Shown here: positions 1-64,000 of the stretch, piece by piece
How the letters are laid out: every line of letters begins with the position of its first letter
Position numbering within the stretch: position 1 is the first letter of the stretch
Assembly: GCA_963695335.1 (NCBI GenBank)
Contig: OY968764.1
Location: 832,001 to 896,000 of the forward strand
Length of the DNA: 64,000 nucleotides
DNA from: an uncultured bacterium
Lineage (GTDB): Bacteria; Babelota; Babeliae; Babelales; Vermiphilaceae
Direction of reading: 5' to 3'
Position numbers and translations under genes: made by a program
The notes under the pieces: model-generated
What the model saw: the letters and a program-made list of their open reading frames with translations, nothing else
The model's database searches: none
Told to the model about the DNA's origin: nothing

Positions 1-590
1 ATTTCTGTTGTGCCGGATGTGCGGATGCCATAATTGTTGAGCAATGGATTAAAGTTTTGTAACACCGCCTGCCATTCAGGTGTATTTTTATTGGGGAATA
101 TATCATCATTTGGTGAAAGATCGGTAAATGTTATGTTGTTGATTTTTAATTTTCTGACGGGCAAATAGAAGAAAAGCAGCAACCCGTGAGAAAGATTTTG
201 AGTAAATGAAAGGTTTGATTCGATGATATGGAATTTTCCATCGATTGAAACTGTTGCAAAATCAGTTCTTTTAGGCAATGCTGCAAGATTGTTTAAAAGT
301 GCGTTATATTGATTGTCTGGGTTAGTGAATATAGTATTAACGTTAAGTTCTTGGATATTCTGTAAGCCATAAATATCGAGTAAAGGAACAATACTGTTGT
401 TGGCGGAGCGGCCTTGGCTGGTTGAACCTCCCTCTACGTTTGCTTCAAATGTTGAGAGGTAATCATGTTCTAGGCGTGGCTCTGGGAACATGTTGGTTGC
501 ACGATAAAAATGAGGATTGTCGATAGCGCTCAGATAAACTGAGCTCATGCCTGCAAGGCAGGCAATAAGTAGATAGTTTTTATATTTCAT
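1..590 (-). CDS. Secreted/outer-membrane hypothetical protein, runs off window start
   Basis: Manual translation from ATG at 590: MKYKNYLLIACLAGMSSVYLSAIDNPHFYRATN..., open to position 1; signal-peptide-like N-terminus. Confidence 0.75.
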   Translation of the reverse strand, partial: MKYKNYLLIACLAGMSSVYLSAIDNPHFYRATNMFPEPRLEHDYLSTFEANVEGGSTSQGRSANNSIVPLLDIYGLQNIQELNVNTIFTNPDNQYNALLNNLAALPKRTDFATVSIDGKFHIIESNLSFTQNLSHGLLLFFYLPVRKLKINNITFTDLSPNDDIFPNKNTPEWQAVLQNFNPLLNNYGIRTSGTTE

Positions 591-708
591 AATTGGTCCC
601 GCGTTTGTCCGGTATTTTTTTTCAGTATAAGGAATTTATCAAAAAAAGGAAAAAGTGATATACTAAAACAGTGTATTACAGTAAAGAATATTGATATAAG
701 GGGGAATT

Positions 709-1266
709 ATGGCTATAAACGACAACGATAAATTTAAAAAGTTTTTTGGTTTTGGTGGCGGTAACGATTCAGATGCAGCAACAGAAGGTACCAATGAACC
801 GGTTTTGAGTGAAAAAGAGCAACTGGATAAAGCAAACGCAGCCGTTGCTGAATGGGCTGAAAAATATTTGTCTTTAACGGCAGATTTCCAAAATTATAAA
901 AAACGTGTGACTCAAGAAAGAACAGATTGGGCGCAAGATTCACAAAAACAGGTTATTTTGGGTCTTCTTGATGTTATTGATAATTTTGAACGTGCACTTG
1001 AACAAGAAAAAAAGCGTGAAGACACTGCGCATGTTGCATGGCTTGCTGGTTTTGAAATGATTTACCAATCTCTTGAAAAACTTTTAGCTAAATTTGGTGT
1101 CCAACCAATCACTGATTTTTCTGTGTTTAATCCAAAATATCATGAAGCTTTGGTACAAGTTGAATCTGGTAAACATAAATCAGGTGAGATTGTACAAGCG
1201 CTACAAAAAGGTTATACAATGCACGACAAAGTAATTCGTCCTGCTATTGTGAGTGTTGCAAAATAA
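709..1266 (+). CDS. grpE: Nucleotide exchange factor GrpE
   Basis: ADFQNYKKR, LLDVIDNFERAL, FNPKYHEAL, QKGYTMHDKVIRPAIVSV motifs. Confidence 0.95.
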   Translation: MAINDNDKFKKFFGFGGGNDSDAATEGTNEPVLSEKEQLDKANAAVAEWAEKYLSLTADFQNYKKRVTQERTDWAQDSQKQVILGLLDVIDNFERALEQEKKREDTAHVAWLAGFEMIYQSLEKLLAKFGVQPITDFSVFNPKYHEALVQVESGKHKSGEIVQALQKGYTMHDKVIRPAIVSVAK

Positions 1267-1290
1267 ATAAATCTCAATAAAATTGAATAA

Positions 1291-1319
1291 AAAAAGAACG
1301 GTTTTTAGCCGTTCTTTTT
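1291..1319. terminator. Bidirectional intrinsic terminator
   Basis: AAAAAGAACGG-loop-CCGTTCTTTTT between convergent genes. Confidence 0.75.
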
Positions 1320-1324
1320 GATTT

Positions 1325-2425
1325 TTACCCCTTCAGGTAACTTAATGCACCAAACATAAGTTCAATAAAAATGAGAATGATGATAAGCACAGAAAGTAAA
1401 TCTTCTCGCGTAGCATCAATCTTTTCTTGAAACACTGTCTGCACATCTTCAACAATGCGTAATTTTCTATCAATTCCATCATGCCAATTTTTTAAATCTA
1501 ACTTTTCAGCCAATAAATTATGAATTTCTGAATAATACGGTTCACCAGCAATTTTAATACTACTTTCTAAACGTTCAGTGATCACAGAGATATCAACTTT
1601 TAATTTACGCAGTTGTCCAACCGGATCGCTAAAGAATGTCCCAAAAAATGGTAAATAAGCGCCCCATGAAAGTTTTGTTTCTTTGCGTTCATAAATCATG
1701 TTGATTTGTTGATCAAGAAGACGGTCAAAAAAGCGTAATTCAAGTTGTTGAATATTGGCAAATTCAAAGAGATCAATAATATCACTATAATCTTCTTCAT
1801 ATACAAATGCCGCATCGATATCAATAACTATCAAACTGCCACGGAAATAACCAATTGCAGAATCAAGCATTTCATTTTTTTGAAATTCAGATAATATTTC
1901 TGTTTCAAAACGGAGTGTGGAGGCAATTGTGCTGCCGTATTCTTTTTGCAGTTGTGTTAAATCGAGCACTGTTGGTTGTGGATCAACCTGCACAATAACG
2001 TAAGAAGCTTTTGTTTGAAAGAATTTTGGTTGCGTAACAAATTGCTCAATTTTTTTATAAACTATTTCAGCGTCGTTAATACTTTGTTGTTGGTATTTGT
2101 CTGCAAGCTGATCACAATTCACTCGTAAATTTTCAAGCGTGTCTGAAAATGGAATTTTATATGTCAGTGAGATTGCGCCAAAATTATGTATTTTGCTGCT
2201 TGTTAAATATGTATCAGAAGGTGCTGGGTGTTCAATGGCAAGAGGAACATTGTATTGCTTGAAATGTTTTGGAAGGTGAAGTGGCACTTTAACAATGTCT
2301 GGTGATTGTTCAATTTTATCAAGATTAATATCTTCACCAATATCATATGCCCATAATATAAGAATATTGCCAGAGAATATAAGATCGCTTTTTGGTTTTT
2401 CAAGGTCTGGAGTGAGAGATGGCAT
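1325..2425 (-). CDS. RMD1/DUF155-like membrane-anchored protein
   Basis: AYDIGEDINL, EFANIQQLELRFFDRLLD, C-terminal TM IIILIFIE; start moved to ATG 2425 behind AAAGGGA. Confidence 0.55.
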   Translation of the reverse strand: MPSLTPDLEKPKSDLIFSGNILILWAYDIGEDINLDKIEQSPDIVKVPLHLPKHFKQYNVPLAIEHPAPSDTYLTSSKIHNFGAISLTYKIPFSDTLENLRVNCDQLADKYQQQSINDAEIVYKKIEQFVTQPKFFQTKASYVIVQVDPQPTVLDLTQLQKEYGSTIASTLRFETEILSEFQKNEMLDSAIGYFRGSLIVIDIDAAFVYEEDYSDIIDLFEFANIQQLELRFFDRLLDQQINMIYERKETKLSWGAYLPFFGTFFSDPVGQLRKLKVDISVITERLESSIKIAGEPYYSEIHNLLAEKLDLKNWHDGIDRKLRIVEDVQTVFQEKIDATREDLLSVLIIILIFIELMFGALSYLKG

Positions 2426-2493
2426 GGTCAGTTCCCTTTGGTTGAATGGGTGGTTGTTGTTACTGAGCATAGCCAAGCTTGTAAAAAAAATAA

Positions 2494-2517
2494 AGGCGCA
2501 CCATTGAAGGTGCGCCT
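2494..2517 (-). terminator. Intrinsic terminator
   Basis: AGGCGCACC/GGTGCGCCT hairpin flanked by A/T tracts. Confidence 0.7.
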
Positions 2518-2541
2518 CTTTTATAAGCTTAACGTTAGTGG

Positions 2542-3210
2542 TTATCCTCGAGCAGCAGCTCCTGCAGCGTAACCAGCTGAATAGTCAGCGCTTTGCGCTG
2601 AACCTTCAGCTCTATCAGCCGCATCCATAGCATCTTGCGCTGCTTGCGCCGCTCTATCTGCTTCTTCTTGAGATGCATAGTAGTAACCATCATAACCAGA
2701 TTGGTACGGATATGCAGTACTCCATGCAAGTGCATATGTAAGACCAAGGGTACCTAAGAACAATCCATAGCCACCCCAAGCTCCCCATCCACCCCAGTCG
2801 CCGCCATGACCATAATAATTGTTAACGGTCGTGTTACGGTTACCTCTGTTACCACGATTACCTTGGCCGCGATTTCCTCTGTTGCCTTGACCTCTACCAG
2901 CACCAGTACCTCTACCACCTCTATGTGCAACGTTTGCGCCGCCTCTACCTGCAGTACCTCTACCTCTGTTTGCTACGCCTGCACCACCTCTACCACGAGC
3001 ACCGCCCATACGGCCGCCACCCATGCTTCTACCACCGCCACCACCAAATCCTCTACCTCCACCACCCATACTTCTACCACCGCCACCACGTCCTCCACCA
3101 CCGCCGCCTCTACCGCCGCCACCTCCGCCACCGCGTGGGAATGCATTTTGTGTAACTAATAGTATGCTAGCAAGTATGCATACCATATTCATTAATTTTT
3201 TTCTGTTCAT
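2542..3210 (-). CDS. Secreted Gly/Arg (RGG)-rich protein
   Basis: Signal peptide, long RGG/GNRG repeats, hydrophobic segment, Ala-rich tail. Confidence 0.8.
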   Translation of the reverse strand: MNRKKLMNMVCILASILLVTQNAFPRGGGGGGGRGGGGGGRGGGGRSMGGGGRGFGGGGGRSMGGGRMGGARGRGGAGVANRGRGTAGRGGANVAHRGGRGTGAGRGQGNRGNRGQGNRGNRGNRNTTVNNYYGHGGDWGGWGAWGGYGLFLGTLGLTYALAWSTAYPYQSGYDGYYYASQEEADRAAQAAQDAMDAADRAEGSAQSADYSAGYAAGAAARG

Positions 3211-3252
3211 GAAATCTTCCTTTTTTAATTGTATGTATAGAATGAACTTTTT

Positions 3253-3594
3253 TTATTCATTAATAATTGCTTCTTCTGTAGCAAGTATCGGTAATATTGC
3301 ATATTCACCATCATCATAATCATCATAGTAGCCATCTCCATAATATCCGCCATCATATCCATGACCATGTTCATGACCATATCTACTTCTATGCTCATGA
3401 CCTCTGCTCACATGACCTCTATTACCAGCGTGGCTTGTTCCACTTACATGGCTTTCACCACCTCTGCTACCGTGTGCACTGCCAGTGCTATGTCCGCCAC
3501 TGTTTCCACCGCCTCGAGTTAATGTATCTTGTGCTAGAAAGAGCATACTCATAAATATGCTCATTATTCCTAGCCTTTTAATGTTTTTATTCAT
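3253..3594 (-). CDS. Secreted Gly/His/Tyr-rich protein
   Basis: Signal peptide ending ...RGGG like the neighbouring gene; His-rich, then YYDDY acidic segment. Confidence 0.7.
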   Translation of the reverse strand: MNKNIKRLGIMSIFMSMLFLAQDTLTRGGGNSGGHSTGSAHGSRGGESHVSGTSHAGNRGHVSRGHEHRSRYGHEHGHGYDGGYYGDGYYDDYDDGEYAILPILATEEAIINE

Positions 3595-3631
3595 AATAAT
3601 TCCTTTTTAAGCTATGTTTACTTGTGGTTTT

Positions 3632-3847
3632 TTAGTCGCAACAATGCCCTTTAGGCATTGCATTACAATTACAGCTGTTACAGCCGCATCCACATGTTTT
3701 TTTTCCATCGCAATCATTGCAACGGCATTTACATTTATCTTTGCAAGAAGTAGAGCTACACGCTGATTTGCCATAGTTTCCGAAGTATTTGCTTTTTTCG
3801 CCTGGATTAGAACTATTGCCATTGTCGGCCTTGATATGCTTTTTCAT
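3632..3847 (-). CDS. Small Cys-rich metallothionein-like protein
   Basis: ATG 3847 behind AAAGGAG; 71 aa with 13 Cys in CxC/CxxC/CC clusters. Confidence 0.6.
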   Translation of the reverse strand: MKKHIKADNGNSSNPGEKSKYFGNYGKSACSSTSCKDKCKCRCNDCDGKKTCGCGCNSCNCNAMPKGHCCD

Positions 3848-4009
3848 AAAAAGCACTCCTTTTTTGGGGTTATAGATTAAAAATATATCCTTCACCTCTA
3901 ACCATAATCAAAAAAGTGGTCATAACTCAATAATTTGTTTAACTTTTAGGGTAGAAATGCGTGTGGATGAGGTTAAAAAATAACCCCCGGAGTAAATCCA
4001 GGGGGGGTG

Positions 4010-5830
4010 TTATTTCTTGAGGAGGGATAAGAACGCCTCTTGGGGAACTTCAACAGAGCCGACCTGTTTCATCTTCTTTTTACCCTCTTTTTGTTTTTCA
4101 AGAAGTTTACGTTTACGGCTAATATCGCCACCATAACATTTTGCAGTTACATCTTTACGCAATGGAGCAACGCGTTCTTTGGCGATAATTTTTGAGCCAA
4201 TGGCTGCTTGAATAACAACTTCAAACAGTTGGCGATGAATAACCTTTTGTAAGCGTTGCGTGAGGTCTCTGCCGATATAAAACGCTCTATCACGGTGAAT
4301 AATAATAGAAAGCGCGTCCACAGCCTTGCCATTCAGGAGGATATCCATTTTAACAAGATCTGCTGGTTCATACCCAGCAACCTCATAATCAAAGCTTGCG
4401 TACCCAGAGCTGAGGCCTTTGAGCTCTCCATAGAATTCCATGGCAACTTCATTGAGTGGTAAACGGTATTTAAGAATAACGCGTGTATCATCAAGATAAG
4501 TAAGGTTTTCTTGTCTGCCCCGTTTTTCTTCACAGAGCTTAATAACATTGCCAAGATATTGTTGTGGAACAATAATCGTTGCATTAATCATTGGTTCAAG
4601 AATTTCATCAATATAGTTGCGTTCAGGGAAATCTGACGGATTTTCGATAGTGATCATCTTGCCCGTTCCAGCCATTTTTATTTGATACAACACGCTCGGA
4701 GCTGTTGCAATAACGGTGAGATTATATTCTTGTTCAAGACGTTGTTTGAACACTTCCATATGGAGCATACCCAAAAATCCGCATCTGAAGCCAATTCCAA
4801 GCGCTGCAGATGTCTTTTTTTCAACTGATATACTTGCATCATTAAGGGTAAGTTTTTCAATTGCTTCTTCCAGTAGGCCAATCTCTTCACTATCCACAGG
4901 GAATATTCCCGCAAAAACCATCTGTTTTGCAGGTTTAAAACCAGGGAACAGCTCAACCGGTTTTTTGTTGTGATAAATAGTATCACCAATTTGTGCTTCT
5001 TTGATGGTTTTCATACCAGTGATTAAATACCCAACTTGCCCCGCATAGAGCACATTGGTTGGGGTTGGTTCTGGGTACATTAAGCCCACTTCCAGTACTT
5101 CATAATTTGAGCTTGCTTGCGCGAGGCTTATGATATCACCTTTTTTGATAATTCCATCATGTAATGCAATCAAGCAAATAACACCACGGTAATCATCAAA
5201 CCATGAATCAAAAAGCAGTGCACGCAGAGGTTTATCAGACGATACATGTAAACTTGGAATGCGTTCAATAACCGCCTCAAAAATATCAGTAACACCAATA
5301 TTTGCCTTTGCAGAAGCTTTGATCACTTCATCTGCTTTAAAATCAAATAAGTTAACAAATTGATTGGTTACTTTTTCTGGATCAGCATTGGGAAGATCAA
5401 TTTTGTTAATGACAGGGATAATTTTTAAATCTTGATCAAATGCAAGATAGAAGTTTGCCATAGTTTGCGCTTGCACACCTTGTGCAGCATCAATGAGGAG
5501 CAATGCGCCTTGGCAGGCATATAATGAACGAGAAACTTCATACGTAAAATCAACGTGCCCCGGGGTATCAATAAGATTAAGCAGATATTTTACCCCTTTG
5601 TATTCATAGAACATAGAAGCAGTTTGTGCTTTAACGGTAATGCCACGCTCACGTTCCACTTGGAGTTTGTCGAGAAATTGCTCTTTTTTTTGCCGCTCAG
5701 TGATAGTGCCTGATATTTCTAATAATCTATCAGATAATGTTGATTTACCATGATCGATATGGGCAATAATGGAAAAATTTCTGATTCTATCTGGGGTAAA
5801 TTCTTGTAAATTAGGAATGCGTTGACTCAT
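4010..5830 (-). CDS. lepA: Elongation factor 4 (LepA/GUF1)
   Basis: IRNFSIIAHIDHGKST, DTPGHVDF, NKID, KCYGGDISRKRKLLEKQKEGKKKMK. Confidence 0.97.
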   Translation of the reverse strand: MSQRIPNLQEFTPDRIRNFSIIAHIDHGKSTLSDRLLEISGTITERQKKEQFLDKLQVERERGITVKAQTASMFYEYKGVKYLLNLIDTPGHVDFTYEVSRSLYACQGALLLIDAAQGVQAQTMANFYLAFDQDLKIIPVINKIDLPNADPEKVTNQFVNLFDFKADEVIKASAKANIGVTDIFEAVIERIPSLHVSSDKPLRALLFDSWFDDYRGVICLIALHDGIIKKGDIISLAQASSNYEVLEVGLMYPEPTPTNVLYAGQVGYLITGMKTIKEAQIGDTIYHNKKPVELFPGFKPAKQMVFAGIFPVDSEEIGLLEEAIEKLTLNDASISVEKKTSAALGIGFRCGFLGMLHMEVFKQRLEQEYNLTVIATAPSVLYQIKMAGTGKMITIENPSDFPERNYIDEILEPMINATIIVPQQYLGNVIKLCEEKRGRQENLTYLDDTRVILKYRLPLNEVAMEFYGELKGLSSGYASFDYEVAGYEPADLVKMDILLNGKAVDALSIIIHRDRAFYIGRDLTQRLQKVIHRQLFEVVIQAAIGSKIIAKERVAPLRKDVTAKCYGGDISRKRKLLEKQKEGKKKMKQVGSVEVPQEAFLSLLKK

Positions 5831-6025
5831 GCGTTTCTCATTCTATGGTTTTAAGGGTGTTTTTAAAGGAAAAACCTTAAGGATAAGTATAAAGGATGCT
5901 AGTTTTTTGTAAAATGCAGGCCAATTTGAATCAATTATCGCTAAAATAGACCCCTTTTGCGGCATTTGCTGGTTTTATGGTAGTCTTAAAATATAGGGAT
6001 ATTTTGTTATAAACGGGGGTTTTTT

Positions 6026-6697
6026 ATGAAAAAGTTATTATTGTTTAATGTATTATTGTTGGTTGCTTCGCTGAGTTATTCAATGGAAGAAAATAAAGAG
6101 ATAGACCCAAGCAAACCTTTATTAGAACAGCTAGAGGGTTTAGGGGGTACTGACAGAAAAGATTGTATAGCATTCTGGTGCGATGCGTTTAAAGGAAAAT
6201 TGAGCAAAATTGAAAAAGAATCGTGTAATATTCGTAATGGTTTTGAATGGATTACGATAGAATATTATGAACTGTTATATGCAAAAAAGATGAAGGCCCA
6301 TAGTCATGAGTTAAATGATACAGATAATAAGGAATATATTGATACTCTTTTGATGCTAGAAGCAACTAAAAACTTTATGAAGCGTGATTTGAATAATGTT
6401 TCTTGGTTCCAGAGGTTGTGGAATTATGGAGTATACCAAAATTATCAAAAATCAACTCAAACATTAGATGAAGAAATTGCTTTGTTTAAAGATCAAGACA
6501 AAGTTGTGTCTCCAGAAAAAACTGTGAATACTTCAAGTTCTACAGAAACAATTGTGAACGAGTTAACAGGGCAAATAAAAATAGATGCTCAAATAACAGG
6601 TTCATATTTAAAACCACAATTAACGCGTCGTGATGTTTTCACAAGATCAAGGATGCCGCGCAGCAGGTTTGAGCAAGTAAAAACAGCTCGCGAGTAA
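6026..6697 (+). CDS. Secreted hypothetical protein
   Basis: Signal peptide MKKLLL...SLSYS-ME; GGGGG RBS. Confidence 0.8.
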   Translation: MKKLLLFNVLLLVASLSYSMEENKEIDPSKPLLEQLEGLGGTDRKDCIAFWCDAFKGKLSKIEKESCNIRNGFEWITIEYYELLYAKKMKAHSHELNDTDNKEYIDTLLMLEATKNFMKRDLNNVSWFQRLWNYGVYQNYQKSTQTLDEEIALFKDQDKVVSPEKTVNTSSSTETIVNELTGQIKIDAQITGSYLKPQLTRRDVFTRSRMPRSRFEQVKTARE

Positions 6698-6906
6698 TTG
6701 TTTGAGATAGCTTATTAAAAATATAAAAATGGAACATTGGGTTAATCAGAAATGGTTAATGAGGTTCCATTTTTTGTTGTTTGAGAAAAGGCTGGATGTA
6801 AGTTATACAAAAGAAAGTTTTAAAAACATCTGTTTTGACTTAATTCATCTGCAATGTTATGGTTAAATTATAAAGTTATTGTTTATATACATAGAGGTTA
6901 ATTTTT

Positions 6907-7716
6907 ATGAAGAAGTTATTATTGCTGAGTTCCTTATTATCGATCGCTTCATTGAGTTATTCAATGGATAATGAGCGTGCAAAAAAAATTGCAGAGCAAA
7001 ACCAAGAGATGGATAGAATGCTCGATGAAGCTAAGGCAATGAAGGCTGGCATGGAAGATATGTCACGTAAACTTGGTGTGCCTGTGGATCAAGATAAACA
7101 AGAAAAAAAGACAGGTGGTAAGTTAGCACAGCTGAATGCTAGTGCACAAAGTTTTGCGGATAGAGTAAGAAATTTAAATAATCCCAATCGAAAAGTACAA
7201 AAAGAAGAAGAGAAAAGAGAAGTGTTAAAAACGCTTGATGAGTTAAAAATAAAGAGAGATTATTCTTTATTTGTAGCATCATTAGATAAAATAAGACAGG
7301 AAAGAAAAAGTAAAAAAGGTTCGAACGAAGAATTTGTAGAATTGGAACAACAGATTAAGCCAACAGGAATATATTATTGTTTCAGGGATATGAAAGCAAT
7401 TGAAATGATATTTGGTGCGCGTTCAGAAAAGAAGGAAGCGCAGGCAAAATTGTATGCTATGTTTAGCGATCATTTAGGAAATCGTTTCAGTCATCAGTTG
7501 AATGAATTACAAGAATCTTCCAGAAATGTTAGACGAAGTTTACAAAAAGATCCTAAGAATGAAACGCTTATTAAACAAAAAGAACTGATTAAAAATGAAA
7601 TTAAGTCATTTTCTGATTTAAGAAATTATGATAGTTTTTATCGATCATCTATCAAAGGAACTAAATTTGATCTTTTTAAACAGAGTGAAGCCGCTACAAG
7701 AGCATCTCGCGAGTAA
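6907..7716 (+). CDS. Secreted coiled-coil hypothetical protein
   Basis: Signal peptide MKKLLL...SLSYS-MD; K/E-rich. Confidence 0.8.
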   Translation: MKKLLLLSSLLSIASLSYSMDNERAKKIAEQNQEMDRMLDEAKAMKAGMEDMSRKLGVPVDQDKQEKKTGGKLAQLNASAQSFADRVRNLNNPNRKVQKEEEKREVLKTLDELKIKRDYSLFVASLDKIRQERKSKKGSNEEFVELEQQIKPTGIYYCFRDMKAIEMIFGARSEKKEAQAKLYAMFSDHLGNRFSHQLNELQESSRNVRRSLQKDPKNETLIKQKELIKNEIKSFSDLRNYDSFYRSSIKGTKFDLFKQSEAATRASRE

Positions 7717-7923
7717 TTGTTTAAGATAGCTTATTAAAATATAAAAAATGGAACATTGGGGTTAATTAGCAATGGTTACGCAACGTTCCCTTTTTTTGTT
7801 GGTTTTTGGCAAAAACAGCTAAAAATGCTCAAAAAGCCGCTAAATATAGGCCCTTTTGCGGTGTTTATGGGTTTATGGTAATCTTAAAATATAGAGATTA
7901 TTTGTATATATATGGGGGTTTTT

Positions 7924-8268
7924 ATGAAAAAGTTATTATTAGTTTCTATGGTTGCGGTTGGCTTTGCGCAGCAGGTAAATGCAGAGGCATTGTCTTCTAA
8001 GCTTGAGCCATATCTTTTTAGGTATCCAACTTCGTATATGTGTAAAGCGATGTATGATTTGTGTGTAATGCATGAAACGGTAGAACAAATGCGTAAAGAA
8101 GCGCAGCAGCAAGAAGAAGCGCAAGAGCAACAAAGAATTAAAAAAATAAGATTTATATCAAATTTTTTTAGTAAAGCACGTTCACGTGATGAACGAATTA
8201 TTTTCATTGAAAAGAAAGAGGGTATGTTGGCTCGTACGTTTAATGTACACGATAAGAATAGAGAATAG
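7924..8268 (+). CDS. Secreted hypothetical protein
   Basis: Signal peptide MKKLLLVSMVAVGFAQQVNA; same upstream region as the 6026 gene. Confidence 0.7.
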   Translation: MKKLLLVSMVAVGFAQQVNAEALSSKLEPYLFRYPTSYMCKAMYDLCVMHETVEQMRKEAQQQEEAQEQQRIKKIRFISNFFSKARSRDERIIFIEKKEGMLARTFNVHDKNRE

Positions 8269-8388
8269 TCATTTGAGCTATTCTTAGTTTTTAAAAAATT
8301 ATAAAAATGGATTGTGGTAATAATTGATTACTGCAGCCCATTTTTTTATAGTAATAAACCATAATTATGTAAAGTGAAAGGTTGTTGT

Positions 8389-9204
8389 ATGAAAAGAAGA
8401 ATAATTATAGCATCATTGTTTGGTTTATCATTTTTTGCCGTTTTAGCAGCAGAGTTGAAGGTAACGTATGGCATTGCTATGCACCAAAATAAGCGTCCAT
8501 ATCAAGAAGATAGATTTGCTTATGCAGATCTTAATGGAGGGCATTTTTTTGGTGTATATGATGGGCATGGCGGTGACAAAACATCATCTTTTCTAAAAAC
8601 CAATCTGCATGCTTATTTTCAGGAATGTTTGGGTAAAAGTAGAAAAGAGTGTTTTGAATATGCATTTGCACAAGCTGAAAAATATGCTCTTGAAAACTAT
8701 AAAGATGGTTCAACTGCTGTTGTTGCGTACATAGACAATGAACATGTATTGCATTTTTCGTGGGCTGGCGATTCGCGGGCTGTTCTTGAATGTAATGGCA
8801 AATCATATTTGTTTACAGATGATCATAAGCCTAACAGAGTCGATGAAAAAGAGCGTATAGAACGTGCGGGTGGTGTGGTGCGGTTTAATAGAGTGTGGCG
8901 TGTTAACGGATTAGCAGTATCACGCTCAATTGGTGATGAACCATTGAAATGTAAAATGGGTCAGATTATTGCAACGCCAGAATATAAGTACATGCAATTG
9001 AACTCTGATAATCATTTTGTAATCATAGCATCTGATGGTTTGTGGGATGTTGTGAGTACTGAAGAGGCAGTTGCTATAGTTAAAGAGGAATTAGAAGATG
9101 ATCAACAATCTGTAGGTGATGTTGCGCAGATATTACAAAGTGAAGCTATCAGCAGTGGCAGTCATGATAATATCACGGTTTGTGTGATTAAATTTGATTG
9201 GTAG
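8389..9204 (+). CDS. Secreted PP2C/PPM-family Ser/Thr phosphatase
   Basis: RPYQED, VYDGHGG, GSTA, GDSRA, DHKP, LAVSRSIGD, ASDGLWDV, DNIT; signal peptide. Confidence 0.92.
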   Translation: MKRRIIIASLFGLSFFAVLAAELKVTYGIAMHQNKRPYQEDRFAYADLNGGHFFGVYDGHGGDKTSSFLKTNLHAYFQECLGKSRKECFEYAFAQAEKYALENYKDGSTAVVAYIDNEHVLHFSWAGDSRAVLECNGKSYLFTDDHKPNRVDEKERIERAGGVVRFNRVWRVNGLAVSRSIGDEPLKCKMGQIIATPEYKYMQLNSDNHFVIIASDGLWDVVSTEEAVAIVKEELEDDQQSVGDVAQILQSEAISSGSHDNITVCVIKFDW

Positions 9205-9351
9205 ATTTGATATGTTGTTTGTCATATTTTTGCGTTAAATCTTAAACCATTAGATAAGAATTAAATTTATTTATTTAATACGCCTGTTATAATAGCAATT
9301 ATAAAAATATTATTGGTGGTTTTTTAAATATATTTACATAAAGGTGTTTCT

Positions 9352-10170
9352 GTGAAAATAAAATTAATGATTATTGCTTTGGTAGCTGTTTCAGGGTTGC
9401 ATGGTTCTGAAAGAGGTCAGATGGTGTCTGCTAAGGATGAGAAAGCATTAACAAAAAGTTTTGAGGATTGTGTTAATAGTAGGTCTTATGCTTTTAATAA
9501 TTGCAAACGACCAGTAGTTGTTTGTTGTTTGAAAGAGACGAACAATAAAGAAACAATACATTGTCTGACTCAAAAAGTTATTGATAAAGAGTGCCAAAGC
9601 ATAGATGGAAACTTTGCTCGTATAACAAAGGTTCATTGGTATCCTGCTACAGAGAAAGTGACAAAAATTAAGAATGTAGAAAGTGATCAGTGGATAGATC
9701 AAAATGATACTAAAAGAGTAATGTTATGCACTGTTTATAATATTGGTAGTAACACTGAAAAAGAAGATATTTTAAACGTTAATCAATTACTTGTTAGCCA
9801 TCCAAGAATACCTATGTTAGTTATAGTAACGAGTTCTGATTTAAAATCTATTTGTGAAGCAGTAGAAGCAGATATGACAAGTTTTAATGTTGATTTTTCT
9901 GCCGCGATTCTTCAATCAGCCAAAGAACTAGCTATTAGTAAACTTGATAATATTGTAAATAGTGGTGACTCAATTGATGAATTATTGAAAAAATTAGAAG
10001 AGTTAAGTTGTCAGAGTAAAGTTTTTCAATCTAAGAATGATGAAAAAAAGCTAGTCGATTCTTTAAGTGCTTTCTATTCTTTCACCAAATTTTTCACCAA
10101 TCACTGGGGAAAATTAGCAGGAGTTTCTTTGATAGGTATACTTGCTTGCTATTATAAAGTTACTCATTAA
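9352..10170 (+). CDS. Secreted, C-terminally anchored hypothetical protein
   Basis: Signal peptide; C-terminal TM FFTNHWGKLAGVSLIGILACYYK. Confidence 0.8.
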   Translation: MKIKLMIIALVAVSGLHGSERGQMVSAKDEKALTKSFEDCVNSRSYAFNNCKRPVVVCCLKETNNKETIHCLTQKVIDKECQSIDGNFARITKVHWYPATEKVTKIKNVESDQWIDQNDTKRVMLCTVYNIGSNTEKEDILNVNQLLVSHPRIPMLVIVTSSDLKSICEAVEADMTSFNVDFSAAILQSAKELAISKLDNIVNSGDSIDELLKKLEELSCQSKVFQSKNDEKKLVDSLSAFYSFTKFFTNHWGKLAGVSLIGILACYYKVTH

Positions 10171-10210
10171 AAAATAACATTATTGATGGGTTGCTAATAA
10201 AGGTGTTGCT

Positions 10211-10924
10211 GTGAAAATAAAGGTAATGATTATTGCTTTGATGGCTGTTTCAAGATTGCATGGAATGGAAAGTTCTCATGGATATACATTAAAGTCAGCT
10301 TTGAATCACTGCATAGAGAGCGGACAAGGATCAATGGTAGCTTGTTTTTATAGCGATGAAGATAAGAAGCGTTCTCCTGATACTAAGATTGAAGATTTGG
10401 TTGCAGGTTTATGGAAGTCTGATATTGGAACTAAGTTTTCTGAATCATCAACTATTCAGTTACATTCTGGTATAGAAAATGGTGTTTTGTTGGCGAAATT
10501 TTTGAGTAAGGATCGTACAGAGTGGATAGACTCTAGAGACTATAAGTATGATGGTGATAATAGAGTATCAATAGAGTGTAATTTTTGTGATATTGTTGAT
10601 GATAAATCTGCGGAACATTTTATTTTTGATATTCTTAGAAAGCGTCGTGCTTTTAACATCCAAACTCCCATTTTAATTTATTTTAATACTTCAAGAGTAA
10701 TTGATGAATTTGACATTGTGAGTATATTGAGCAAATGTGATGTGCAATTTGGTCGAGCTCCAGAAAATATTGTGAGGCTATGCAATTCACAGGGGCAAGA
10801 ATTAAATAATAAAGATTTTCAATCAAATAATAGTATTGTCTGTTTTTTCACCAATCACTGGGGAAAATTAGCAGGGGTTTCTTTGATAGGTATACTTGCT
10901 TTTTACTATAAGTTTGTTCGTTAA
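10211..10924 (+). CDS. Secreted, C-terminally anchored hypothetical protein (shares both ends with 9352)
   Basis: Near-identical signal peptide and C-terminal TM to the upstream gene. Confidence 0.8.
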   Translation: MKIKVMIIALMAVSRLHGMESSHGYTLKSALNHCIESGQGSMVACFYSDEDKKRSPDTKIEDLVAGLWKSDIGTKFSESSTIQLHSGIENGVLLAKFLSKDRTEWIDSRDYKYDGDNRVSIECNFCDIVDDKSAEHFIFDILRKRRAFNIQTPILIYFNTSRVIDEFDIVSILSKCDVQFGRAPENIVRLCNSQGQELNNKDFQSNNSIVCFFTNHWGKLAGVSLIGILAFYYKFVR

Positions 10925-10957
10925 TAATTAAATTTTTTACTTTTTGAGATAGATGGT

Positions 10958-10989
10958 AAAAGAGCGCTGATTGTTGTCAGCGCTCTTTT
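10958..10989. terminator. Bidirectional intrinsic terminator
   Basis: AAAAGAGCGCTGA/TCAGCGCTCTTTT between convergent genes. Confidence 0.75.
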
Positions 10990-11013
10990 TGTGTAAGAAA
11001 TAATTGCTTAGTT

Positions 11014-11619
11014 TTATTTCTTGCTATTAAGTTCATATATAATATGCGCATGTGGTAAGCGCTCATCTAAAGTAATTAGTTCTTTGGTGCTTGTAAATCC
11101 ATACCGTTCGTAAAATGCTTGCGTTTGCGCATTGGATTGTGCAGCGAGTGTTGCAAGTGTATATCTATAAATTTCTGGATACGTTGATAGCGTATAGTCT
11201 AATAATGCCTTACCAATTCCTTTGCCGCGTGATTCTTGTGAAACAATAAGATATTCAATATGTATGCAATCGCTTTCTTTTTTAAAAAGACAAAGACCCA
11301 GAATGTTATCTGGATCTTTTTGCTCTGATGCTATCAAAATATGGCAATTTTCATGTTTTTCTTTGTTTGCTACTTGAGTGAGGGCTGTTTTATATGCGTT
11401 GTCAGCTTCATTAAAAAATTCATTACATAGCGTTTTATTGTGAGCAAACTGTGGGTATCCTGTGCGTATAGTCGGTTTAAAGTATTCTTCTAATACTGTT
11501 GAGCTTAAAGTAAGTATGCCGGGTATATCTTGTTGTTCAGCAAAGCGGATAGAAGTGTCATGCGCGTGGGTAATGGTTATGCATAGGATAAAGGATAGGG
11601 TAATAGTTTTTAACATCAT
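11014..11619 (-). CDS. Secreted GNAT acetyltransferase
   Basis: LIVSQESRGKGIGKALL acetyl-CoA motif, FYERYGF; signal peptide. Confidence 0.85.
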   Translation of the reverse strand: MMLKTITLSFILCITITHAHDTSIRFAEQQDIPGILTLSSTVLEEYFKPTIRTGYPQFAHNKTLCNEFFNEADNAYKTALTQVANKEKHENCHILIASEQKDPDNILGLCLFKKESDCIHIEYLIVSQESRGKGIGKALLDYTLSTYPEIYRYTLATLAAQSNAQTQAFYERYGFTSTKELITLDERLPHAHIIYELNSKK

Positions 11620-11769
11620 ACGAATTTCCTTTTCTGTTTTTTATACCACGCATAATGCAGCAATGCAAACTATCATCCATGATGATTTCATTATTTTTGT
11701 AGAGTCCTGTATCTTGTAAATTATATAATAGTACGCAATATCACATATATTTTTATAAGGGGATGCGCT

Positions 11770-12621
11770 GTGAATAAAATATTATTTTTTTTATCTGTAT
11801 ACGTTGTAGTGCCATTGTGTTCTGCAATGGAGCGAGAACAATTAATTAAGCCTAAAAAAATTGGCATTTTTTCTGAAATAAATCAAAGAAAACAACAGGA
11901 AGATTTTTTTTATCATAACATTGTTGATGGTGGGCATTTGTATGTGGTATGTGATGGGCATTATTGTCATAGAGTTGGTGAACATAATAATGATGATTGC
12001 GATGGTTCTATAGTTTCAAAATTTGTGGCAGAGAATTTGCGTGATTATTTTGTAAAAACATCAGGCTCGATAAAAGCGCGCATGAAAGCAATGATTAAAG
12101 GTATTGATGAAAGTGAATTTGTAAGACAAAACGGTGCTTGCGGATCTACGGCTGTGGTTGTTTTTATTAAAGATAATACAGTTCATGTTGCACATACAGG
12201 TCATTCTCGTGCAGTAGTAGCGTCTGGTGGTAAAGTGATCCTTACAACAAACGATCATACGCCAGATAGAGCAGATGAGTATATTAGGATAGAAGATGCT
12301 AAAGGAATAGTTTTTAATAATCGTGTTAATGGATTCCTTTCTGTATCACGAGCGATTGGCGATTATAATCTTGGTAAAAATATTGTTATTGCAAAACCAG
12401 ATTATCAAGAGATAGAGTTAGCAAAAGAAGATAAGTTTTTGATTTTAGGTTCTAATGGTTTATGGAATTTTGTGAGTAATGAAGAAGCAGCCTGTATCTT
12501 GCATGCAAAACAGTCTGAAATACAAGATATGAATTTACTTGCTAAGATGTTGGGTATGTTTGCGGTGAAGAGAAATTCAAAAGATAATATAACCGTTATG
12601 CTTGTGGATTTGTTGTCATAA
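11770..12621 (+). CDS. Secreted PP2C-family protein with altered catalytic residues
   Basis: QQED, VCDGH, GSTA, LSVSRAIGD, DNIT present, but GHSRA and GSNGLW replace GDSRA and SDGLW. Confidence 0.85.
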   Translation: MNKILFFLSVYVVVPLCSAMEREQLIKPKKIGIFSEINQRKQQEDFFYHNIVDGGHLYVVCDGHYCHRVGEHNNDDCDGSIVSKFVAENLRDYFVKTSGSIKARMKAMIKGIDESEFVRQNGACGSTAVVVFIKDNTVHVAHTGHSRAVVASGGKVILTTNDHTPDRADEYIRIEDAKGIVFNNRVNGFLSVSRAIGDYNLGKNIVIAKPDYQEIELAKEDKFLILGSNGLWNFVSNEEAACILHAKQSEIQDMNLLAKMLGMFAVKRNSKDNITVMLVDLLS

Positions 12622-12702
12622 CCACGCTTTTATGCTATACTAATTGTATAATTTTAGATAAATTTTGATACAAGTTTTTGATCTCTAGAAAAGGGCTAAC
12701 TG

Positions 12703-15339
12703 ATGGAACGTCCCACTTCACCTGTGAATAATAAAAATATGCATATTCGACCAATTTTAATCGAAAAAGAGTTGAAAGATTCTTTTCTTGATTATGCAAT
12801 GTCCGTTGTGGTGAGTCGTGCATTACCTGATATTCGTGATGGTTTAAAGCCGGTGCATCGTCGTATTTTATATACTATGCATCAGCTTGGTTTTTTTTAT
12901 AACAAACCGTATCACAAATCAGTACGTGTGGTGGGTGATGTGCTTGGTAAATTTCACCCTCATGGTGACCAAGCAGTGTATCAATCAATGGTTGGTATAG
13001 TTCAAGATTTCTCCAAACGTTATCCATTACTTGATGGGCAAGGTAACTGGGGTTCTGTTGATGGTGATAATGCGGCGGCGATGCGTTATACTGAAGTTCG
13101 CATGGCTCGAATAGCACAAGAAATTTTAGCAGATATTGAAAAAGAAACAGTTGGTTTTACCCCCAACTTTGATGAATCAACCGTAGAACCTGTTGTGCTT
13201 CCAAGTAAACTGCCAAACTTGCTCATTAATGGTGTTGCAGGTATTGCAGTTGGTATGGCAACTTCCATTCCACCTCACAACTTGGGTGAAGTAGTTAACG
13301 CCTTGCTTGCAATGATCAAAAATGAATTTATTACAGAAGAAGAGTTGTTTGCATATATTCCAGGTCCAGATTTTCCAACAGGCGGTGTTATTTGCGGCCG
13401 CGCGGGGATTGTCAAAGCATATAAAACGGGCCGTGGTAATTTAATTTTACGCGGTGTTACTGAGTTTGAAGAAAAACAAGGTAAGGGTGCGAGTATTATT
13501 ATCACTGAGCTTCCGTATCAAGTGAACAAAGCTGATCTTACCATTAAAATTGCAGATCTTGTTAAAAACAAAATTATTGATGGTATTTCTAATATTAAAG
13601 ATGAATCAGATAAAAAAGGTATGCGCTTAGTGATTGATCTTAAGCGTGGTGAAATTCCAAGTGTTGTCTTGAATCAGTTGTATAAGCATACCAATTTACA
13701 AACATCAGTTTCTATTTTGATGTTAGGTCTTTTGGATAATCAGCCGCTTATTTTTACGTTACGTCAATTACTTGATGAATTTTTATACCATCGTAAACAG
13801 ATTATTTATCGCCGCACGCAGTATGATTTGAGTAAAGCGCAAGAACGTGAACATATCTTGGCTGGTTTTATTATTGCACTTACAAGCATTGATGAAGTTA
13901 TTGCATTGATTAAAAAATCACCATCCGCTAACGAAGCAATTGTTGAACTCAATAAACGTTTCTTGTTGACTGAAAAACAAGGTAAAGCGATTTTGGAAAT
14001 GCGTTTGCAACGTTTAACTGGTCTTGAACAAGAAAAAATTTATGGTGAAATGGCTGATATCAAAGTGAATATTGCACAGTTACGATCTATTATTGAAAAC
14101 GAAACTGTTCTTAAAGAAGAAATTGTTAAAGAGTTAGAAGATATTAAAGCTAACTATAATGATGTGCGTCTCACTAAAATTGAAGGTGCGATTGATATTT
14201 TAACTGAAGCTGATTTGATACCTGATGAAGAAGCGGTGGTTACATTGACCATGAAAGGTTATGTAAAACGCGTTCCAATTGAAGCGTATGGTGTTCAGCA
14301 CCGCGGTGGTAAAGGTAAGATGGGTCTTACAGCGCTTGAAGGTGATATTGTGCAAGACGTGTTTGTTGCAAAAGCGCATGACATGTTGCTCTTCTTTACC
14401 AACCTTGGACGTGTGTACAGCTTAAATACATTTGAAGTTCCTGAAGCATCACGTATTGCACGTGGGCGCGCAATTATTAACTTGCTTCCACTACAAGAAG
14501 GTGAATATGTAGTAAAACTACTTCCTTCTCGTGTTATGGAAGGTAAATTTATGGTGATGGTAACGCGTCAAGGTATTATTAAACGTACTGATGCATCTGA
14601 TTTTGCAAAAATTCGTGCAACGGGTATTCGTGCAATTACATTGCGTGAAGGTGATGAACTTGTGTTCTGTTCATTGAGTAATGGTGACAACACTATTGTT
14701 CTTGCAACATCAAAAGGGCAAGGAATTCGCTTTAAAGAAACTGAAGTGCGTTCTATGGGCCGTCAAGCGAGTGGTGTGATGGGTATTCGTGTTAAAAAAG
14801 GTGATCGTGTTATTGGCATGGAAGTTATTGCCGATCATGGTGAAATTCTTTTTGCAACAGAACATGGTTACGGCAAAAAGGTTCGCATAGAAGATTTCCG
14901 TGTTGCGCATCGTGGTGGTATGGGTGTGAGAACCATTCCAACAGATAAACGTAATGGTCCTGTTATTGGCCTTACTATTGTTCATGAAGATTCACATATT
15001 CTTCTTATTGATCAAGCGGGTAAAATTATCTGCCTTTCAGCTAAAGATATTCGCACAATGGGTCGTCAAGCAAAAGGTGTTCGTCTGATTAGACTTGATG
15101 ATGATCAAAAACTGCACAATGTTGTCGCCTTTGAGGCTGCTGATGATGAATCAGGTGAATCTGGTGATGAAACAGGCGCGGTGATTGAAACGCGTTCATT
15201 GCCAGTGACTGAAGATGCTGGTGATGATGATGAGTCTGATGACGAAGAGCTTGAAGATGAAGATGAAATTGCTTCTGACTTAGAATATGAAGATGAAGAC
15301 GCAGATGATATTGATGAGGATGAAGAAGTAGAATTATAG
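12703..15339 (+). CDS. gyrA: DNA gyrase subunit A
   Basis: YAMSVVVSRALPD, HPHGD, AAMRYTE, GyrA box QHRGGKG, acidic tail. Confidence 0.97.
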   Translation: MERPTSPVNNKNMHIRPILIEKELKDSFLDYAMSVVVSRALPDIRDGLKPVHRRILYTMHQLGFFYNKPYHKSVRVVGDVLGKFHPHGDQAVYQSMVGIVQDFSKRYPLLDGQGNWGSVDGDNAAAMRYTEVRMARIAQEILADIEKETVGFTPNFDESTVEPVVLPSKLPNLLINGVAGIAVGMATSIPPHNLGEVVNALLAMIKNEFITEEELFAYIPGPDFPTGGVICGRAGIVKAYKTGRGNLILRGVTEFEEKQGKGASIIITELPYQVNKADLTIKIADLVKNKIIDGISNIKDESDKKGMRLVIDLKRGEIPSVVLNQLYKHTNLQTSVSILMLGLLDNQPLIFTLRQLLDEFLYHRKQIIYRRTQYDLSKAQEREHILAGFIIALTSIDEVIALIKKSPSANEAIVELNKRFLLTEKQGKAILEMRLQRLTGLEQEKIYGEMADIKVNIAQLRSIIENETVLKEEIVKELEDIKANYNDVRLTKIEGAIDILTEADLIPDEEAVVTLTMKGYVKRVPIEAYGVQHRGGKGKMGLTALEGDIVQDVFVAKAHDMLLFFTNLGRVYSLNTFEVPEASRIARGRAIINLLPLQEGEYVVKLLPSRVMEGKFMVMVTRQGIIKRTDASDFAKIRATGIRAITLREGDELVFCSLSNGDNTIVLATSKGQGIRFKETEVRSMGRQASGVMGIRVKKGDRVIGMEVIADHGEILFATEHGYGKKVRIEDFRVAHRGGMGVRTIPTDKRNGPVIGLTIVHEDSHILLIDQAGKIICLSAKDIRTMGRQAKGVRLIRLDDDQKLHNVVAFEAADDESGESGDETGAVIETRSLPVTEDAGDDDESDDEELEDEDEIASDLEYEDEDADDIDEDEEVEL

Positions 15340-15418
15340 TGTTCGTATGTTTCGACAAGCTCAACACGAACGGTTTTATATGATCCGTTCGCACTGAGCC
15401 TGTCGAAGTGAGCGAACG
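15340..15418. repeat. Palindromic repeat family A, inverted pair
   Basis: TGTTCGTATGTTTCGACAAGCTCAACACGAACGG...CCGTTCGCACTGAGCCTGTCGAAGTGAGCGAACG; recurs at 25284 and 26862. Confidence 0.85.
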
Positions 15419-15431
15419 TAAAACAAAAACT

Positions 15432-16712
15432 ATGAACAACAAACATTTCATTCTCCACCTAACCCTTATAGAAAATATTGGCCCTGCAATAATTCAAAAA
15501 ATCATAAGATCTGACATTTCGGTGTCAGATCTTTATTCATTCTCACAAGCAGATTGGATAAACAATTTTGGATTTTCTGAGGGTACAGCAGAAAAATTGG
15601 CTGATGGCCTTGCCAATACCAAAATGCTTCAAGCAGAACTTACTCTTATTGAACAACACGATATTCAATGGGTCACATTTGAAGATGAATCTTATCCGCA
15701 ACTGTTAAAAAATATTTACTTACCTCCGGCAGTTTTATATTGGCAGGGGGCTTCATTATGCGCTCATCCTGAACTTGTTGAAGAATATCCTCGAGCGCCT
15801 GAAAAAAAATTGGCAATTGTTGGTGCGCGTAAGGCAGATAATTACGGTCAGCATGCTATTGATCTGCTAGTTCCAGATCTTGTTGCAGCGGATTATACAA
15901 TTGTGAGTGGCGGTGCGCGTGGCATTGATACTATGGCGCATCAAGCAACGCTTAATCATAATGGTAAAACTATTGCTGTACTTGGCTCTGGTCTGTTACG
16001 TCCGTATCCTTATCAAAACACAAAATTATTTAAATTAATTGCTGAAAATGGTGGGACTGTGGTGAGTTCTTTTCCATTAACAATGGAAGGGTTACCAGGA
16101 AATTTCCCTGCACGCAATCGCATTATTACAGGATTGTCACACGGGTGTTTGGTTGTGCAGGCAGCGCAAAAAAGTGGCGCATTAATTTCTGCGCATTATG
16201 CAATGGAGCAAGGCAGAGAAGTGTTTGCAATTCCTGGGCCTCTTGGCAGTGAGTTGAGTGCTGGGTGCAATACATTAATTCAACAAGGCGCAAAACTTGT
16301 TACGTGCACTGCTGATATTCTGCAGGAGTTTGGTGATCGGGTGATACTTCCTGATAAGAAGGTAGTAGAAGAAAAAGCGAAACAGATGTCTTTAGAGTCT
16401 TTCCAGTGCGCTCGCCCTGAACCTGTTGAAGGGTATCTTGGAGCGCTCAAAGACAGTCTTCAACAAGTTCAGACCGAGCGCGAGAGAGCGCAAAGATCAG
16501 ATAAACTTCGTGATACACATGTTGATAAATACTCAAACTATTCCCCGCAACAAAAAAGTATTATCATCGCATGTAAAAAACCAATATCATTTGATGATAT
16601 TATTGCCAGCACACAATTGCCACTAGAGATTCTGCAATCAGAACTGTTTAACTTGCAACTTGATGGTGTTATATCACAAGATTTTACTGGGATGTGGGTA
16701 GTGCATTCATGA
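15432..16712 (+). CDS. dprA: DNA-processing protein DprA with two in-frame repeat insertions
   Basis: YPQLLKNIYLPP, IVSGGARGID, FPARNRIITGLS, SGALISA, GREVFAIPG. Confidence 0.93.
   Translation: MNNKHFILHLTLIENIGPAIIQKIIRSDISVSDLYSFSQADWINNFGFSEGTAEKLADGLANTKMLQAELTLIEQHDIQWVTFEDESYPQLLKNIYLPPAVLYWQGASLCAHPELVEEYPRAPEKKLAIVGARKADNYGQHAIDLLVPDLVAADYTIVSGGARGIDTMAHQATLNHNGKTIAVLGSGLLRPYPYQNTKLFKLIAENGGTVVSSFPLTMEGLPGNFPARNRIITGLSHGCLVVQAAQKSGALISAHYAMEQGREVFAIPGPLGSELSAGCNTLIQQGAKLVTCTADILQEFGDRVILPDKKVVEEKAKQMSLESFQCARPEPVEGYLGALKDSLQQVQTERERAQRSDKLRDTHVDKYSNYSPQQKSIIIACKKPISFDDIIASTQLPLEILQSELFNLQLDGVISQDFTGMWVVHS
15760..15798. repeat. Family A repeat in frame in dprA (39 bp)
   Basis: GCGCTCATCCTGAACTTGTTGAAGAATATCCTCGAGCGC, read as CAHPELVEEYPRA. 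Confidence 0.8.
16408..16481. repeat. Family A inverted pair in frame in dprA
   Basis: GCGCTCGCCCTGAACCTGTTGAAGGG...CTTCAACAAGTTCAGACCGAGCGC; resembles 38488-38563. Confidence 0.85.
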
Positions 16713-17662
16713 AAAAATTAGTAATAGCTTTATTCTTGGGTGGTGCAATGGGCACCATTTTTTTTTCGGGATATCAATCACATGATATAAAAATGCAACA
16801 AACCTACTTCGCTAAAGCTACGAAGGTCAAGAAAACTTTAATAATTGTTGCAACAACAAGTATGCTTGCAGATGCAGCGCGTAATATTGTTGGAGATAAT
16901 ATCACGGTATACGGTTTGATGGGCGCCGGTGTTGATCCGCATTTGTATCGCGCCAGAGAAAGTGATGTGCACAAGTTAGCAGCGGCAGACATGGTGATTT
17001 ATAATGGATTGCATTTGGAAGGTAAAATGGGGCAGGTGTTGCAAGGCATGCAACGTTTTACTAACGTGTGTGCAGTAGCAAATACACTTAAAAAAGAGCA
17101 GTTGCGCTCATCTGAATTTGATGATCTGTATGATCCGCATATTTGGTTTGATGTTCTTTTGTGGATAGAGCTTGTGCGTTATATGCAGCAACAGATTATT
17201 GCGCTTGATCCTGAGCATGCAGATGTATATCAAAAAAATGGCGATGATTATATTGATGAACTTGAACAACTGCATGAATATGTGCAGCGACGAGTGAACG
17301 AGCTTGATGTGGATAAAAGAATTTTAATCACCGCGCATGATGCGTTTGGTTATTTTGGTGCGCGATATGGTTTTGAAGTTATTGGTCTGCAAGGTTTGAG
17401 TACCGATTGTGATATTAGCACAAAAGATATTCAGCAGCTTGCAGATTTTATTGTTGAAAAACAAATTTCTACTATGTTTGTTGAATCATCAATTCCACAA
17501 CGTGCTTTGGTTGCAGCGCAAAATGCTGTGTGCGCACGTGGATGGAATATTGCAATTGGCCCTGAATTGTATTCTGATGCGCTTGGTGATGAACAGAGTG
17601 GCGCGTCATCATATATTGCAATGGTGAAATATAATGTTAATGCGATTGTTGATTCTCTTTAA
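16709..17662 (+). CDS. troA: Mn/Zn/Fe ABC transporter substrate-binding protein (TroA/YtgA type)
   Basis: GVDPHLY, YNGLHLEG, DPHIWFD, TAHDAFGYF, LYSDALG; ATGA overlap with dprA stop. Confidence 0.9.
   Translation: MKKLVIALFLGGAMGTIFFSGYQSHDIKMQQTYFAKATKVKKTLIIVATTSMLADAARNIVGDNITVYGLMGAGVDPHLYRARESDVHKLAAADMVIYNGLHLEGKMGQVLQGMQRFTNVCAVANTLKKEQLRSSEFDDLYDPHIWFDVLLWIELVRYMQQQIIALDPEHADVYQKNGDDYIDELEQLHEYVQRRVNELDVDKRILITAHDAFGYFGARYGFEVIGLQGLSTDCDISTKDIQQLADFIVEKQISTMFVESSIPQRALVAAQNAVCARGWNIAIGPELYSDALGDEQSGASSYIAMVKYNVNAIVDSL
16802..16831 (+). repeat. Family B 30-bp palindrome in frame in troA
   Basis: ACCTACTTCGCTAAAGCTACGAAGGTCAAG (TYFAKATKVK). Confidence 0.85.
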
Positions 17663-18444
17663 ACAGCGTATGATTTAAGCCATGCGAGTTCTGCATATAT
17701 TTTGTCAATTGTTCTTATTTCTTTATAAAGATCAATAGGTATATTGCGTGTTTCTTTTACAAATGTATTAAATAGATCAATATATTTTTCACTTTTTGCG
17801 GCAAGTCCAATAAATAATTCTTTATTCCTTTCATCTAATAAAATAGTGTTATGCGTAAAATCTGATTTTCTATGCATCGCAATAGTAATCAAATAAAGAC
17901 ACCAAGCTTCTTGTGCTTTAAGAGAAAGCTTTTTCATAAAATGAGAATCAGCGTTGACAGAATATTGAGGTGGGGAGCTGAAATGAAAATCTTCATTATA
18001 TGGAGGACAAAGAAAATACGAAGTTTTTTCTGCTAAAAACAGGGAAAATTTGTCTTTATGAATATTATTTTGTTTGATGATTTTCTTTAACATGGCATGA
18101 CAATGCTGTGGTATATCATTATCATAAAGAATGGTGCGGTATTCATGTTGATCGGTATATGGTACTGTGCTTGCTTTTTTTCGAAAGCTTTCTAATGTTT
18201 TGTTGTGATCCATAAAGGCTTGATTTGTGTTTTTTGGGTTCCAGTCAAAAGAATCATTATTTTTATATACTGTTTCATCAAAGATTCTTCGTTCATCAGG
18301 GATTTTATGTGACTTTTTGCGTTTATGAGACTTTTTTGAAGGTGTTTTTGTTATATTTTGTGTATATTCATTCTCCATGCTAGTAGCTATTTGTGAACAA
18401 CATAGTAATAATATAATTAAGAATTTTTTTGATGTGAACTTCAT
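17659..18444 (-). CDS. Secreted hypothetical protein inside the tro cluster
   Basis: Signal peptide ...QIATS-ME, basic KKSHKRKKSHK patch. Confidence 0.75.
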   Translation of the reverse strand: MKFTSKKFLIILLLCCSQIATSMENEYTQNITKTPSKKSHKRKKSHKIPDERRIFDETVYKNNDSFDWNPKNTNQAFMDHNKTLESFRKKASTVPYTDQHEYRTILYDNDIPQHCHAMLKKIIKQNNIHKDKFSLFLAEKTSYFLCPPYNEDFHFSSPPQYSVNADSHFMKKLSLKAQEAWCLYLITIAMHRKSDFTHNTILLDERNKELFIGLAAKSEKYIDLFNTFVKETRNIPIDLYKEIRTIDKIYAELAWLKSYAV

Positions 18445-18505
18445 TGTCACCTTTTATTTAAAGAAATTTTTGTATAATATCTACTATTTTTTTATACTTA
18501 AAGCA

Positions 18506-19327
18506 ATGAAAAATATATCAAAAATACCAGCATTAGATGTTTCTCATCTTACTGTTGAATACAACCCTACTTCGCTAAAGCTACGAAGGGCAAGTCCCAA
18601 TTTAATTCTAGCCAATTTTTCAGTCACTATTCCACAAGGTGTGATGTGTGGCATTATTGGGCCCAATGGTGCAGGTAAAACAACGCTCATGAAAGCGTTG
18701 CTCCAATTAATACCCATTTCTGCAGGCAATGTGCAAATTTTGGGAAATTCTTTTAAAAATGTGCGCAATAAAATTGCATACATCCCTCAACGCAGTTCTG
18801 TTGATTGGGATTTTCCGATCACCGTGTTTGATATGGTATTAATGGGTTGTTATGGAAGATTAGGCTGGTTTAAGCGTCCAACAAATGCTGATCGTATTAA
18901 AGTATATGAGTCTCTTGCTGCCGTAGGCTTGTGCGAATATGCAGATAAATCAATTAGTGTACTATCTGGCGGGCAACAACAACGAGCGTTTTTAGCACGT
19001 GCGCTCATGCAAGATGCGCATATTTATTTTTTGGATGAACCATTCGCTGGTGTGGATATTGAAGCTGAAAAAATTATTATTACTCTTTTTAAGAAATTAC
19101 GTGATGAAGGCAAAACAGTTATTGTTGTTCATCACGATCTTTTTACGGCATCAACATATTTTGATTATATTTTATTACTGAATAAAACGTGTATTGCTTC
19201 TGGGCCTACTGAGCAAGTGTTAAATGCATTCAATCTTGAATGCACATATGGCCGCATACCCTTCGATACATTTTTTGAAGACAAAAAACACTCAGGGCGA
19301 GCGGAAAGAGAATTCTTAGAGCAATAA
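18506..19327 (+). CDS. troB: Metal ABC transporter ATPase (TroB)
   Basis: GPNGAGKTT, LSGGQQQR, FLDEPFAGVD, VHHDL. Confidence 0.92.
   Translation: MKNISKIPALDVSHLTVEYNPTSLKLRRASPNLILANFSVTIPQGVMCGIIGPNGAGKTTLMKALLQLIPISAGNVQILGNSFKNVRNKIAYIPQRSSVDWDFPITVFDMVLMGCYGRLGWFKRPTNADRIKVYESLAAVGLCEYADKSISVLSGGQQQRAFLARALMQDAHIYFLDEPFAGVDIEAEKIIITLFKKLRDEGKTVIVVHHDLFTASTYFDYILLLNKTCIASGPTEQVLNAFNLECTYGRIPFDTFFEDKKHSGRAEREFLEQ
18565..18594 (+). repeat. Family B 30-bp palindrome in frame in troB
   Basis: CCCTACTTCGCTAAAGCTACGAAGGGCAAG (PTSLKLRRAS). Confidence 0.85.
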
Positions 19328-19403
19328 AAGAAGAGTTAATCCCCGCTCGCCCTGAGTGTTCTTCGTAGCTTTAGCGAAGAAGAATGTATCGAAGGGTATG
19401 CGG
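19252..19403. repeat. Family A inverted pair; left arm forms the troB C-terminus, right arm carries a family B core
   Basis: CCGCATACCCTTCGATACA...CACTCAGGGCGAGCGG / CCGCTCGCCCTGAGTG[TTCTTCGTAGCTTTAGCGAAGAAGAA]TGTATCGAAGGGTATGCGG. Confidence 0.85.
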
Positions 19404-19419
19404 GAAAAAGAAAGTTAAA

Positions 19420-20262
19420 ATGATTGCATGTATAGATTACACCTTACTACTCGTCTTGCAAGGAGCCGCACTGCTGGGAATAACAGCAGGGGCGCTCGGC
19501 TCTTTTGCATTATTACGCCAACAAAGTTTACTTGGTGATGCAATATCACATGCAGCATTGCCAGGAATTGTATTGATGTTTTTATGCACGCATAGTAAAA
19601 ACCCATGGGTGTTGTTAGCAGGCGGTGCATTTGCAGGAGTTATAGGTGTAGTGAGTATGCATTATATTCTTGCACGCACAACCCTTAAGAAAGATGCAGT
19701 GCTTGGCATTATTTTATCAGTGTTTTTTGGTTTTGGTCTTGTACTGATGACGGTTGCACAAAAAATACCAAGTAGTAATCAAGCTATTTTAAACAAATTT
19801 TTATTTGGTAATGTATCAACGTTGCTTTATCAAGATATAAGTGCAATCGCACTCATATCTTGTTTTATTATGATTATATTAATGTTGTGTTGGAAAGAGT
19901 GCACCATGTATGTTTTTGATCCAATTTTTGCGCAATCATTAGGATTTAAAACAATAATTATAGAAACAATTATTACGGTGTTGCTGATACTTGCAATTGT
20001 CATCGGTTTGCAAACTGTTGGTGTTATTTTGATGAGTACTATGCTCATTGCACCCGCAGCAGCAGCACGTCAGTGGGTGACACAATTATTGCACATGGTT
20101 GTGCTTGCAAGTTTTTTTGGCGCTTGTGCCGCAATTATTGGTGTGTGTGCAAGTAGTGTCATTGATCATCTGCCAACAGGTCCGGCGATTGTAGTTGCAG
20201 CAAGTTGTATTGTATTTTTTTCTTTATTGTGTGCACCGCACAGAGGTGTTGCATGGCGATAA
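19420..20262 (+). CDS. troC: Metal ABC transporter permease (TroC)
   Basis: SLLGDAISHAALPG, DAVLGI, GLQTVGVILMSTMLIAPAAAARQW. Confidence 0.88.
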   Translation: MIACIDYTLLLVLQGAALLGITAGALGSFALLRQQSLLGDAISHAALPGIVLMFLCTHSKNPWVLLAGGAFAGVIGVVSMHYILARTTLKKDAVLGIILSVFFGFGLVLMTVAQKIPSSNQAILNKFLFGNVSTLLYQDISAIALISCFIMIILMLCWKECTMYVFDPIFAQSLGFKTIIIETIITVLLILAIVIGLQTVGVILMSTMLIAPAAAARQWVTQLLHMVVLASFFGACAAIIGVCASSVIDHLPTGPAIVVAASCIVFFSLLCAPHRGVAWR

Positions 20263-21125
20263 ATATGTTGCATCTGGAAATTATAACCATTGCAATTTTG
20301 GCGGCTGTTACATGCTGTTTGCCTGGTTTATTTTTGGTGTTGCGTGGTGTTGCCATGATGAGTGATGCAATTAGCCATGCCATTTTATTAGGCATTGTGG
20401 TGATGTTTTTGTGTGTTCAAAGTTTAACTTCGCCATTGCTGATTGTGGGTGCGGCATTGACAGGTGTGTTAACCGTGCTGTGTACAGAGATGATTATTAA
20501 AAGTAAGCGTTTAAAACAAGATGCGGCGATTGGTCTTGTATTTCCTCTCTTTTTTTCCGTTGGTGTTATTTTGGTTTCTCAGTGTGCGCGCAACGTGCAC
20601 CTGGACACGGATATGGTTTTATTGGGAGAACTTGCCTTCGCGCCATTCAACCGTTTTATGGTGAATGGCATGGATTGTGGCCCGCGGGCATTGTGGGTGA
20701 TGGGTATTGCGCTTATTATTAATATTGTGTTTGTGCGACTGTTCTATAAAGAATTAGTGATCACCACGTTTGATGCTACTCTTGCAACTATGACCGGTTT
20801 TTCCCCCGCTTTGTTCTATTATCTGCTGATGATCGTTACAAGTATCACCACAGTTGCCACATTTGATGCTGTGGGAGCTATTATGGTGGTTGCGTTGATG
20901 ATTACACCTCCATCTAGTGCATATTTATTGACCCAAAGAGTCAGCGATATGCTCTTTTTAACTGTTATTTTTGCTGTTTTATCAGCCATTTTAGGCTATA
21001 TTTTCGCTTCCTACGCTGATGTTTCTATTGCTGGTTCTATTGCCTCCATGACGGGGGTTTTTTTTATTGGGGCGCTGATTTCGCGCCCGATACGGCTAAA
21101 AACCATAAATATGATTTCAAATTGA
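20253..21125 (+). CDS. troD: Metal ABC transporter permease (TroD)
   Basis: MMSDAISHAILLG, VHLDTDMVLLGEL, FDAVGAIMVVA. Confidence 0.88.
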   Translation: MAINMLHLEIITIAILAAVTCCLPGLFLVLRGVAMMSDAISHAILLGIVVMFLCVQSLTSPLLIVGAALTGVLTVLCTEMIIKSKRLKQDAAIGLVFPLFFSVGVILVSQCARNVHLDTDMVLLGELAFAPFNRFMVNGMDCGPRALWVMGIALIINIVFVRLFYKELVITTFDATLATMTGFSPALFYYLLMIVTSITTVATFDAVGAIMVVALMITPPSSAYLLTQRVSDMLFLTVIFAVLSAILGYIFASYADVSIAGSIASMTGVFFIGALISRPIRLKTINMISN

Positions 21126-21198
21126 TCATTTTTGAGAAATCTATATACTGGATAGTATATAATGAAGTGTTAGGGGAATTATCAATTTGGAGACAATT

Positions 21199-22101
21199 AT
21201 GAATAAGAAATATTTCATTTGCAGCCTTTTAATGATGTTTTTGATGATTTCTAAGCCATCTTTTTCTATGGACAATAACGATAAAAACAGTGGATATTTA
21301 TGGCAGAGTTTTGCTATTGGTGCAACCTTAGGAGCTGCTTTGCCACATTTGTTGGGTAAAATGATGGCTTCTATTTATGAAGACGTTACTCCTGAAACAC
21401 AAAAGTGGGCAATAAAGGTTTTAGAGGAAAGTGGTATAAAGGGTGTAGACAAGATTTCATTTAAAAAAGCAAAAGATGAGCAAGGTTGGGAGGCACGCTA
21501 TGATTATTTTATTACTATTCCTGAAGATTTTGATCCCCTCAAATGTGCTCGTCAAAAATGCTTGGAAGGTGAATTTCTTTTAAAACATGAAGTTAAACAT
21601 GTTCAAAATTATGATATAACTAAAAGAACAGCTCTTATGGTTGGAATAATTGCAGTAAGTTGTGTTCTTGCTAAAGAAAAATCATTTATTACAATACCTT
21701 TTGTGCCTCTTGGATATGGAACTAATATGGTTTATTGTAAATATCAAGAAAGCGAAGCAGATCGATTTGCTTATGAGAGAGCAAGAAGCAGGGAAGAACT
21801 TATAGCTGCTAAAAATTATTTTATACAAATACGTACGAAATATGAGAAAGAATTTTTACAAAGGCGTGAGGATGATTTATTAAAATTAAAATCACTGAGA
21901 GCAACTAATGGTATAGAAGAGAAAGAATTTCAGAATAAAAAAGATAAGATTTTTTCTATGCTACGTAATAAAGATATGCTGTTGGACATTACCGAGTTCA
22001 TAGGAGATCGTGAGCATCCATCTTTGAAAAGTAGAGCTGGAATGGCTCAAGATTATATACAGAAGTGGGATAAGGATCATTCTGTGGGTGAAAGAAGTTA
22101 G
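21199..22101 (+). CDS. Secreted M48-like zinc metalloprotease
   Basis: LKHEVKH (HExxH), QESEADRFA, C-terminal HPS; signal peptide. Confidence 0.7.
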   Translation: MNKKYFICSLLMMFLMISKPSFSMDNNDKNSGYLWQSFAIGATLGAALPHLLGKMMASIYEDVTPETQKWAIKVLEESGIKGVDKISFKKAKDEQGWEARYDYFITIPEDFDPLKCARQKCLEGEFLLKHEVKHVQNYDITKRTALMVGIIAVSCVLAKEKSFITIPFVPLGYGTNMVYCKYQESEADRFAYERARSREELIAAKNYFIQIRTKYEKEFLQRREDDLLKLKSLRATNGIEEKEFQNKKDKIFSMLRNKDMLLDITEFIGDREHPSLKSRAGMAQDYIQKWDKDHSVGERS

Positions 22102-22110
22102 AGGCAATTT

Positions 22111-23034
22111 ATGAATAGAAAATATTTAAAACATGCGGCTTTAATGCTGCTTTTTACGTTTATTAGCCCATCCTCTTCCATGGATCAGGAGAATGTGGGG
22201 TATGGGAAAAAGATTGCCAAGACGTTTAAAGCTTTTTTTAATAAACCTTGTGTTAAGTATGAAGATGTTTCAAGGGAAACAGAAAGTTGGGCAAGGCAAG
22301 AATTGCGTAAGAGTAATATAGACAATGCTGCAACTGTCCCATTAAAAAAAGCATTGAAATATGAAGGTTGGCATGTGCGTAGCAATACCATTTTTATTCC
22401 CGAAACTTTCAATCCAAATAAATGTAGTTCCGGTGAATTACTAGAGGCAGCATGGTCTCTAAAACATGAAGTGAAGCATTTTAATAATAAAGATGGCCTT
22501 AAACGCCAGTTATTTGTGGGACCTATAGCAACAACAGGAATTTTGGCAGCATTACTTGCAGACAAATATCCCCGTTATATTCCGAGGGTTACACTTTTTG
22601 TTTGGGGGCTTATACCTTTGGCTTGTGGGGGACCGCTTTTCCATATTAGATATCAAGAAAAAGAAGCAGACCGATTTGCTTTTGAGCATGCAAACACAAG
22701 ACAAGAAATTGTTGCGGTTAAAGAAAAATTGGATAAGGCTATAGTATATTTTGAAGATAATTTGTTGCGAAATAAATTTTATGGCAATAAGGTTCAGAGA
22801 AGTTCATATTCATATATCGCTCCCATAATAACTGATATTAATACACAACTTTCTGATAATAATATTTCTGATGAAGATAAAATTGTGCTTCATAGAAAAA
22901 AAACGAAAATTCTAAAAATGGCTTATTTTGTTTTTGACCCTGATCATCCTTCCCTGAGAAGTAGAGCTGGAATGGCCCAAGATTATATAAATAAGTGGGA
23001 TAGAGAGCATCCAGGGGATGAAAAAAGAGCTTAA
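22111..23034 (+). CDS. Secreted M48-like zinc metalloprotease, tandem paralog
   Basis: LKHEVKH, QEKEADRFA, HPSLRSRAGMAQDYI. Confidence 0.7.
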   Translation: MNRKYLKHAALMLLFTFISPSSSMDQENVGYGKKIAKTFKAFFNKPCVKYEDVSRETESWARQELRKSNIDNAATVPLKKALKYEGWHVRSNTIFIPETFNPNKCSSGELLEAAWSLKHEVKHFNNKDGLKRQLFVGPIATTGILAALLADKYPRYIPRVTLFVWGLIPLACGGPLFHIRYQEKEADRFAFEHANTRQEIVAVKEKLDKAIVYFEDNLLRNKFYGNKVQRSSYSYIAPIITDINTQLSDNNISDEDKIVLHRKKTKILKMAYFVFDPDHPSLRSRAGMAQDYINKWDREHPGDEKRA

Positions 23035-23133
23035 TCATTTGATTTTGCGTTATTTAAAGAAATCTCGTATAATAATGTATATTCCTTAGTTTAAAACATA
23101 AATTTATATTTTTTTAGTTTTTAGGATGATGTC

Positions 23134-23391
23134 ATGCCAGTACCAAAACGAAAACGCTCCAGAGCCCGCCGTGATTCACGCTTTGCAAATAAGGGTCTTA
23201 AAGTTAAAGCAATCACTGGTTGCTCTAATTGCAAAGAACCAATAGCTCCTCATACTCCATGCAAAACATGTGGTTTTTATAAAGGCGCTAAGGTCTTAGT
23301 AACCAAAGCAGACAGAAAAGTAAAACGTCTTGCTTTAAAAGCAGTTAAAACACCAGCAAAAAAAGCATCTGCAGAATCACAAGCTGAGTAA
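23134..23391 (+). CDS. rpmF: 50S ribosomal protein L32
   Basis: MPVPKRKRSRARRDSR, CxxC...HxxCxxCGFYKG. Confidence 0.93.
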   Translation: MPVPKRKRSRARRDSRFANKGLKVKAITGCSNCKEPIAPHTPCKTCGFYKGAKVLVTKADRKVKRLALKAVKTPAKKASAESQAE

Positions 23392-23423
23392 TTAATGAGT
23401 TATATAGTACGGGGAAAACCACA

Positions 23424-24479
23424 ATGATTGCGGTTGATGTTATGGGGGGCGATTATGCCCCGCAAGAAACTGTTCAAGGCGCATTAGCAGCAGCAAAAAA
23501 AGGTGTTCCCCTTATTTTATTTGGCAATCAAGATAAAGTGTTGCCTTTATTAACGCAATATTGCCCACGTTGGCGATCCCTTCCCATTGAACTTGTTCAC
23601 TGTTCTGATGTTATTGAAATGGATGAAGATCCAATTCGTGGCATGTTACGTAAAAAAGATTCTTCTATTGTTCGCGCATTGCAAGCAGTTCATGCTGGCA
23701 AAGCGCATGCTTTTGTTTCAGCAGGTAATTCCGGAGCGGTCATGGCAGCGGCATCAGTTACTGTTGGTCGTGTGCCGGGAGTTCTTCGTCCTGCAATTGG
23801 CAGTTTTTTGCCAACAACCCATGGATCATTGTTTTGTCTTGATTTGGGAGCCAATCCTGATTGCAAGCCAGAATATTTGGTCCAGTTTGCGTATATGGGG
23901 TATGCGTATGTTCGCATAGCCAAAGCCATTGCGCAGCCACGAGTTGCATTACTTTCTAACGGGCATGAATCGTATAAAGGTTCAGCTTTAGTAAAACAAG
24001 CTTTTGAATTGATTGCACAAACAGGTCTTGAATTTGTTGGCAACATTGAATCGCGTGATATTTTTTCTGGTCGTGCCGAAGTTATTGTTACTGATGGTTT
24101 TACCGGAAATGTTTTATTAAAGAGTATTCAAGGAACTGCAAAAGCTGTGATCGAGTGGATGAAAGATGAAGCTCAGCGTTCAATTATTTTAAAAATATTG
24201 CTTGCGTGTGCGTATCCGGTGTTGCGTTGTGTAAAGAATAGAATTGATTATGCGCGAACCGGTGGTGCGTTGCTACTAGGTATTAATAAACCAGTTGTGA
24301 TTGCACATGGTTCTTCAAAAGAGCTTGCAATTACTCAGGCGATACTATTTGCGCAAAAAACAGTTGATGAAAATATTATGCCAACGTTTAATGAAACGTT
24401 ACAAGCGTTGTTAGAAAAAGGCAAAGTGACTATGACAACTGTTAAGCAGGCTGCATCCACGCAACAGGCGCAGGTGTAG
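23424..24479 (+). CDS. plsX: Phosphate acyltransferase PlsX
   Basis: IAVDVMGGDYAP, SAGNSGA, LDLGAN, TDGFTGNVLLK, AHGSS. Confidence 0.95.
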   Translation: MIAVDVMGGDYAPQETVQGALAAAKKGVPLILFGNQDKVLPLLTQYCPRWRSLPIELVHCSDVIEMDEDPIRGMLRKKDSSIVRALQAVHAGKAHAFVSAGNSGAVMAAASVTVGRVPGVLRPAIGSFLPTTHGSLFCLDLGANPDCKPEYLVQFAYMGYAYVRIAKAIAQPRVALLSNGHESYKGSALVKQAFELIAQTGLEFVGNIESRDIFSGRAEVIVTDGFTGNVLLKSIQGTAKAVIEWMKDEAQRSIILKILLACAYPVLRCVKNRIDYARTGGALLLGINKPVVIAHGSSKELAITQAILFAQKTVDENIMPTFNETLQALLEKGKVTMTTVKQAASTQQAQV

Positions 24480-24515
24480 CACTTTATTTTTTTCTTGAAG
24501 TATGATACGTTGCTG

Positions 24516-24546
24516 CTTATCCGCCGAAGCTTTATGCGTAGGAGGA
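24516..24546 (-). repeat. Family B palindrome, intergenic
   Basis: Reverse complement TCCTCCTACGCATAAAGCTTCGGCGGATAAG. Confidence 0.7.
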
Positions 24547-24582
24547 AATAAGTTTAACAATAGTTTTTTGGAGTTATGTACT

Positions 24583-25260
24583 ATGGCTATTCAAAATACA
24601 CATTCAGTAGTAAAAAATATTTCTCGATTCATGTACGCAAATGATAAAAACATTCTCAGAGCTGTTATTTTTGTAGCTCTTTTGATTGTTTTATTTTTTG
24701 CTCGTAAACTGTGGATCATTAATAAAGAACAATCAGCGCAATATGATTTTGCAGCATTAATGACAGAGTTTGAAACAGTATCGCGTGAAAAAGATCCGCA
24801 ATGGTCACCATTGCTTGAAAAATTTGAGACACAATATCAAAAACATTCAAGTTCATCAGTTCTGCCGTATTATTTGGGTTACAAAGTTCAGATTTTATTA
24901 GCGCAAGATAAAAAAGAAGAAGCGCTTGTTACATTGGATAAAATGATTGCGGATATGTTACCAGAATCTGCGTTGATTGCATTGTATGAAATGGAACGTG
25001 CGTTAATTCAGTTGGATATTGATGATGCAAAATTGAATGAAATTGGTTTAGACATGTTAAAGATGTTAGCGCAAGATAAAGGTAATATCTACCGTGATAG
25101 CGCGCAATATTATTTAGGCCGTTATTATTGGTCGAATAATCAGGTTGCTGATGCGCGTGCAATTTGGCAGCAACTTGTTGATGAACAACGTGATGAAAAA
25201 ATGGCGCCATCTCCGTGGGTTGATCAAGTACAACAACAATTGGCATTAACAATAGTATAA
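24583..25260 (+). CDS. Membrane-anchored TPR-like protein (YfgM-like)
   Basis: N-terminal TM, helical body with AQYYLGRYYW...ARAIWQQL. Confidence 0.55.
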   Translation: MAIQNTHSVVKNISRFMYANDKNILRAVIFVALLIVLFFARKLWIINKEQSAQYDFAALMTEFETVSREKDPQWSPLLEKFETQYQKHSSSSVLPYYLGYKVQILLAQDKKEEALVTLDKMIADMLPESALIALYEMERALIQLDIDDAKLNEIGLDMLKMLAQDKGNIYRDSAQYYLGRYYWSNNQVADARAIWQQLVDEQRDEKMAPSPWVDQVQQQLALTIV

Positions 25261-25283
25261 TAAATTTTATTTATAATTATGAA

Positions 25284-25427
25284 TGTTCGTATGTTTCGAC
25301 AAGCTCAACACGAACGGAGAGAGCGTTGAGCGCAGTGTTTACTACTGAGCTTGACGAAGTATCAACACGAACGGATTAGAAAATTTTATATCTCCGTTCG
25401 TACTGAGCCTGTCGAAGTAAACGAACA
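25284..25427. repeat. Family A repeat cluster
   Basis: Begins with 34 bp identical to 15340-15373; inverted arm CCGTTCGTACTGAGCCTGTCGAAGTAAACGAACA; extra internal arm. Confidence 0.85.
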
Positions 25428-25442
25428 CAACTGGAAGTTTAC

Positions 25443-26858
25443 ATGAAAAATAACACGGTGCGCGTTCGCTTTGCACCATCACCAACAGGGCATTTGCACA
25501 TTGGTGGGCTGCGAACAGCATTATTTAATTGGCTTTTTGCGCGTCATCATGGTGGCGCGTTTTTACTTCGCATAGAAGATACAGATTTTGATCGTTCAAC
25601 GCAGGAATATCGTGATTCAATTTTACATTCCTTTGCATGGACGCAATTGGAACATGATGAAGAAATTATCACGCAAAGTGAACGTTTTTCTGAATATCAT
25701 AAAATTGCTCAGCAATTGATTGATGCAAAAAAAGCATACCGTTGTTTTTGCTCACCGGAAGATCTTGCATCCCGTTATGATAAAGAAACAGGCGGAGATT
25801 TTTTTGTTACCTATGATGGTTATTGCCGTGATCGTGCTGAACAACCTGGTGATGAGAACACACAGCATGTTGTTCGCTTTAAGCTTCCAGAAAATCGCAC
25901 GGAAATAACTTTCCAGGACCTTATTAAAGGTCCCATCACTATCAGTTTAGAAAATATGGATGATTTTATTATTGTCCGTTCCGGTGGTTTTCCGATGTAT
26001 AATTTTGCAGTTGTTGTTGATGATGCATTTATGCATATCACGCACATTATTCGTGGTGAAGAACACATTGTTAATACACCAAAACAAATTTTGTTAAATG
26101 AAGCGTGCGGATACACTAATCCACAATTTGGTCATTTACCTCTTATTTTAGGCCCAAGCGGTGATAAACTGAGTAAACGTGATGGTGCAACTTCGGTGAT
26201 TGAATATCGCAAAGAAGGTTATTTGCCGCATGCATTGCTGAACTATTTAGCACGTCTTGGCTGGTCACATGGTGATCAAGAAATTTTTTCATTATCAGAA
26301 CTGATTGAACATTTTACGTTGGATACTATTGGCACAAAGAGTGCTATTTTTGATTTTGAAAAACTTGCATGGGTTAACACGGTTTACTTAAAAGCGTTAT
26401 CTGAAGAACAAATTATTGATGCAATTGTTGCTGATGTTAATACTCATTTTTTAACAAAGTTCAGTTGGAGTGTTGATACAATCAAACAAGCAGTTACTTT
26501 GTACAAAGAACGCGTTAAAACATTGCGAATGCTTGTTGATGAATTAGTGCTTGTGCACAACGGTCCACAAGAATATAATTCTGAAGATATTCAGAAATGG
26601 GTTACTGCCGATACGGCACAGCACCTTGATGCTGCAATAGAAGCGTTTGGAAAATGTGACGTGTTTACGCATGATAATTGTGCTGCAGTTGGAAAAGAGT
26701 TGGCTGCAACACTTGGTATTAAATTAGTAAACTTGCTGCAACCCATTCGTCTTGCTTTGATTGGAAAAGCTTCTGGTCCTGGTGTGTTTGATTTGATGAC
26801 TGTTGTAGGAAAAGAAAAAACTGTTGCGCGATTGAAAGCATTACGTGCTAGTTTATAA
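25443..26858 (+). CDS. gltX: Glutamate--tRNA ligase
   Basis: RFAPSPTGHLHIG, RIEDTD, IRGEEH, KLSKRDG. Confidence 0.96.
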   Translation: MKNNTVRVRFAPSPTGHLHIGGLRTALFNWLFARHHGGAFLLRIEDTDFDRSTQEYRDSILHSFAWTQLEHDEEIITQSERFSEYHKIAQQLIDAKKAYRCFCSPEDLASRYDKETGGDFFVTYDGYCRDRAEQPGDENTQHVVRFKLPENRTEITFQDLIKGPITISLENMDDFIIVRSGGFPMYNFAVVVDDAFMHITHIIRGEEHIVNTPKQILLNEACGYTNPQFGHLPLILGPSGDKLSKRDGATSVIEYRKEGYLPHALLNYLARLGWSHGDQEIFSLSELIEHFTLDTIGTKSAIFDFEKLAWVNTVYLKALSEEQIIDAIVADVNTHFLTKFSWSVDTIKQAVTLYKERVKTLRMLVDELVLVHNGPQEYNSEDIQKWVTADTAQHLDAAIEAFGKCDVFTHDNCAAVGKELAATLGIKLVNLLQPIRLALIGKASGPGVFDLMTVVGKEKTVARLKALRASL

Positions 26859-26861
26859 AGA

Positions 26862-27012
26862 CGTTCGTTTCTTTCGACAGGCTCAAGACGAACGGATAAA
26901 TGCAAGTTTTATATCTCCGTTCGTGCTGAGCTTGTTTAACCCCATCTTCAGTTTCTTTCGATGGGGACCCTGATTGGAACGGAGTGGAAATTGGGGCAAA
27001 AGTAAACGAACG
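26862..27012. repeat. Family A inverted pair with ~61-bp nested insert (family C)
   Basis: Right arm CTCCGTTCGTGCTGAGCTTGT...AAGTAAACGAACG interrupted at ~26936-26996, compared with the intact arm at 25392-25427. Confidence 0.8.
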
Positions 27013-27023
27013 TGGAGATTATT

Positions 27024-27989
27024 ATGAAAACAGCATTATTATTTCCTGGATACGGTAGTCAGTTTGTTGGTATGGGTAAAGAGTTGTACGATGAATATCG
27101 CATTGTACAAGAATATTTTGAAGAAGCTTCGCATGTATTAGATATTAATTTCGTCAAGCTTTGTTTTGCGTCGTCAGACAGTGAAATAAGTCAATTAACC
27201 AACGCTTACACATCTCTTTTTTTAATTGGGGCTTGTGTTGCTGCAGTACTCAAAGAGCAAGGTATCAATGTTGATGTAGTCGCTGGATATAATAATGGTG
27301 AAACAACCGCGCTTTTTGCAGCAGGTTGTTTTTCTCTTCCTGATGGTCTTTATTTATTGAATAAATTTTGTTCATTTTATGAAGAAACTGTTGATCAAAT
27401 GAATGTGGATGCATTGCATGTTGTTGGCATTGCTACTGTGCAACTTGAAAAAACATGTGAACAACTGAGCACAGAAGAAAATAAAATTTTTGTAGCGATT
27501 TATAACAGCCCAACTGATCATATTGTTGCGGGAAATCGTGATCACCTTTCGCAATTGCATGATATATTCGAAGGCCAGGCTGAAATGGAATATGTTGGCA
27601 CAGAAGTTGGATTACATTCATCATTAGTGAATGGTGTTGTGGATCTGTTTAAAAATTTTTTAGAAAAAGTTGATTTTAAAGATTTAAAAATTCCTCTTAT
27701 CAGTTGTATTGATGGTAACATTGTTACCATGGGAGATGATACTAAAGAGCGATTTATTAGTCATATTAATTCACCATTGGAATGGTTTAAAGCAAGCAGA
27801 ATGCTTGCTTCTTACGATTGTATTTTTATTGCAACACCATCAAAGCAGCTTTATGATATGATTAAAAATCAGTATCCTGAAAAAACGGTGATATCAATTG
27901 CAACAAAAGATGATATTGAAAAAATTAAAGAAATAGTAAATGTAACACATGAAAATATAGGATTAGTTGATGGCAATAGAAATGAATGA
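27024..27989 (+). CDS. fabD: FabD-like malonyl-CoA:ACP transacylase homolog lacking the catalytic Ser
   Basis: ALLFPGYGSQFVGMGKELY, LHS, adjacent to acpP; GYNNG where GHSxG is expected. Confidence 0.8.
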   Translation: MKTALLFPGYGSQFVGMGKELYDEYRIVQEYFEEASHVLDINFVKLCFASSDSEISQLTNAYTSLFLIGACVAAVLKEQGINVDVVAGYNNGETTALFAAGCFSLPDGLYLLNKFCSFYEETVDQMNVDALHVVGIATVQLEKTCEQLSTEENKIFVAIYNSPTDHIVAGNRDHLSQLHDIFEGQAEMEYVGTEVGLHSSLVNGVVDLFKNFLEKVDFKDLKIPLISCIDGNIVTMGDDTKERFISHINSPLEWFKASRMLASYDCIFIATPSKQLYDMIKNQYPEKTVISIATKDDIEKIKEIVNVTHENIGLVDGNRNE

Positions 27990-28218
27990 GACTGCACAAA
28001 AAATAAAATCTATTATCGCTGAAAAATTACATGAAGATGCAGCAAGCATAAATTCGCAAGCAACATTGCAAGATCTTGGTGCTGATTCACTTGATATGGT
28101 TGATATTGTGATGAAAGTTGAAGAAGAGTTTGGTATTGAAATTAATGATGAAGACGCTGAGAAACTTCATACGGTCCAAGATTTTATTAACTATGTTCAT
28201 GATTTAAGAACGAAATAA
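27970..28218 (+). CDS. acpP: Acyl carrier protein
   Basis: DLGADSLDMVDIVMKVEEEFGIEINDEDAEKL. Confidence 0.95.
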   Translation: MAIEMNETAQKIKSIIAEKLHEDAASINSQATLQDLGADSLDMVDIVMKVEEEFGIEINDEDAEKLHTVQDFINYVHDLRTK

Positions 28219-28224
28219 AGAAAA

Positions 28225-28266
28225 GAGCGCTCGAAGATATCCTTCAACAGGTTCAGGACGAGCGCA
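28225..28266. repeat. Family A repeat
   Basis: GAGCGCTCGAAGATATCCTTCAACAGGTTCAGGACGAGCGCA, nearly identical to 38522-38563. Confidence 0.85.
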
Positions 28267-28478
28267 GGATAGAATTAATTAAATAAGTACCTACACATTT
28301 CGTATGATGGTTTAGGCTGCTTCTTAGCAGACTGTGGCCTGAATTCGAAATGATCTAAGGAATCCAAGGGAACCATTGGTGTGCAGTGCAGAGGGTCACA
28401 AGACCCTTTGCAAAAAAACAACCGTAACGAAGTGAAGGTTTAGGTCTCCGGCGTTAAGCTGGAGATTTTGTCTTTTCT

Positions 28479-30053
28479 TTAAAATGCCGCCCCACCTTTA
28501 AGCCAAAAGCTTGCTTGTCCCATAGTAGTATCAGCGGGTTGGTAAGAGTTCCTTGTATTAATCCCTTCAAATTCAATTTCTGCACCAGCCCCAAAAAATG
28601 GTGTTGCACAATCACAACAATCTGGCCATGAATATGATAAATTTAAGAAAAATTTTTGTGTTACAAGCAATGGTGATGCAGCTGATTTTAAGTTAAGATC
28701 TTTGGTGTTAATGAATACTGGCATTAATCCATCCGGCACTATTTGTTCTGTTTCAAAAATGGTTGCACTACTTTCAGTTGTATTGTTCGGTTGACCTGTG
28801 ATTGGGTTTACAGCAAATTGTACACCTTTTAAGCCATATTTATTGGGTGTAATGCCTTCACGTAATGAAATTTTTTCTCTACTTCTAATCCATCCATTGT
28901 ATCCAATATCAAAAAGAAAATTTTTATACGTGTATCCAAACATAAATACCATATCAACCTGTATATCCACGCGTACATCGCATGCAAGTGTGGTGACGTT
29001 GATTGCGGGAAGCATTCTTTGAGCGAAGACTCCGTCTTCGTCGAATTCTTTAAGAAGGATGTAGCGGCTGAAGAATCCATTTTTACAAAAATCAAATGAG
29101 CGATGTTGTTTTGCTTTGAGCATGTTGGTGAAGTTTGCATCAACCCAAATGATAAGATTTTGTTCATTATCGCTTTCCCACAGTTGATGGTGGCCGGTGA
29201 ACCCAACACCAATTTGCCAATGTTTGCCACAACCTATGCGCGGTTCAAAAAGAAATTCACCTTTGGGGCGTGATCCCGTTGGTGCAGATGCACGGAAATT
29301 GATTCCGGCATGTGATGTTTCTCTATGAATAAAATCGTAACCAAGAACCATTTCTAATGCAGCAAGACCACTGAGCGTTTGTGAGCCACATATTTTCCCA
29401 TACTTTAATTTCTCAACTTCACCAAATGGGTATATGCCGCGCATTGCTTGTGTGTATGAACTGTATGGAGGTGTGACTGCATCTGCTGCCATGTAACCAG
29501 CAGGAAAAGGACTGTTACTTTCATCAATATTTTCTTCAGAAAGTTTGAGATTCCATTTCGTCCACACACCTGGTCCACGGAACTGCATGTATAATCCTGG
29601 AAGCCATTTATTAAGGCCAATATACAGAGCCATATCACATTCAAGATTTTGAATCAGTGGTTTAAAGAATGCATTACTTGCAAATTCAGGAGAAAGACCA
29701 AAGTAATCTGCAAGGAGTTCTTGAGTGCCTTCACGGCCAGGAATTTCACTGCCAGAAAGAGAGAATGTATCAGAATTAAAAAGAGCTAAGGAAATATTTT
29801 TTGGTCTAAGGGATTGGTTGTATTGTGGCGTGAATGCAAGAGCAGAATAATTTTTGTTGGTGTCGTAGCGGTGAATAAAAGGATGCCACCCAACCACGTC
29901 ACGCGCAGCGTTAATATCTTGTGAGCGCGGACTGAAAATAGAAAGACTGCGCAGTTGGTTTACCGCATTAACTTCCGGTTGTTCTGATGAATAAAGGAAT
30001 GATGATGGTAGTGAAGTGAGTAAGAGTACATTTATTATATTTTTTTTCATCAT
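28479..30053 (-). CDS. Putative outer-membrane beta-barrel protein, paralog 1
   Basis: Signal peptide, RSQ, LADYFGL, PTGSRPKGEFLFEP, C-terminal WLKGGAAF. Confidence 0.7.
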   Translation of the reverse strand: MMKKNIINVLLLTSLPSSFLYSSEQPEVNAVNQLRSLSIFSPRSQDINAARDVVGWHPFIHRYDTNKNYSALAFTPQYNQSLRPKNISLALFNSDTFSLSGSEIPGREGTQELLADYFGLSPEFASNAFFKPLIQNLECDMALYIGLNKWLPGLYMQFRGPGVWTKWNLKLSEENIDESNSPFPAGYMAADAVTPPYSSYTQAMRGIYPFGEVEKLKYGKICGSQTLSGLAALEMVLGYDFIHRETSHAGINFRASAPTGSRPKGEFLFEPRIGCGKHWQIGVGFTGHHQLWESDNEQNLIIWVDANFTNMLKAKQHRSFDFCKNGFFSRYILLKEFDEDGVFAQRMLPAINVTTLACDVRVDIQVDMVFMFGYTYKNFLFDIGYNGWIRSREKISLREGITPNKYGLKGVQFAVNPITGQPNNTTESSATIFETEQIVPDGLMPVFINTKDLNLKSAASPLLVTQKFFLNLSYSWPDCCDCATPFFGAGAEIEFEGINTRNSYQPADTTMGQASFWLKGGAAF

Positions 30054-30191
30054 GACAGCTCCTTTTTGTAATCCCCAATTACCATTTTATTTTAATTGGG
30101 GACTTCATTGAAAGAGAATTGATGATGAACTTATTTTCCAGCGCGCTACTTTTTAGTTTTTGGCATCTGTTTCACAAACTCTCAGTATTTA

Positions 30192-30647
30192 TTAATACAT
30201 ACTTTCATCTTGAGTTACAAATTCCGAGGCTTTTAAGCCGTGGTTGTTTTTATCTGATTGTGACGTGGTGTTTATGGGTCTTTGTGGTGATGGAAGTTCT
30301 GGCAATGGTCTTTGTGGCGGTGTGTTGTATTCACTTGTAGAAGAACTCGTTGTTGTAGGTTCCATGTCATTTGGGTGTACTGTGGCATCTATTGGATGAT
30401 GCGTTGATGGAGCGGCTGATGATGGTCTTTGAGGAGGTTGAGTAGAAGAGCTCGTTGTTGTAGGTTCCATGTCCTTTGATTGTACTGTGGTTCTTTTTGG
30501 TTTGGATGATGGAGCTGATGATAATGGCCTTTCAGGGGTGTTAGTATTGGATTGTTTGTTCTGAGTAGGAGAATGAATTGCCATTGGACTCATTGAGCTT
30601 ATGGTACATAATATTATGATTGCAACTATATTTTTAAAACAGTTCAT
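30192..30647 (-). CDS. Secreted Pro/Ser/Thr-rich repeat protein
   Basis: Signal peptide like the 33390 gene; MEPTTTSSST and PPQRP repeats only. Confidence 0.65.
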   Translation of the reverse strand: MNCFKNIVAIIILCTISSMSPMAIHSPTQNKQSNTNTPERPLSSAPSSKPKRTTVQSKDMEPTTTSSSTQPPQRPSSAAPSTHHPIDATVHPNDMEPTTTSSSTSEYNTPPQRPLPELPSPQRPINTTSQSDKNNHGLKASEFVTQDESMY

Positions 30648-30663
30648 GAAAATCCCTTATTAT

Positions 30664-33390
30664 TTATTTGTGCATCTCTTTTACAAATTCACTCAACTCT
30701 TTTTTCACCGCAGTATCTTTGAGTGATGGTTGTTGCGTATCAATTTTTTTATCAATCAATTGTGCAATAGATTCCAGAGTTATTGGTTGTTTGAGTTTTT
30801 TAATCTCTTGCGATGTTAAAAATTTCTTACTGAGATAATTCATATCCGTTGTTGGTGCAAAGTTAAGAGAGTAAATGAATTTCGCCAGATGAGGATCTTC
30901 AAAGTTATTGATTTCTGTTTCGCATTGATACATATTTCCATTGAATTCAAAAGCGACTTCTAAATGTGCGCGTATAGTCTGTCCAGGAATATGTTTTATC
31001 TGAATAATAAGATTGTTGATGACATTGGTGGCACTTTGTTTGATAGATATACCAGTTACCTTTTTTACTATAAATGTTTGTGGATGAATGCGAGCATTGA
31101 AAGATATAAAGTTAAAGATGAGTGCCTGTAATGGATTTTCAAAACTTATTTCTTTAAATAGGTGAATTGCTTCATGAGATGGATTAATGAGGGCAGGCGT
31201 TGGTGATATTATTGCACAATGCATATTTTTACCAAAATTAAGTGAAGCGTTGATACGCGATGGAGTAATGGTAATAAGGTCAATATTTGTATCACTCAGA
31301 TCTATTGGTCTGTTTTCAATTTCATGAGCTTTAATGAGTGTGTTGGTTATATTTTTTGTTTTTTTACCAAGGGACAGTGCACCAAAAACACCAACACCAG
31401 GAAAACGAATAAAGGGTTGATTTTGTGGATTCATAGCAGGGACAATAGCACTCAGAACATAAGCAAATGGCTCTTGTTCTGTTTTATCTTTTTTTGTTTC
31501 CACAAACGTTTCTGGTCTATCAATAAATATTTTTAAAACTTTGAAGAATGCAGAGAATGGTTTTTTTGATACTACCGTATACGGTGCTTTTGAGTTGAAT
31601 GTTAAGATTAAATGTGGTCCCTGGGTTGGTCTTTCATCCAACCCTTGGGTTGAAACAATAAAATTAACATTAAGTGATGAGAGTGTTTCATTAACAAAAG
31701 TTTGCTTGTATCCACCATCAAGACAACTTGTATAATGTACGTAATACATATATAAGTTGTGGTCAAAGAATGTCATGAGAGATGAAAAATCATCCATTGT
31801 GGTTCCTGCAATGTTCGCTTGTCCTATTACAAGTTGTGAGTCTGGCCAATCTGATTTCCCTTGTAATATTTTTTCGTATTTTTTAATGTTTTCTTCAGCG
31901 ATAATTATATTTTGTTGAGCATCATGGTGTTTTCTATTGTTTTGTAATGCTTCCTGATAAAAAGCAAGATTTTGTTGGTTGATATCTAATTGTTCACGAA
32001 TAGAACCTATCGATTGGTAATACGCTCCTCCATGCCCTCCAAGATATATAATCCATGGTATAACTTCTGCTGGTGTGATTAGTTCCCCATTGCTTTTTTG
32101 TGGGATAAAGAGTGATATGAGGTTATGTATGAATGTAGTTTTATGTTGAGATGTTTCTTGTATTTTGAGTTGTAGCAGAAGATTTTCGGCGCTTAAATTA
32201 TCAATTGGAGTGGTCATTGCTGGATTAAATCCGCATTTTTTTGCTTGATCTTGCAAGTTAAACTGAGAAGCATCTTCTATATTGTCTATAATGTACTGTT
32301 GAGGAATAACGAGTACTAAATCTTCTGATCTATGGAAATAAAAGGTGAAGTGTTTGCTATCAAAATCAATTAAGCTCAGAATAATTAAATGTAATGGATT
32401 TTCATGTAGCTTATATGATGTCAGTAGTTTCTGGGCAAATGGGTCCGATTGGTTGCTGTTTCGTAACATCTGTAAATTATTTTCGCCGATTGTGTGTCTT
32501 AGATGAGTAATGATTCCCAAGATATTGCTGGACATTATTATGGGGGCGGCTTGCTCATAGAGTGCAAGTAGTGCATCTTGCACCAGAAGTCGTGCTGATC
32601 CCTGTAAGGTTTCTTCTTTTTCTGGATCAAGTAACATAATCAGGTCATGAGTTGTAAAATGTTTTTGTGTACGCTCTATAATAGATTTTTTTTCCTTTAC
32701 TTGCTTGCCCTTTGTAGCTTCACCGTGTCCTCCGAAGCTTTCAGCGAAGGATGGAGCGGAGTAGGGTTCATCTTTTTTGTTATTGCCTGTTGGGGTCATA
32801 TAAATCATTGCCACAGCTTCTAAAAGAGCTGTAGTGTCTTCATCAGAAAGATGTTGTGCTCTTATAAATTCAATAAATGGGTGAGTGAATGTATTATTGA
32901 TCAATATATCATGATCAGACATTGTGGCTGTTATGTAATCCAGTACTTCGGCATATCTACTTGATTGTTTGCTTTGAGTAGAGGAGCTGGCTGTTGTGGA
33001 TTCCATGAGGGGTGGAAGTGCTGGCAATGTTCTTTGAGGTGGCAAACTATTGAAGGGTCTGTTTTGAGTACTGGAACTCGTTGTTGTGGGTTCCTTTTGG
33101 TGTGGTTTTGATGGAGGTGTTGGTAATGCTCTTTTTGTTGATGGATTGTTGTATTGTATGTCTTGAATAGAAGAACTGGCTGTTGTAGATTCCAGTGGAG
33201 CTGGAAGTGCTGCTCGTGGTCTTTGCGGTGGATTTGTATGTAATGGTCTATTTTGAGCAGATGCACTCGTTGTTGGTCTCATCACTGGGCTCGGTTTTGA
33301 TGGACGTGCTGGCTTTTCGGGCTCCATTGAGTTAATTGAGGTTATGCACAGTAGTGCTATAGTGACAAGCATATTTTTAAGATAATTCAT
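30664..33390 (-). CDS. Secreted protein, PST repeats plus putative caspase-fold (clan CD) protease domain
   Basis: WIIYLGGHGG and YVHYTSCLDGG; paralog of 33421-35556. Confidence 0.65.
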   Translation of the reverse strand: MNYLKNMLVTIALLCITSINSMEPEKPARPSKPSPVMRPTTSASAQNRPLHTNPPQRPRAALPAPLESTTASSSIQDIQYNNPSTKRALPTPPSKPHQKEPTTTSSSTQNRPFNSLPPQRTLPALPPLMESTTASSSTQSKQSSRYAEVLDYITATMSDHDILINNTFTHPFIEFIRAQHLSDEDTTALLEAVAMIYMTPTGNNKKDEPYSAPSFAESFGGHGEATKGKQVKEKKSIIERTQKHFTTHDLIMLLDPEKEETLQGSARLLVQDALLALYEQAAPIIMSSNILGIITHLRHTIGENNLQMLRNSNQSDPFAQKLLTSYKLHENPLHLIILSLIDFDSKHFTFYFHRSEDLVLVIPQQYIIDNIEDASQFNLQDQAKKCGFNPAMTTPIDNLSAENLLLQLKIQETSQHKTTFIHNLISLFIPQKSNGELITPAEVIPWIIYLGGHGGAYYQSIGSIREQLDINQQNLAFYQEALQNNRKHHDAQQNIIIAEENIKKYEKILQGKSDWPDSQLVIGQANIAGTTMDDFSSLMTFFDHNLYMYYVHYTSCLDGGYKQTFVNETLSSLNVNFIVSTQGLDERPTQGPHLILTFNSKAPYTVVSKKPFSAFFKVLKIFIDRPETFVETKKDKTEQEPFAYVLSAIVPAMNPQNQPFIRFPGVGVFGALSLGKKTKNITNTLIKAHEIENRPIDLSDTNIDLITITPSRINASLNFGKNMHCAIISPTPALINPSHEAIHLFKEISFENPLQALIFNFISFNARIHPQTFIVKKVTGISIKQSATNVINNLIIQIKHIPGQTIRAHLEVAFEFNGNMYQCETEINNFEDPHLAKFIYSLNFAPTTDMNYLSKKFLTSQEIKKLKQPITLESIAQLIDKKIDTQQPSLKDTAVKKELSEFVKEMHK
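32704..32766 (-). repeat. Family B nested in family B, in frame (63 bp)
   Basis: CTTGCCCTTTGTAGCTTCA[CCGTGTCCTCCGAAGCTTTCAGCGAAGGATGG]AGCGGAGTAGGG. Confidence 0.75.
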
Positions 33391-33420
33391 AAAAATCCTT
33401 AGTTTGTTAAATATTATTTT

Positions 33421-35556
33421 TTAGATTTTTGCATCAATAAACTGTGCAATAGCATCCAAATTGTTTGGTTTAAGTTTGGCAACCTCTTGTGGGGTCAAAA
33501 ATTGTTGGGCAATGGAATTGATGTTAGTTGGCGAAAAAGAGATTTTTTGCATATTTTTGAGTATCTCATTAAGATCGTCAAATGTTTTTATGGCTACTGA
33601 ATATTGATATACATTTTTATTCAACTCAAAAGCAACATGCACATTTGCACCTAACTTAGCAATTGGAATATCATGTGATTGTAAAGGTTGAGTTTGTACT
33701 GATGGTTTAGGTGAAGCTCCAGGACCTGTGCCCATCATGCCATCTATTTTAATGATGAGATTGTTTATGTTCCCTTCTTGTGTTTGTAATTTTTTAACAA
33801 CAAAAAGTTGTGTATGCATTTTTGGATTAAGACGTACAAAATTAAAAATCAATTCTTGTAGTTGAATATTCCAACTGATTTCTTTAAAGACGCGACCTGT
33901 TTGGCGAGATTGAGTCATCACTGTGGGAGTTACGATTGCGCAATCGGTATTGTCACCAATATTTATTGCAACATTAATTCGCAATGGATTTACCATAATA
34001 ATACCAATATCTTTATTACTCATATCTATGGGTCGGTGTTCAGCTTCATGCTTTTTTATTATTCTTTCTGATAAGACTTCTGTATTTTTACTGATAGAAA
34101 GAGCACCAAACACACCTTTTCCCGGAAAGCGCACAAATGGTTGGTTATTTTCAGTTTCATGGGGATTAAGAGCACGTATAATTTTTGCAACGGGTTCTTT
34201 TTTCCCTTCTTTTATTTTTATAAACTCTTTTGGTTGACCAATGTAATGTCTGAGTAACTTAAAGAAGTCAGTAAAAGGGTGATACTGTAATTGTATATAA
34301 GGTTGTATGGAACTAAATCGCATAGATAATGGTATTCCTGTTGTTTCTTTTTCACCTAATCCTTCTGATGATACAATAAAATCAACGTCTAATGATGAGA
34401 GTATATCGTTCACAAACAGTTGATTATACCCACCAGAAAAACAGGTTGTATAATGGAGATAGGCAACATTAAGGTTTTCATCAAAAAAGTGCATTAATTG
34501 TGAAAATTCTTGTAATGATATTCCCACAACATTGCCTTTTTCTGGTACAACTTGATACGTATTACCAACAACAAGATAGGTTGGCCCACCATGTCCAGAG
34601 ATGTATTCATCCCATTCAGTATCTTGCTCTGGAGAAATTAATTTTCCATATTTTTTTTGAGGAATAAACAGTGCCGTTAGGTTATCGATAAATTTACTTG
34701 GACCTATAGTTTGTTGCCTGTCCTCCGTAGCCTTGGCGTAGGAGGGCTGAGTTTTTAATTGCTGCAGAAGATTTTCAGGGGTTGTATTGGTAACTCTTGT
34801 AACAATGTTTGAATGAAAACCACATGCTTTGAGTTCATCTTCTGAGCTGAACGATGGGCTGTTAGAAAAGCTGGTACTCATATAACGTTCTGGAATCACT
34901 AATACTAAATGATCTGTTTTGTGGAAGTAATAGTGTAAACTTTTATCATCAAAATTAATAAGACTCATTAAAATAACTGTTAATACTGATTCATTGATAT
35001 TGTATTGTTGCACAAGTTGTTGAGCAAATTGCTGTACCGTATTATAGGAACTGTTACGTAATTTTTGAAAATTTTGTTCACCTATTCTTTGTCTGATGAT
35101 GGTAATAATTTCTAAAATATTACTGCTCATGATAATTGGTGCTGCTTGTTCGTAGAATCCCATGAGAGCATTATTCACCATGGCGTTACCACCACGATTG
35201 ATTGTTTCTACTTTCTTTGGATCAAGGAGCATGATGAGGTTATGCGTTGGAGGGTATGCTTTTATTGAAGAAGGTTGTTTAGTTTCTTTTTTTTCAGGAG
35301 CTTTTTGTACTGGTTGTTTAATGATTGTTGGTTTTTGAGGTTGAATTATTTTTTTTTCTGCTGATGGTTTTGGGGAGATTAGTTTTTGCTGAGGTTGTAT
35401 TACAGGTTTTGGCTGAGGTATGGGTTGAGTTGATGGCTGTGGTTGCATTTGAGATCTATTAGGTTGCGCTGTTGGTACTGATTTTTTCATTTGTTTTGCA
35501 TGTGTAAATTGTATGCAAAACAATGACGTGAGAATAATGTTTTTTAATAGCTTCAT
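33421..35556 (-). CDS. Secreted protein, P/Q-rich linker plus putative clan CD protease domain
   Basis: EYISGHGG and YLHYTTCFSGG; shares LIMLLDP, YEQAAPIIMSSNIL, NQPFxRFPGxGVFGALS with its paralog. Confidence 0.65.
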   Translation of the reverse strand: MKLLKNIILTSLFCIQFTHAKQMKKSVPTAQPNRSQMQPQPSTQPIPQPKPVIQPQQKLISPKPSAEKKIIQPQKPTIIKQPVQKAPEKKETKQPSSIKAYPPTHNLIMLLDPKKVETINRGGNAMVNNALMGFYEQAAPIIMSSNILEIITIIRQRIGEQNFQKLRNSSYNTVQQFAQQLVQQYNINESVLTVILMSLINFDDKSLHYYFHKTDHLVLVIPERYMSTSFSNSPSFSSEDELKACGFHSNIVTRVTNTTPENLLQQLKTQPSYAKATEDRQQTIGPSKFIDNLTALFIPQKKYGKLISPEQDTEWDEYISGHGGPTYLVVGNTYQVVPEKGNVVGISLQEFSQLMHFFDENLNVAYLHYTTCFSGGYNQLFVNDILSSLDVDFIVSSEGLGEKETTGIPLSMRFSSIQPYIQLQYHPFTDFFKLLRHYIGQPKEFIKIKEGKKEPVAKIIRALNPHETENNQPFVRFPGKGVFGALSISKNTEVLSERIIKKHEAEHRPIDMSNKDIGIIMVNPLRINVAINIGDNTDCAIVTPTVMTQSRQTGRVFKEISWNIQLQELIFNFVRLNPKMHTQLFVVKKLQTQEGNINNLIIKIDGMMGTGPGASPKPSVQTQPLQSHDIPIAKLGANVHVAFELNKNVYQYSVAIKTFDDLNEILKNMQKISFSPTNINSIAQQFLTPQEVAKLKPNNLDAIAQFIDAKI
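34717..34746 (-). repeat. Family B 30-bp palindrome in frame
   Basis: 29/30 identical to the ftsK copy; encodes PSYAKATEDR, absent from the paralog. Confidence 0.9.
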
Positions 35557-35582
35557 GTAAAAATCCTTTTTTTAAATTTTAA

Positions 35583-36593
35583 CTATTTTTGTAATATCTT
35601 TTTCATGTAATATTGTTCCATCCCATGCATTTTCTGGACATTAGGAGCAACGGCTACCATTTTAAATCCACATTTTTCATAAAAAGGTTTTGCTTGCCAT
35701 TCATAAGTTTCGAGATGGATGTTTTTACACTTTTTATTTGTGGCGTAAGTGCTTACTTCATCCATAATTTTTTTTCCTAAACCTTTGTTTCTATGATTTT
35801 CATCAACCCATACAGTAGATACTTTGCATGATTTTCCTATATGTTTGTATCCAAGTATGTGGCCAATAGCACCAGCAATAATTTTGTCTTTATTTGATGT
35901 AACAAAAATAGTATAAGGTTGTTCAGATATGATAGAACAGGCTTCATTAGTAGAGTTATGTATGTGTTTGTCGATGGCATTACTATGTTTATTGCGAGAT
36001 GTTTTTAATCGTGTTTTATAGGGAATGGGGGATGATTTTACAATAATACGTTTATCTAGAGGTAATCTCATAATGTATGTTTCTATATTTCCTAGCTCCG
36101 GAACAGTTGCATCAGCAACAAACCCAATTGTTTCATAAAACTTTTTTGCCTCACTGTTATTGTGTATGCCATGAACTTCTGTTTGGATTATAGAGCATTT
36201 TTTATGTGTAACATAATCAAGTAATCTGTTCATGATATATGTATCTAGATTTTTATGTTTATACTGTTTATCTACCCATATACCATTGAGTTCACAAACT
36301 TCTCCAATAGCAGGAGATCTGCAAATATCACAGGTTGCTCCAGCAATCGCTTTTTTATGTTTATCTTTTACAACAATTGTACAATGATCAAATTTTATGA
36401 TGCCTGTTTTTTCGGTATTAAATGAATCAAGCCCATTTACAATAGGATCGTTGATCTTTGGATCCTTAGATTCAGTGAGGTAGATTTTGTAGTTATTAAA
36501 TTGATGCAAGGGATAAGCATCTGTTTTTTTTATTGATGCGATTGAGCATAAAAAAGAACAACTGAGAGTAATAAGAACTATTCGTACTATCAT
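35583..36593 (-). CDS. Secreted tandem GNAT acetyltransferase
   Basis: Two GNAT domains: IWVDKQYKHK...FYETIGF and VWVDENHRNKGLG...FYEKCGF. Confidence 0.85.
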   Translation of the reverse strand: MIVRIVLITLSCSFLCSIASIKKTDAYPLHQFNNYKIYLTESKDPKINDPIVNGLDSFNTEKTGIIKFDHCTIVVKDKHKKAIAGATCDICRSPAIGEVCELNGIWVDKQYKHKNLDTYIMNRLLDYVTHKKCSIIQTEVHGIHNNSEAKKFYETIGFVADATVPELGNIETYIMRLPLDKRIIVKSSPIPYKTRLKTSRNKHSNAIDKHIHNSTNEACSIISEQPYTIFVTSNKDKIIAGAIGHILGYKHIGKSCKVSTVWVDENHRNKGLGKKIMDEVSTYATNKKCKNIHLETYEWQAKPFYEKCGFKMVAVAPNVQKMHGMEQYYMKKILQK

Positions 36594-36666
36594 AACTGCC
36601 CCCCCTAGCAATGAAAGTATTGATAGTATTAATGTATCTTAATTAAATTGCTGCTTGCAAGAACTG

Positions 36667-38676
36667 TTACCAGCAAACACTACCTTTAAGCCATACACCC
36701 CAGTTTGAAAGTGCGCAGTTAATACATTTATCGTCACCAATCACCGGAGGCAGACCTGCTTGTCTGCCAAATTCAATTTCAGATCCAAATCCAATATGTG
36801 ATTCTGCGCGGCCATAGGTGTGAATGTGGTGATCAAAATGAGTGAATAGTTTGTGTGAAAATCCGCTTGTGGCAGCACTATTAAGATCAAGATCATGTAT
36901 GCTGATAAGAACTGGTTGGATTGATGTATTTATCTGGTTTGTGATAGTTATATCTTGAGGCGAAGCCACTAGATATTGATTGTTGCCAGCAAATGCTGGT
37001 TCTGGAAAATCTATATTAGGATTGCGTTGAGCGGTTTGTATTTGGATATTGCGTTCTGCTTCATTTGAGCTAACGCCTTGTTTTGGTAAATTTTTTCCAT
37101 AATTGATAGTTGCTTGTGATTCTGTTGCAGAAAGTGGTACTGCGGTTCCGATTGGTAAATCGGAAGAGTTAGAAGATTCCCCGACAAAACCATAAACCTG
37201 GGCATCGCCTTTGATTGCCCAGCTGTTTTCTGGAAAATTTTCACAATGTTTGAGTGATATATTTTCACATCCACGCTTCCAGGCATCATAACCGATTGTC
37301 CAATAATTACGATTGTGAGTATATGAAAGGCTTAAAGCAATATCAGCTTGTACATTGATGCTTACAACAATGTCTTGTGTAGTAAAGTTAACGATAGAAC
37401 TGACTTCATGATCGAATTGGGCGATTGGAATATTACCGTTGCCTGTTAAATTATCACTGATAATAGGTGTCATTTTTTCTGCAAGCATGTAACGGCTATT
37501 TGGTTTTCCTTTTAAATCAAATGCTCGTCGTTGAGAACTTTTAAACATATGATTAACGGTGATATCTGCAAAGCAATCAACTTTTTGATCTTGTGTGCTA
37601 TTTTCCCATGCAACTGCATGCGCAGTGATGCCAATGCCTAATTCATAGTGATGTCCATTACCAACAATTGGTTCAAATAAAAATTTTCCGTGTGGACGGT
37701 TTCCCAGTGGTATAGCCAATTGCGTTTTTATACCAACATGATGAAGATCGTGTATAAACCAATCATATCCAAGGTTTGTACGTAATTCAGCAAAGTGTAC
37801 CGCACGGCGTGCACAGAGTGCCATTTTACCTTGTGTGAGTGGTTGAAAGGTAAGATCACTAATATTTGGTACGCTATATCCAGCAATATACTGGCTAAAG
37901 CATTTCAAAAGATCTGATCGTTCAACTCCGTTTGGATTAAAGTAACCAGGAGCATAACCATTTATTCCTGAATTAATGACCGCTTCTCCTATATCAAGTT
38001 TCCAGTTGGTGTAAACAAGTGGTAAAAATATTTCTACATATAATCCTTTTACAATATTATTAAATCCCCAAAAAGATTGTGCTTCAACAATAACGTTATT
38101 AACGCGTGGCCGAAAACGTACAACGCTACTAAAATCTGTTGGTAAACCAAAATAATCTGCAAGCCAATCTTGTTGGGCTGATCGGTGTTCTGTTTGACTT
38201 CCAGATACTATAATAAAATCTTTCCATTCGGTGTCGTCACCATCTTTTCTGACAATATCTTGCCCAAATAAACATTGGTTGATCCGTTCGGGGCGGAATG
38301 ATGTTGTTGTTTCTAATACAAATCCGTATGTGCTGTATAACTTGTTTTGCGTGGGAATGTGAGTGATTGTATCCCAACCTGATATAAAACGTGGGGTATC
38401 AAAACCCTGTGAGCGTGGTGAAATAAAAGAGATGACTTGTGTATTTTGTGCGTGGGTGATGATAAATGTAAAAAGAAATAAACCTCCTGCGCTCATCCTG
38501 AGCTCGTCGAAGGATTTCTTTGAGCGCTCGAAGATATCCTTCAACAAGTTCAGGATGAGCGCAAGAGAAGATACAATTAAGGAAGTGGTTGATTTTTTCC
38601 GCTCGTCCTGAGTGTTTTTGTCTTCAAAAATGTATCGAAGGATTTGAGCGGTCTTGAAATAAATTTTCTTATTCAT
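36667..38676 (-). CDS. Putative outer-membrane beta-barrel protein, paralog 2 (leader interrupted by repeats)
   Basis: RSQ, WLADYFGLPTDF, PLGNRPHGKFLFEPIVGNGHHYELG, WGVWLKGSVCW. Confidence 0.7.
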   Translation of the reverse strand: MNKKIYFKTAQILRYIFEDKNTQDERKKSTTSLIVSSLALILNLLKDIFERSKKSFDELRMSAGGLFLFTFIITHAQNTQVISFISPRSQGFDTPRFISGWDTITHIPTQNKLYSTYGFVLETTTSFRPERINQCLFGQDIVRKDGDDTEWKDFIIVSGSQTEHRSAQQDWLADYFGLPTDFSSVVRFRPRVNNVIVEAQSFWGFNNIVKGLYVEIFLPLVYTNWKLDIGEAVINSGINGYAPGYFNPNGVERSDLLKCFSQYIAGYSVPNISDLTFQPLTQGKMALCARRAVHFAELRTNLGYDWFIHDLHHVGIKTQLAIPLGNRPHGKFLFEPIVGNGHHYELGIGITAHAVAWENSTQDQKVDCFADITVNHMFKSSQRRAFDLKGKPNSRYMLAEKMTPIISDNLTGNGNIPIAQFDHEVSSIVNFTTQDIVVSINVQADIALSLSYTHNRNYWTIGYDAWKRGCENISLKHCENFPENSWAIKGDAQVYGFVGESSNSSDLPIGTAVPLSATESQATINYGKNLPKQGVSSNEAERNIQIQTAQRNPNIDFPEPAFAGNNQYLVASPQDITITNQINTSIQPVLISIHDLDLNSAATSGFSHKLFTHFDHHIHTYGRAESHIGFGSEIEFGRQAGLPPVIGDDKCINCALSNWGVWLKGSVCW
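38488..38651. repeat. Family A repeats in frame in signal-peptide region
   Basis: Inverted pair 38488-38563 plus single copy 38599-38651 (the latter resembles the reverse complement of 19252-19304). Confidence 0.85.
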
Positions 38677-38697
38677 AAGTACATGCTATTTTATTTG

Positions 38698-38734
38698 TGC
38701 GCTTTAATCCTTCAACAAGTTCAGGATGAGCGCA
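38698..38734. repeat. Family A repeat, intergenic
   Basis: TGCGCTTTAATCCTTCAACAAGTTCAGGATGAGCGCA. Confidence 0.8.
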
Positions 38735-38751
38735 GGAAATTAATGTATTGT

Positions 38752-40575
38752 TCAAAATGTTGCGCCAGTTTTAAGCCATATACCCCATTGCGATGCACAT
38801 GCTTGTGGAACATGATTATTACATGTCTTGTCACAATCGCGTTTGGTTTTAGCAGCCCATTCCGCTTCACCACCAATACCAAGATACGGTTGCCATTCTG
38901 TTTTATCATTCCAAGTGTATGAAAGGTGGGCAAATATTTTGTTTGATGATCCGCCCGTTTCTGCGCCTTCAAGATTAAGATCATTACGTGTAATAAATAC
39001 GGGTGGAATTGATGTGTTAATGATATTGGTAGGAGCATCAGGTATGTTTGGTGCGTATAATAGATTTTGTGGCGTTGCTGGAGCAGTAGGATTTGTTTGA
39101 GCTGGTTGCGGGAAATCAATATTTGGGTTCTTCGACGCCGCAATGATTACGGCAGGGTCTGTTGTGCCGGTTGCAGGTAAGTTGGTTCCTGCATGAATGG
39201 TTGCTTTATCTTCTGTTGCAGAAAGGGCTACGGAGGTTGTTGAATTTGGCAAAAAACCAAATATATGTGCATCACCTTTTAATACAAATCTGTTTTCATC
39301 AAAGGATTCAAATGTTCGCAAAGATATATTATCAGATGATCTGCCCCAATAGTTATAACCAAGATCAAAACTCCAACTGTTTCTTACTGCATTAAACATA
39401 ACAACAATATCAGCTTGTATTGCAATGCTGACATTTACATCAAGGGTGGTAAAGTTGGCAACGGGAAGATAATCATTATCAAATTGTGCTGATGGAATGA
39501 GCTGTGGTGTATTAGTTGGGCCTTGTAGGTTTGTTGCTGGTGATGTCATTTCCATAGCAAGCATATATCTGCTGAGAGTTCCTGCTCTCGTTAAATCAAA
39601 TGTGCGCACCTGTTTGGTTTTAAAAAGATGCGTAAGATTTATATCAATATAGAATTGAGCGTGTGCAGTTTCTTCTTCATTATACCAAAAATTGTAGTGA
39701 CCGTTTAATCCAAAACCAAGTTCCCAAAAATGCCCGTTGCCTACCATTGGTTCAAACAAAAAGTCTGCATGAGGACGCAATCCAATTGGAGCCGCAATTT
39801 GTCCGTTAAACCCAACATGCCAATCTGGCTCTGCAAAAAAGTTCCATCCAAATCCTGTGCGCAGCTCAGCAAGACGAGATTTAATCAAGCGATCAGTACT
39901 CATTTTTGCATAACGCAACTCTTCAAATGCAATGTTATCTGTATTTGGTACAGTACGGCCCATTACAAAATCAGTAAAATTATCAAGTAATAAGTTACGT
40001 GGTAATGTATCAGGTGTGTAATAGCCGGGAGCTGCATTGTTGACACCTTCATTAATCGTAGATTCATTGATATTTATATCCCAGCGTGTGTGAGAAAAGG
40101 GTGCATGTAACCAAAAATAAACACCTTTTGCCCATGCATCAAGACCAAGATAAAAACCAAAATCAATTATGACGTTATCAATGGTTGGATTAAATTGTAC
40201 GGTACTTTCAAAATCTGAAGGGAGATAAAAATAATCGGCGAGTAAATCTTGTGGTCCACGGTTATTTACTTGTGAACCAGAAATTTTTAAATGTTGAGCA
40301 CATCCGTGACCAATTAAATTATCACCAAATAGAGTACGTGTGATATTGTTGCTGCTATGAAACGTCTGACTATATTCTGGTGTTACACTTAAAGCTCCGT
40401 AGACTATATCCGGTGAACTATCTTTATTGATGTAATTTGTCCAACCAGCAAGATCACGTGCTGCGTTACGAGAAATTGATCGTCCATTAAAAAAGGTTGC
40501 TACTTGTTGTTCTAGAGCATACGCAAAAGATGTGAATGCAATAGGTGCGAGAAGGGCGATATATTTTATTTTCAT
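38752..40575 (-). CDS. Putative outer-membrane beta-barrel protein, paralog 3
   Basis: Signal peptide, LLADYFYLPSDF, PIGLRPHADFLFEPMVGNGHFWELG, WGIWLKTGATF. Confidence 0.7.
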   Translation of the reverse strand: MKIKYIALLAPIAFTSFAYALEQQVATFFNGRSISRNAARDLAGWTNYINKDSSPDIVYGALSVTPEYSQTFHSSNNITRTLFGDNLIGHGCAQHLKISGSQVNNRGPQDLLADYFYLPSDFESTVQFNPTIDNVIIDFGFYLGLDAWAKGVYFWLHAPFSHTRWDININESTINEGVNNAAPGYYTPDTLPRNLLLDNFTDFVMGRTVPNTDNIAFEELRYAKMSTDRLIKSRLAELRTGFGWNFFAEPDWHVGFNGQIAAPIGLRPHADFLFEPMVGNGHFWELGFGLNGHYNFWYNEEETAHAQFYIDINLTHLFKTKQVRTFDLTRAGTLSRYMLAMEMTSPATNLQGPTNTPQLIPSAQFDNDYLPVANFTTLDVNVSIAIQADIVVMFNAVRNSWSFDLGYNYWGRSSDNISLRTFESFDENRFVLKGDAHIFGFLPNSTTSVALSATEDKATIHAGTNLPATGTTDPAVIIAASKNPNIDFPQPAQTNPTAPATPQNLLYAPNIPDAPTNIINTSIPPVFITRNDLNLEGAETGGSSNKIFAHLSYTWNDKTEWQPYLGIGGEAEWAAKTKRDCDKTCNNHVPQACASQWGIWLKTGATF

Positions 40576-40618
40576 GACGATCCTTTTTTATAACATCTTT
40601 TACTAAGTAGTATTTTCC

Positions 40619-40660
40619 AGCGCTCGTCCTGAGCCTGTCGAAGAATTTCTTCGAGCGCTC
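40619..40660. repeat. Family A repeat
   Basis: AGCGCTCGTCCTGAGCCTGTCGAAGAATTTCTTCGAGCGCTC. Confidence 0.85.
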
Positions 40661-40714
40661 AATAAATATAGTACTAGCATTAGCAGAGTTGAATAAAAAA
40701 AGGCAATGATACGC

Positions 40715-40750
40715 AAAAAAAGGCCTCTCATAGAAGAGAGACCTTTTTTT
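40715..40750 (-). terminator. Intrinsic terminator
   Basis: AAAAAAAGGCCTCTC/GAGAGACCTTTTTTT hairpin downstream of the ankyrin gene. Confidence 0.65.
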
Positions 40751-40768
40751 TGCTCAAACATTATAAAT

Positions 40769-41344
40769 TTAAGCAGCTTTTGCAGGACTTGTATGTTTAT
40801 ACAATAGATCTAAGATTTGAGGTTTGTTTCGAGCGTAATCAAAGCTTGTTTTGCCATTTGGATCTTTTAGATATGGATTAGCGCCGTGTTCAAGAAGTAA
40901 TTTAACCATTGACACATGGGAAAATTCACAGGCTACCATGAGAGAACTTACAGGAGTTAAATTGGGATTGGCATTATATTTTTCAAGTAATGTTTTTGCT
41001 GCTAATAAATAATCTTTTTCAGCCGCTATATCAAGCAATGTACTTTGAGTTATATCAGGAGCTGTATATTCAGTAACACTAATAACACCTTTCATTGAAT
41101 CAAGAATATGAAAAATAGCGGGCCAATCGATATTGTTTTTAAACACATACTCAAGCCCTTGTTGATCAACTATGAGAGCATCGAGCATTGCATACACTGG
41201 TTTACGTGCTAATTCTTTTTGACGAGCTAGTTTTCTACGTTGTACTTCCTCTACTGATAGTTGTATGTTTTTCATTGATTTTGCATTGATGCTAGCTATC
41301 ATCCCTAACGCTATCACACCTGATAATAAATGTACTTTTTTCAT
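40769..41344 (-). CDS. Secreted ankyrin-repeat protein
   Basis: TLLDIAA, SSLMVACEFSHVSMVKLLLEHGANPYLKDPNGKT; signal peptide. Confidence 0.85.
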   Translation of the reverse strand: MKKVHLLSGVIALGMIASINAKSMKNIQLSVEEVQRRKLARQKELARKPVYAMLDALIVDQQGLEYVFKNNIDWPAIFHILDSMKGVISVTEYTAPDITQSTLLDIAAEKDYLLAAKTLLEKYNANPNLTPVSSLMVACEFSHVSMVKLLLEHGANPYLKDPNGKTSFDYARNKPQILDLLYKHTSPAKAA

Positions 41345-41432
41345 GAGACTTCCCCTTTTTTGAAAATTAACGATATTTTATTTCAATTATAATAGTAACA
41401 GGTGGGGGGGGGTAGAAATCAAGGCTTATTTG

Positions 41433-42745
41433 CAGGGCGATCGCATTTAAAACCCTGGATTTATAAGGGTATCCAAAATAAAATTAGGGTCACTATTTCC
41501 TCTTCGTAATTTATTTCCCAAGCTGAAATCTGAGGTTTTTCTGGTTAAAAGTGAATTAACGAAGGCACTGAGAAAATTAAAATTTTGAGCCCCATGGCCT
41601 TTTCTTAAGCTTCTTTGATCATCGTTAAAATTGACATCAAGACTTCTGTGAAGATGGTTTTCGATGCTCCAATGGGCACGAATATAACCCAAGATACGTT
41701 CGGGATCTGCTGGTAGGCTGCTGATAAAAAGACGTATATTATTTGCATTTCTTCTTTTACCTTCAACCTTTGATTCTATAAGAGTTATTGATTTTAGATT
41801 GGTCCATTCTTTCTTTTGATAGATCCAATCAATATATTCGGTTGAATAGCACCTTCGGATTTCTTTTCTACCATGCTTATAATCGATAGTTTCATGATAT
41901 TTATATGCAATTTCTTCATGTTCACCTTGTGCGAGTGTACGTAAAAAAAGGTCAATATCTTCGTAAAGTAAACGATTATTCAGTTTAACTGGCAAGATAT
42001 AATCACCGCCTCGTGCGATAATTTTTTTTACAAATGCTTTTCTTGTACCCATCGCATCAATAGTGATTACTTTTCCCTTTAAATTTAGCGTATCTAATAC
42101 GCGATTCATACCGGTTAATTCATTATTGCCATCTGGAACACGTGCTTGCTCAAGAACTATTTTTGATGAAGGACTGAATGCATTTATTAACGTAAACGGA
42201 TTGTTTGAAGACCAAGCTTCTATGACTTTGCCATCAATTGCGATATGGTCGCTATTATCATGCAGTGCAACTTCGAGCCAAAGCACTAACCAATCTTTTA
42301 ATTCTTTTGGATTTAAAAGTAAAAAGACACGATGGAAGGTATCATGTGATGGAATACCATTTGGAAGCCATATTTTATCATGTAACCATTCTTCATGATC
42401 ATGTGCAAATCTCACCACATGTACCCAGTTTTGTGCACCGGAAAATATAGCTAAAATTGCAATCAAAAGTATTACGACAAGTTCATGTTTTTTACATCGA
42501 TCAATTCTTGGATCAGTGACTTCTTCTAAGCATGCTATAAGATTTGCCAAATGGTCGTAGTTATGCCATATTTCATGCAGTATGATGCTCATTAAAAATC
42601 TCCTTTTTCAAGTGGGACGTTTTTTTTGAGCATCATACTTTTTTTATTTTGTTCCGTCTTTATCCTCCAGCCTCCAATACAAATAGTGTATCAAGTGAAT
42701 TTCGAAATTTCCGTTAAAATCAGAGTTTTAAATGCGATCGCCCTG
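41433..42745 (-). mobile_element. ISAs1-family insertion sequence (1313 bp)
   Basis: Perfect 21-bp terminal IRs CAGGGCGATCGCATTTAAAAC; 9-bp target duplication GCTTATTTG (41424-41432, 42746-42754). Confidence 0.95.
41447..42592 (-). CDS. ISAs1-family transposase
   Basis: DPR, GIPSHDTFHRVF, IAIDGK, ITIDAMG, HGRKEIRR, RAHWSIENHLH. Confidence 0.95.
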   Translation of the reverse strand: MSIILHEIWHNYDHLANLIACLEEVTDPRIDRCKKHELVVILLIAILAIFSGAQNWVHVVRFAHDHEEWLHDKIWLPNGIPSHDTFHRVFLLLNPKELKDWLVLWLEVALHDNSDHIAIDGKVIEAWSSNNPFTLINAFSPSSKIVLEQARVPDGNNELTGMNRVLDTLNLKGKVITIDAMGTRKAFVKKIIARGGDYILPVKLNNRLLYEDIDLFLRTLAQGEHEEIAYKYHETIDYKHGRKEIRRCYSTEYIDWIYQKKEWTNLKSITLIESKVEGKRRNANNIRLFISSLPADPERILGYIRAHWSIENHLHRSLDVNFNDDQRSLRKGHGAQNFNFLSAFVNSLLTRKTSDFSLGNKLRRGNSDPNFILDTLINPGF

Positions 42746-42869
42746 GCTTATTTGGAAAAAAATTATGAAAAATTGCACATTCTTGCTACTAGTGCTTATA
42801 TTATTGCATAATTGAATATGTACAAAAGGGTGGCTTTGTTCAAAAATAGGTAAATAAAGGGAGGGAGAG

Positions 42870-43682
42870 ATGAAAAAATATATAATTATAGCTTTTTTGT
42901 GTACGCATTTTTGTTTTACAGGTGATATAAATAAATCAACAACGTATCTAGGTTTATGTACAGAATTTTGGGATTTTGATAAACCAGTTCCATCTGTTCA
43001 AGAATATAAATTTTTTCGAAAATATGTAGCAAACTCTTCTGGACCAATTTTAGAGCCAATGTGTGGTTCTGGTCGTTATATTATTCCGCTTTTAGAAGAA
43101 GGATTTAATGTAGAGGGTTTTGATGCTTCACCATTTATGTTTGAAGCAATGCGTAAAAAATGTGCAGCAAAAAATTTATCCCCACATATTTGGGAAAAGT
43201 ATTTAGAGCAATTTCCAGAAACAAAACAATATAATCTTATTTTTATTCCTGATACATCGTTTTGTCATTTTTTAACGCGAGCAGATATAAAAAACGCTTT
43301 ACAGAAAATTTATTCTTTACTGTTACCTAAAGGTATTTTTGTTTTTGACCTTCAAACTATTTATGAACAGTTAGAACATATTGGTGTTTGGACAGGAAAA
43401 GTGTTTAGAAAGAATGATACTACAACGATTGTTGAAAATAGGCTTATTTTGCCAAGAGAAAATTCGGTGGTACCTGTAATGTTGAGGTATGAATTAGTTG
43501 AAAATGGTTTACTTGCCAGAACAGAAATGGAATATTATCGGATTAAATTGTTTCATCCAACAGAAATAGATGATTTATTAAAAGAAGTTGGTTTTTCAAA
43601 AATCAAAAAAATAAAAGCACATCAGCATGGACACGCGCCATCTTCTCATGATGATATGATTGTGTATGAATGTACAAAATAG
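42870..43682 (+). CDS. Class I SAM-dependent methyltransferase with signal-like leader
   Basis: ILEPMCGSGR, VEGFDAS, LLPKGIFVFD. Confidence 0.85.
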   Translation: MKKYIIIAFLCTHFCFTGDINKSTTYLGLCTEFWDFDKPVPSVQEYKFFRKYVANSSGPILEPMCGSGRYIIPLLEEGFNVEGFDASPFMFEAMRKKCAAKNLSPHIWEKYLEQFPETKQYNLIFIPDTSFCHFLTRADIKNALQKIYSLLLPKGIFVFDLQTIYEQLEHIGVWTGKVFRKNDTTTIVENRLILPRENSVVPVMLRYELVENGLLARTEMEYYRIKLFHPTEIDDLLKEVGFSKIKKIKAHQHGHAPSSHDDMIVYECTK

Positions 43683-43692
43683 AAATAAGAAA

Positions 43693-43714
43693 AGGCTGAG
43701 CAAAAACTCAGCCT
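43693..43714. terminator. Intrinsic terminator
   Basis: AGGCTGAG/CTCAGCCT hairpin plus T tract between convergent genes. Confidence 0.7.
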
Positions 43715-43748
43715 CTTTTTTTCATTTAAATGATTAATGCGATACGCA

Positions 43749-45641
43749 TTAATCAAAAGATACTCCACCTTTAATAAACACTGCCCATTCAGAAAGTGCA
43801 CAGCTGATACCATTATTACAAGAACCATCATTATTAGAATCATTGCTGTGATTGCCAAATTCAGCATCAAAACCAATGCCAAGATATGGGATCCAATCTT
43901 CACGGTCTATCCATGTGTAACTAAAGTGACTAAATATTTTGTTAGATGATCCGCGTGTTTCTGCACCTTCTATATTTAAATCAGTGATGCTAATGAATAC
44001 TGGTTGAATAGATGTGTTAATTTGAGGACCATCGATATTAGTAGCATGAATAATAGCAGAACCAAAGCCATCGCCTGTTTGAGCAAGTTGTGCATTGTCA
44101 ACGGCAAGGTTGGTGATTGCAGGCATATCAGCTGTTGCTTTTGGAATATTGGTACCTTGATAGATTGTTGCACCAATTCCTGATGTTGATGTGCCACCCA
44201 TTTCTGTACCAGATAATGGAACATTAGTAACACCACTTCCAGGAGTGCCTATTTGAGCAAAACCAAATGTTTGCGCATCACCTTTTAATGCCCAAGTGTT
44301 TTCAGGGAATGCTGGAGAATTGTCACAATCTTTTAAAGTTATATGTTCATGAGATACTCCCCAGTAGTTGTATCCAATATCCCATGAAAAACCACGATAT
44401 GTGTAATTGAGCATGGCAACAATATCACCTTGTACTCCAACACTGACGTTAACATTACGAGTACTGAAATTTGCTACTGGAGAGTATTCTGAGTTGAACT
44501 GTGATGTTGCCTGTGTAATAGTACCATCTGCATTACCAAAAAGATTTGGTGGTGTAGGTTTGAGATTCATTTTTTCTGCAAGCATATAACGGCTGTTTGG
44601 TTTACCAATAAGATCAAATGATCTTTGTTGTGATGCATTAAACAAGTGAGTTACATCCGCTTCAAAAATAAAATCAAGATGTTGTTCATCATCTTGACTG
44701 CGCCACATTGTCCAATGTGCGCTTAATCCTATACCAAGTTCCCAATGTTTACCATTACCCACGTATGGTTCAAAAAGAAATTCAGCGTGAGGACGGTTGC
44801 CGGTAGGAGCAGCTGCTTGGACATTGAAACCAACATGATAATCTTCATGGAGATAATTCCATCCAAATTCACCACGTAAGTCAGCAAATCCAGTAAGGCT
44901 GTGTTGGCAATTGGTTATTTTTGATTTGAGTAAAGGGTCAACGGTAATTCCTGGAACAATGACGGTTGTATTTCCGCTGAAAAATGCAAGTGCTGAAGGG
45001 AGTAATGTGTTTGCAGGGACTTCATTTGCACTGAAAAATCCTGGAGCATAACCAACTGTTCCTGGTGCTATGTTTGTTTCACATGGGTTAAGACTTGTTT
45101 TGTTATTAACAACGGGGCCATAGATTCTGAAGTACATTCCTTTTACCCATTCATCAAGGCCAACATAGAGGTAAAAATCTACCAGAAAATCATGGAGCTT
45201 AGGTTCAAAACTTATGCTACTTTTGAAATCACGGGGAAGATAGAAATTTTCTGCCATCCATTCAAACGGAGATCGATTGGGAACTAACGAACCGGAAATA
45301 ATAAGAGATTCACTACAACCATTGCTGCAATCATTTGTTGCAGGACTGTTAATTAAACTTGCGCCAAAAAAACATTCTGCAATATCGTTGCCATTAAATG
45401 TTTGATCATATTGTGGTGTTATATTAAATGTGCCATAAAATGATTCCATATCATGAAGATATACATGATGGCTTGTGGTGCCTACTAATTTACGTGGTAC
45501 GTTTCTACTTTGTGAACGCCATTGTACAAATGGTACTGTGCGCAATTCTGTGTTTGGGGATGAGCCGCAATCTGCTTGTAATCCTATGGTGTATGCAGTT
45601 GCTGCGAATAATAATAATTTTTGTGAAATTCGTCTCTTCAT
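43749..45641 (-). CDS. Putative outer-membrane beta-barrel protein, paralog 4
   Basis: Start MKRRISQK; WRSQ, MAENFYLPRDF, PTGNRPHAEFLFEPYVGNGKHWELG, WAVFIKGGVSFD. Confidence 0.7.
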   Translation of the reverse strand: MKRRISQKLLLFAATAYTIGLQADCGSSPNTELRTVPFVQWRSQSRNVPRKLVGTTSHHVYLHDMESFYGTFNITPQYDQTFNGNDIAECFFGASLINSPATNDCSNGCSESLIISGSLVPNRSPFEWMAENFYLPRDFKSSISFEPKLHDFLVDFYLYVGLDEWVKGMYFRIYGPVVNNKTSLNPCETNIAPGTVGYAPGFFSANEVPANTLLPSALAFFSGNTTVIVPGITVDPLLKSKITNCQHSLTGFADLRGEFGWNYLHEDYHVGFNVQAAAPTGNRPHAEFLFEPYVGNGKHWELGIGLSAHWTMWRSQDDEQHLDFIFEADVTHLFNASQQRSFDLIGKPNSRYMLAEKMNLKPTPPNLFGNADGTITQATSQFNSEYSPVANFSTRNVNVSVGVQGDIVAMLNYTYRGFSWDIGYNYWGVSHEHITLKDCDNSPAFPENTWALKGDAQTFGFAQIGTPGSGVTNVPLSGTEMGGTSTSGIGATIYQGTNIPKATADMPAITNLAVDNAQLAQTGDGFGSAIIHATNIDGPQINTSIQPVFISITDLNIEGAETRGSSNKIFSHFSYTWIDREDWIPYLGIGFDAEFGNHSNDSNNDGSCNNGISCALSEWAVFIKGGVSFD

Positions 45642-45856
45642 ACTCTTCTTCTCCTTGAAGGTGATACATATATTTACGTGCCTTAATATAGTACGTTTGC
45701 ATGATGTTTGTAAAGAAGAAAGCATCAACACGCTCTTTCTTTAATGTGGGTTATAGCAAAAAGACCTAGCATTTAAGCTAGGCCTTTTTGAGTATTCGTT
45801 TTTTGTTTGCTTTGTTAAGGTAAATTACTTAACACAACAATAATGAGTATCCGTTA

Positions 45857-47911
45857 TTAGTGGAATGATACCCCACCTTTAACTTCAACACCCCATTGAG
45901 TGAGTGCACATTTTTTACAGCTATTGCAACCGCTACCGCTATTATTATTTGTTGTTACTGTTGTTACAGTTGTGTTGTTGCTGCAATCATCACCGCCACC
46001 ACAATGGTCGCCAAATTCAGCACTGAAACCTGCTCCTAAGTATGGAACCCATCTGTCAGAGCAATCTCTCCATGTGTAGTTGAAGTGAGTGAACACTTTG
46101 TTAGAAAGTCCGCGTTGTTTAGCACCTTCTATATCAAGATCATCGATAGATATAAATACTGGTGGATTAGAAGTTTGGATTGGTGTTGATGTTGCTCCTG
46201 TTGCATCAAATACAAATAAAGGAGTAGGTGTTGGAGGAGTTGTTGCTACATCATTATATACAGCAGGAATGTGGCTATCTACACCAAGGTTAGTTAATGG
46301 ATTACCCACTGGAGTTGCTGCGTTTGCTGCAGTAGCATTAGTACCAGTAAAGATTGTTGCTCCACTTTCTGTTGCACCAAGACCTAAAACAAATCCAGTA
46401 CCATTAGAAGGATTATAACCTACTACACTTGCATCACCTTTAAGCGCCATGTTTGTAGGGAATGGAGTGATTATAGCTGCGCTGCTGCAAGAATTGTTGT
46501 TGCTGCAGTCGTTGTTGCAATCAAGGCTGATTTTTGAACATGACATGCCCCAGAAGTTATATCCAAGATCCCATGAGAATCCGCGGTGTGTATAGTTGAA
46601 CATTGCAACTACGTCACCTTGTACACCAAAGCCAACTTTTACTTCACGAGTACTGAAGTTTGCAACTGGCATGTATACACCTGCTGTAACATTAGGGGCT
46701 GCAAAAGTGGAAGTATTAGGAATAAGTTGTGCATCTGCAGCAGGAGTTCCGAGTTGTTCAGCAAGCATATAACGGCTGAGTGGTTTACCTTTAAGATCAA
46801 AGGTCATTTTTTGTTTTGCTTTGAATAAGTGAGTTATATCAGCTTCAACGATAAAGTTGAATGATCTATCTCCGTCTTCACTTTCCCACATTTTCCAAGC
46901 TCCACCGATACCACCACCAAGTTCCCAATGTCTACCGTTACCAACATATGCTGGTAATAGGAATTCAGCATTTGGACGAGTACCTGTTGGAGCTGCTGCT
47001 TGGATGTTGATTAAGAAACGATATTTATCTGCAATATAGTTCCATCCAAATTCACCACGTAATTCAGCAAATCCTGTTTTGTGGTGTGAGTCACCATTAC
47101 AGCTGTTGCTGCAGTTGTTGTTATTGTTGTTGTTGAGGTTGCAATCAGAGAATTTTGCAAAGTTAAGTGGTTGTATAGTCACAGCTTCATTAGCATATTT
47201 TGGAAGTTGACATCCGCCAAAGAAGTTAAGTGCGCTTTGGAAAAGTGATGAGTTTGGAACAGCGGTTGCGATGTCAAAATAACCTTGTGGATATGATCCA
47301 GCTGCAGTTCCTTGACTGATTATATTTTCATCTGCACGTAAGCTTGATTTGTTCCAAACAACTGGTCCGTATAGTCTGAAGTAAAGACCATTAACCCATC
47401 TATCAAGCCCAACGAACAAGTTGAAATCAACGATAACGCTTTGAACTTTTGGGCTGAAGGAAATAGCACTTTTGAAATCACGTGGAAGGAGGAAGTTTTC
47501 TGCCATTAATTCAGTTGCAGCTCTTCCTGTTCCAAGACCGTTTGCACCAAGACCAGAGATGATGATAGCACTGCTATTGCAGCTATTGCTGCAATTGTTG
47601 TTTGTTGTTACCGGTGAGTTTACTAAGGTATCACCAAAAAGGCATTGTGCTATTTGGTGGCCTCTGAATGTTTGATCGTATTCTATATCGATGTTGAATG
47701 TGCCGTAACGTTCATCCATGTCGCCTTGGTAAACTGCATAGCTCGTTGTACCTTCGAGTTTACGAGCCATGTTTCTACCTTGTGAACGCCATTGAATGAA
47801 TGGAATAACGCAATTGCTACCGTTATTATTGTTGCTACAGCAGTCAGCGAGTGCGACTGTTGCCGTGCTACCAAGCACGAGTAATGAAAACAATTTTGAA
47901 TATTGTTTCAT
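45857..47911 (-). CDS. Putative outer-membrane beta-barrel protein, paralog 5 (Cys/Asn-rich loops)
   Basis: AAAAGGAG RBS, WRSQ, MAENFLLPRDF, VGNGRHWELG, WGVEVKGGVSFH. Confidence 0.7.
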   Translation of the reverse strand: MKQYSKLFSLLVLGSTATVALADCCSNNNNGSNCVIPFIQWRSQGRNMARKLEGTTSYAVYQGDMDERYGTFNIDIEYDQTFRGHQIAQCLFGDTLVNSPVTTNNNCSNSCNSSAIIISGLGANGLGTGRAATELMAENFLLPRDFKSAISFSPKVQSVIVDFNLFVGLDRWVNGLYFRLYGPVVWNKSSLRADENIISQGTAAGSYPQGYFDIATAVPNSSLFQSALNFFGGCQLPKYANEAVTIQPLNFAKFSDCNLNNNNNNNCSNSCNGDSHHKTGFAELRGEFGWNYIADKYRFLINIQAAAPTGTRPNAEFLLPAYVGNGRHWELGGGIGGAWKMWESEDGDRSFNFIVEADITHLFKAKQKMTFDLKGKPLSRYMLAEQLGTPAADAQLIPNTSTFAAPNVTAGVYMPVANFSTREVKVGFGVQGDVVAMFNYTHRGFSWDLGYNFWGMSCSKISLDCNNDCSNNNSCSSAAIITPFPTNMALKGDASVVGYNPSNGTGFVLGLGATESGATIFTGTNATAANAATPVGNPLTNLGVDSHIPAVYNDVATTPPTPTPLFVFDATGATSTPIQTSNPPVFISIDDLDIEGAKQRGLSNKVFTHFNYTWRDCSDRWVPYLGAGFSAEFGDHCGGGDDCSNNTTVTTVTTNNNSGSGCNSCKKCALTQWGVEVKGGVSFH

Positions 47912-48258
47912 AATTAAACTCCTTTTACTCATTACTTAATCGAGATATTTTTAGGACATCTTGAGCGAATATTATTTTTCTGTGTGTGATCTCTCCTTTC
48001 TTTGAATTACATTATTTATTTTTTTATTCAATCATATTTTTGTATCACTGTACAATATAGTATTGTGAGATCTAAGTTGTAAAGAAAAATTATAAGAAAT
48101 TATGCTGTGGAACGACTTTTACAGTTTTAAAAATGGCTAAAACCCTTTGTTTACTAGGTTATTTTTATAAAATTTTTTATATTTCACCATGGGGTGGATC
48201 TTTCATGAAGGTAGTAAAAGTACATTTTTTTTATAAAATTTTTTAAAGGAGTTTTACA

Positions 48259-50703
48259 ATGAATATATTTTTTTTAGATAAAAACAGGTTGATTTGGTTG
48301 GTGGGAGCTACTTTTTATGGAGGAATTATTATTTTTTTAATAATTTCTCTTTTTTCGTATAGTCCAACTGATAGTTGTTTGCTTTATATTTCGAGTGCGG
48401 GAAACACTGTTTCTAATTGTGGTGGCTCCCTTGGCGCGCATCTTGCTGCGCTTTTGTTTTATTTTTTTGGAGGAGCATCATTTTTATTACTTATTCCATT
48501 GCTTGTTCTTGGATTGATTGTTTTTACCAAAAAAACATTGCGTGGTAATTGGGAGCGCTTGTGTGCTGCTGTATATATAATGTGTGTTGGGGCTGCATTA
48601 CTTACTACGTATGGTATGGATGTTGCAGTCAGTCCTTATCCTGGTGGATTGATAGGATTGCGGTTTGCGCAAATGTTATTACACTATTTTGATACTATTG
48701 GACGAATTCTTTTTTTATATGGCAGTCTGTGCGCGAGTGTGATTATTGTTTGCCGTTGGTCATTTATGTTTGCAGTACAATATGGCATTGGTGTAGCACA
48801 TCATATATATGTGTTAATGAAAAAATATCGGGTGGTTAGTAAAACCGTATATGCTTTTGGAGTGTGCGTACGTGCATTGTTTGTGCGTCTTCCTATTATA
48901 GTAGTGCAATTTATTATGTCTTTATTAAATGGAACAGCCTTTCATGAAACGGGGTTAATGCATCCTGAAGATGAAGTGAGTGATAACGCTATTGAAGATT
49001 TTGGTTCTACTCAGTTTGGTTGGGGTGAAGAATGTCATTTTACTGAGCAGCAAAAGAGTGATGAAGTTAATTATGTTGTTGTGTCATTGCAACAGCATGA
49101 AAGTTTTGGTGTTTTAAAGTTGCCTGTCACATCGGCTATATTATCATTGTCGCAAAAGAAATCTGCTACAGTATCACATGTGCATCATAAAACTGTTTCT
49201 GTTTCAATTCCATTGCCTACCCAAGTAATAGAAAAGTTAAAATCAATATCGTCACTCAAAAAACAAGCTCCTCAATACGCATTGCCGCACATGGATATTT
49301 TTATTGCAGAAAAACATGTAGAAGATCACAACGTTGAAAAAGAGTTACAAGAGCGTGCACAAGTTCTTGAAGATAAATTAAAACGGTTTGGCGTTAATGG
49401 GCAAGTGGTTGCTATTAAGCGGGGGCCTGTTGTAACCGTGTTTGAGTATCAGCCTGATATTGATACAAAATTAAGTAAAATTATTGTTCTTGAAGATGAT
49501 CTTGCTATGGCACTGCAAGCAATGAGTATTCGTATTATTGCACCAATTCCAGGAAGATCAGTTGTGGGCTTTGAAGTTTCTAATACAACACGTCATGATG
49601 TTCTTTTTTCGCAAATTACACGATCGTCAGCGTACACACAATTTTCAGGTAATTTACCACTTGTGCTTGGTAAAGATACCATTGGTGATGCAGTGATAGT
49701 TGATTTAGCACGTATGCCACATTTATTAATTGCAGGTTCAACAGGGTCAGGAAAATCAGTAGCGCTTAATGCTGTACTGATAAGTTTATTGTGTAAGTTA
49801 AGTCCTGATGAACTGAAACTTATTTTAATAGATCCCAAACGTTTAGAGTTTGCAGCGTTTACTGATATTGCTCATTTACTGTTTCCGATTGTCACGAGCC
49901 CTGTGTATGCAGCTCCTGTTTTAAGATGGGTGGTGCAAGAGATGGAAGATCGTTATGAAAAGATGGCGGAATGTGGGGCTCGTAATATAAATGATTATAA
50001 CGCACGCACCCTTCAACAAGTTTCCTCCTACGCCAAGGCTACGGAGGACAGGCAGGGCGAGCGGAAAGAGATTGATCCTATGCCATATATTGTTGTAGTT
50101 ATTGATGAGTTAGCAGATTTAATGCTTACTGCAGGACGTGATATTGAAGATTTGATTACCCGTATTACACAGATGGCGCGTGCGGCAGGAATTCATATGA
50201 TTGTTGCAACTCAGCGGCCTTCAGTGGATGTTATCACCGGGCTTATTAAAGCTAATTTCCCAAGTAGGATATCATTCAGAGTTGCATCACGTATTGATTC
50301 ACGCACTATTTTAGATACTGTAGGAGCTGACCGTTTACTTGGTCGAGGAGATATGCTTTTTCTTGATGCGGCAACATCACAATTAAGACGCGTGCACGGT
50401 GCATATGTTTCTGATAAAGAGATTGAACAGGTTGCTGATCATATTAGAGCACAAAGAAAAGTTGAATATCTTGATATGCAACAAGTAACTGTGTTGCAGG
50501 GGCAAGATGCAGGAACAATAGACGATGTGCTCTATAAAGATGTACGAGAATTTTTGGGTGATATAGATGAGGTGTCCATTTCTCTTTTGCAGCGAAAATT
50601 CAGAATTGGATATAATAGATCAGCGCGGATTATTGAAATGTTAGAAGCGCAGGGGTTGATTATGCCGCAAGATGGAAGTAAAACACGAAAAGTAATACGT
50701 TAA
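48259..50703 (+). CDS. ftsK: DNA translocase FtsK
   Basis: N-terminal TMs, PHLLIAGSTGSGKS, IDELADLM, ATQRPSVDVITG, gamma domain LQRKFRIGYNRSAR. Confidence 0.96.
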   Translation: MNIFFLDKNRLIWLVGATFYGGIIIFLIISLFSYSPTDSCLLYISSAGNTVSNCGGSLGAHLAALLFYFFGGASFLLLIPLLVLGLIVFTKKTLRGNWERLCAAVYIMCVGAALLTTYGMDVAVSPYPGGLIGLRFAQMLLHYFDTIGRILFLYGSLCASVIIVCRWSFMFAVQYGIGVAHHIYVLMKKYRVVSKTVYAFGVCVRALFVRLPIIVVQFIMSLLNGTAFHETGLMHPEDEVSDNAIEDFGSTQFGWGEECHFTEQQKSDEVNYVVVSLQQHESFGVLKLPVTSAILSLSQKKSATVSHVHHKTVSVSIPLPTQVIEKLKSISSLKKQAPQYALPHMDIFIAEKHVEDHNVEKELQERAQVLEDKLKRFGVNGQVVAIKRGPVVTVFEYQPDIDTKLSKIIVLEDDLAMALQAMSIRIIAPIPGRSVVGFEVSNTTRHDVLFSQITRSSAYTQFSGNLPLVLGKDTIGDAVIVDLARMPHLLIAGSTGSGKSVALNAVLISLLCKLSPDELKLILIDPKRLEFAAFTDIAHLLFPIVTSPVYAAPVLRWVVQEMEDRYEKMAECGARNINDYNARTLQQVSSYAKATEDRQGERKEIDPMPYIVVVIDELADLMLTAGRDIEDLITRITQMARAAGIHMIVATQRPSVDVITGLIKANFPSRISFRVASRIDSRTILDTVGADRLLGRGDMLFLDAATSQLRRVHGAYVSDKEIEQVADHIRAQRKVEYLDMQQVTVLQGQDAGTIDDVLYKDVREFLGDIDEVSISLLQRKFRIGYNRSARIIEMLEAQGLIMPQDGSKTRKVIR
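50009..50064 (+). repeat. Family A repeat with nested family B (50023-50052), in frame in ftsK
   Basis: CCCTTCAACAAGTT[TCCTCCTACGCCAAGGCTACGGAGGACAGG]CAGGGCGAGCGG. Confidence 0.9.
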
Positions 50704-50800
50704 TAAAATTGATGGACCCTGCTTGACAAATGTACAAAAAAAAGAGATCTTAGTCCCATTGAAATGACGTGAAATTGGGGTTAAAGTGGAGATTTTATCA

Positions 50801-52189
50801 ATGCGATTTGACAACGTTTTTGTAGCTCAGATATTGCCTGATACGGTGATTGTATCTGGGCATTTTCCAGAAAATGCAACGTTTTCTATTGATTCACGCT
50901 CGATACAAGAGGGTGATATTTTTGTTGCTATAAAAGGTATAGCTTTTGACGGACATGATTTTCTTGTACAAGCATTTCAAAAAGGTGCAGCGGGAGCAAT
51001 TGTCGCTGAATCAAAAAAAGATAGTTTAAAAAAAATAAAAGATATTGATAGCAAGTTTATTCTTCTGGTTAAAGATCCTGTTGAGGCGTTTATTAAACTT
51101 GCATCAGCATGGCGTTCACAATTTAGTTATCCAGTGATTGCAATTACTGGATCGGTGGGTAAAACATCTACAAAAGAGATGCTGGCGCAAATTATGGCAT
51201 ATGCAGGGAAAAAATATATTGTTTCTCACGGGAATCAAAACACCAGAATTGGTCTTGCGCTGAATATGTTTCGTATGAGAGCTGATCATGAATTGGCTAT
51301 TTTTGAATTGGGTATCAGTAAGCGTGGGGAAATGGCTGAGCTCGCTCATTTATTACGTCCAACATCGGCTGTCATCACTAATATTGGTCATCAACACATG
51401 GATGGTTTGGGATCTTTGAATGACATTGCGCTTGAAAAGCGTGATGTTTTTAAATATTTCATTGAAAATAGTATTGGGATTATTAATGGTGATCAGCCTA
51501 TTCTTGCCCATGTTTCTTATCAGCATCCCGTTATTAAGTTTGGATCAAAAACAACCAATCAGGTGCAAGCGAGAAAAATGAGAGTGTCCGGATCGCATAT
51601 TAGTTTTATATTGAAAATATATAAAAATAAGTATTCGGTTGTATTTAATCATCCGCATGTGGGCGCTGTTTTTAATGTATTAACTGCAACGGCAGCGGCG
51701 CATTGGCTTGGCATTTCTGATGACATTATTATTAATGCAATACAAAAACCATGTGTTGTTGCGGGGCGCTTTGAAGAACGTCAGGTTAATGATAATCGTG
51801 GTATTTTAATTAATGATTGTTATAATGCCAATCCAGAAAGCATGAAGGCTGCATTGCTTGCGTTTCAACAAATAGAGACAAAGTCACCAAAAATTGCTAT
51901 TCTTGGTGATATGTTGGGATTGGGAGTGAATAGCCCATTTTGGCATAGACAAGTAGGACGATTCTTACGTAAAGTACCTTCTTTGAATAAAGTAATTTTG
52001 GTAGGCAATTTGGTTACATGGGTGAAAAAAACAGCTCCTGTAGGTTTGCGTGTTGAGATTGTTGGAACATGGCAAGAAGCAATGAGTAAAATTGAAAGTG
52101 AGCTTGTTGCAAAACCTACCATTTTAGTAAAAGGTTCTCGTGCGATTGGTCTTGATAATTTGGTTTCTAGGTTAACAACACATATATAA
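50801..52189 (+). CDS. murF: UDP-MurNAc-tripeptide--D-Ala-D-Ala ligase
   Basis: IDSR, FDGHDF, ITGSVGKTSTKE, NDCYNANPESM, LGDML, LVKGSR. Confidence 0.92.
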   Translation: MRFDNVFVAQILPDTVIVSGHFPENATFSIDSRSIQEGDIFVAIKGIAFDGHDFLVQAFQKGAAGAIVAESKKDSLKKIKDIDSKFILLVKDPVEAFIKLASAWRSQFSYPVIAITGSVGKTSTKEMLAQIMAYAGKKYIVSHGNQNTRIGLALNMFRMRADHELAIFELGISKRGEMAELAHLLRPTSAVITNIGHQHMDGLGSLNDIALEKRDVFKYFIENSIGIINGDQPILAHVSYQHPVIKFGSKTTNQVQARKMRVSGSHISFILKIYKNKYSVVFNHPHVGAVFNVLTATAAAHWLGISDDIIINAIQKPCVVAGRFEERQVNDNRGILINDCYNANPESMKAALLAFQQIETKSPKIAILGDMLGLGVNSPFWHRQVGRFLRKVPSLNKVILVGNLVTWVKKTAPVGLRVEIVGTWQEAMSKIESELVAKPTILVKGSRAIGLDNLVSRLTTHI

Positions 52190-52203
52190 TTAAAGAAGTT
52201 CGA

Positions 52204-53115
52204 ATGAGTATGCAAAAAGAAAACACAGATATGTTTTATCATAAAACGGTGATGGTGGATGAAGTTTTAGAATATCTTAATCCTCAACCGGATAAAATAT
52301 ATTGTGATGTTACATTTGGATCAGGCGGACATACAAAAGCTATTTTAAATAAGCAGCAAAAGTGTCGTGTAGTTGCGGTTGATTGGGATGCCACATCAAT
52401 TGACACATATGCGCCAGCTTTGGAAGAAAAATATCAGGATAGATTGCAAATATTGTGGGGTAATTTTTCAAACTTGTACCGATTATTGCAAAAAGCAAAA
52501 ATTGGCAAGGTTGATGGTATTCTTGCAGATTTTGGTACGTCGCAGATGCATATTAAAGAACGTGCAGGTTTTTCCTTTTCACGTGATACTGAGCTTGATA
52601 TGAGAATGTCTCCTGCACATCAGCAAATAACAGCCGAGCATGTTGTTAATAAATCTTCTGAAGAAAAATTATGTGAAATTTTTTGGCAATTGGGGCAAGA
52701 ATCTCATGCAAAAAAAATAGTAGCAGCAATTATTGAAGCTCGACAAAAAAGGCCGATTCACACAACACGTGAATTGGCTATGATTATTGAAAAAGTTGTT
52801 CCTCGTGGACGTTCAAAGATTCATCCAGCGACAAAAGTGTTTCAGGCATTACGTATGTTTGTTAATCAGGAATTGAATAACATCACAGGATTTTTGTCAG
52901 GGGCAATGCAAGTTTTGAAACCTGATGGGTTATTATTGTGCATATCTTTTCATTCTTTAGAAGATCGCATTGTTAAACAGTTCTTTAAAGATAAAGAGGA
53001 AGAAGGAAAACTGGAGATAATTACGAAGCATGTTGTTATACCAACAGCAGAAGAAATAACAAAAAATCCATCATCGCGGTCTGCAAAATTGAGGGTTGCG
53101 CGGTTGATTGGATAA
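52204..53115 (+). CDS. rsmH: 16S rRNA m4C1402 methyltransferase
   Basis: HKTVM, DVTFGSGGH, LDMRM, HPATKVFQALRMFVNQEL, SFHSLEDRIVK, NPSSRSAKLR. Confidence 0.95.
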   Translation: MSMQKENTDMFYHKTVMVDEVLEYLNPQPDKIYCDVTFGSGGHTKAILNKQQKCRVVAVDWDATSIDTYAPALEEKYQDRLQILWGNFSNLYRLLQKAKIGKVDGILADFGTSQMHIKERAGFSFSRDTELDMRMSPAHQQITAEHVVNKSSEEKLCEIFWQLGQESHAKKIVAAIIEARQKRPIHTTRELAMIIEKVVPRGRSKIHPATKVFQALRMFVNQELNNITGFLSGAMQVLKPDGLLLCISFHSLEDRIVKQFFKDKEEEGKLEIITKHVVIPTAEEITKNPSSRSAKLRVARLIG

Positions 53116-53170
53116 TTTTGTAAAAAAATGTGAAAAAAAGATGCATTTTGTTTGACAAAAAAATGTAATG

Positions 53171-55072
53171 CTATACATTAAAGTACGAGCGGTAAAGAAG
53201 CAAAAAACGATACTTATCCTTAAGGATTACAGCAATGGAAATAACGGAAGTTAAAGTATTTCCGGTAACGGATGGTGAAAAATTAAAAGCATATGCGACA
53301 ATAGTCTTTGACAATGCGTTTATTATTCGAGACCTCAAAGTTATTGAGGGAATCAAAGGGCTATTTGTTTCAATGCCATCACGCAAACGTAAAGATGGAA
53401 CATTTCGTGATGTTGTGCATCCCCTAAACCCAGAAACTCGCAGCATGATTGAAGAGCATGTTGTGCATGAATACAAAAAAGTTATGGATCTTGGTGGAGC
53501 GCATCCAGTATCGGATGAAGAGTAGTAGATAATAAATTTGATAATTTTCTTTTGGGGCGTGGCCAAGCGGTAAGGCAACAGGTTTTGGTCCTGTGATCGG
53601 AGGTTCGAATCCTTCCGCCCCAGCCATACATTACCATCGGTTGCTTTCTTGATAGCATCAAATGGTTTTTGTACGTCGTAGACGATGTTTTCATCTTGTA
53701 GGCGAATGTTCTGAAGTACAAGTGTAATTAATTGTCGTCTTTCTTCTAGTTCCGAACTTTCAAATAAATTAAATGCGTGCTTGGTAATTTCAAGCACGTG
53801 TTTTGTTGTGTTATAATAATTATCTTCAGCATCGTTAAGTTGGCTGAGTCGTAGATTGATATCTTCTTTCTGTGCTGTGAATGATGCATGAAACTTGTCG
53901 TATTGTTCGTCGCTAATCTTGTCTTTTAGTTTATCTATGTAGAGTTTATCCATTATGTTGGTAATAGTTTTCAGTTCTCCGGTAAATTTATCGAATTGAT
54001 TGTTATGAAATTCCATTTTATTTAGATGAAGTTCCTGAAGAGTTTCTGCAATCTCTTTCCGTATGTTATCCGGCATTTGAAGAGCTTTAAAAAATTCACC
54101 CAATTGTTTTGTTATTTCATCTTCTCTAATCCATTTTGCCCCGTGTTTGCCATTATATTGCGTGCAATGATAATAGACATGGCCCTTGTGGCGTTCAGGT
54201 GATATTGAGAGTCCACATTCATAGCAACGAATAAGGCCGCGATAGAAGAATGGTAGTCCGGCATATTTAAAAGGTTTCTTTTTGAAGCCATCTTTTATGT
54301 TCTGCACTTGTTGAAACAGTGATTGTGAGACAATAGGTGTATAGCAATGAGGATATGATTTACCTTTTACAATCATGGTTCCATGGTAAAAAGGATTCTG
54401 TAATATTTTAGCAAGATGAGACTTGAACCATGAAATTCCAAAATCAGTTTTGATTTTTTTGCAGAGTAATTCCATTGAATAGCCGCCTGTAGCATAGAGT
54501 TCAAAGGCTGTTTTTACTATAAAGCGATTATGTTCGTCTACAATGATAGCGGTTTTTTCATTTTCAAGTTTAATGTTTTTGTAACCGAATGGTGCTTTCC
54601 CGAGCCATTCTCCTTTGCGTAACTTTTGTTCTTGTGCTCGCTTTACGTTATCGCTGATTGCATCTGAATAATACTTTGCGAGGCCTAGGCTCATGCTAAA
54701 TGTAAATTTCTCAGTAGCAGATATTTTGCTGCTCAATATTTGTCCGTCAGAAACAAAATGTATTTCTATTTCGTCACTGAGCGCTTTTTCATAAAGTAGG
54801 GAAATGCGTTTATCGAAAACGTTTCTTGAAAGACGGTCAACCTTATCAAAACAAACGATGACCTTTTCTTTTTGTTCGAGAATGAAATCTACAATGCGAT
54901 CGAATGCGTCGCGTTGATTCTTGTATGCACTTTCATCGAAGCTGCATAGTCTGACAATCTCGAAATTTTTGTTTTTACAGTAATTTTGAAGGCGTGCTTC
55001 TTGAGCAGGAAGTGAGTTGCCGGCTTCACGTTGTTCTTCTGTGGATACTCTTGCTATAATAATTGCTTTCAT
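53171..55072 (-). CDS. Large serine recombinase; codons after ~484 read antisense through tRNA-Gln and spoVG
   Basis: ARVSTEEQ, SLPAQ, DRLSRN, APFGY, CYECG zinc ribbon, coiled coil. Confidence 0.9.
   Translation of the reverse strand: MKAIIIARVSTEEQREAGNSLPAQEARLQNYCKNKNFEIVRLCSFDESAYKNQRDAFDRIVDFILEQKEKVIVCFDKVDRLSRNVFDKRISLLYEKALSDEIEIHFVSDGQILSSKISATEKFTFSMSLGLAKYYSDAISDNVKRAQEQKLRKGEWLGKAPFGYKNIKLENEKTAIIVDEHNRFIVKTAFELYATGGYSMELLCKKIKTDFGISWFKSHLAKILQNPFYHGTMIVKGKSYPHCYTPIVSQSLFQQVQNIKDGFKKKPFKYAGLPFFYRGLIRCYECGLSISPERHKGHVYYHCTQYNGKHGAKWIREDEITKQLGEFFKALQMPDNIRKEIAETLQELHLNKMEFHNNQFDKFTGELKTITNIMDKLYIDKLKDKISDEQYDKFHASFTAQKEDINLRLSQLNDAEDNYYNTTKHVLEITKHAFNLFESSELEERRQLITLVLQNIRLQDENIVYDVQKPFDAIKKATDGNVWLGRKDSNLRSQDQNLLPYRLATPQKKIIKFIIYYSSSDTGCAPPRSITFLYSCTTCSSIMLRVSGFRGCTTSRNVPSLRLRDGIETNSPLIPSITLRSRIINALSKTIVAYAFNFSPSVTGNTLTSVISIAVILKDKYRFLLLYRSYFNV
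53235..53525 (+). CDS. spoVG: SpoVG family nucleic-acid-binding protein
   Basis: MEITEVKV, LKAYATIVFD, GLFVSMPSRK, FRDVVHPLN. Confidence 0.92.
   Translation: MEITEVKVFPVTDGEKLKAYATIVFDNAFIIRDLKVIEGIKGLFVSMPSRKRKDGTFRDVVHPLNPETRSMIEEHVVHEYKKVMDLGGAHPVSDEE
53553..53626 (+). tRNA. tRNA-Gln (TTG)
   Basis: Acceptor TGGGGCG/CGCCCCA, anticodon arm ACAGG-TTTTGGT-CCTGT, T arm GGAGGTTCGAATCCTTCC, encoded CCA. Confidence 0.96.
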
Positions 55073-55223
55073 GCTGCTCTGATTTGTTAAGGAAGTTTAA
55101 AAATGGTTTAGAACTATTATTGTAGCATGAAGAAATATCAGTTGCTATGTTATAAATTAGGGTATATTTATTTTTGGGGAATCAATGATTTTTCTACTAA
55201 AATGAAATATCGGTGATAATTTT

Positions 55224-55785
55224 TTATAAGATAAGACTATCGTATGTACTCTCGTGACCAAGAGACTTAGTCGTTGCGCCTACTTTATTACCATTGAACT
55301 CACGCATTTTTAAATACATGTCTTCTCGGTAATCTAGCTCATCAAGAGATAGGCCTTTATATCCTCGATGTGGAACCTTTTGGACATGTTTACAATATTC
55401 TAAAAGGTGAAGGGCTCTATTTTTCTTTACACGTAAGTAAGGAAGAATATTTTGAATGAACTCTGCCACTCGGTTCTTATCTCTCATATACCAATGATAA
55501 ATTGGTTTTGAGTTAGGTCTACTTTTGCGAGCGCCATCGATGTGTACATAACCGAATTTCATTTCATTGACTATAAAGTCAATCGCTTCTGGTTCAATCA
55601 TTGCTATTTTAATACCAGGCAAATAAGTAATAGCCCAATTTTCTACAGTCTTTGGAAACTCCAAAGCTCTGTCAGTTGTTCTATTTTTAGTCTTACGCTT
55701 ATGTTTAAATATCATAAAGCACCCATCTGCATCCATTATTCCTGCTATATACGCCCAATGCGTTTTGCTCTGGTTATTAATGCAT
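55224..55785 (-). pseudogene. LAGLIDADG homing endonuclease with frameshifted start
   Basis: WAYIAGIMDADGCF motif; the RBS-preceded ATG at 55785 reads ATG CAT TAA, 1 nt out of frame. Confidence 0.75.
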
Positions 55786-55941
55786 AAATATCCTTTAATG
55801 TTTGTTGTATCTATATCGTGATGGCATACATTGATATTTATGTTTAGACTTTTCGTGTAATCGCTCTCGGTTTAATGCCCCAATATTAACTGGCTAAAGG
55901 GGCAGAAAGCGTTGTAGGTGTAGTTAATATATATACACTCC

Positions 55942-57174
55942 TTACGTAGCTTTTTTTTGTTCAAACCAGGTTTCGATTTTTTTTCTATGCTGGTATGCAG
56001 AACAATTAAAGCATTGTTTGCCAGGTTTAATGTTTGGAAGTTCAGGTGATGTTATGCATTGTAAAATTTCATCTAGTGTTTCTTCGATCCATGAATAATC
56101 AATCGAGACTTTTATAACTGTAGTTTGAAACTTTAGCTTTCGTTGGTACGTATCAATCGTGCTAAAAGGGTTAAAAACATATTCATTTGAAGAAGTAGTT
56201 TTGCCGAGTATAACATCTGTATAGTCATATGTTGATATAACAGGTTTATCTAATATTAAATAGCCAATATCACTTGTATGAAAGTTATTTTTGTTCAACA
56301 GATAAGAGTAAAAAGAAATTTGTCGTCTATAGGATGCGCCTAGCGCATCATCTATGCTTATCATGTCTTTGGATGTTGTTTTAAAGTCAACAACAATAAG
56401 TTGTCCTGATTGATTTTGTAATACTTCGTCAATGATTCCAGTTAGAATGAAATTACGAGACTTATCATGAAACCTAATTCCGCCTTGCCCATAGTGTGAA
56501 TTTTGCCATATTGGTATATCTTTGTGATTAAATGGAATGGCTGAAATTCTCTCGCTCATTAGTATAGGATGAGCTTTTTCTACCTGTCGACATTGGTGAA
56601 ATTCATCTTTTAGGAGATTGTCATTTGCATTAGAAAGCGTAAATTTATCGTTATCGTAATCTCTTTTAATTTGACATTTTTTGACAAGATAAAAACATCG
56701 CTTGCAATCGAAATATGATTTAATATCATTGTGGCTGATGGTAATAGATTCGGTGATAGATCTATTTAATGGTAATGAATCAACGACGTCTGTAACTGTT
56801 AGGCCAAGCACATCGATGTATGAACGAATTTTTAAGAATTTTATAGAAAGTTCGAATTCTGGATGATCATTATTTACTTGAATGGGATATCGTTTTTCAT
56901 AGTATTGACCCGATATGTCATGATGCAAAATAAAGCTTAAAGCATAATGATCCAGGTCATAAACGACTTGTTGTTTTATGAAAAGATTATTTTTGATAAG
57001 TTCATTATTTATCGTATTGATGAGATTGGTATAGTCAGCATCAAAATCTTTATGAGTGAGAGTTATAGGTTCTGTTTTAATTCTCTGAGTTGCTTCCCAT
57101 AATTCGTTATAGGATGGATTATCAGCAAGTTCAAAAAAGAAACAAGGAAGGTTTCGGCGAATGTGTTTTTCCAT
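55942..57174 (-). CDS. PD-(D/E)XK nuclease (RecB/Cas4-like)
   Basis: GIIDEV...VVDFKTT, QISFY, Cys pairs CKRC and CFNC. Confidence 0.8.
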   Translation of the reverse strand: MEKHIRRNLPCFFFELADNPSYNELWEATQRIKTEPITLTHKDFDADYTNLINTINNELIKNNLFIKQQVVYDLDHYALSFILHHDISGQYYEKRYPIQVNNDHPEFELSIKFLKIRSYIDVLGLTVTDVVDSLPLNRSITESITISHNDIKSYFDCKRCFYLVKKCQIKRDYDNDKFTLSNANDNLLKDEFHQCRQVEKAHPILMSERISAIPFNHKDIPIWQNSHYGQGGIRFHDKSRNFILTGIIDEVLQNQSGQLIVVDFKTTSKDMISIDDALGASYRRQISFYSYLLNKNNFHTSDIGYLILDKPVISTYDYTDVILGKTTSSNEYVFNPFSTIDTYQRKLKFQTTVIKVSIDYSWIEETLDEILQCITSPELPNIKPGKQCFNCSAYQHRKKIETWFEQKKAT

Positions 57175-57409
57175 AGAATATTTAGTTTAAGGATTACCAA
57201 TTTAATAAGTATCTTCAAAACTAAACTCATCTTTAAATAATAAAGCTTAATTGCTATAAAATAAGCTTTATTATTAATAAAGTATAAACAAATTGTTAAT
57301 ATTTGTCGAGTAAATTATTTATATTAACAAATTAAATACGAACAATATTGATTGGGTAATGAAAGATTTTTATGTTATTTTCTATATATTTCGATAAAGG
57401 AGGTCTGCG

Positions 57410-58042
57410 GTGACTCATTGGGGATGGTATTGGAAAATAAAAAAGAAACATTTAGCAAAAAAAAATTGTTCTTCTATGGTAAAAATAGATTCGTTTCATC
57501 TCTATAAAAATAATATGATGACGGGATTTAGGGTTGATCCACTTGATATTAATGCTGAGCCAGAGCCAAATTTTTTAAAGATTGTCTATGGGAAACGTAA
57601 AGAGCATTCTTATATAATTCGAGTTGCCAGATTATCTTGTAATTACGGTGGATTTAGAAGTTATTTTCGATGTCCTTTGTGTGATAAACGCATGAGATTT
57701 CTTTATTTTGCAGAGAGAAGTATTTTTCTATGTCGTAAGTGTTTAAACCTTGGATATGACACTCAGCGTTTTAGGCCTACTATGCGATATGAGTATATTA
57801 GTCAAAAGGTGAAGAAGTTTGTGCGGAATAAAGGTGGAGATTTGGATTGTTATAAAAAACCACCTCGCATGCATGAGGATACGTACCAAAGACTTAAAAG
57901 TAAGCAATTTTACTATGAACATAAATCATATCAGGCAACTAATCAGGAACTTCGTAGATGGCATGGTAAAAAAATGGAAACATATTTGGATAGTTTTTTC
58001 GATTATGTTGATGAGTCCAAAGATTGGCGTAAAATAACCTAA
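57410..58042 (+). CDS. Zinc-finger hypothetical protein
   Basis: CNYGGFRSYFRCPLC...FLCRKCLNLGY; AAGGAGG RBS. Confidence 0.75.
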   Translation: MTHWGWYWKIKKKHLAKKNCSSMVKIDSFHLYKNNMMTGFRVDPLDINAEPEPNFLKIVYGKRKEHSYIIRVARLSCNYGGFRSYFRCPLCDKRMRFLYFAERSIFLCRKCLNLGYDTQRFRPTMRYEYISQKVKKFVRNKGGDLDCYKKPPRMHEDTYQRLKSKQFYYEHKSYQATNQELRRWHGKKMETYLDSFFDYVDESKDWRKIT

Positions 58043-58290
58043 TGGACTAACACTACGAAGTATTGATATGTTGAATAAAATTGAAGCAGGTTGATGTTGT
58101 TATCAATTCATATAATGGTTTTACAAAAGGGTTTTTTTGACTGTTTCATATAAAGGTTGAAATATTGAATCCCCCCGTTAGTTTTGATGGCAAAAGGAAT
58201 AGGGGGGCTGTATTCAATTCTTCAACTTAGATTGTTTTGTGGATAAAAAGGTTTTGATACTACTGCTTTGTTTACGATTGAGAGTTAGGT

Positions 58291-60636
58291 TCAATTGTTT
58301 TCAGGCTCATCAATTATGTAATATTCATCGTCCTTTTTTTTCTTACCTTCTTTACATATAAGTTTGCCTTGGTCAACAAGCTCGCTCAATATAGGGTCAT
58401 ATTCCTTGGCTCCGCCATCAAATTGTTTTGAGGTTAATATTGTTTGGCGCGTTACGGTTTTTTTATCTTGGATACGTTTACTAATCCAGTTTATTAAGGT
58501 GCGACATTTTCGTTGGTGATGCGATTCTCCAAATTCTTGTTCTAAAAATCCAATAGTAGATTTAATTGCAGGGTTGAGGAAATGAAAAGCCTTTATTATT
58601 GCATCTCCCGATATTTCTATACTGTTGTGATCTATAAAAAGTTGCATTATCATTGCGATTTTTAGAAGAGCAGGACTCCATCTTTTTAGATATGGTTGAA
58701 TCAGTTTAATCGTTTTATCGTTGCAAGCTCGTGCTGCACAATAAATAAGTATATGGTAACTATGAAAGATTCTTCTTGCATCTGGAGTTAGAGAAAAGGA
58801 TCGTTCTTCTCCTATAGATGTGATAATACGGTCTATATACATTTTGAAAGTCATTTCTTGATTCTCATCAGATACTGCCTGACGAAAAGGCAATGCCGGT
58901 GGAATTTTATCGTTGGATGGTGGAGTTAGTATAATGAGTCGAGCAAAAAAACCGCTTGGAATATCACTCAATTTCATATTTTCTTGAATCCAAGATGCTG
59001 TAGATACACCACAAATCGATATGAAGGGTTTTTTTAATATACAATCTCCTTGTGTTTTAGTTTTATAGCGATAACATGTGGGCACATCATAGAGCTCTGT
59101 CATAATAGCTTTGAAATCATTGTTATGTGTTTTATCCAGGTTTTGTAACCATCCTCCAAATTCACTGGCGAAGATAACCCCTTTATGCTCTTGGGCTAAG
59201 TATTCCAAAAGAGCTTCAGCGGTTATTTTAGTTGGAAGGATAATATTTTCTCTTGATTTGTTTAATTGTTCTTCGGTTAAAGAGCTTTGTTGTTGTGATC
59301 CTGTTTGCAATTCTTTTATTTGAGCAAGTATCTGTGTTTGCAAGTCATAGGCAAGCTTTGCTCCTTTATTGAGAGCGGTGGTTTTGAATTGTCCGCTATT
59401 TGCAATACAAAGAATCCAAAGATTGCTATAAAGAGTTTGGAAGTATTCTCCTTCTGGTATAAAAACTTTGGTGCCTAAATAACCAGACATCATAGAGATT
59501 ACGGATGCTGTAATTATAATTGGATGTGCGTTAGTGGTCTTTTGTATTGACGATATATATTCTCTGAGTGGAGTAGGAAATTTTTTTAATTCAAATTTTT
59601 TGCATGGATCATTGTCACTGAGAAAGTGTTCTCGAGCAACTCTTTTGCCGGCTTCGCTTTTGGCATAGGCTTGAATGAGTTGCTCTCTTACTTCATCAAT
59701 GCCTGCTATTTGAGCAAGATCATTAAAATCAGTGGCATCTTGTTTTTTTTGGTTTGGAAACTCAGGTATAACAAACGAGCAGTCATTAAATTTATTGATT
59801 GCGTCATGAGCTTTCATTGTGCCTATTTCATCATTATCTGCGGCAACAATAAAGATTCTTTGAGGGAATCTTTTTTTTAAATTATCCAGAACTACTGAGA
59901 TATTACCCGCATCAAATGCTACAATTGTTGGTTTTTTGATTGCTTCGTAAATAGATGCACATGTTGCATAACCTTCGCCAATGAACATGACATGTTTATC
60001 ATCAGTTAAATTGCCTATTAAATGGTAGTTTCCTTTTTTCTCGCCACCAGGAAAAAATTTTTTACATGTTTTTCCTTCTTCCATGGAAATAAATTGTAAA
60101 GATCGTAGTTCATCTTCATTATTATACAGAGGAATAACAAGAGAGGGGTATCCTTGTAGATTATTGCTAAATCTGACGGTATTGCTTGGTTCAATACCTT
60201 TGACACTGATGTATTGTAGGTAGTCATTTGTAGATGGCGTTATGGAACATTGCTCCCAAAAGCTTTGAGCTGATTTTGCAGCTTTTTCTTGGTTTTCACG
60301 AATATTATTTTCTGTCTTTAATATATTGAGGCGAGCAATTTCTTTTAATTCTGCGCGTTCGTCATCATTAACAGAAGTGTCTTGATCAAAAGATTTATAT
60401 GTATGTTTTATTCCATCTTTCCATGACGCAAAAACAACATTCAAGAAATGGTTACCTTGAGATGAAGTGCCTTCATAGGCAATATACCATTCATCTTTTT
60501 TATGTTTATTATTGTTGCTTGAGTATCGATGAATTTTAGCATCAGTAATAAGATCACCATCAAAGGTGAGGCCCTTCTCTGCCATATATGATTTACAATT
60601 TTCTTTTAAATTAAATCTTTTTTCGATATTATGCAT
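58291..60636 (-). CDS. Toprim primase fused to DUF3987/YfjI-like helicase
   Basis: IGEGYATCAS, AFDAGN, AADND, TDFNDL; ANSGQFKTT Walker A-like; SEFGGW. Confidence 0.85.
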   Translation of the reverse strand: MHNIEKRFNLKENCKSYMAEKGLTFDGDLITDAKIHRYSSNNNKHKKDEWYIAYEGTSSQGNHFLNVVFASWKDGIKHTYKSFDQDTSVNDDERAELKEIARLNILKTENNIRENQEKAAKSAQSFWEQCSITPSTNDYLQYISVKGIEPSNTVRFSNNLQGYPSLVIPLYNNEDELRSLQFISMEEGKTCKKFFPGGEKKGNYHLIGNLTDDKHVMFIGEGYATCASIYEAIKKPTIVAFDAGNISVVLDNLKKRFPQRIFIVAADNDEIGTMKAHDAINKFNDCSFVIPEFPNQKKQDATDFNDLAQIAGIDEVREQLIQAYAKSEAGKRVAREHFLSDNDPCKKFELKKFPTPLREYISSIQKTTNAHPIIITASVISMMSGYLGTKVFIPEGEYFQTLYSNLWILCIANSGQFKTTALNKGAKLAYDLQTQILAQIKELQTGSQQQSSLTEEQLNKSRENIILPTKITAEALLEYLAQEHKGVIFASEFGGWLQNLDKTHNNDFKAIMTELYDVPTCYRYKTKTQGDCILKKPFISICGVSTASWIQENMKLSDIPSGFFARLIILTPPSNDKIPPALPFRQAVSDENQEMTFKMYIDRIITSIGEERSFSLTPDARRIFHSYHILIYCAARACNDKTIKLIQPYLKRWSPALLKIAMIMQLFIDHNSIEISGDAIIKAFHFLNPAIKSTIGFLEQEFGESHHQRKCRTLINWISKRIQDKKTVTRQTILTSKQFDGGAKEYDPILSELVDQGKLICKEGKKKKDDEYYIIDEPENN

Positions 60637-60698
60637 GTCAGTTCCTATTAAGTGTGAGCCACTGAAGATGATGCTTCAGTGGCTTCTTTTTGGTTATA

Positions 60699-60971
60699 TT
60701 AAGTGAGTATGATTAATTTTTGTAGGACTTCGCATGAAAAATTGTGCTGTTCATTTGAATCGATCAAACCATACGAGCAAAACAATATGAGATTTTCGCT
60801 GTCGCAGCTTTCGATAGATGCTATGTACGATCCTGGATTATCTTTTTTCTTTAAGTGATGTCTTTGTCCATCGGTATATAAGCGCCCTAGTAGTACAAAC
60901 CCTTTTTTCTCCATGTCCCGTCTTGTTAGAAACTTGAAGTAGGGTAGATAGTTAGTTTGTATTATATTCAT
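60699..60971 (-). CDS. Hypothetical protein
   Basis: In apparent operon with primase; ATGA overlap with upstream ORF. Confidence 0.55.
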   Translation of the reverse strand: MNIIQTNYLPYFKFLTRRDMEKKGFVLLGRLYTDGQRHHLKKKDNPGSYIASIESCDSENLILFCSYGLIDSNEQHNFSCEVLQKLIILT

Positions 60972-61126
60972 TGTTTCTTCCTCTGGTGCGCTTGTTGTGC
61001 TGTAGGAGTTATCTTTTCCCTATGGTCTATTTGAATCAAAAGTTGGAAGAATGAAATGAGTCTTTGTTTTTCTTCAGGCGTGAGTTTTGTTGGGATTGCA
61101 TTACTTACTAATTCTCCTTTATTCAT
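60968..61126 (-). CDS. Small hypothetical protein (52 aa)
   Basis: Manual ORF MNKGELVSNAIPTKLTPEEKQRLISFFQLLIQIDHREK...; abuts both neighbours. Confidence 0.55.
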   Translation of the reverse strand: MNKGELVSNAIPTKLTPEEKQRLISFFQLLIQIDHREKITPTAQQAHQRKKQ

Positions 61127-61369
61127 TTAGTATTCCTTGGTGTAAATATCTGCGCCATTGTGGGCATGCATGCGGTCTTCAAGGAATGTAAGGACTGCTT
61201 TTTTTGGATACAAAATTTTGTGTTTCAGCTTGATGTAAGCGGGACTATTTGATCGTTTTCTGGCTAGATATGCTGCATCAATTGATGCATAGATTCCCAG
61301 ATATACGAGGTCTTGTGCTGATAAGAATTCGTTCATTTGGTTGAGCTTGTCTGATAAAGCATTATTCAT
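61127..61369 (-). CDS. AlpA/excisionase-like HTH protein
   Basis: EFLSAQDL...SPAYIKLKHKILYPKKAVLTFL pattern; leads the primase operon. Confidence 0.65.
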   Translation of the reverse strand: MNNALSDKLNQMNEFLSAQDLVYLGIYASIDAAYLARKRSNSPAYIKLKHKILYPKKAVLTFLEDRMHAHNGADIYTKEY

Positions 61370-61533
61370 GGAAAGCCTCTTTATTTAAGAGAGTTCAATG
61401 AAGATGTGAGAGGAAATGCTTTAGGATATATATACAAAAAAATGTATATATTATATATTGATATTGTTATGAGGGTAACAATCCCAAAACATTAGAAAGC
61501 CAGTGAGTTGCCGCTTACTGGTTTTCGCTCTTC

Positions 61534-62604
61534 TTACTCTTCAATAAGAATCTCATTGATTATATTTATGGAATTTTGATTAAGAGCGAGCCATGTTGCT
61601 CGCATAGTATCTGGTTGTACTCGTCTGATTTTTGCCTCCTTACTTGCGTTTGTAAATGAATGATTTAGTCGAGATCGCGTTAATGATCTTCCATTTCTTG
61701 TAATAAATATGTGATTATTATCAGCTCGTTGTTCTTGTGTTGATGCTATGTAATCGTTTAATTTTTTCATGAACGTTTTTGGATATTCTATTGGTTTTTC
61801 ATATTTGATTTTATTTTTGTATTGTAAAAATCGAATGATATTATTTGAAAAATCGATTTGTTCAAGGGTTAATGTTAAAACATCAGAAATACGTACAGCT
61901 CCATAAAACATAGTGCTTGAAATCAGATAATCCCGATAATTATTTTTTGCTAAGAATGTATTAAATTTTTTTAACTCATCTAGAGAAAGAGCTTTTTGCG
62001 ATGTTTTTATAGTTGAGCGATAAACAGATCTTTTTTGAGAAGTTATGGGTAATGCTCTTCGGAACCATCCATTAGTAATACGTTCGAGGAATATACTGAA
62101 TGAAGTGTAACATTCGATACGAGCTATTTTAGCTGTCTTAGATAAATCATTCATGTGTTCTATGTATTGTAGTATTGATTTTTGGTTAATATGCCTTAAA
62201 CCACCTATACTGAATGCTCTGCCATCCGCAAAAGTAGTTGGGATAATATTTTTGTCCATTAGGTCTGTCATGTACGATGTGTATTTGATCTGCGTAGTGT
62301 TTTTTTCAAGCGTTATAAGCCAATTTTGAATGACTGCTGTGATAGGCATATAATCAAGCTCTTCAATTAATTCGTATTGGGCCCGATTTACAGCATTTCG
62401 AAGATTGAATAATTTAAGACTGTCATCTGTACGCTTGAGGATTGGATATTGCTTTTCTTTGGCATGTAATTCTTCTAGGAGTATTCTTCCTTGCGCAAAT
62501 TGCTCATCGTTTTTTTGTAGAATGATGATATCAGGGGATTCTTTTTGAAGTAGATTTGTTTCTTTATCTGATAGCTGTCGCATTAAAAGTTTCGTAGGTA
62601 ACAT
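61534..62604 (-). CDS. Tyrosine recombinase-like protein (chlamydial pGP8-D-like), C-terminally degenerate
   Basis: RDYLI...GAVRISDVLTL, IFITRNG, PDTMRAT; ends before the catalytic Tyr region. Confidence 0.75.
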   Translation of the reverse strand: MLPTKLLMRQLSDKETNLLQKESPDIIILQKNDEQFAQGRILLEELHAKEKQYPILKRTDDSLKLFNLRNAVNRAQYELIEELDYMPITAVIQNWLITLEKNTTQIKYTSYMTDLMDKNIIPTTFADGRAFSIGGLRHINQKSILQYIEHMNDLSKTAKIARIECYTSFSIFLERITNGWFRRALPITSQKRSVYRSTIKTSQKALSLDELKKFNTFLAKNNYRDYLISSTMFYGAVRISDVLTLTLEQIDFSNNIIRFLQYKNKIKYEKPIEYPKTFMKKLNDYIASTQEQRADNNHIFITRNGRSLTRSRLNHSFTNASKEAKIRRVQPDTMRATWLALNQNSINIINEILIEE

Positions 62605-62701
62605 ATCATTCCTTTGTTTGTATCTTTTCTTGAATGAGAAATATGTTACCTCAACAACAGGTTTCGCGCAAGTTTTATTTGCCAACGCGCATAATGTTTT
62701 G

Positions 62702-62806
62702 TTAAACAGATAAGTGAAGCTCAGAAAATACTGTTTGGATGTGTTGTAAACTGAAATCAAAAGTAATTGATCTGTTAAGGAATGAGTCCACTAGGGGCAG
62801 CCATAC
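62702..62806 (-). other. Displaced 3' end of the serine integrase gene
   Basis: From the att core reads VWLPLVDSFLNRSITFDFSLQHIQTVFSELHLSV*, in frame with integrase codon 482. Confidence 0.75.
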
Positions 62807-63089
62807 TACGCTAAAGCTTCGTATGGCAAGCCATACCTTTCAAATGATTGATATAAAAAATTTAAAGAAGTTTGATAGCTGAGCGTAGTATGCCCTTCGA
62901 AGCCTTCGGCGAAGTAGGGCTCTTTTTTTATCCTTGTAATTTTTTCAATGGTAAATCAAATTACGCTAAAGCTTCGTATGGCAAGCCATACCTTTCAAAT
63001 GATTGATATAAAAAATTTAAAAAAGTTTGATAGCTGAGCGTAGTATGCCCTTCGAAGCCTTCGGCGAAGTAGGGCTCTTTTTTTATCCT
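62807..63089. repeat. 128-bp tandem direct repeat (155-bp period), each unit bounded by inverted family B palindromes
   Basis: 62807-62934 vs 62962-63089, one mismatch seen. Confidence 0.92.
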
Positions 63090-63127
63090 AATTTTTTAAT
63101 TTTAGATAACATTTCTTTAATTTATAT

Positions 63128-63370
63128 ATGTATTACGTATATCTCATCAAGTCTCTGAAAAACCCTCATAAAACTTATATAGGTTTTACTAATGATATTG
63201 AACAACGTATGGAAAAACATAACAATGGTGCATCTATTTATACCTCTGATGATAGACCTTGGAAATTAGTTACATACATTTGTTTTGATGATCAATCTAA
63301 AGCCGTTGCATTTGAAAGATATCTTAAAGTTGGTTCAGGGCATGCATTTGCTCAGCGAAGATTGTGGTAA
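63128..63370 (+). CDS. Stand-alone GIY-YIG nuclease
   Basis: YYVYLI...TYIGFT, RMEKHNNG, YT...RPWKLV, FERYLK. Confidence 0.92.
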   Translation: MYYVYLIKSLKNPHKTYIGFTNDIEQRMEKHNNGASIYTSDDRPWKLVTYICFDDQSKAVAFERYLKVGSGHAFAQRRLW

Positions 63371-63429
63371 TTTATAAAAGTCATGTGAAAAACACATGGC
63401 TTTTTTTTTGTGTGTTTTAGTTTTGTTAT

Positions 63430-63801
63430 TCACTTGCAAATATAACTTTTAATGCATTCCCCATCATAGGTCAGTTCAATCAAGTCTGATTTTTCAGTGA
63501 AGCACACATTGTGCGGCAGAGGGTCTTTCAATTGTAACGTAAGATCATCATTTGAAGCACCGAGAAATAGTTTTAATTCCAAATTTTCTGACAACTGAAT
63601 TTTTTGTGATTCTCCTGGGTTAATTACTGAATTTTTAGTAGTAATATCATAATTTGACTTATTATGAAGCACAATAGAAGGTTTGTGACTATTTTTTCTA
63701 AAAGCTGGTTTACGAACAAGTTCTCCTTGGCGAGGATATTCTGAACTGAGTGCATATGAACTTATTAATATCATACTACTTGTTATAATGAGATGCTTCA
63801 T
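63430..63801 (-). CDS. Secreted hypothetical protein
   Basis: Signal peptide MKHLIITSSMILISSYALS. Confidence 0.7.
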   Translation of the reverse strand: MKHLIITSSMILISSYALSSEYPRQGELVRKPAFRKNSHKPSIVLHNKSNYDITTKNSVINPGESQKIQLSENLELKLFLGASNDDLTLQLKDPLPHNVCFTEKSDLIELTYDGECIKSYICK

Positions 63802-63916
63802 AACAAACCCTTTTGGTTATAAACATTGTATTGATTATTTTGGCCATTGATAAATATAAGATATTGCATACAATATTGGGAATAATTGTACCGTTTTTAT
63901 TTTTAAAGGTGAATGT

Positions 63917-64000
63917 ATGACAAAAAAGATAGTAGGTTTTGCGATCGTTGTTTTTAGCATCACGTCCCCCCTTAATGCTATGTTGGTAAAAGCATTAAAG
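63917..64000 (+). CDS. Secreted protein, partial
   Basis: AAAGGTG RBS, MTKKIVGFAIVVFSITSPLNA-ML..., open to window end. Confidence 0.55.
   Translation, partial: MTKKIVGFAIVVFSITSPLNAMLVKALK

What the first reader, a model, noticed from the sequence alone, without database searches (positions are those of the whole stretch)
16802..62830. Family B: a 30-bp, codon-sized palindrome with compensatory changes, read in different frames
Seen: ACCTACTTCGCTAAAGCTACGAAGGTCAAG (16802), CCCTACTTCGCTAAAGCTACGAAGGGCAAG (18565), TCCTCCTACGCCAAGGCTACGGAGGACAGG (50023; reverse at 34717), CCATACTACGCTAAAGCTTCGTATGGCAAG (62801). Outer stems covary (ACCT/AGGT, CCCT/AGGG, TCCT/AGGA, CCAT/ATGG), inner stems covary (GCT/AGC, GCC/GGC), and a CA(A/G)G tail is fixed. 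It encodes TYFAKATKVK in troA but PTSLKLRRAS in troB, so conservation is of the hairpin, not the peptide. Inference: a minimal non-autonomous mobile hairpin.
Basis: partly seen in the sequence, partly recalled or inferred. Interest (0 to 1): 0.85.

Follow-up and report, generated by a model that had tools for sequence, protein, structure and literature searches.

The report
Thirty-base mobile hairpin inside genes
A 30-base DNA hairpin repeat has copied itself about 150 times into this small Dependentiae genome, often as exactly ten extra codons inside working genes, and the same tiny element also turns up in phage DNA of very different composition, with no enzyme in sight that moves it.

Summary
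The 30-bp imperfect palindrome is at all five quoted places, and a position matrix finds six more copies in the window and about 158 in the 1.37-Mb genome (shuffled genome: 0-1). Pairing covaries in one register: a 6-bp outer stem, a fixed 3x3 mismatch and a 3-bp inner stem. The CA(A/G)G tail lies outside the pairing.

It is an insertion. The troB copy is an exact 30-bp gap in 8 of 8 genus relatives. The FtsK copy sits inside a second short repeat (module X) that is empty at the same site in a sister species. Copies also lie precisely inside other copies, always in the host's orientation and without target duplication.

56% of copies lie in the 11% of DNA that is non-coding. Genic copies favour one frame (S-F/Y-A-K-A-S/T-E/A-D-K/R).

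The exact pattern occurs in 129 of 261 Dependentiae genomes, in 0 of 401 genomes of a Clostridia-containing phylum, and in tailed-phage contigs of 36-72% GC.

No Y1, Y2, reverse-transcriptase or TnpB gene tracks it. I read it as a new REP/RPE-like selfish hairpin family moved in trans by an unidentified enzyme.

The parts
16802..16831 (+). Solo 30-bp copy in frame 0 (TYFAKATKVK). It lies between the signal/anchor segment and the ZnuA domain of the TroA/ZnuA-type binding protein.
   Evidence: It is absent in G005, G008 and G004 (gaps of 12, 12 and 9 aa). At nucleotide level G005 lacks the 30 bp plus 6 more.
18565..18594 (+). Solo 30-bp copy in frame 2 (PTSLKLRRAS), near the N-terminus of the ABC ATPase and before the ABC_tran domain.
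   Evidence: It is an exact 30-bp gap in 8 of 8 genus relatives.
19343..19397 (-). A family-B-like hairpin (TTCTTC...GAAGAA variant) held between the two arms of an X-type module, in the troB-troC spacer. An inverted partner module carrying an AT-rich hairpin lies at about 19258-19310.
   Evidence: The 55 bp are identical to genome 565460-565514.
24515..24545 (-). Variant copy with a 5-nt loop, just upstream of the likely true start (MAIQNT) of a 252-aa ORF.
32704..32766 (-). Nested pair inside the 908-aa gene. A 30-nt host copy (12 + 18 nt; PYSA..EATKGK) is split in its loop by a 33-nt 'CATCC' variant at 32722-32754 (PSFAESFGGHG).
34717..34746 (-). Solo 30-bp copy in frame 0 (PSYAKATEDR) in the 711-aa gene.
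   Evidence: It is absent in G008 and G002. In G005 it is present at the same site but differs at 6 of 30 bases.
50010..50066 (+). Composite inside the FtsK motor domain: the left arm of module X, the 30-bp hairpin (50023-50052; SSYAKATEDR), then the right arm of X.
   Evidence: G008 has an empty X at the same loop and G005 has neither.
62801..62830 (+). Intergenic copy in the first unit of a roughly 155-bp tandem duplication, 41 bp upstream of a tyrosine-recombinase gene.
62888..62918 (-). Intergenic variant copy with a 5-nt loop, in inverted orientation within the same unit.
62956..62985 (+). Copy in the second tandem unit; its left arm is degraded.
   Evidence: 139 bp at 97% identity to the first unit.
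63043..63073 (-). Inverted variant copy in the second tandem unit.

Best explanation
Family B is a miniature, non-autonomous selfish DNA element of the REP/RPE kind. The unit is 30 nt: Y-C-C-N-N-C, then T-N-C, G-C-Y, A-A, R-G-C, T-W-C, G-N-N-G-G-R, and the tail C-A-N-G. Positions 1-6 pair with 21-26 and positions 10-12 pair with 15-17. The two T-N-C triplets stay unpaired, and the C-A-N-G tail marks one strand.

Shown: new copies appear as precise 30-bp insertions (32-33 bp for variants with longer loops). There is no target-site duplication. The orientation relative to the target is fixed. Unpaired parts of other short repeats are preferred targets: right after the loop-proximal ..A-R-G-C-T of another copy or of module X, or inside the loop.

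Inferred: the element is handled as a folded single strand by a structure- and strand-specific cut-and-join enzyme supplied in trans, in the manner of HUH/Y1 enzymes acting on REPs and IS200/IS605 ends. Only copies that keep the pairing and the fixed core are copied again. That would explain compensatory stem changes across subfamilies while individual old copies decay. Selection on the host then filters where copies survive: spacers, and loops of proteins. The 30 bp add ten codons, and the commonest variant has no stop codon on either strand.

The enzyme is not identified.
For: Abundance and limits: about 158 copies, with conservation confined to about 31 columns.

Insertion: there is an exact 30-bp gap in troB in 8 of 8 relatives. 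At the orthologous FtsK loop, G008 has an empty X where G000 has X plus 30 bp.

Nesting: the host sequence resumes exactly after the insert at 360774, 134745, 813974, 1352468 and 779976, and at window 32704-32766. Module X has 112 empty copies and at least 8 filled ones. Removing 30 bp in silico restores a hairpin across the junction in 7-8 of 114 elements and an X in 2-4; other lengths restore 0-4. Hairpins plus X make up only about 0.5% of the genome. Every nested or hosted copy listed has the host's orientation.

No duplication: 69 of 96 phage-contig copies have zero identical flanking bases.

Pairing constraint.

Decay of an old copy: the copy shared by G000 and G005 differs at 6 of 30 bases, while its flanks are 72% identical.

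Selection filter: 77 of 137 copies are intergenic although about 89% of the genome is coding, and 33 of 44 sense copies are in frame 0.

Spread: 129 of 261 Dependentiae genomes carry the pattern, with 0 control hits. In phage contigs, 105 of 127 pattern matches carry a complementary left arm that the pattern did not ask for. A stricter pattern gives 46 further loci at 36-72% GC, in contigs with portal, terminase and capsid genes.
Against: No enzyme is linked to the element. The only Y1 transposases in this genome are three identical IS200-like copies whose end hairpins are unlike family B. PF01797 is missing from element-rich genomes: G008 (27 exact matches, single contig), G009 (25), G217 (35), and 8 of 8 genomes of genus g33. 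Y2 transposases and reverse transcriptases were found in 0 of 5 genomes, and TnpB in 2 of 5.

The free-DNA hairpin is barely more stable than shuffled sequence. The CCTAC/GAAGG subfamily prefers another register.

The 5' flank is only loosely defined: A at 42 and T at 27 of 96 copies, with TGA 13 times and GCT 8 times. A strict target word like that of IS200/IS605 is therefore not seen.

Strand bias relative to replication is weak (68 against 46, confounded by gene orientation).

Movement is inferred from differences between species. No polymorphism within a population was seen.
Confidence: 0.7

Rival explanations
1. It is a classical REP mobilised by a resident Y1 (IS200/RAYT-type) transposase.
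For: The size, the imperfect palindrome, the unpaired tag at one end, the lack of target duplication and the strand-specific insertion all fit REP/IS200 logic. G000 does carry three intact Y1 genes.
Against: These Y1 genes sit in a 571-bp IS with its own, unrelated end hairpins. None is flanked by family B in the RAYT manner. PF01797 is present in 94 of 261 genomes and the element in 129 of 261, and element-rich G008, G009, G217 and genus g33 have no PF01797. The tag is not GTAG.
Confidence: 0.08
2. It is not a transposon but a product of hairpin-driven replication and repair. Template switching within quasi-palindromes makes the two arms match, and ectopic gene conversion or templated repair spreads the motif.
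For: This would explain compensatory arm changes without selection. It needs no dedicated enzyme, which fits the missing transposase and the wide host range. It would also fit the clustering in and next to other repeats.
Against: The 3x3 mismatch is kept rather than corrected: it pairs in only 13.6% of cells. The inserts differ in subfamily from their hosts, so they are not local duplications. Solo copies sit in unique genes with exact 30-bp boundaries and no flanking homology. The asymmetric tail is conserved.
Confidence: 0.1
3. It is a host-useful motif (an RNA hairpin that stabilises or attenuates transcripts, or a protein-binding site) kept by selection at each site.
For: 56% of copies are intergenic. 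As RNA, the perfect-stem copies fold as the covariation predicts, at -7 to -12 kcal/mol with z -2.2 to -2.6. In GC-rich phage contigs, 13 of 96 copies directly follow TGA.
Against: Copies occur in both orientations relative to genes and in five of the six frames. Presence at a given site differs between sister species. The one orthologous copy has drifted as fast as its flanks. No T-run follows the hairpin. No Rfam family matches.
Confidence: 0.08
4. It spreads through RNA, by reverse transcription of a transcribed hairpin and re-insertion.
For: The RNA form is the more stable one. An RNA route has been proposed for the yeast mitochondrial GC clusters (PMC4478555, passages read).
Against: PF00078 was found in 0 of 5 genomes, including four that carry the element, while the control genomes gave hits. 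Copies lie on both strands relative to transcription.
Confidence: 0.03

Closest known systems
REP elements, in particular the transposase-less CGTC-tagged REP superfamily, which includes Neisseria dRS3 and Rickettsia RPE-4/RPE-6 (Di Nocera et al. 2013, PMC3733652; abstract and passages read)
   Same: These are palindromic units of about 30 nt with an unpaired tag at one end. They are high in copy number and mostly extragenic, with some units inside genes. They are spread over several phyla, often clustered or in dimers, and CGTC REPs have no dedicated transposase.
   Different: The tag here is C-N-T-G (read on the bottom strand), not GTAG or CGTC/TGTC/CCTC. The stem is 6 bp, then a fixed 3x3 mismatch, then 3 bp with an A-A loop centre, not 8-9 contiguous bp with A/T at the first two positions and a 4-5 nt loop. 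There is no CCA tail. The host phylum is not among those listed in the paper.
Rickettsia palindromic elements (RPE). PMC10969869 was seen only in a search listing. Ogata 2002 and Claverie & Ogata 2003 were seen only as reference-list entries of PMC3733652.
   Same: They are palindromic repeats inserted in frame in protein-coding genes of an obligate intracellular bacterium with a small AT-rich genome, and are tolerated as extra surface peptide.
   Different: By my recollection, the classical RPE-1 type is about 100-150 bp and confined to Rickettsia. This unit is 30 bp, phylum-wide in Dependentiae, and also present in phage contigs of high GC.
Yeast mitochondrial GC clusters such as GC42 (Wu & Hao 2015, PMC4478555; passages read)
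   Same: They are short GC-rich hairpins scattered in an AT-rich genome, with constrained stems, merger and shuffling of units, horizontal exchange and an unknown mobilising mechanism.
   Different: GC42 is 42 bp and flanked by a putative AG target duplication; here there is no duplication. These are bacterial and phage hosts, not mitochondria.
IS200/IS605 ends and their miniature derivatives
   Same: This is the proposed way of working: a folded single strand, strand-specific joining next to a short word, and no target duplication.
   Different: The resident IS200-like element has different end hairpins. A single hairpin would have to serve as both ends. The element does not co-occur with the transposase.

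Membership tests
REP (GTAG-tagged, RAYT-associated) | 20-40 bp imperfect palindrome in high copy number, mainly extragenic | tested here: met
   30-bp unit, about 158 copies; 77 of 137 copies lie in the roughly 11% of DNA that is non-coding.
REP (GTAG-tagged, RAYT-associated) | Unpaired GTAG tetranucleotide at one end | tested here: not met
   The tail is C-A-N-G on the top strand, which reads C-N-T-G on the bottom strand.
REP (GTAG-tagged, RAYT-associated) | A RAYT (Y1, PF01797) gene flanked by the repeats (a REPtron) | tested here: not met
   The only three PF01797 genes lie in an IS200-like element with unrelated ends. PF01797 is absent from G008, G009, G217 and genus g33, which carry the element.
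CGTC-tagged REP superfamily | Terminal CGTC (or TGTC/CCTC) motif; 8-9 bp stem with A/T at the first two positions; 4-5 nt loop; CCA tail (PMC3733652) | tested here: not met
   Consensus and pair table: a 6-bp stem starting Y-C-C, an internal 3x3 mismatch, a 3-bp inner stem and a C-A-N-G tail.
CGTC-tagged REP superfamily | No dedicated transposase | tested here: met
Rickettsia palindromic elements | In-frame insertion of a palindromic repeat in conserved genes, with empty sites in relatives | tested here: met
   troB, troA, FtsK and the 711-aa gene.
Rickettsia palindromic elements | Sequence family and size of the RPEs (about 100-150 bp for RPE-1; recalled, not from a call) | not tested
   No RPE sequence was compared. 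The 30-bp size differs from the recalled RPE-1 size.
MITE | Terminal inverted repeats plus target-site duplication | tested here: not met
   The whole unit is one hairpin. 69 of 96 copies have no identical flanking base, and nested hosts resume without duplication.
IS200/IS605-derived miniature element | Ends matching those of a resident IS | tested here: not met
   The IS end hairpins, read, differ from family B.
Yeast-type GC cluster | GC-rich hairpin in an AT-rich genome, with units merging or nesting | tested here: met
   Genome GC is 35.7%. Nesting is shown.
Yeast-type GC cluster | AG target-site duplication (PMC4478555) | tested here: not met

The most novel reading that the evidence does not exclude
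A 30-nucleotide hairpin with a nearly invariant core propagates across distant bacterial lineages and their tailed phages without any dedicated transposase. It would exploit a widespread host or phage single-strand DNA enzyme that cuts and joins at unpaired positions of extruded hairpins. That would make it one of the smallest horizontally spreading mobile elements, and a steady source of ten-residue loops in essential proteins.
Probability: 0.25. Interest if true: 0.85.

Novelty: new member of a known kind. Interest (0 to 1): 0.6.

Why it matters
Small palindromic repeats that survive inside genes are known from Rickettsia and from some REP families, but how transposase-less ones spread is an open question.

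This family offers unusually clean material. It has a fixed 30-nt unit, junctions mapped to the base by nested copies, and an orthologous empty target. It has a strand mark and clear pairing rules, and a second module that acts as a preferred landing site. These features make in-vitro cleavage and joining assays, and enzyme hunts by phylogenetic profiling, directly designable.

It also matters for annotating Dependentiae and phage metagenomes. Peptides such as S-F-A-K-A-S-E-D-K or L-R-Q-G-F-G-G-Q inside proteins are repeat-derived, not homology signals. Such repeats can also break assemblies.

Tried and rejected
- **Y1 transposase as the mobiliser.** Rejected on non-co-occurrence and unlike end hairpins.
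- **Y2 transposase PF04986.** Found in 0 of 5 genomes, but the control genomes gave no hit either, so this is uninformative.
- **Reverse transcriptase PF00078.** Found in 0 of 5 genomes, with working controls.
- **TnpB PF01385.** Found in only 2 of 5 genomes and not in G000 or G008.
- **Tyrosine recombinases.** Four in the genome. One adjoins the 62.8-kb cluster and one lies near a weak copy, but there is no consistent adjacency.
- **Target-site duplication.** None found.
- **Replication-strand bias.** 68 against 46, confounded by gene orientation; not used as evidence.
- **Population polymorphism.** Four soil runs were held only as low-depth contigs. No indel was seen at element sites and most sites were not bridged, so nothing can be concluded.
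- **Rfam.** The only gathering-score match in the window is a tRNA.
- **Plasmids and phage isolates.** BLAST of one 31-nt variant against 72,556 plasmids and 50,697 phage isolates gave no match at E <= 0.01. The test is weak, because only near-identical copies of that one stem variant could pass.
- **Recurrent neighbour gene in phage contigs.** Sought in 150 of 278 ORFs, from 25 of 46 loci. Only ordinary phage genes and a few HNH endonucleases appeared.
- **Earlier notes of this scan.** Look-ups by place and by sequence gave nothing.
- **Not used.** The complex and structure prediction tools were not called.


Full report
**What is there**

The window is part of a single-contig genome of 1,366,684 bp with 35.7% GC. 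Record titles of its relatives place it in Candidatus Dependentiae / Babeliales.

A core regular expression finds 52 copies in the genome. Column statistics show that conservation stops abruptly outside about 31 columns. A position matrix built from these copies scores 110 sites at 14 bits or more, against 1 in a locally shuffled genome. After iteration it gives 158 non-overlapping sites at 12 bits or more, 11 of them in the window. Variants with one or two extra loop bases exist (31-33 bp).

**Structure**

Among 75 unique copies, the five column pairs with the highest mutual information all lie on one antidiagonal. This gives the following layout:
- Positions 1-6 pair with positions 21-26.
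- Positions 10-12 pair with positions 15-17, around an A-A centre.
- Positions 7-9 and 18-20 (both T-N-C) are conserved and unpaired.
- Positions 27-30 (C-A-N-G) form an unpaired tail.

In 71 unique canonical copies, 91.2% of stem cells form standard pairs. Shuffling the partners gives 74.8 +/- 1.0% (maximum 78.2% in 1000 shuffles), and sliding them gives at most 49%. Eight of the nine pairs show more than one pair type. The internal triplets pair in only 13.6% of cells.

An independent set gives the same picture. It holds 5 window copies plus all 104 distinct phage-contig sequences that matched a pattern covering only the core and the right arm, chance hits included. Pairing is 88.9% against 78.7 +/- 0.7% (0 of 500 shuffles), and the covariation score is 0.316 against 0.156 (0 of 500).

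Thermodynamically the DNA hairpin is weak: -2.8 to -4.9 kcal/mol, with z -0.6 to -1.8. The CCTAC/GAAGG subfamily prefers a shifted register. As RNA, perfect-stem copies fold as predicted at -7 to -12 kcal/mol, with z about -2.2 to -2.6. The pairing constraint is therefore real, but it probably reflects recognition by a protein rather than stand-alone stability.

**It is an insertion**

- *troB.* The ABC ATPase gene is colinear in eight genus relatives, and all eight lack exactly the 30 bp.
- *troA.* The ZnuA/TroA-type gene lacks the segment in G005, G008 and G004. Against G005 the difference is the 30 bp plus 6 bp.
- *The 711-aa gene.* The copy is absent in G008 and G002. It is present in G005, where it differs at 6 of 30 bases while the flanks are 72% identical.
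- *FtsK.* Six Dependentiae relatives lack the segment.

The FtsK case is the clearest. G000 has the left arm of a second short repeat (module X), then the 30-bp hairpin, then the right arm of X. G008 has an empty, somewhat diverged X at the same loop. G005 has neither. G009 has a different GC-rich palindrome at that loop.

**Junctions to the base**

Module X (24 bp) occurs 112 times uninterrupted. At least 8 further copies are interrupted, between ..G-C-T and C-A-G-G.., by a family-B unit of 29-32 bp. Seven more carry an AT-rich hairpin there.

Family-B units also sit inside other family-B units. Five do so immediately after the loop-proximal A-A-G-G-C-T / A-A-A-G-C-T / A-A-A-A-C-T: genome 360774, 134745, 813974, 1352468 and 779976. 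The last of these is a 32-bp variant. Three copies of one subfamily sit inside the loop instead: 749314, 550013 and 997984. In each case the host resumes exactly after the insert. The insert belongs to a different stem or loop subfamily from its host, so these are not local duplications.

The window holds such a nest at 32704-32766(-). A 30-nt host is split 12 + 18 by a 33-nt variant, and the whole is read as 21 residues of the 908-aa protein. The same triple nest (X, then hairpin, then variant) occurs in an unrelated Babeliales assembly (L064).

Removing 30 bp in silico from each of 114 elements restores a hairpin across the junction in 7-8 and an X in 2-4. Other lengths restore 0-4. Hairpins plus X cover only about 0.5% of the genome, so this is a strong preference. 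All nested and hosted copies listed share the orientation of their host. No target duplication is seen, either here or in 96 phage-contig copies (69 with zero identical flanking bases).

**Where copies survive**

The gene calls are crude: 1237 ORFs of 90 aa or more, covering 89% of the genome. On that basis, 77 of 137 copies (20 bits or more) are intergenic.

Of the 60 genic copies, 44 are in the sense orientation:
- 33 in frame 0 (S/P-S/Y-F/Y-A-K-A-S/T-E/A/K-D/G-K/R);
- 8 in frame 1 (L-R-Q-G-F/Y-G-G-Q);
- 3 in frame 2 (P-T-S-L-K-L-R-R).

The other 16 are antisense, 10 of them in one frame. Direct reading shows that the commonest variant has no stop codon on either strand.

The window hosts are a ZnuA-type binding protein (the insert lies before the domain), an ABC ATPase (the insert lies before the ABC_tran domain) and FtsK (the insert lies inside the motor domain, in a variable loop). 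Many intergenic copies are parts of larger composite repeats of 55-200 bp.

**Distribution**

An exact 20-nt pattern is present in 129 of 261 Dependentiae genomes (96 of 189 high-quality ones) and in 9 of 10 genomes of the genus. The reversed control pattern gives zero hits everywhere. Counts range from 0 to 35 per genome. The pattern is absent from 401 sampled genomes of the phylum that contains a Clostridia assembly.

Of 127 matches, 105 carry a left arm complementary at 5-6 of 6 positions, although the pattern did not ask for it; about 14 look like chance. A stricter 24-nt pattern gives 46 loci in contigs of 36-72% GC. Pfam annotation of 150 of 278 ORFs (25 of the 46 loci) finds portal, terminase, capsid, Mu-like and tail genes.

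The element is thus not restricted to AT-rich Dependentiae. An earlier unchecked note of this scan (e1-4096724) says that a 30-base hairpin in another Dependentiae genome recurs in many phyla. My data support occurrence in diverse phage contigs but not ubiquity.

BLAST of one 31-nt variant found nothing in plasmid or phage-isolate collections. That test is weak, because only near-identical copies of that one stem variant could pass.

**What moves it**

- The genome has three identical 571-bp IS200-like elements with a 142-aa Y1 transposase. Their end hairpins are unrelated to family B.
- Across the phylum, PF01797 is in 94 of 261 genomes. It is missing from element-rich G008, G009, G217 and all 8 genomes of genus g33.
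- Reverse transcriptase was found in 0 of 5 genomes, and TnpB in 2 of 5. The Y2 search was uninformative.
- Tyrosine recombinases show no consistent adjacency.

The enzyme therefore remains unknown. The anatomy still points to single-strand, structure-guided cut-and-join of the kind HUH enzymes perform on REPs and IS200/IS605 ends. That mechanism is general knowledge recalled here; only its REP side is documented in PMC3733652. The features pointing that way are a strand mark, fixed unpaired triplets, obligatory pairing with free choice of the paired bases, no target duplication, orientation-specific insertion, and targets in the unpaired parts of other hairpins. I put this mechanism at about one in three. 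The broader statement, a selfish element moved in trans, I put at about 0.7.

**Comparison with the literature**

- Di Nocera et al. 2013 (PMC3733652; abstract and passages) define the GTAG and CGTC REP superfamilies, note REPs inside genes, and state that CGTC REPs lack a dedicated transposase. The tag, stem and loop rules they give are not met here.
- Wu & Hao 2015 on yeast mitochondrial GC42 (PMC4478555; passages) describe a 42-bp GC hairpin with constrained stems, merging units, an AG duplication and an unknown mechanism.
- The words 'palindrom' and 'hairpin' do not occur in the TM6 comparative-genomics paper (PMC4776705) or the Chromulinavorax paper (PMC6561590).
- The RepRanger survey (PMC12306157) does not mention Dependentiae.
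- Full-text searches for Dependentiae + palindromic, Babeliales + repeats + genome, and Babela massiliensis + palindromic gave nothing relevant.

Within this library I found no description of the family. Supplements were not consulted.

**Verdict**

The thing is a new family of a known kind (REP/RPE-like coding palindromes). It has unusually well-defined junctions, self-nesting and nesting in X, and a reach into phages of very different base composition.

Noticed in passing
window 50010-50022 + 50053-50066; genome-wide: Module X is a 24-bp repeat (C-C-T-T-C-G-A-C-A-G-G-C-T / C-A-G-G-A-C-G-A-G-C-G type). It has 112 uninterrupted copies, is itself found in frame in genes, and serves as a landing site for family B. 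In a variant, it carries an AT-rich hairpin instead.
   Followed up: partly
G000:C1:369061-369631, 574421-574991 and 1166579-1167149 (L001-L003): Three copies (two identical, the third 570/571) of a 571-bp IS200-like element encode a 142-aa Y1 transposase and have their own perfect end hairpins. The element looks recently active.
   Followed up: partly
window 61534-62760(-) and 62760-63430: A 408-aa tyrosine-recombinase (phage integrase family) gene lies directly beside a roughly 155-bp tandem duplication that holds four hairpin copies in alternating orientation. This may be the border of an integrated element.
   Followed up: no
L068 (G008) about 2250-2300; L061 (G009) about 2215-2260: The same FtsK loop carries an empty X in G008, together with an apparent frame change (two in-frame stops in the tblastn alignment). 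In G009 it carries an unrelated GC-rich palindrome. The loop is a hotspot for tolerated inserts, or the G008 assembly has an indel error.
   Followed up: partly
window 30664-33390(-) and 33421-35556(-): Two adjacent large genes (908 and 711 aa) have no Pfam match. They belong to a family with several tandem paralogues in genus relatives.
   Followed up: no
genome-wide, for example 148100, 611448, 776725, 904559, 1297921: Composite repeats of 100-200 bp contain a family-B-like hairpin next to other conserved modules. Several such families exist (a-e), along with other dispersed repeats of 80-200 bp seen in the 20-kb DNA search.
   Followed up: partly
phage-contig loci L194-L239: In GC-rich phage contigs, 11 of 46 copies follow a T-G-A triplet directly. 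This suggests insertion or survival right after stop codons.
   Followed up: no

Follow-up and report, generated by a model that had tools for sequence, protein, structure and literature searches.

Rule-governed nesting of tagged hairpin repeats and their association with small predicted GIY-YIG nucleases in a Vermiphilaceae genome

Introduction

How REP-like repeats spread in genomes that lack a RAYT is an open question, and it bears on a set of short repeats that lie inside one another in the genome of an uncultured member of the Vermiphilaceae. The stretch analysed here, hereafter the window, comprises 64,000 nt of contig OY968764.1 (positions 832,001 to 896,000) and holds three hairpin families, A, B and C. 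An earlier note on this DNA had proposed that insertion targets hairpins, as expected for a structure-specific nuclease, and that A is older than B and C. We examined these proposals across the genome holding the window (G000; a single contig of 1.37 Mb, 35.7% G+C) and a close relative (G002), the compared part of which was 140 contigs, or 703 kb of ~1.0 Mb. New here are the nesting counts, the junction rule and the set of polarised sites.

Results

Anatomy of the repeats

Each of the three families is a one-strand hairpin repeat that carries a tag and a loop with G·A mismatches. The A unit runs from a CGYTCR tag through a 4-bp stem and a GA/GA mismatch to a short loop, and its stem triplets covary, with compensatory changes, across ten types. 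The 346 A arms tallied in G000, a count that overlooks some C-bearing arms, consisted of 216 simple arms, 82 arms whose apex is long and variable (A2) and 48 arms bearing passengers. The A2 apices grade into each other as a series. Arms are mostly paired in inverted orientation, the close pairs being 83 HH and 52 TT, and showed no leading/lagging-strand bias (160/346). Two further A-type hairpins, F1 and F2, carry a GTTTA tag.

The B unit is 30 nt long. Its YTG tag measures 4-5 nt, its stem 6 bp, and its internal loops are GWA/GWA. G000 contains 98 intact copies, 53 of them inside mechanically called ORFs, where they preserve the frame and prefer one frame. Free B copies in ORFs were more often antisense to the gene than not (26 vs 11), an excess for which stop codons in the frames of the other strand are the simpler explanation. 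The C monomer combines a GGGGW tag with a CCCC...GGGG hairpin containing GA-rich loops. Monomers usually occur as head-to-head dimers, the two partners sharing one GGGGWCCC(C). A search for free copies of C, suggested by the earlier note, found them at about half of the 68 C loci in G000.

The repeats are mostly intergenic. Sheared G·A pairs are stable. Folding of composites by a standard method gave unremarkable z-scores in four of five folds, which is uninformative because sheared pairs are outside the folding model. The Rfam matches in the window were limited to a tRNA.

Nests in the window

The repeats mapped in the window were as follows.

16802..16831, minus strand: free B within a znuA-like gene
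18565..18594, minus strand: free B, a 30-nt insertion relative to G002
19252..19304, minus strand: A2 arm, left member of a tags-inward pair
19344..19397, plus strand: A2 arm with apical hairpin 19355-19384 and B-like core 19361-19379; in G002 a whole A2 is nested here instead
25284..25420, unstranded: A pair plus an extra A arm with an inverted A-type passenger, F1 (25337-25361); G002 has the outer pair only
26862..26895, minus strand: A arm in the gltX-fabD spacer, partner of the C-bearing arm
26917..27012, plus strand: A arm split by C
26936..26999, plus strand: C dimer, right junction at the 3' G|A; G002 has the same arm without C
32704..32766, plus strand: outer B, 63 nt with its passenger, in frame inside ORF 30664-33390 (minus strand)
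32723..32755, plus strand: inner B in the loop of the outer B, site R|GCG
34717..34746, plus strand: free B in ORF 33421-35556 (minus strand), absent from G002
50008..50064, minus strand: A arm in ftsK, split by B
50023..50052, minus strand: B at the 5' TG|A(A/G) step of the ftsK A arm (site 1)

The B described within an A arm of ftsK, a gene identified by Pfam FtsK, was confirmed: CAAGTT at 50017-50022 is followed by the 30-bp B at 50023-50052 and then by CAGGGCG, in frame. A 151-nt contig from an independent sequencing run spans 49897-50047 with zero differences, thus confirming one ftsK junction outside the G000 assembly. The contigs of that run contained no joints, and the informative piece was this one. 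Similarly, the B reported in the loop of another B holds: an inner B at 32723-32754 (plus A 32755) occupies the loop of the outer B at 32704-32766. The ~61-bp insert noted in an A arm is a C element, 26936-26996 with a 3-nt tail, that takes the place of 2 nt of the arm. The fourth description, a B core at 19361-19379 in an A loop, matches the sequence too. A B-like core indeed forms the apical hairpin of an A2 arm, and relatives carry full B stems at the equivalent place. With A2 apices forming a graded series, however, the core may be a variant form of the apex and not a clean insertion.

Frequency of nesting

The earlier note had called for a genome-wide count of nests against chance. With an expectation based on the repeat footprint (1.2% of the genome), 1.2 nested B copies were expected and 42 of 98 were found in A, B or C. 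The excess was present in intergenic DNA (25/45 vs 3.4 expected) and in ORFs (17/53 vs 0.2 expected), and persisted when look-alike composites were collapsed (20/76; intergenic, 10/30, p 5e-5). Nested B lay on the strand of its host in 41 of 42 cases (19/20 in the collapsed set). C was found in A at 30 of 68 loci, vs ~3 expected, always in the same orientation. Nesting reached depths of A>B>B and A>C>C>B. Before counting, visual inspection excluded six false B matches, eight A2 apices resembling B and a single false C centre; the nested-B set and the C-in-A list are partly hand-curated, and ORFs were called mechanically. The nesting of these families is genuine, far from random and governed by rules.

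These counts bear directly on the idea that insertion is random and that nests persist since existing repeats are harmless landing places. The mostly intergenic position of the repeats fits this idea, as do the frame preservation and the favoured frame of B in ORFs. Nevertheless, it has no account of same-strand nesting or of two reused positions in A, and the enrichment in intergenic DNA and ORFs alike largely refutes it; we consider it very improbable.

Junctions and target sites

Nested B occupies a small number of host positions. In A, it entered at TG|A(G/A) (site 1; 12 copies in G000) or in the loop ahead of TYGAA (15 copies, ~3 lineages); in B, at CG(A)|AG (8 copies) or R|GCG (5 copies); and in C, at CGA|AG. 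These junction classes were found again in G002. In hosts of all three families, B enters at the 5' G|A. The right end of C, by comparison, carries a 3-4-nt tail and abuts the host A that lies directly after the 3' G of the mismatch; this junction is the 3' G|A, again in hosts of all three families. C-type monomers joined to tRNA-linked B remnants use the 3' G|A step too. The left junction of C is variable, with host loss ranging from 2 nt to the whole hairpin, so the amount of host replaced differs between loci. Most junction classes are thus the G|A step of a mismatched host loop, ±1 nt, with positions carrying a 1-nt uncertainty; the classes off this step are |TYGAA in the A loop and R|GCG in B. 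Target-site duplication, the classical criterion for MITEs, was 0-1 nt at nested junctions, and C deletes host bases.

About half of all B copies lie at ordinary, non-hairpin sites, where a G at -5/-6 was the only preference (38/46 vs 35%). General hairpin targeting was considered and rejected: the empty sites of 46 free copies fold no better than nearby DNA. The claim that insertion targets hairpin DNA is therefore partly supported, being correct in a narrower sense: nesting is far above chance and is strand- and position-specific, but hairpins in general are not targeted.

The junctions also speak to an explanation that needs no nuclease, in which stable G·A hairpins on single-stranded DNA stall a polymerase, which then switches template to another hairpin via 1-4-nt microhomology, with the GIY-YIG genes described below as passengers. 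Several targets (CCTG|, CTTG|, YTTG|) end in a tag-like YTG resembling the B tag, tandem tags are present in composites, and the length of apex replaced by C varies, as template switching would allow. At site 1, on the other hand, the tag occurs twice and is not shared.

Order of insertion

Site by site, orthologous arms with and without inserts bear out the proposal that A was present before its passenger. The gltX-fabD A arm and the A pair at 377853 each contain C in G000 and none in G002. At 573451, C holds a B in G000 and the orthologous C of G002 does not; at 483506, a plain B in G000 corresponds to B-in-B in G002. Upstream of GIY1, a GIY-YIG gene, the arm has no passenger in G000, holds B in G002 and holds C in L294. 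At the ftsK site, G002 and G008 have a decayed A arm only, G003 has B pieces, G009 has a C piece and G010 has nothing. Provided that precise loss is rare, these sequences indicate that hosts precede passengers locally, a polarity based on two or three genomes. Both flanks of 64 of the 178 repeat clusters were in the compared G002 contigs, and 33 were aligned; most of the latter are wholly different or empty in G002, so few give polarity.

As a statement about families, the greater age of A did not hold. F2, of A type, sits in B at two sites, and in G002 a whole A2 is nested in a B-like apex. Among 41 genomes, the B pattern occurred in 29, A in 18 and C in 9, the C pattern alone being genus-restricted. 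Based on these A-type hairpins inside B and the wider B pattern, A is not the oldest family.

Repeated insertion and copying of composites

Across the 31 site-1 composites of G000 and G002, 16 types of host are joined to 13 types of insert, which gives 24 combinations; all that the hosts have in common is TG to the left of the junction and A to its right. Host and insert distances were uncorrelated in G000 (Mantel rho 0.07, not significant) and weakly correlated in G002 (rho 0.29, p 0.004). The left-half pattern of the site-1 junction matched 15 of 41 genomes from five families, a minority of the matches being A2-apex forms.

A different reading of such composites is that a few arose once each by chance and then spread as units or by short-homology conversion from arm to arm, so that the site preference reflects common descent. 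Seven near-identical A+F1+B blocks in G000, with the same family in G002, are of this kind, as are the identical nested inserts in the two flanking arms of several GIY1 genes; the fixed orientation of C in A and the Mantel result in G002 point the same way. Common descent is harder to reconcile with the 24 combinations and the lack of correlation in G000. In addition, the insert is bordered directly by stems specific to its host, and the sequence shared on the right is just 1-3 nt; one G|A step is used across the unrelated hosts A, B and C; and the enrichment survives collapsing (20/76). We regard descent from a few composites as an unlikely sole explanation. The earlier note had held that composites spreading as fixed units would undo its inference. 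Some do spread in this way, as the seven blocks illustrate, and there are many host-insert combinations as well: repeated insertion and unit copying both occur.

GIY-YIG genes associated with the repeats

Three short GIY-YIG ORFs occur in G000 (GIY1, GIY2 and GIY3), one of them in the window.

62797..63075, unstranded: B hairpin pairs ahead of GIY3, forming a 155-bp tandem duplication
63128..63370, plus strand: GIY3, which belongs to the B-linked clade and encodes a predicted 80-aa GIY-YIG nuclease with a single domain
G000 C1 565524-565808, minus strand, outside the window: GIY1, the A-linked GIY-YIG gene

Pfam PF01541 was detected in proteins of 95 and 80 aa. The catalytic residues read from the sequence are Y7, Y17 and E64 in GIY1 and Y5, Y17 and E63 in GIY3. 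The best PDB matches of GIY1 were UPF0213 proteins (1zg2, 1ywl), GIY3 matched UPF0213/Slx1 weakly, and NCBIfam returned no family for the three proteins. The closest named homologs of the gene in the window are Dependentiae/Babeliales records.

Each gene keeps company with its own repeat. GIY1 lies between inverted A arms. Its clade has 28 matches; of the 19 loci examined among them, 16 likewise have inverted A on each side of the gene. GIY2 and GIY3 are each downstream of inverted B pairs. Of 80 GIY3 homologs from several phyla, 55 had a loose B upstream, on one side, compared with 12 of 74 control windows; 39 of the homologs lay within 400 nt of a tRNA. In G000 itself, a B-type hairpin is fused to the CCA end of 14 of 35 tRNA/tmRNA genes by pattern, or 18 by eye. 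A quick version of the tree, with many open forks, separated an A-flanked clade (18 rows, support 95) from a B-flanked clade (61 rows, support 96); three proteins with NTS-like flanks fell apart from both. These data lend support to the structure-specific nuclease idea of the earlier note: small predicted GIY-YIG nucleases are tied to the repeats, and one clade has weak Slx1 matches.

Among the 41 genomes, in which relatives are not independent, 26 had both a GIY match and B, 11 had neither, 3 had B only and 1 had GIY only. The congener G001 (95% complete) is without GIY, A, B and C. Five genomes have A and no GIY1-clade match: G005, G011, G017, G035 and G016 (61% complete). For C, 120 metagenome loci yielded no linked nuclease gene, with one GIY1 ortholog and no recurrent small gene among them. 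A RAYT was also considered as the mover and rejected: none was found in G000, where the only Y1 matches were three equal-scoring IS200-like copies lacking A, B or C flanks.

The pairing of repeat and nuclease is clade-specific across phyla, and the repeats are mostly missing from genomes without GIY genes. Both observations count against template switching with passenger GIY-YIG genes, which we judge improbable.

Discussion

Comparison with known systems

The closest parallel is the Ssn/NTS-SRM system (GIY-YIG, cd10448). In the searched text of Chenal et al. (2025; PMC11893778), SsnA cuts single-stranded DNA only, on one strand only and a few nt upstream of its cognate hairpin, and the mutants concern Y6, Y17 and E64; cutting is shown there, and a role in repeat expansion is proposed. 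As in that description, an 80-95-aa single-domain GIY-YIG gene is flanked here by its own tagged, oriented hairpins in a repeat-gene-repeat layout, and the hairpins are also dispersed in hundreds of copies. The catalytic Tyr, Tyr and Glu are present in GIY1 and GIY3, and cognate dispersed hairpins flank the gene on both sides in the GIY1 clade (16/19) and on one side in GIY3 homologs (55/80). By analogy, the A/B/C system likely works like Ssn/NTS-SRM.

We do not file it as a member of Ssn, because the degenerate SRM pattern had 0 matches in G000 and the proteins probably belong to other subfamilies. Given the best matches to UPF0213 and Slx1 structures and the separation in the tree from the three proteins with NTS-like flanks, membership in CDD cd10448 is unlikely. 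Stems here also differ in having G·A mismatches, the B clade is tRNA-lodged, and the word 'nested' is absent from the searched text of the Ssn paper (PMC11893778).

The repeats resemble the CGTC/GTAG-tagged REPs in combining a tag with a hairpin and in forming HH and TT dimers, and the portion consulted of Di Nocera et al. (2013; PMC3733652) describes a few REP families inserted within other palindromes. REPs as defined there have an unpaired GTAG/CGTC beside an 8-9-bp stem. The tags here are CGYTCR, YTG and GGGGW: CGYTC of A resembles CGTC, whereas those of B and C differ. Moreover, several families here nest recursively (to A>C>C>B) at defined steps, unlike the REPs as that portion describes them. 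As in REPIN/RAYT (TnpA-REP) systems in the accounts consulted, non-autonomous hairpin pairs are kept next to one small enzyme gene; unlike in those systems, no RAYT gene flanked by repeats is present in G000.

Rickettsia palindromic elements are in-frame insertions into coding genes. The present repeats are likewise in frame in housekeeping genes (ftsK, dprA, znuA-like), but their sequences are different and B is just 30 nt long. In the literature searched, which included few subscription papers, neither these nests nor the junction rule is described, and UPF0213/Slx1-like genes do not appear in connection with hairpin repeats.

A proposed mechanism

On balance, we lean towards a combination of nuclease-assisted spread, repeated mutual capture at nicked G·A loops and later copying of some composites as units. 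Small GIY-YIG single-strand nucleases likely help A, B and C to spread. By analogy with SsnA, each nuclease would bind its own hairpin as single-stranded DNA and cut a few nt 5' of it, and this cut would set the 5' end of the passenger. A host hairpin would be nicked at its G·A step, and the nick may be repaired by joining or template-switching to the passenger without real target-site duplication (0-1 nt). Some composites were likely copied afterwards as whole units. Nesting far above chance would then be likely because these tiny nucleases cut hairpins as single-stranded DNA, aiding spread.

A more far-reaching version is tentative. UPF0213/YhbQ-like and Slx1-like mini GIY-YIG nucleases might be the mobilising enzymes of REP-like hairpins, cutting sheared G·A steps of single-stranded hairpins, such that several nuclease-hairpin replicators would parasitise each other as well as tRNA 3' ends, recursively, by rule and with no transposase.

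Significance

In a nested copy, the two ends of an actual insertion event can be read to the base. As such, the nests predict cut sites, namely the G|A in the mismatched loop and a position 4-6 nt 5' of the B stem. The repeats also supply candidate substrates for two subfamilies of GIY-YIG proteins that fall outside the published Ssn pattern. For the organism, turnover of these repeats rewrites loops of essential genes, such as ftsK.

Repeats at the 3' ends of RNA genes and inside genes

By pattern, 14 of the 35 tRNA/tmRNA 3' ends in the genome containing the window carried a B-type hairpin with the CCA end forming part of the stem; inspection by eye raised this to 18. At four further 3' ends, a C-like monomer stood in place of most of the B-type hairpin. 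Hairpins were also replaced by B and C within a putative RNase P RNA gene, named from its sequence ends (contig 612200-612500); the related genome G002 had a different hairpin at the B site. A arms also lay within a protein-coding gene:

dprA, with A arms in frame: window 15759-15800 and 16407-16480

A longer repeat family (~130 bp or more) began with a C-type monomer, contained GGGGTGTGGGGTG-type hairpins and occurred as inverted pairs.

Contig 189400-190050, 573600-573860 and 1099580-1099990: longer repeat family
Contig 369218, 574578 and 1166633: IS200-like Y1 transposase, three copies scoring equally
Window 28479-47932, minus strand: paralogous ORF cluster, 520-710 aa each

The DNA of these ORFs was 60-80% alike, and a Pfam search with one of them returned no match.

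The GIY3 locus

Window 61534-63370, in this order: minus-strand tyrosine integrase gene, tRNA-3'-end-like stub, duplicated B pair and GIY3, the B-linked GIY-YIG gene

The B pair is repeated by a 155-bp tandem duplication, and no second copy of the stub was present elsewhere in the genome. An integrated element may have its edge here.

Related genomes

The gltX-fabD spacer of G006 (locus L020) held a complete A-GIY1-A cassette, GIY1 being the A-linked nuclease gene; its counterpart here was an A pair with C. The congener G001 (95% complete) gave no GIY hit, and our patterns for A, B and C were all unmatched there. Within the same order, GIY-YIG genes of relatives (loci L024, L025 and L027) had NTS/dRS3-like flanks. 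The published Ssn search pattern, SRM, matched only L027 among them. All three genes probably encode true Ssn nucleases.

Follow-up and report, generated by a model that had tools for sequence, protein, structure and literature searches.

A serine integrase gene overlapping its own attachment site at a tRNA 3' end is predicted to lose a conserved C-terminal tail upon integration

The window, i.e., the whole stretch of 64,000 nucleotides that was analysed, carries an element of 9,177 bp (in the circular form) inserted between tRNA-Gln and the host tRNA-trailer hairpin. It is an integrative element of satellite-like character in a host of Babeliales (Dependentiae) type. The attP site lies within the last 33 codons of the gene for a large serine integrase, as the earlier note on this DNA had claimed in placing the att site inside that gene. 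Upon insertion, the enzyme would lose its last 31 residues, a conserved tail that only excision would restore. The reading favored here, with a probability of roughly two in three, is that of a satellite-like element with a serine integrase directed to tRNA 3' ends, the functional tail of which would be lost on integration, lowering or altering the activity of the enzyme.

Results

Two exact copies of CAGCCATAC were found in the window, one at each end of the island as suggested earlier (Table 1). The island ends were identical over exactly 9 bp, so the statement that the tRNA stays intact without a long duplicated 3' end was also borne out. Such a 9-bp core is weak by itself: two copies appeared in 3 of 100 shuffled sequences and seven copies are present genome-wide. 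The boundary was independently supported by the trailer hairpin at 62804 and the empty tRNA-Gln loci in relatives. The DNA following CAGCCA at 62804 belongs to the hairpin family present 3' of CCA in 16 of 35 tRNA/tmRNA genes of this genome, its first 24 nt recur without a mismatch immediately downstream of tRNA-His and it folds together with GCCA (z = -3.6). The integrase gene was absent from the tRNA-Gln loci of all 19 relatives surveyed (about 1.5 kb beyond the tRNA), and the L006 tRNA-Gln locus retained a scar of about 35 bp of the integrase gene 3' end. Island-free relatives, named in the earlier note as a check, do have empty tRNA-Gln sites. In L011, the DNA next to tRNA-Gln matches 62798–62858 at 84% identity, and in L002, the closest relative (91% nucleotide identity), the tRNA joins within about 50 bp to DNA matching 63374 onward.

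Three DNA read runs, in which the island was thinly covered (at most 11% of words), contained no circle junction or empty-site joint. The search of viral contigs revealed no close relative in the form of a free circle, the best segments being mostly 21–30% identical with one 66% identical fragment of 67 residues. No attP-bearing free form was present among the two best phage-collection and two best plasmid matches, all four of which were integrated at tRNA genes.

Table 1. Features of the island and its borders in the window.
Feature	Position	Strand	Evidence or remark
Host spoVG	53235..53525	+	Pfam SpoVG, E 1e-32
tRNA-Gln(TTG), target	53553..53626	+	ARAGORN
Large serine integrase, integrated form, 633 aa	53171..55072	-	Pfam Resolvase 3-156, Recombinase 185-260, Zn ribbon 278-322
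attL core	53621..53629	+	putative central dinucleotide 53621-53622
Cargo HNH-like protein	55224..55736	-	phrog_5046, E 1.5e-12
Cargo PD-(D/E)XK / Cas4-like nuclease	55942..57174	-	homologs in 4/29 islands, this one included
Cargo 210-aa protein	57410..58042	+	homologs in 4/29 islands
Toprim-DUF3987 primase/helicase, satellite-type replication gene	58291..60636	-	homologs in 3/29 islands
Three small ORFs (90, 52, 80 aa), candidate directionality factors	60699..61369	-	each in 1-2/29 islands
Tyrosine recombinase gene	61534..62760	-	Pfam Phage_integrase, E 6e-18; 2/29 islands
Stranded integrase tail (P' arm)	62702..62803	-	Trp-Leu + 31 residues + stop; continues the integrase reading frame in the circular form
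attR core	62798..62806	+	putative central dinucleotide 62798-62799
tRNA-trailer hairpin (B' arm)	62804..62827	+	original place of the tRNA's CCA

The affiliation of the enzyme was evident from the Resolvase domain (PF00239, E = 3e-20), the Recombinase domain and zinc ribbon (PF07508 and PF13408) and the presence of R8, S10, D79, R80, R83, C283, C286 and C303. Among 148 aligned relatives, R8, S10, R80 and R83 were invariant and D79 was found in at least 90%. An alignment-based model of P0028, a natural homolog with a contiguous tail, had a mean pLDDT of 91 and a coiled coil at 335–439, and Foldseek matched it to serine integrases (best E = 4e-19; PDB 9dxf/9dxd/9dxh). It is predicted that this integrase recombines attP with attB.

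The reconstructed circle encodes an integrase of 515 aa with the stop codon ending at 62702, in accordance with the product deduced in the earlier note from joining the island ends. The integrated form of 633 aa described there was likewise recovered, running antisense through tRNA-Gln and spoVG. Both forms have residues 1–484 in common, residues 485–633 of the integrated one being derived from antisense tRNA-Gln and spoVG. The proposed exchange of the C-terminus was thus upheld, whereas the proposed tail length of 34 aa was not, since with 484 common residues 31 are swapped. Read on the opposite strand, the codon for Trp483 is the CCA of the tRNA. One attP arm is integrase coding sequence and supplies the tRNA discriminator base and CCA; the other opens the conserved tail. 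After integration, the part of the gene at attL still encodes complete catalytic and recombinase domains, the zinc ribbon and the coiled coil, the protein ends with the residues that the antisense strand of the tRNA happens to encode, and the tail is left at attR.

The 633-aa protein had also been regarded as a meaningful second isoform, and here the comparison of relatives told against the earlier note. In 80 tRNA-abutting relatives, the residues added past Trp numbered 2–97 with a median of 9, and 39 of them had three or fewer. It is very improbable that the read-through and antisense transcription over tRNA-Gln/spoVG are selected functions: the 150 open codons past Trp are more than in any of the 80 relatives, but the length is not conserved even at the same target (3–97 residues in seven other tRNA-Gln cases) and the island-free L002 likewise has an open antisense frame through spoVG (101 aa), which there is not in phase with the antisense tRNA. 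This open frame is therefore a property of the host. A functional 633-aa form was rejected on account of its variable length among relatives, also at tRNA-Gln. Judging by these reading frames, it is an accidental read-through from missing stops, and the switch is one between tail present and tail absent rather than between two evolved isoforms.

The search for integrase homologs of the tail, likewise put forward as a check, was positive. The window tail scored 59.9 bits against a tail profile built without it, and 17 of 33 residues of the contiguous P0028 tail were identical to it. With the profile of contiguous forms, far-end tails reaching 10 bits were detected 11 times on the integrase strand versus none on the opposite one (4326 versus 4521 candidates). 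The iterated search gave 37 matches (including nine seeds, duplicates and one six-copy array) versus one, and 35 of the 37 had at least six core bases in common with the tRNA. When attR sites were selected by DNA features only, all 11 unique sites of this set, obtained with a hand-tuned hairpin filter, opened 31–48 codons in the integrase frame (medians of 3 and 7 in the other two frames). For codons 14–29 of 22 tails, pN/pS was 0.55 versus 0.73–1.56 in the other five frames and third codon positions varied more than second ones (permutation p = 0.001), the choice of these tails by a protein profile being a source of bias in the stop count and pN/pS. The length was 31–37 residues in 19 of the 22. 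In these alignments, the tail shows coding selection.

The tail is predicted to be helical and amphipathic (mean hydrophobic moments of 0.55 in one half and 0.43 in the other), with conservation in the internal helix and not at the terminus. In the P0028 model, its pLDDT was 44–59 and a docking site on the body was unsupported. Tails vary, with at least two sequence types and differences in distant relatives, and the co-variation of body and tail was weak (Mantel rho = 0.35, p = 0.02). Among loci with an island of at least 6 kb, 13 of 50 had a far-end tail; in the remaining ones, the island may exceed the 10-kb flank, the tail may have decayed or be of another type. In the array of six att arms at L058, where integrase genes are not adjacent, the first 13 or so codons were kept and the distal tail decayed.

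The overlap could reflect mere compaction, with a tail slightly aiding folding or solubility, both forms being alike and nothing being regulated. Every canonical domain precedes the swap point in the P0028 model, 2–150 arbitrary residues are tolerated in integrated forms and the authors describing the DsiB integrase also listed a trivial explanation in the part of their paper considered here (PMC3146451). However, the distal 16 codons, beyond the DNA arm, keep frame, length and hydrophobic pattern and decay where the integrase gene is not attached, which makes compaction unlikely.

A C-terminal degradation tag, rendering the enzyme made from the circle short-lived until stabilized by integration, is still less probable. 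The repressor of mycobacteriophage BPs reportedly behaves in this way; five distant tailed relatives (P0148, P0149, P0169, P0180 and P0238) end with Ala-Ala and the window tail ends with non-polar Leu-Ser-Val. Against this, the 22 close tails have unconserved ends (three are cut at 36 residues), and the conserved part is the internal helix. The idea of an Ala-Ala degron conserved within the subgroup was rejected, as such an end was found in 0 of 22 close tails.

Analysis of 160 related loci revealed CCA as an in-frame Trp codon at offset 0 in 80 of them, at eight tRNA types (Glu 22, Asn 21, Asp 14, Arg 13, Gln 7 and Pro, His and Trp 1 each). The remaining loci comprised 30 with other sequences (nine fitting the T-arm pattern), 26 without in-frame Trp (12 of which have a tRNA no more than 300 bp away) and 24 lacking the end. 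When 26 attP sites were reconstructed, their axis of symmetry fell after core nucleotide 5 (0.53, compared with 0.33 or less at 13 further positions); this single peak holds for the 26 sites together and is weak in the window's own site. The core common with the tRNA reached the central dinucleotide in 35 of 37 far-end tail matches, and terminal repeats of these islands measure 6–10 bp. The data point to a crossover at 53621–53622, 2 bp inside the acceptor stem, and the last four bases of the tRNA (discriminator and CCA, 53623–53626) would therefore come from the element. The TAC of the 9-bp core was rejected as a functional part and is considered incidental. The nearest neighbor in the tree (98% SH-aLRT) targets tRNA-Asp, yet its tail is the most similar (70%).

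The serine integrase was the sole gene common to 29 islands, each of the other genes of this island occurring in at most four (tblastn). The 210-aa protein matched no known family in domain, phage-family or defence-system searches, no defence-system match other than the Cas4-like one was obtained for the island and the promoter scan gave chance-level results (45 versus 48.8). The small ORFs had a weak match to phrog_2528 as their only hit and are not conserved.

The island also contains a tyrosine recombinase gene, unmentioned in the earlier note, for which ATG at 62604, 97 nt past the stop codon of the tail, is the likelier start. Integration by this enzyme, with a coincidental overlap of the serine integrase, would fit its position less than 200 bp from attR and the tRNA target, typical of tyrosine integrases in the literature excerpts considered. 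Nevertheless, it is extremely unlikely, because the gene is present in 2 of the 29 islands having the same ends, the common core can be as short as 6 bp and the symmetry of the site is centered on 2 bp. Moreover, a second island of this genome, located at tRNA-Glu, is built alike but lacks such a gene. The tyrosine recombinase was thus rejected as the integrating enzyme, given its rarity and the short symmetric core.

Discussion

According to the favored reading, the host arm recognized by the integrase would be the universal T-arm, and close relatives could therefore change the tRNA type via two crossover bases. The tail would act as a functional two-helix appendage, so that the full, integration-competent enzyme would be made only from the circle or with a tail provided by a tandem neighbor. 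The enzyme made from the integrated copy would lack the tail, and its activity would be altered, probably reduced, which would stabilize the integrated state.

The tail might alternatively be a built-in directionality switch replacing a recombination directionality factor (RDF), the tailed enzyme integrating and the tail-less one excising. RDFs bind the zinc-ribbon/coiled-coil region in other serine integrases, and the helical, amphipathic tail is placed right after this module. No conserved accessory gene or RDF was detected in the 29 islands by tblastn at 1e-5 with the ORFs of this island as the only queries, a search that small or divergent RDFs could escape, and non-integrase genes were found in no more than four sister islands. 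However, many of the islands give the impression of stability or decay, unexpected with a constitutively excisive enzyme, and such a switch is possible yet doubtful. Equally tentative is a wider scheme in which a large clade reads the tRNA T-arm and 3' end and the tail controls directionality in cis without an RDF, circle-born enzyme being integrative and resident enzyme excisive or dormant. Tandem insertions would then shuffle tails, re-arm the resident enzyme and might drive integron-like arrays of integrase-less cassettes, such as L058.

If the tail alters activity or direction, recombination would rewrite its own enzyme, a state memory resting on a single gene within the enzyme class used in genome engineering, the serine integrases, and the proposal made for DsiB in 2011 would become directly testable. 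The database proteins of this clade are mostly truncated, integrated forms, and mining pipelines would therefore clone the wrong protein; they would also miss the islands, the repeats being just 6–10 bp. An integrase reading universal tRNA features, with the tRNA type set by two bases, could be simply retargeted.

In domain order, catalytic residues, fold and att symmetry about a central dinucleotide, the enzyme resembles the A118/LI, Bxb1 and phiC31 integrases. In those types, attP is located beside the integrase gene, whereas here it is inside. Serine-integrase proviruses are described, in the passages considered, as targeting mostly protein-coding genes (PMC13626063), and the word 'tRNA' is absent from the main text of a survey of 6,207 large serine integrases (PMC10083194). 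In the literature searched, mostly freely accessible papers, no description of a clade of serine integrases directed to tRNA 3' ends was found.

Tycheposons and PICI-like satellites are presented, in the part of the preprint considered, as small, tRNA-integrated elements with an optional primase/helicase, variable cargo and tandem accumulation (bioRxiv 2020.12.28.424599). The present island is similar in the replication module and nuclease cargo at a tRNA. It differs from tycheposons, as described there, by a serine integrase directed outward across attL instead of an inward-facing, mostly tyrosine integrase, and by repeats of 6–10 bp instead of partial-tRNA repeats of about 40 nt. An att site inside the int gene, interrupted on integration, is reported for SSV-type archaeal integrases in the excerpt considered (PMC5861418). 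The location of the site is a feature common to SSV-type integrases, Mx8 Int and the enzyme studied here, but the former two are tyrosine recombinases and the gene split here encodes a serine recombinase. The C-terminus of myxophage Mx8 Int is said to be exchanged on integration at tRNA-Asp, leaving an enzyme of reduced activity. In SSV-type integrases, the split parts large portions of the protein from one another, in contrast to the loss of just a 31-residue appendage here.

The closest parallel in gene arrangement, compared by description, is DsiB, an ssrA-specific serine integrase of about 500 aa from Dehalococcoides islands (McMurdie et al. 2011, PMC3146451). In the passages considered, the dsiB 3' end always overlaps attL, running antisense into the target RNA gene, and the authors proposed that full function of the enzyme may require the circular form or else a position downstream of another island in tandem, which provides the 3' fragment. 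As in DsiB, the integrase 3' end crosses attL and the stop codon lies outside the island. DsiB targets tmRNA with a T-loop crossover and a repeat of about 20 bp, whereas tRNA-Gln, the acceptor stem and 9 bp are involved here, and the dsiA, RecF-like, ParBc and mom module of its islands has no counterpart among the proteins of this one. A conserved tail is not reported in those passages, while the tail described here is apparently under coding selection and the family uses eight tRNA types. A serine integrase overlapping its att site is thus already known from DsiB; as far as that system is described in these passages, the tRNA 3'-end target and the selected tail are what distinguish the present one.

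Ends of the island and its predicted circular form

The 9-mer core at attL (tRNA-Gln end) and attR had no other copy in a search of the window, which is weak evidence by itself, as two copies also occurred in 3 of 100 shuffles. Joining the island ends by script gave a circle of 9,177 bp with a 515-aa integrase, in which 484 residues common with the integrated form are followed by a 31-residue tail; the flanking repeat and the joined product claimed in the earlier note were thereby recovered. No circle junction was seen in the DNA read runs, which cover the island thinly.

The expected empty attB was also found in relatives: the integrase gene was absent from about 1.5 kb beyond tRNA-Gln in all 19 relatives' tRNA-Gln loci, and in one locus (L011) the tRNA continued into DNA 84% like 62798-62858. 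In the closest relative (L002), DNA matching 63374 onward lay within 50 bp of tRNA-Gln, with the same two downstream genes. The right boundary of the island is real. In a genome of the same genus (L006), about 35 bp of the integrase 3' end remain as a scar after this tRNA-Gln (2912 onward), which suggests an earlier visit there.

The first 24 nt downstream of CAGCCA (62804) were identical to those after tRNA-His of the same genome (G000), where one hairpin family directly follows 16 of 35 tRNA/tmRNA genes. The 3' arm of the attR copy pairs with the tRNA's own GCCA, and the attR query matched 58 of 151 genomes of the phylum, mostly via the hairpin part. This hairpin may be a processing signal or a relic of another tRNA-end element. 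A direct repeat that starts with the hairpin and a GIY-YIG nuclease gene behind it look like a separate small mobile unit, because both are absent at the corresponding place in L002.

Features of the island and of related loci (window positions unless a locus is named)
Feature	Coordinates	Strand	Remark
Large serine recombinase ORF	53171-55072	-	Resolvase, Recombinase, zinc-ribbon domains; catalytic residues intact
attL core	53621-53629		9-mer
attR core	62798-62806		9-mer
Central dinucleotide (inferred)	53621-53622 / 62798-62799		
Stop after tail	ending at 62702		
Gap between integrase stop and first gene on circle	62702-62604		97 nt; the gene is the tyrosine recombinase
Hairpin in downstream gene run	61495-61526		
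tRNA-trailer hairpin	62804-62830		
Direct repeat	62802-63089		133 bp, 155-bp spacing; starts with trailer hairpin
GIY-YIG nuclease gene	63128-63370		80 aa
Second island, same genome	G000:C1:494317-499980		5,659 bp, tRNA-Glu
tmRNA locus, same genome	G000:C1:445161-454905		
Att-arm array	L058:1499-5487 (G028:C8)		Six copies
Legionella adelaidensis island	L322:926-13546 (NZ_LR134433.1)		12.4 kb, tRNA-Asn

Use of tRNA 3' ends across the family

Among 160 loci (80 GTDB, 80 metagenome), with Babeliales, Patescibacteria and some Proteobacteria among their record titles, an ARAGORN tRNA ended exactly at the integrase Trp codon in 80 (Glu 22, Asn 21, Asp 14, Arg 13, Gln 7; Pro, His and Trp 1 each). Other sequence followed Trp in 30 loci, 9 matching a T-arm pattern and others being tails or scars; 24 lacked the gene end. 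The remaining 26 (L120, L126, L148, L258, L260, L262 and others) had no in-frame Trp, with a tRNA within 300 bp in 12, which shows the Trp itself to be dispensable; in several of the 26 the antisense reading still entered tRNA-Asn. Such junctions may reflect targets without encoded CCA. A simple pattern classed 130 full-length representatives at 50% identity by C-terminal end as 48 antisense tRNA ends, 15 stops within 5 residues, 22 tail or other (some being antisense tRNA by eye) and 45 not parsed. Comparison of these loci demonstrates family-wide use of tRNA 3' ends. A quick tree of 76 integrases (SH-aLRT only) needed 17 target changes (minimum 7, shuffled mean 45.5), and the sister of this integrase targets tRNA-Asp.

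Identity between the tRNA end and attR reached the sixth base from the tRNA 3' end in 35 of 37 matches (exactly 6 in 24) and on the other side usually stopped at CCA. Symmetry of 26 reconstructed attP sites about bases 5-6 was 0.53, against at most 0.33 elsewhere. From this extent and symmetry we infer the central dinucleotide, which varies by target. The discriminator base and CCA would then be supplied by the element, and the TAC match at the two ends is a coincidence. On the host side, the consensus of the arm corresponds to the T-arm; this would account for switches from one tRNA type to another.

The integrase and its detachable tail

A natural contiguous homolog (P0028) has a body 66% identical to this integrase and a tail identical at 17 of 33 positions; the tail thus has serine-integrase homologs, as the first reading required. 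The P0028 model, built with a 148-row alignment (mean pLDDT 91), matches solved serine integrases in fold. Its catalytic, recombinase, zinc-ribbon and coiled-coil regions are complete by residue ~480, ahead of the tail, so every canonical domain is predicted to be kept in the integrated form. The tail was modelled as two helices (485-492 and 502-515, pLDDT 44-59).

A tail profile from 15 contiguous forms gave, on island DNA at 10 or more bits, 11 matches on the integrase strand versus 0 on the other; at 8 bits only 13 of 50 loci with at least 6 kb matched. One iteration raised this to 37 versus 1. Of the 37, 9 were seeds, and the count also holds four duplicate loci and one array of six copies; the present tail, not a seed, scored 59.9 bits. 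To avoid circularity, attR was also located by DNA only, as the 6-nt core of the target with the host hairpin in front of it. This yielded 13 sites in 80 loci, and all 11 unique ones opened 31-48 codons in the integrase frame (medians in other frames, 3 and 7). Conservation of the first ~12 codons is no evidence for protein function, because they are also a DNA-binding arm. In the array of six arms, which has no integrase genes next to it, about the first 40 bp are retained while the distal tail decays. Beyond the arm (codons 14-29), 22 tails had a pN/pS of 0.55 versus 0.73-1.56 in other frames and third positions varied more than second (p 0.001), a signal somewhat inflated by choosing the tails with the profile. 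At the level of sequence, these comparisons demonstrate a conserved in-frame tail at attR and a split gene.

The last 149 residues of the integrated ORF are encoded antisense to tRNA-Gln and spoVG. Residues after Trp numbered 2-97 in 80 relatives (median 9; at most 3 in 39) versus 150 here, an arbitrary C-terminal length, and the antisense spoVG frame was also open in an island-free relative. The 633-aa form, proposed earlier as a second isoform, was rejected as chance read-through, and a function for it is very improbable. Of the C-terminus swap at an att-split integrase, the architecture and the tail at attR thus stood and the long isoform did not. The feature itself is genuine, and there is good support for the split-gene architecture.

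In the proposed mechanism the serine integrase would cross over at the central dinucleotide, and a functional tail would make its activity depend on recombination state, a reading to which we give a probability of about two in three. The rival readings are partly nested in it: a tail acting as a true directionality switch without an RDF is a tentative option, and one with no regulatory role is unlikely. A degron is more doubtful still: five distant tails end in Ala-Ala, whereas none of 22 close tails does.

Gene content and related arrangements

On the circle, the serine integrase would be followed in the same orientation by a tyrosine recombinase, three small ORFs and a primase, so excision could couple their transcription. 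Integration by the tyrosine recombinase, encoded at the right end, is scarcely credible, since it occurs in 2 of 29 islands with such ends and is missing from the second island of this genome, which is of the same design. That island also lacks a primase; its integrase is 57% identical, with a homologous tail. The other genes of the present island each occur in at most 4 of the 29, and the serine integrase appears to be the common actor.

At the tmRNA locus, the stretch of ~179 bp that follows the CCA recurs 9.5 kb downstream, where a second type of integrase tail, with CCA at its end, precedes it; nothing related to the integrase was found between the two copies. In another locus (L096), 2.7 kb separate an intact tRNA-Asp end from a tailed integrase. 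Integrase-less circles using such sites could be the source of both arrangements. In L058, copies of the tail-side att arm lie 697-846 bp apart with one to a few small ORFs between, so that this serine-integrase island has at its far end a cassette array of the integron-like kind. The island of L. adelaidensis, a cultured isolate, follows the same design, and its integrase is 31% identical; the far end of the island holds the tail in fusion with a second copy of the integrase 3' end.

Comparison with known systems

The integrase of myxophage Mx8, a tyrosine recombinase, reportedly exchanges its C-terminus at tRNA-Asp and loses activity by it, and the repressor of mycobacteriophage BPs is reportedly stabilised when integration removes a degradation tag. 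The literature searched, whose coverage was incomplete, gave no description of a broad clade of serine integrases that use tRNA 3' ends and carry a detachable tail under selection. The available parts of PMC12884075, PMC13626063 and the tycheposon preprint do not describe the clade, nor does that of PMC10083194, where 'tRNA' is absent from the main text. That an att site can lie inside the integrase gene has already been published for one serine integrase and for tyrosine integrases. Integration interrupts the SSV-type tyrosine integrases (PMC5861418). According to McMurdie et al. 2011 (PMC3146451), dsiB overlaps attL in every case, and the authors suggest that it has its full function only in the circular form or when a neighbour supplies a 3' fragment. 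The target there is tmRNA, the crossover falls in the T-loop, the repeat is 20 bp long and the gene module is another one (PMC3146451); the present element works like it but is not shown to be a member, because target, repeat and module differ.

Follow-up and report, generated by a model that had tools for sequence, protein, structure and literature searches.

Our results show that a stand-alone GIY-YIG nuclease gene, GIY1, makes up a single conserved cassette together with the palindromic hairpins that precede it, and that this cassette belongs to the 3' end of tRNA genes. The cassette was found in a stretch of 64,000 nucleotides (the window; contig OY968764.1, positions 832,001 to 896,000) from an uncultured bacterium of the Vermiphilaceae (GCA_963695335.1), whose genome is a single contig of 1.37 Mb with a G+C content of 35.7%; the named relatives of its proteins belong to the Dependentiae/Babeliales. 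Few unexplained repeats of bacterial genomes are, to our knowledge, as common as short GC-rich palindromes, and many of their families have no known enzyme. The first-pass annotation of this DNA had proposed GIY1 as a candidate mobilizer of one such family, here called B, and the work reported here followed up that proposal.

In the window, GIY1 (63128-63370, + strand) is preceded by two near-identical copies of a hairpin module. Hairpin H1 comes first in each copy and is followed by a short tail ending in GCCA, an A+T-rich spacer, the element referred to as TIR, which repeats the 5' arm of H1 exactly, over 11 nt and in inverted orientation, and joins each hairpin pair, and, abutting the TIR, hairpin H2, which is the B motif of H1 read on the opposite strand. 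In the first copy, H1a (62801-62826, + strand) begins with CCA and its tail (62827-62833, + strand) ends in a second GCCA, while the spacer (62834-62881) leads to the TIR (62882-62892, + strand) and to H2a (62893-62919, - strand), a B-type hairpin with a T run after it. The second copy (62956-63074) is built from the same parts, with H1b at 62956-62981 (+ strand), its 11-nt TIR at 63037-63047 and H2b at 63048-63074 (- strand); the 5' arm of H1b carries 2 substitutions and pairs more weakly. From the end of H2b it is 53 nt to the ATG of GIY1, and a terminator-like hairpin with a T run, which is not of B type, lies 3' of the gene (63376-63404, + strand). In the best predicted fold of the module as single-stranded DNA, the TIR pairs with the 5' arm of H1 to give a long, REPIN-like hairpin (-21.7 kcal/mol, z -3.0).

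A structural scan bore out the description of this region as four B hairpins, arranged as two inverted pairs in a tandem duplication, each block holding a + strand and a - strand hairpin. The scan found 8 B hairpins in the window and 4 of them lie here, so the cluster is indeed the densest in the window. The duplicated block spans 133 nt (62802-62934 and 62957-63089, with 98% identity between the copies), and the BLAST alignment of it covers a 128-nt piece at 99.2% identity. The figure of 128 bp originally given for the duplication is therefore right for the near-identical block, which measures about 128-133 bp, but not for the period, which is 155 bp. Since a short public contig spans 62807-62991 with 1 difference and so bridges the two copies, the duplication also exists outside this assembly, unless the run in question is the source sample. 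Contigs of 151-244 nt from four soil runs contained identical pieces, as well as H1 directly 3' of tRNA ends in other organisms, and within these short contigs no joints or variants of the module were seen. Among the public runs containing the sequence no RNA run was listed, and the shares were 0.18 or less.

GIY1 codes for a protein of 80 aa that matches PF01541 (E 4.6e-16; score 59.3 bits, cut-off 22.6) and, because its open frame has only 86 codons, it stands alone, as had been thought from the start. Residues Y5, Y17, G19, R27, H31 and E63 are invariant among 19 aligned sequences, and we take the conserved GIY tyrosine, YIG tyrosine, arginine and metal-binding glutamate to have their usual catalytic assignment in GIY1. 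The AlphaFold model (pLDDT 90.6), with strands at residues 2-9, 16-21 and 45-53 and helices at 24-33, 56-67 and 69-79, matches the beta-beta-alpha-beta-alpha fold of GIY-YIG domains. With this model as query, the best Foldseek matches were the nuclease domains of HIGLE and Slx1 (7WME, E 1.6e-4 and TM 0.76; Slx1, TM 0.70-0.74), followed by the UPF0213 protein BH0048, and the I-TevI and UvrC domains were also retrieved, a result that fits the early remark on branched-DNA cutting by GIY-YIG enzymes of the Slx1 type. A phmmer search pointed the same way (1ZG2, E 3e-5; 7WME, E 7e-4), so that by sequence and fold together the best matches are Slx1/HIGLE and UPF0213 proteins (7WME, 6SEH, 7CQ2, 4XLG, 1ZG2). 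GIY1 differs from Slx1, which has a C-terminal RING/PHD (zinc) finger and an Slx4 partner, in being a bare 80-aa nuclease core that ends without such a finger. Slx1 cuts branched DNA, and a hairpin or cruciform is therefore a plausible substrate for a protein modelled on the same fold. NCBIfam assigned no family to GIY1 or to GIY2, a close paralog of 81 aa (45% identical to GIY1) that is located behind tRNA-Arg(UCU), after a module of the CCAGTC type.

A protein search returned 418 relatives of GIY1 at E 1e-5 or better, and most of the best 120 are 79-81 aa long. For the comparison of loci, one genome per species was used and loci were chosen by protein motif only; at least 588 of at least 605 stretches were confirmed, and the 79 loci among the matches listed are those described here. 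Their proteins are 49-81% identical to GIY1 and come from more than 10 phyla, by title Dependentiae, Verrucomicrobiota, Alpha- and Deltaproteobacteria, Nitrospirota, Planctomycetota, groups of the candidate phyla radiation (CPR) and others. Whether the flanks of homologs carry the hairpin was a test set beforehand in the first-pass annotation, and they do: the B core occurs 119 times in the 76,191 nt within 500 nt of the gene on either side and 15 times in 276,030 nt of more distal sequence, an enrichment of about 29-fold. At least one core lies within 500 nt of the gene in 64 of the 79 loci, nearly always upstream (a core is found downstream in 4/79), and by our own count about 36 loci have a + strand hairpin followed by a - strand hairpin in front of the gene. 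Tandem doubling of the module is likewise found elsewhere, in loci L044, L071, L081 and L082.

The same loci tie the hairpins to tRNA genes, a connection that, like the TIR, had escaped the first-pass annotation. A tRNA gene lies within 700 nt in 50 of the 79 loci, and in 44 a tRNA of the same strand, of many isoacceptor types, ends no more than 230 nt upstream of the gene. Within these 44 tRNA-anchored loci, a core lies at most 30 nt from the tRNA end in 41, the matching 3' arm is present in 39 and the TIR in 27. They have 16 different 6-nt arms among them, which means that the H1 arm pairing covaries; the TIR covaries with the H1 5' arm too, both between loci (27/44) and between the tRNA sites of the genome studied here. 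A consensus fold of 16 compact loci recovered H2, consisting of a 7-bp outer stem, a 3x3 internal loop and an inner GC stem, together with the inner stem of H1, and compensatory changes were present in 8 of the 13 predicted pairs overall. The spacer is A+T-rich in Dependentiae loci, as in the window, and short in GC-rich phyla. Enrichment, tRNA anchoring and arm covariation across phyla establish that the gene and the hairpins are one conserved unit and not chance neighbours. The statement in the first-pass annotation that their linkage is positional only has consequently been overtaken by the conservation seen across phyla (about 29-fold enrichment, 44 of 79 loci tRNA-anchored) and among Dependentiae genomes.

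The genome to which the window belongs offers its own record of tRNA anchoring. ARAGORN found 34 tRNA genes, and the encoded CCA is the exact starting point of an H1-type hairpin in at least 15 of them when counted by regular expression, or in about 19 by eye; the tmRNA is also followed by an H1 that starts from its CCA. Most of these tRNA-end H1 hairpins are followed by spacer, TIR and H2. Two subtypes of module can be told apart, the first combining a CCATAC-type H1 with an H2 with a CCCT stem, as in the window, and going with GIY1, the second combining a CCAGTC-type H1 with an H2 with a GTCCG stem and going with GIY2. There are at least 15 gene-less modules and 2 full cassettes in this genome, and since tblastn at E up to 10 found no gene remnants behind the gene-less modules, these are not simply decayed cassettes. 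Behind 5 different tRNAs there is a nested H2, one hairpin sitting inside another's loop, that hardly varies in sequence while the spacers differ, and it follows that the module has been copied as a unit; at each of these sites the TIR matches its own H1 arm.

No tRNA lies directly beside the cassette of the window, but tRNA-Gln(UUG), identified by ARAGORN and Rfam at 53553-53626 (+ strand), is found 9.2 kb upstream, and its last bases, with 3 more (CAGCCATAC, 53621-53629), are repeated at 62798-62806, where H1 begins. Between the CCA end of this tRNA and H1a lies an island of about 9.2 kb (53630-62797), which has this 9-nt direct repeat at both ends and in which Pfam identified a tyrosine integrase (61534-62760, - strand) and a Toprim/DUF3987 primase-like gene (58291-60636, - strand). 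A similar sequence to the left end of the island is found 3' of tRNA-Gln in G087, a genome of the same genus, and in the relative locus L014, with a protein 66% identical to GIY1, tRNA-Gln, module and gene stand in direct succession. It is thus likely, to judge from these sequences, that the cassette belongs to tRNA-Gln as its original anchor and that an integrase island of about 9 kb was inserted between the two. Within the genus, the tRNA-Gln site is empty in one genome, is followed by H1 alone, with different stems, in two and by another type of hairpin in one, and the full cassette is present at this site only in the genome studied here. G087 (95% complete) lacks gene and hairpins alike, which shows that tRNA function does not depend on either.

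B hairpins are also spread through the genome at large. The structural scan found 76 copies genome-wide, compared with 1-8 in 5 shuffled sequences, and the core pattern CTWCGC-N2-10-GCTWCG gave 83 matches against 1 for a reversed control pattern. The stems differ among copies with compensating changes, and single stem mismatches gave no sign of one-strand use, G.T and A.C mismatches being equally frequent (6 each). Several other palindrome families are abundant in this genome, with core 11-mers present 50-79 times. Of the 76 B hairpins, 37 lie well inside open reading frames of at least 120 aa, where they are mostly translated as ...FAKAS... or ...SAKATKGK..., and the idea that the hairpins write short peptides into host proteins can be upheld for at least one case: in an FtsK-like protein of 814 aa coded in the window, the hairpin at 50019-50052 makes up a 10-residue insert, in a variable loop between conserved motor motifs, that is absent from the ortholog of the same genus. 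The finding of a RAYT or IS200 TnpA flanked by the same repeats would have pointed to another enzyme, and none was found in this genome. Its three Y1_Tnp genes are identical IS200 copies that share a block of about 570 nt with their own, different hairpins, one B hairpin near an IS200 copy falls outside this block, and no Y1 transposase was tied to B hairpins.

Gene and repeats also go together across the Dependentiae. In an even sample of 121 genomes of this phylum, with a profile match at E 1e-6 or better taken as presence of the gene, 89 genomes have it, with 1-10 matches each, and some copies carry stop codons. The number of hairpin cores has a median of 11 and a mean of 18.8 in genomes with the gene, compared with a median of 1 and no more than 13 in the 32 genomes without it, and the Spearman correlation between gene and core count, with relatedness not corrected for, is 0.63. 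Repeat-rich genomes lacking the gene would have refuted the original proposal, and the gene is present in all 29 with at least 20 cores and in 50 of the 53 with at least 10. The exceptions are 15 of the 89 gene-bearing genomes, which have 3 cores or fewer, and three genomes that reach 10 cores without the gene, G020 (13), G103 (10) and G118 (10, where the control pattern gives 11). Eight genera contain both gene states, and these few contrasts comprise a clear excess of cores with the gene in 3, ties in 4 and a slightly negative difference in 1. Gene-less Dependentiae genomes tend towards the smallest sizes, so that some of the signal could be due to mobile DNA having been lost in general.

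The hairpin system run by a GIY-YIG nuclease that the first-pass annotation had proposed is not new in kind. According to the main text of Chenal et al. (Nat Commun 2025, PMC11893778), SsnA, a single-domain GIY-YIG protein of 94 aa, binds the NTS hairpin that flanks its gene and cuts single-stranded DNA, but not double-stranded DNA or RNA, beside the hairpin, the SRM motif is found in 71% of the loci of Ssn homologs, and the gene is present in 81% of SRM-rich genomes. The authors liken the Ssn layout to that of IS200 and RAYT-REP, and the role they describe for SsnA in Neisseria is the modulation of transformation, not the movement of repeats. Assignment to the Ssn family is by CDD cd10448 or by a blastp match to N. 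meningitidis SsnA at E below 1e-10. As far as that text goes, the likeness to our cassette extends to a single-domain GIY-YIG protein of 80-95 aa (GIY1, with 80 aa, is under the limit of 150 aa), to a gene beside hairpin repeats of 20-50 nt present in tens to hundreds of copies (76-83 here) and to a repeat number that goes with gene presence across genomes, a comparison in our case not corrected for relatedness. There are also differences. The SRM motif has 0 matches in the genome studied here (1-2 for the controls) and 0 within 500 nt of the gene in the 79 loci; the core CTWCGC...GCTWCG with its 3x3 internal loop is another type of hairpin; the hairpins stand upstream only, whereas the main text of the Ssn report gives NTS-ssnA-NTS, with hairpins on both sides; and here they start on the CCA end of a tRNA. 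The word tRNA is absent from the main text of PMC11893778, supplements aside, and a literature search beyond that paper gave no description of tRNA-anchored GIY-YIG cassettes. The general idea is therefore in print in outline for the sister family Ssn, and the tRNA-anchored form was not found described. One Mesorhizobium genome holds both kinds, with the gene of L101 located between CGTC-tagged palindromes and L103, of the present type, among B cores. The Mesorhizobium proteins are 28-38% identical to those described here, the NTS-like-flanked one being about equally distant from GIY1 (38% identity) and GIY3 (28%), and the loop limit of the SRM motif misses the long-loop CGTC palindromes beside L101.

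REP/REPIN elements with RAYT transposases (REPtrons), the subject of PMC3116915 and PMC2817692, resemble the present system in their short GC-rich hairpins of many copies, in clusters and tandem arrays, in inverted pairs able to form one long hairpin (here the H1 arm with the TIR, kept in 27 of 44 loci) and in having one or few enzyme genes per genome beside the repeats. The enzyme here, in contrast, is a GIY-YIG nuclease and not an HUH/Y1 transposase, the Y1 genes of this genome being IS200 with other hairpins, and the modules are anchored to tRNA ends. Palindromes within genes also have precedents. Rickettsia palindromic elements are hairpin repeats inserted in frame in proteins. Hairpin repeats in frame in conserved proteins also feature in the account of CGTC REPs by Di Nocera et al. 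(2013, PMC3733652), according to which these REPs seem to be without a dedicated transposase, and the 10-residue insert of the FtsK-like protein and the 37 of 76 hairpins in long open reading frames are comparable to them. Compared with both, the repeat sequence is another one and conserved synteny links a candidate enzyme to it. Phages have free-standing homing endonucleases of the GIY-YIG type (Seg) that reside in tRNA gene clusters, are at least 200 aa long, have a DNA-binding domain and are not known to come with a hairpin repeat family. Like them, GIY1 is a small and presumably selfish gene with a place among tRNA genes, but it differs from I-TevI and Seg in its 80 aa and in having no match to TIGR01453, the model of group I intron endonucleases.

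Conserved synteny, co-occurrence, the pairing of paralogs with module subtypes and the precedent of Ssn make it likely that the nuclease acts on the hairpins, and it may reasonably be supposed to spread them as well. In the explanation we favour, to which we give an even chance as a whole, the cassette on the tRNA CCA end codes for a nuclease that nicks the hairpins and so brings about the copying of the module to other tRNA ends. GIY1, being Slx1-like, is predicted to bind and nick the hairpins as single-stranded or extruded DNA, the cutting being postulated by analogy with SsnA, and nicking would cause the module to be copied to further tRNA ends and, with less certainty, single hairpins to be scattered into genes. 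Each of the close paralogs would serve one module subtype, GIY1 the CCATAC type and GIY2 the CCAGTC type. Against a mobilizing role it counts that a GIY-YIG domain cuts DNA but does not join it and that one abundant dispersed subtype of B hairpin, with TCCT...AGGA stems, is unlike the hairpins of either cassette, as do the transformation role of SsnA, the exceptions among the Dependentiae genomes, the upstream-only position of the hairpins and the even stem mismatches.

One rival explanation, unlikely in our view, is a homing-type selfish cassette, in which the nuclease would cut cassette-free tRNA ends and repair would copy the cassette in, while the dispersed hairpins would have spread otherwise. 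The hairpins would then act as a cis-acting leader that insulates tRNA 3' processing, borrows the tRNA promoter and folds the transcript. The exact placement of the cassette on the CCA end of tRNAs of many kinds fits this, but beyond the CCA and the T arm those tRNAs have no sequence in common, which leaves little homology for copying by repair. Read-through from the tRNA would also agree with the simple promoter scan, which found no promoter-like + strand site between the hairpins and GIY1, though the scan is crude and absence of a promoter is not implied by it, and in L021, L042 and L015 the gene is followed by a repeated tRNA end or H1. A homing enzyme would nevertheless be expected to carry a DNA-binding domain of the homing type, and the 80-aa protein has none (no match of GIY1 to TIGR01453); moreover, gene-less modules outnumber full cassettes in this genome (at least 15 against 2), and tblastn detected no remnants of the gene behind them.

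A domesticated host function, which appears quite improbable to us, would have the nuclease and the hairpins restrict or steer single-stranded DNA in uptake, recombination or replication, in line with what has been proposed for SsnA and NTS in Neisseria, or mark tRNA 3' trailers, with the repeats kept by selection. A host role has been demonstrated experimentally for SsnA in the main text of PMC11893778. The constant length of 80 aa (79-81 aa in most of the best 120 relatives) and the invariant catalytic residues would suit such a function as well, but the gene is missing from 32 of the 121 Dependentiae genomes, G087 does without both gene and hairpins, and copies number 1-10 per genome, some of them with stop codons. 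In addition, identities of 50-60% across more than 10 phyla suggest horizontal movement. Finally, it is hardly credible that the gene is only by chance next to a hot spot where common GC-rich palindromes insert. Several palindrome families are indeed abundant in the genome (core 11-mers 50-79 times), and some half of the B hairpins are found within long open reading frames, away from GIY-YIG genes, but in distant phyla the gene is preceded by the same hairpin pair, with order and spacing unchanged and a local enrichment of about 29-fold, and all three small GIY-YIG genes of the genome abut palindromes.

The favoured explanation, in which the nuclease nicks the hairpins and the module is copied to other tRNA ends, can be extended to a broader proposal, which we put forward tentatively and regard as possible rather than probable. 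A second, Slx1-like branch of mini GIY-YIG proteins may run its own REPIN-like selfish system, one that would settle, in over 10 phyla, on the CCA end of tRNA genes and of tmRNA genes, leave gene-less modules on most tRNA genes of some genomes and seed in-frame palindromes in essential proteins such as FtsK. If this is true, the Slx1-like branch would supply the enzyme so far lacking for a large group of REP-like repeats without a RAYT.

Examination of this cassette adds a second, differently built pair of enzyme and hairpin to the one represented by Ssn, with features of its own: a fixed target in the tRNA CCA end, a defined hairpin architecture and, in a single small genome, two pairs of paralog and subtype. 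Should the nuclease indeed cut the hairpins, such enzymes could provide new tools specific for single-stranded DNA or for DNA structure, and their activity would explain the inserts found in the tRNA trailers and in the essential proteins of reduced intracellular bacteria.

In one Mesorhizobium genome, small GIY-YIG genes accompany palindromes at two loci. At the first (L103:2440-2925), a gene of the type of GIY1, the 80-aa GIY-YIG nuclease gene of the window, adjoins an array of four alternating pairs of the B hairpin core, with a period of ~119 nt that gives the array a BIME-like appearance. At the second, CGTC-tagged palindromes lie on either side of a different small GIY-YIG gene (L101:1000-1400 and 1720-1950), and their long loop causes them to be missed by SRM, the published search motif of the Ssn family (PMC11893778). 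The source genome itself (G000) has a third, more distant GIY-YIG gene, which codes for a UPF0213-like protein of 95 aa (1ZG2, E = 6e-15). Composite palindromes flank it on both sides (L004:1300-1960, G000:C1:565400-566050), and they belong to the palindrome family with the most copies in this genome. This two-sided organization is nearer to the NTS-ssnA-NTS layout, and the gene and its palindromes may represent a separate enzyme-repeat pair.

The window also contains an island of ~9.2 kb (53630-62797), with a 9-nt direct repeat at both borders; besides small ORFs, it encodes a tyrosine integrase and a primase-like protein of the Toprim/DUF3987 type. Its integration site is likely the 3' end of tRNA-Gln; in G087, a genome of the same genus, sequence resembling the left end of the island follows tRNA-Gln. 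Outside the window, the 3' end of the G000 tmRNA gene carries a module of the CCAGTC type, the subtype that goes with the paralog GIY2, and a second, near-identical copy is located ~9.5 kb onward (G000:C1:444797-445400 and 454700-455000). In front of this second copy the final few tmRNA bases are repeated, and the arrangement resembles what integration of a further island at this end would leave. A third hairpin type, starting with ACTTTTA-CCC and having the same TTCGC...GC core further inward, follows the CCA end of some tRNAs of G000 outside the window, namely tRNA-Ser(GCU), tRNA-Met (471388), tRNA-Val(GAC) and tRNA-Tyr, and is also present in L091; no GIY-YIG gene was linked to it in G000.

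One B hairpin of the window (50019-50052) lies in frame within the ORF of an FtsK-like DNA translocase (48259-50703), as a 10-residue insert that is absent from the ortholog of the same-genus genome G005. In the ortholog of G087, this position is occupied by an insert of comparable length but unrelated sequence. Several other GC-rich palindrome families, with core 11-mers occurring 50-79 times in the genome, are nested in one another and in B hairpins, and their sequence is frequently read through as peptide (15340-15373, 19252-19403, 25284-25427, 26862-26935, 38484-38567 and elsewhere). An IS200-type element of ~570 nt, which has terminal hairpins of its own, occurs in G000 in three copies without differences (L008, L009 and L010; G000:C1:369218, 574578 and 1166633); this insertion sequence was probably active recently.

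Several relatives of the GIY1 gene (in G035, G005, G034, G031, G054, G009 and others) have one to three in-frame stop codons, and these decaying copies are consistent with a selfish element that undergoes turnover.
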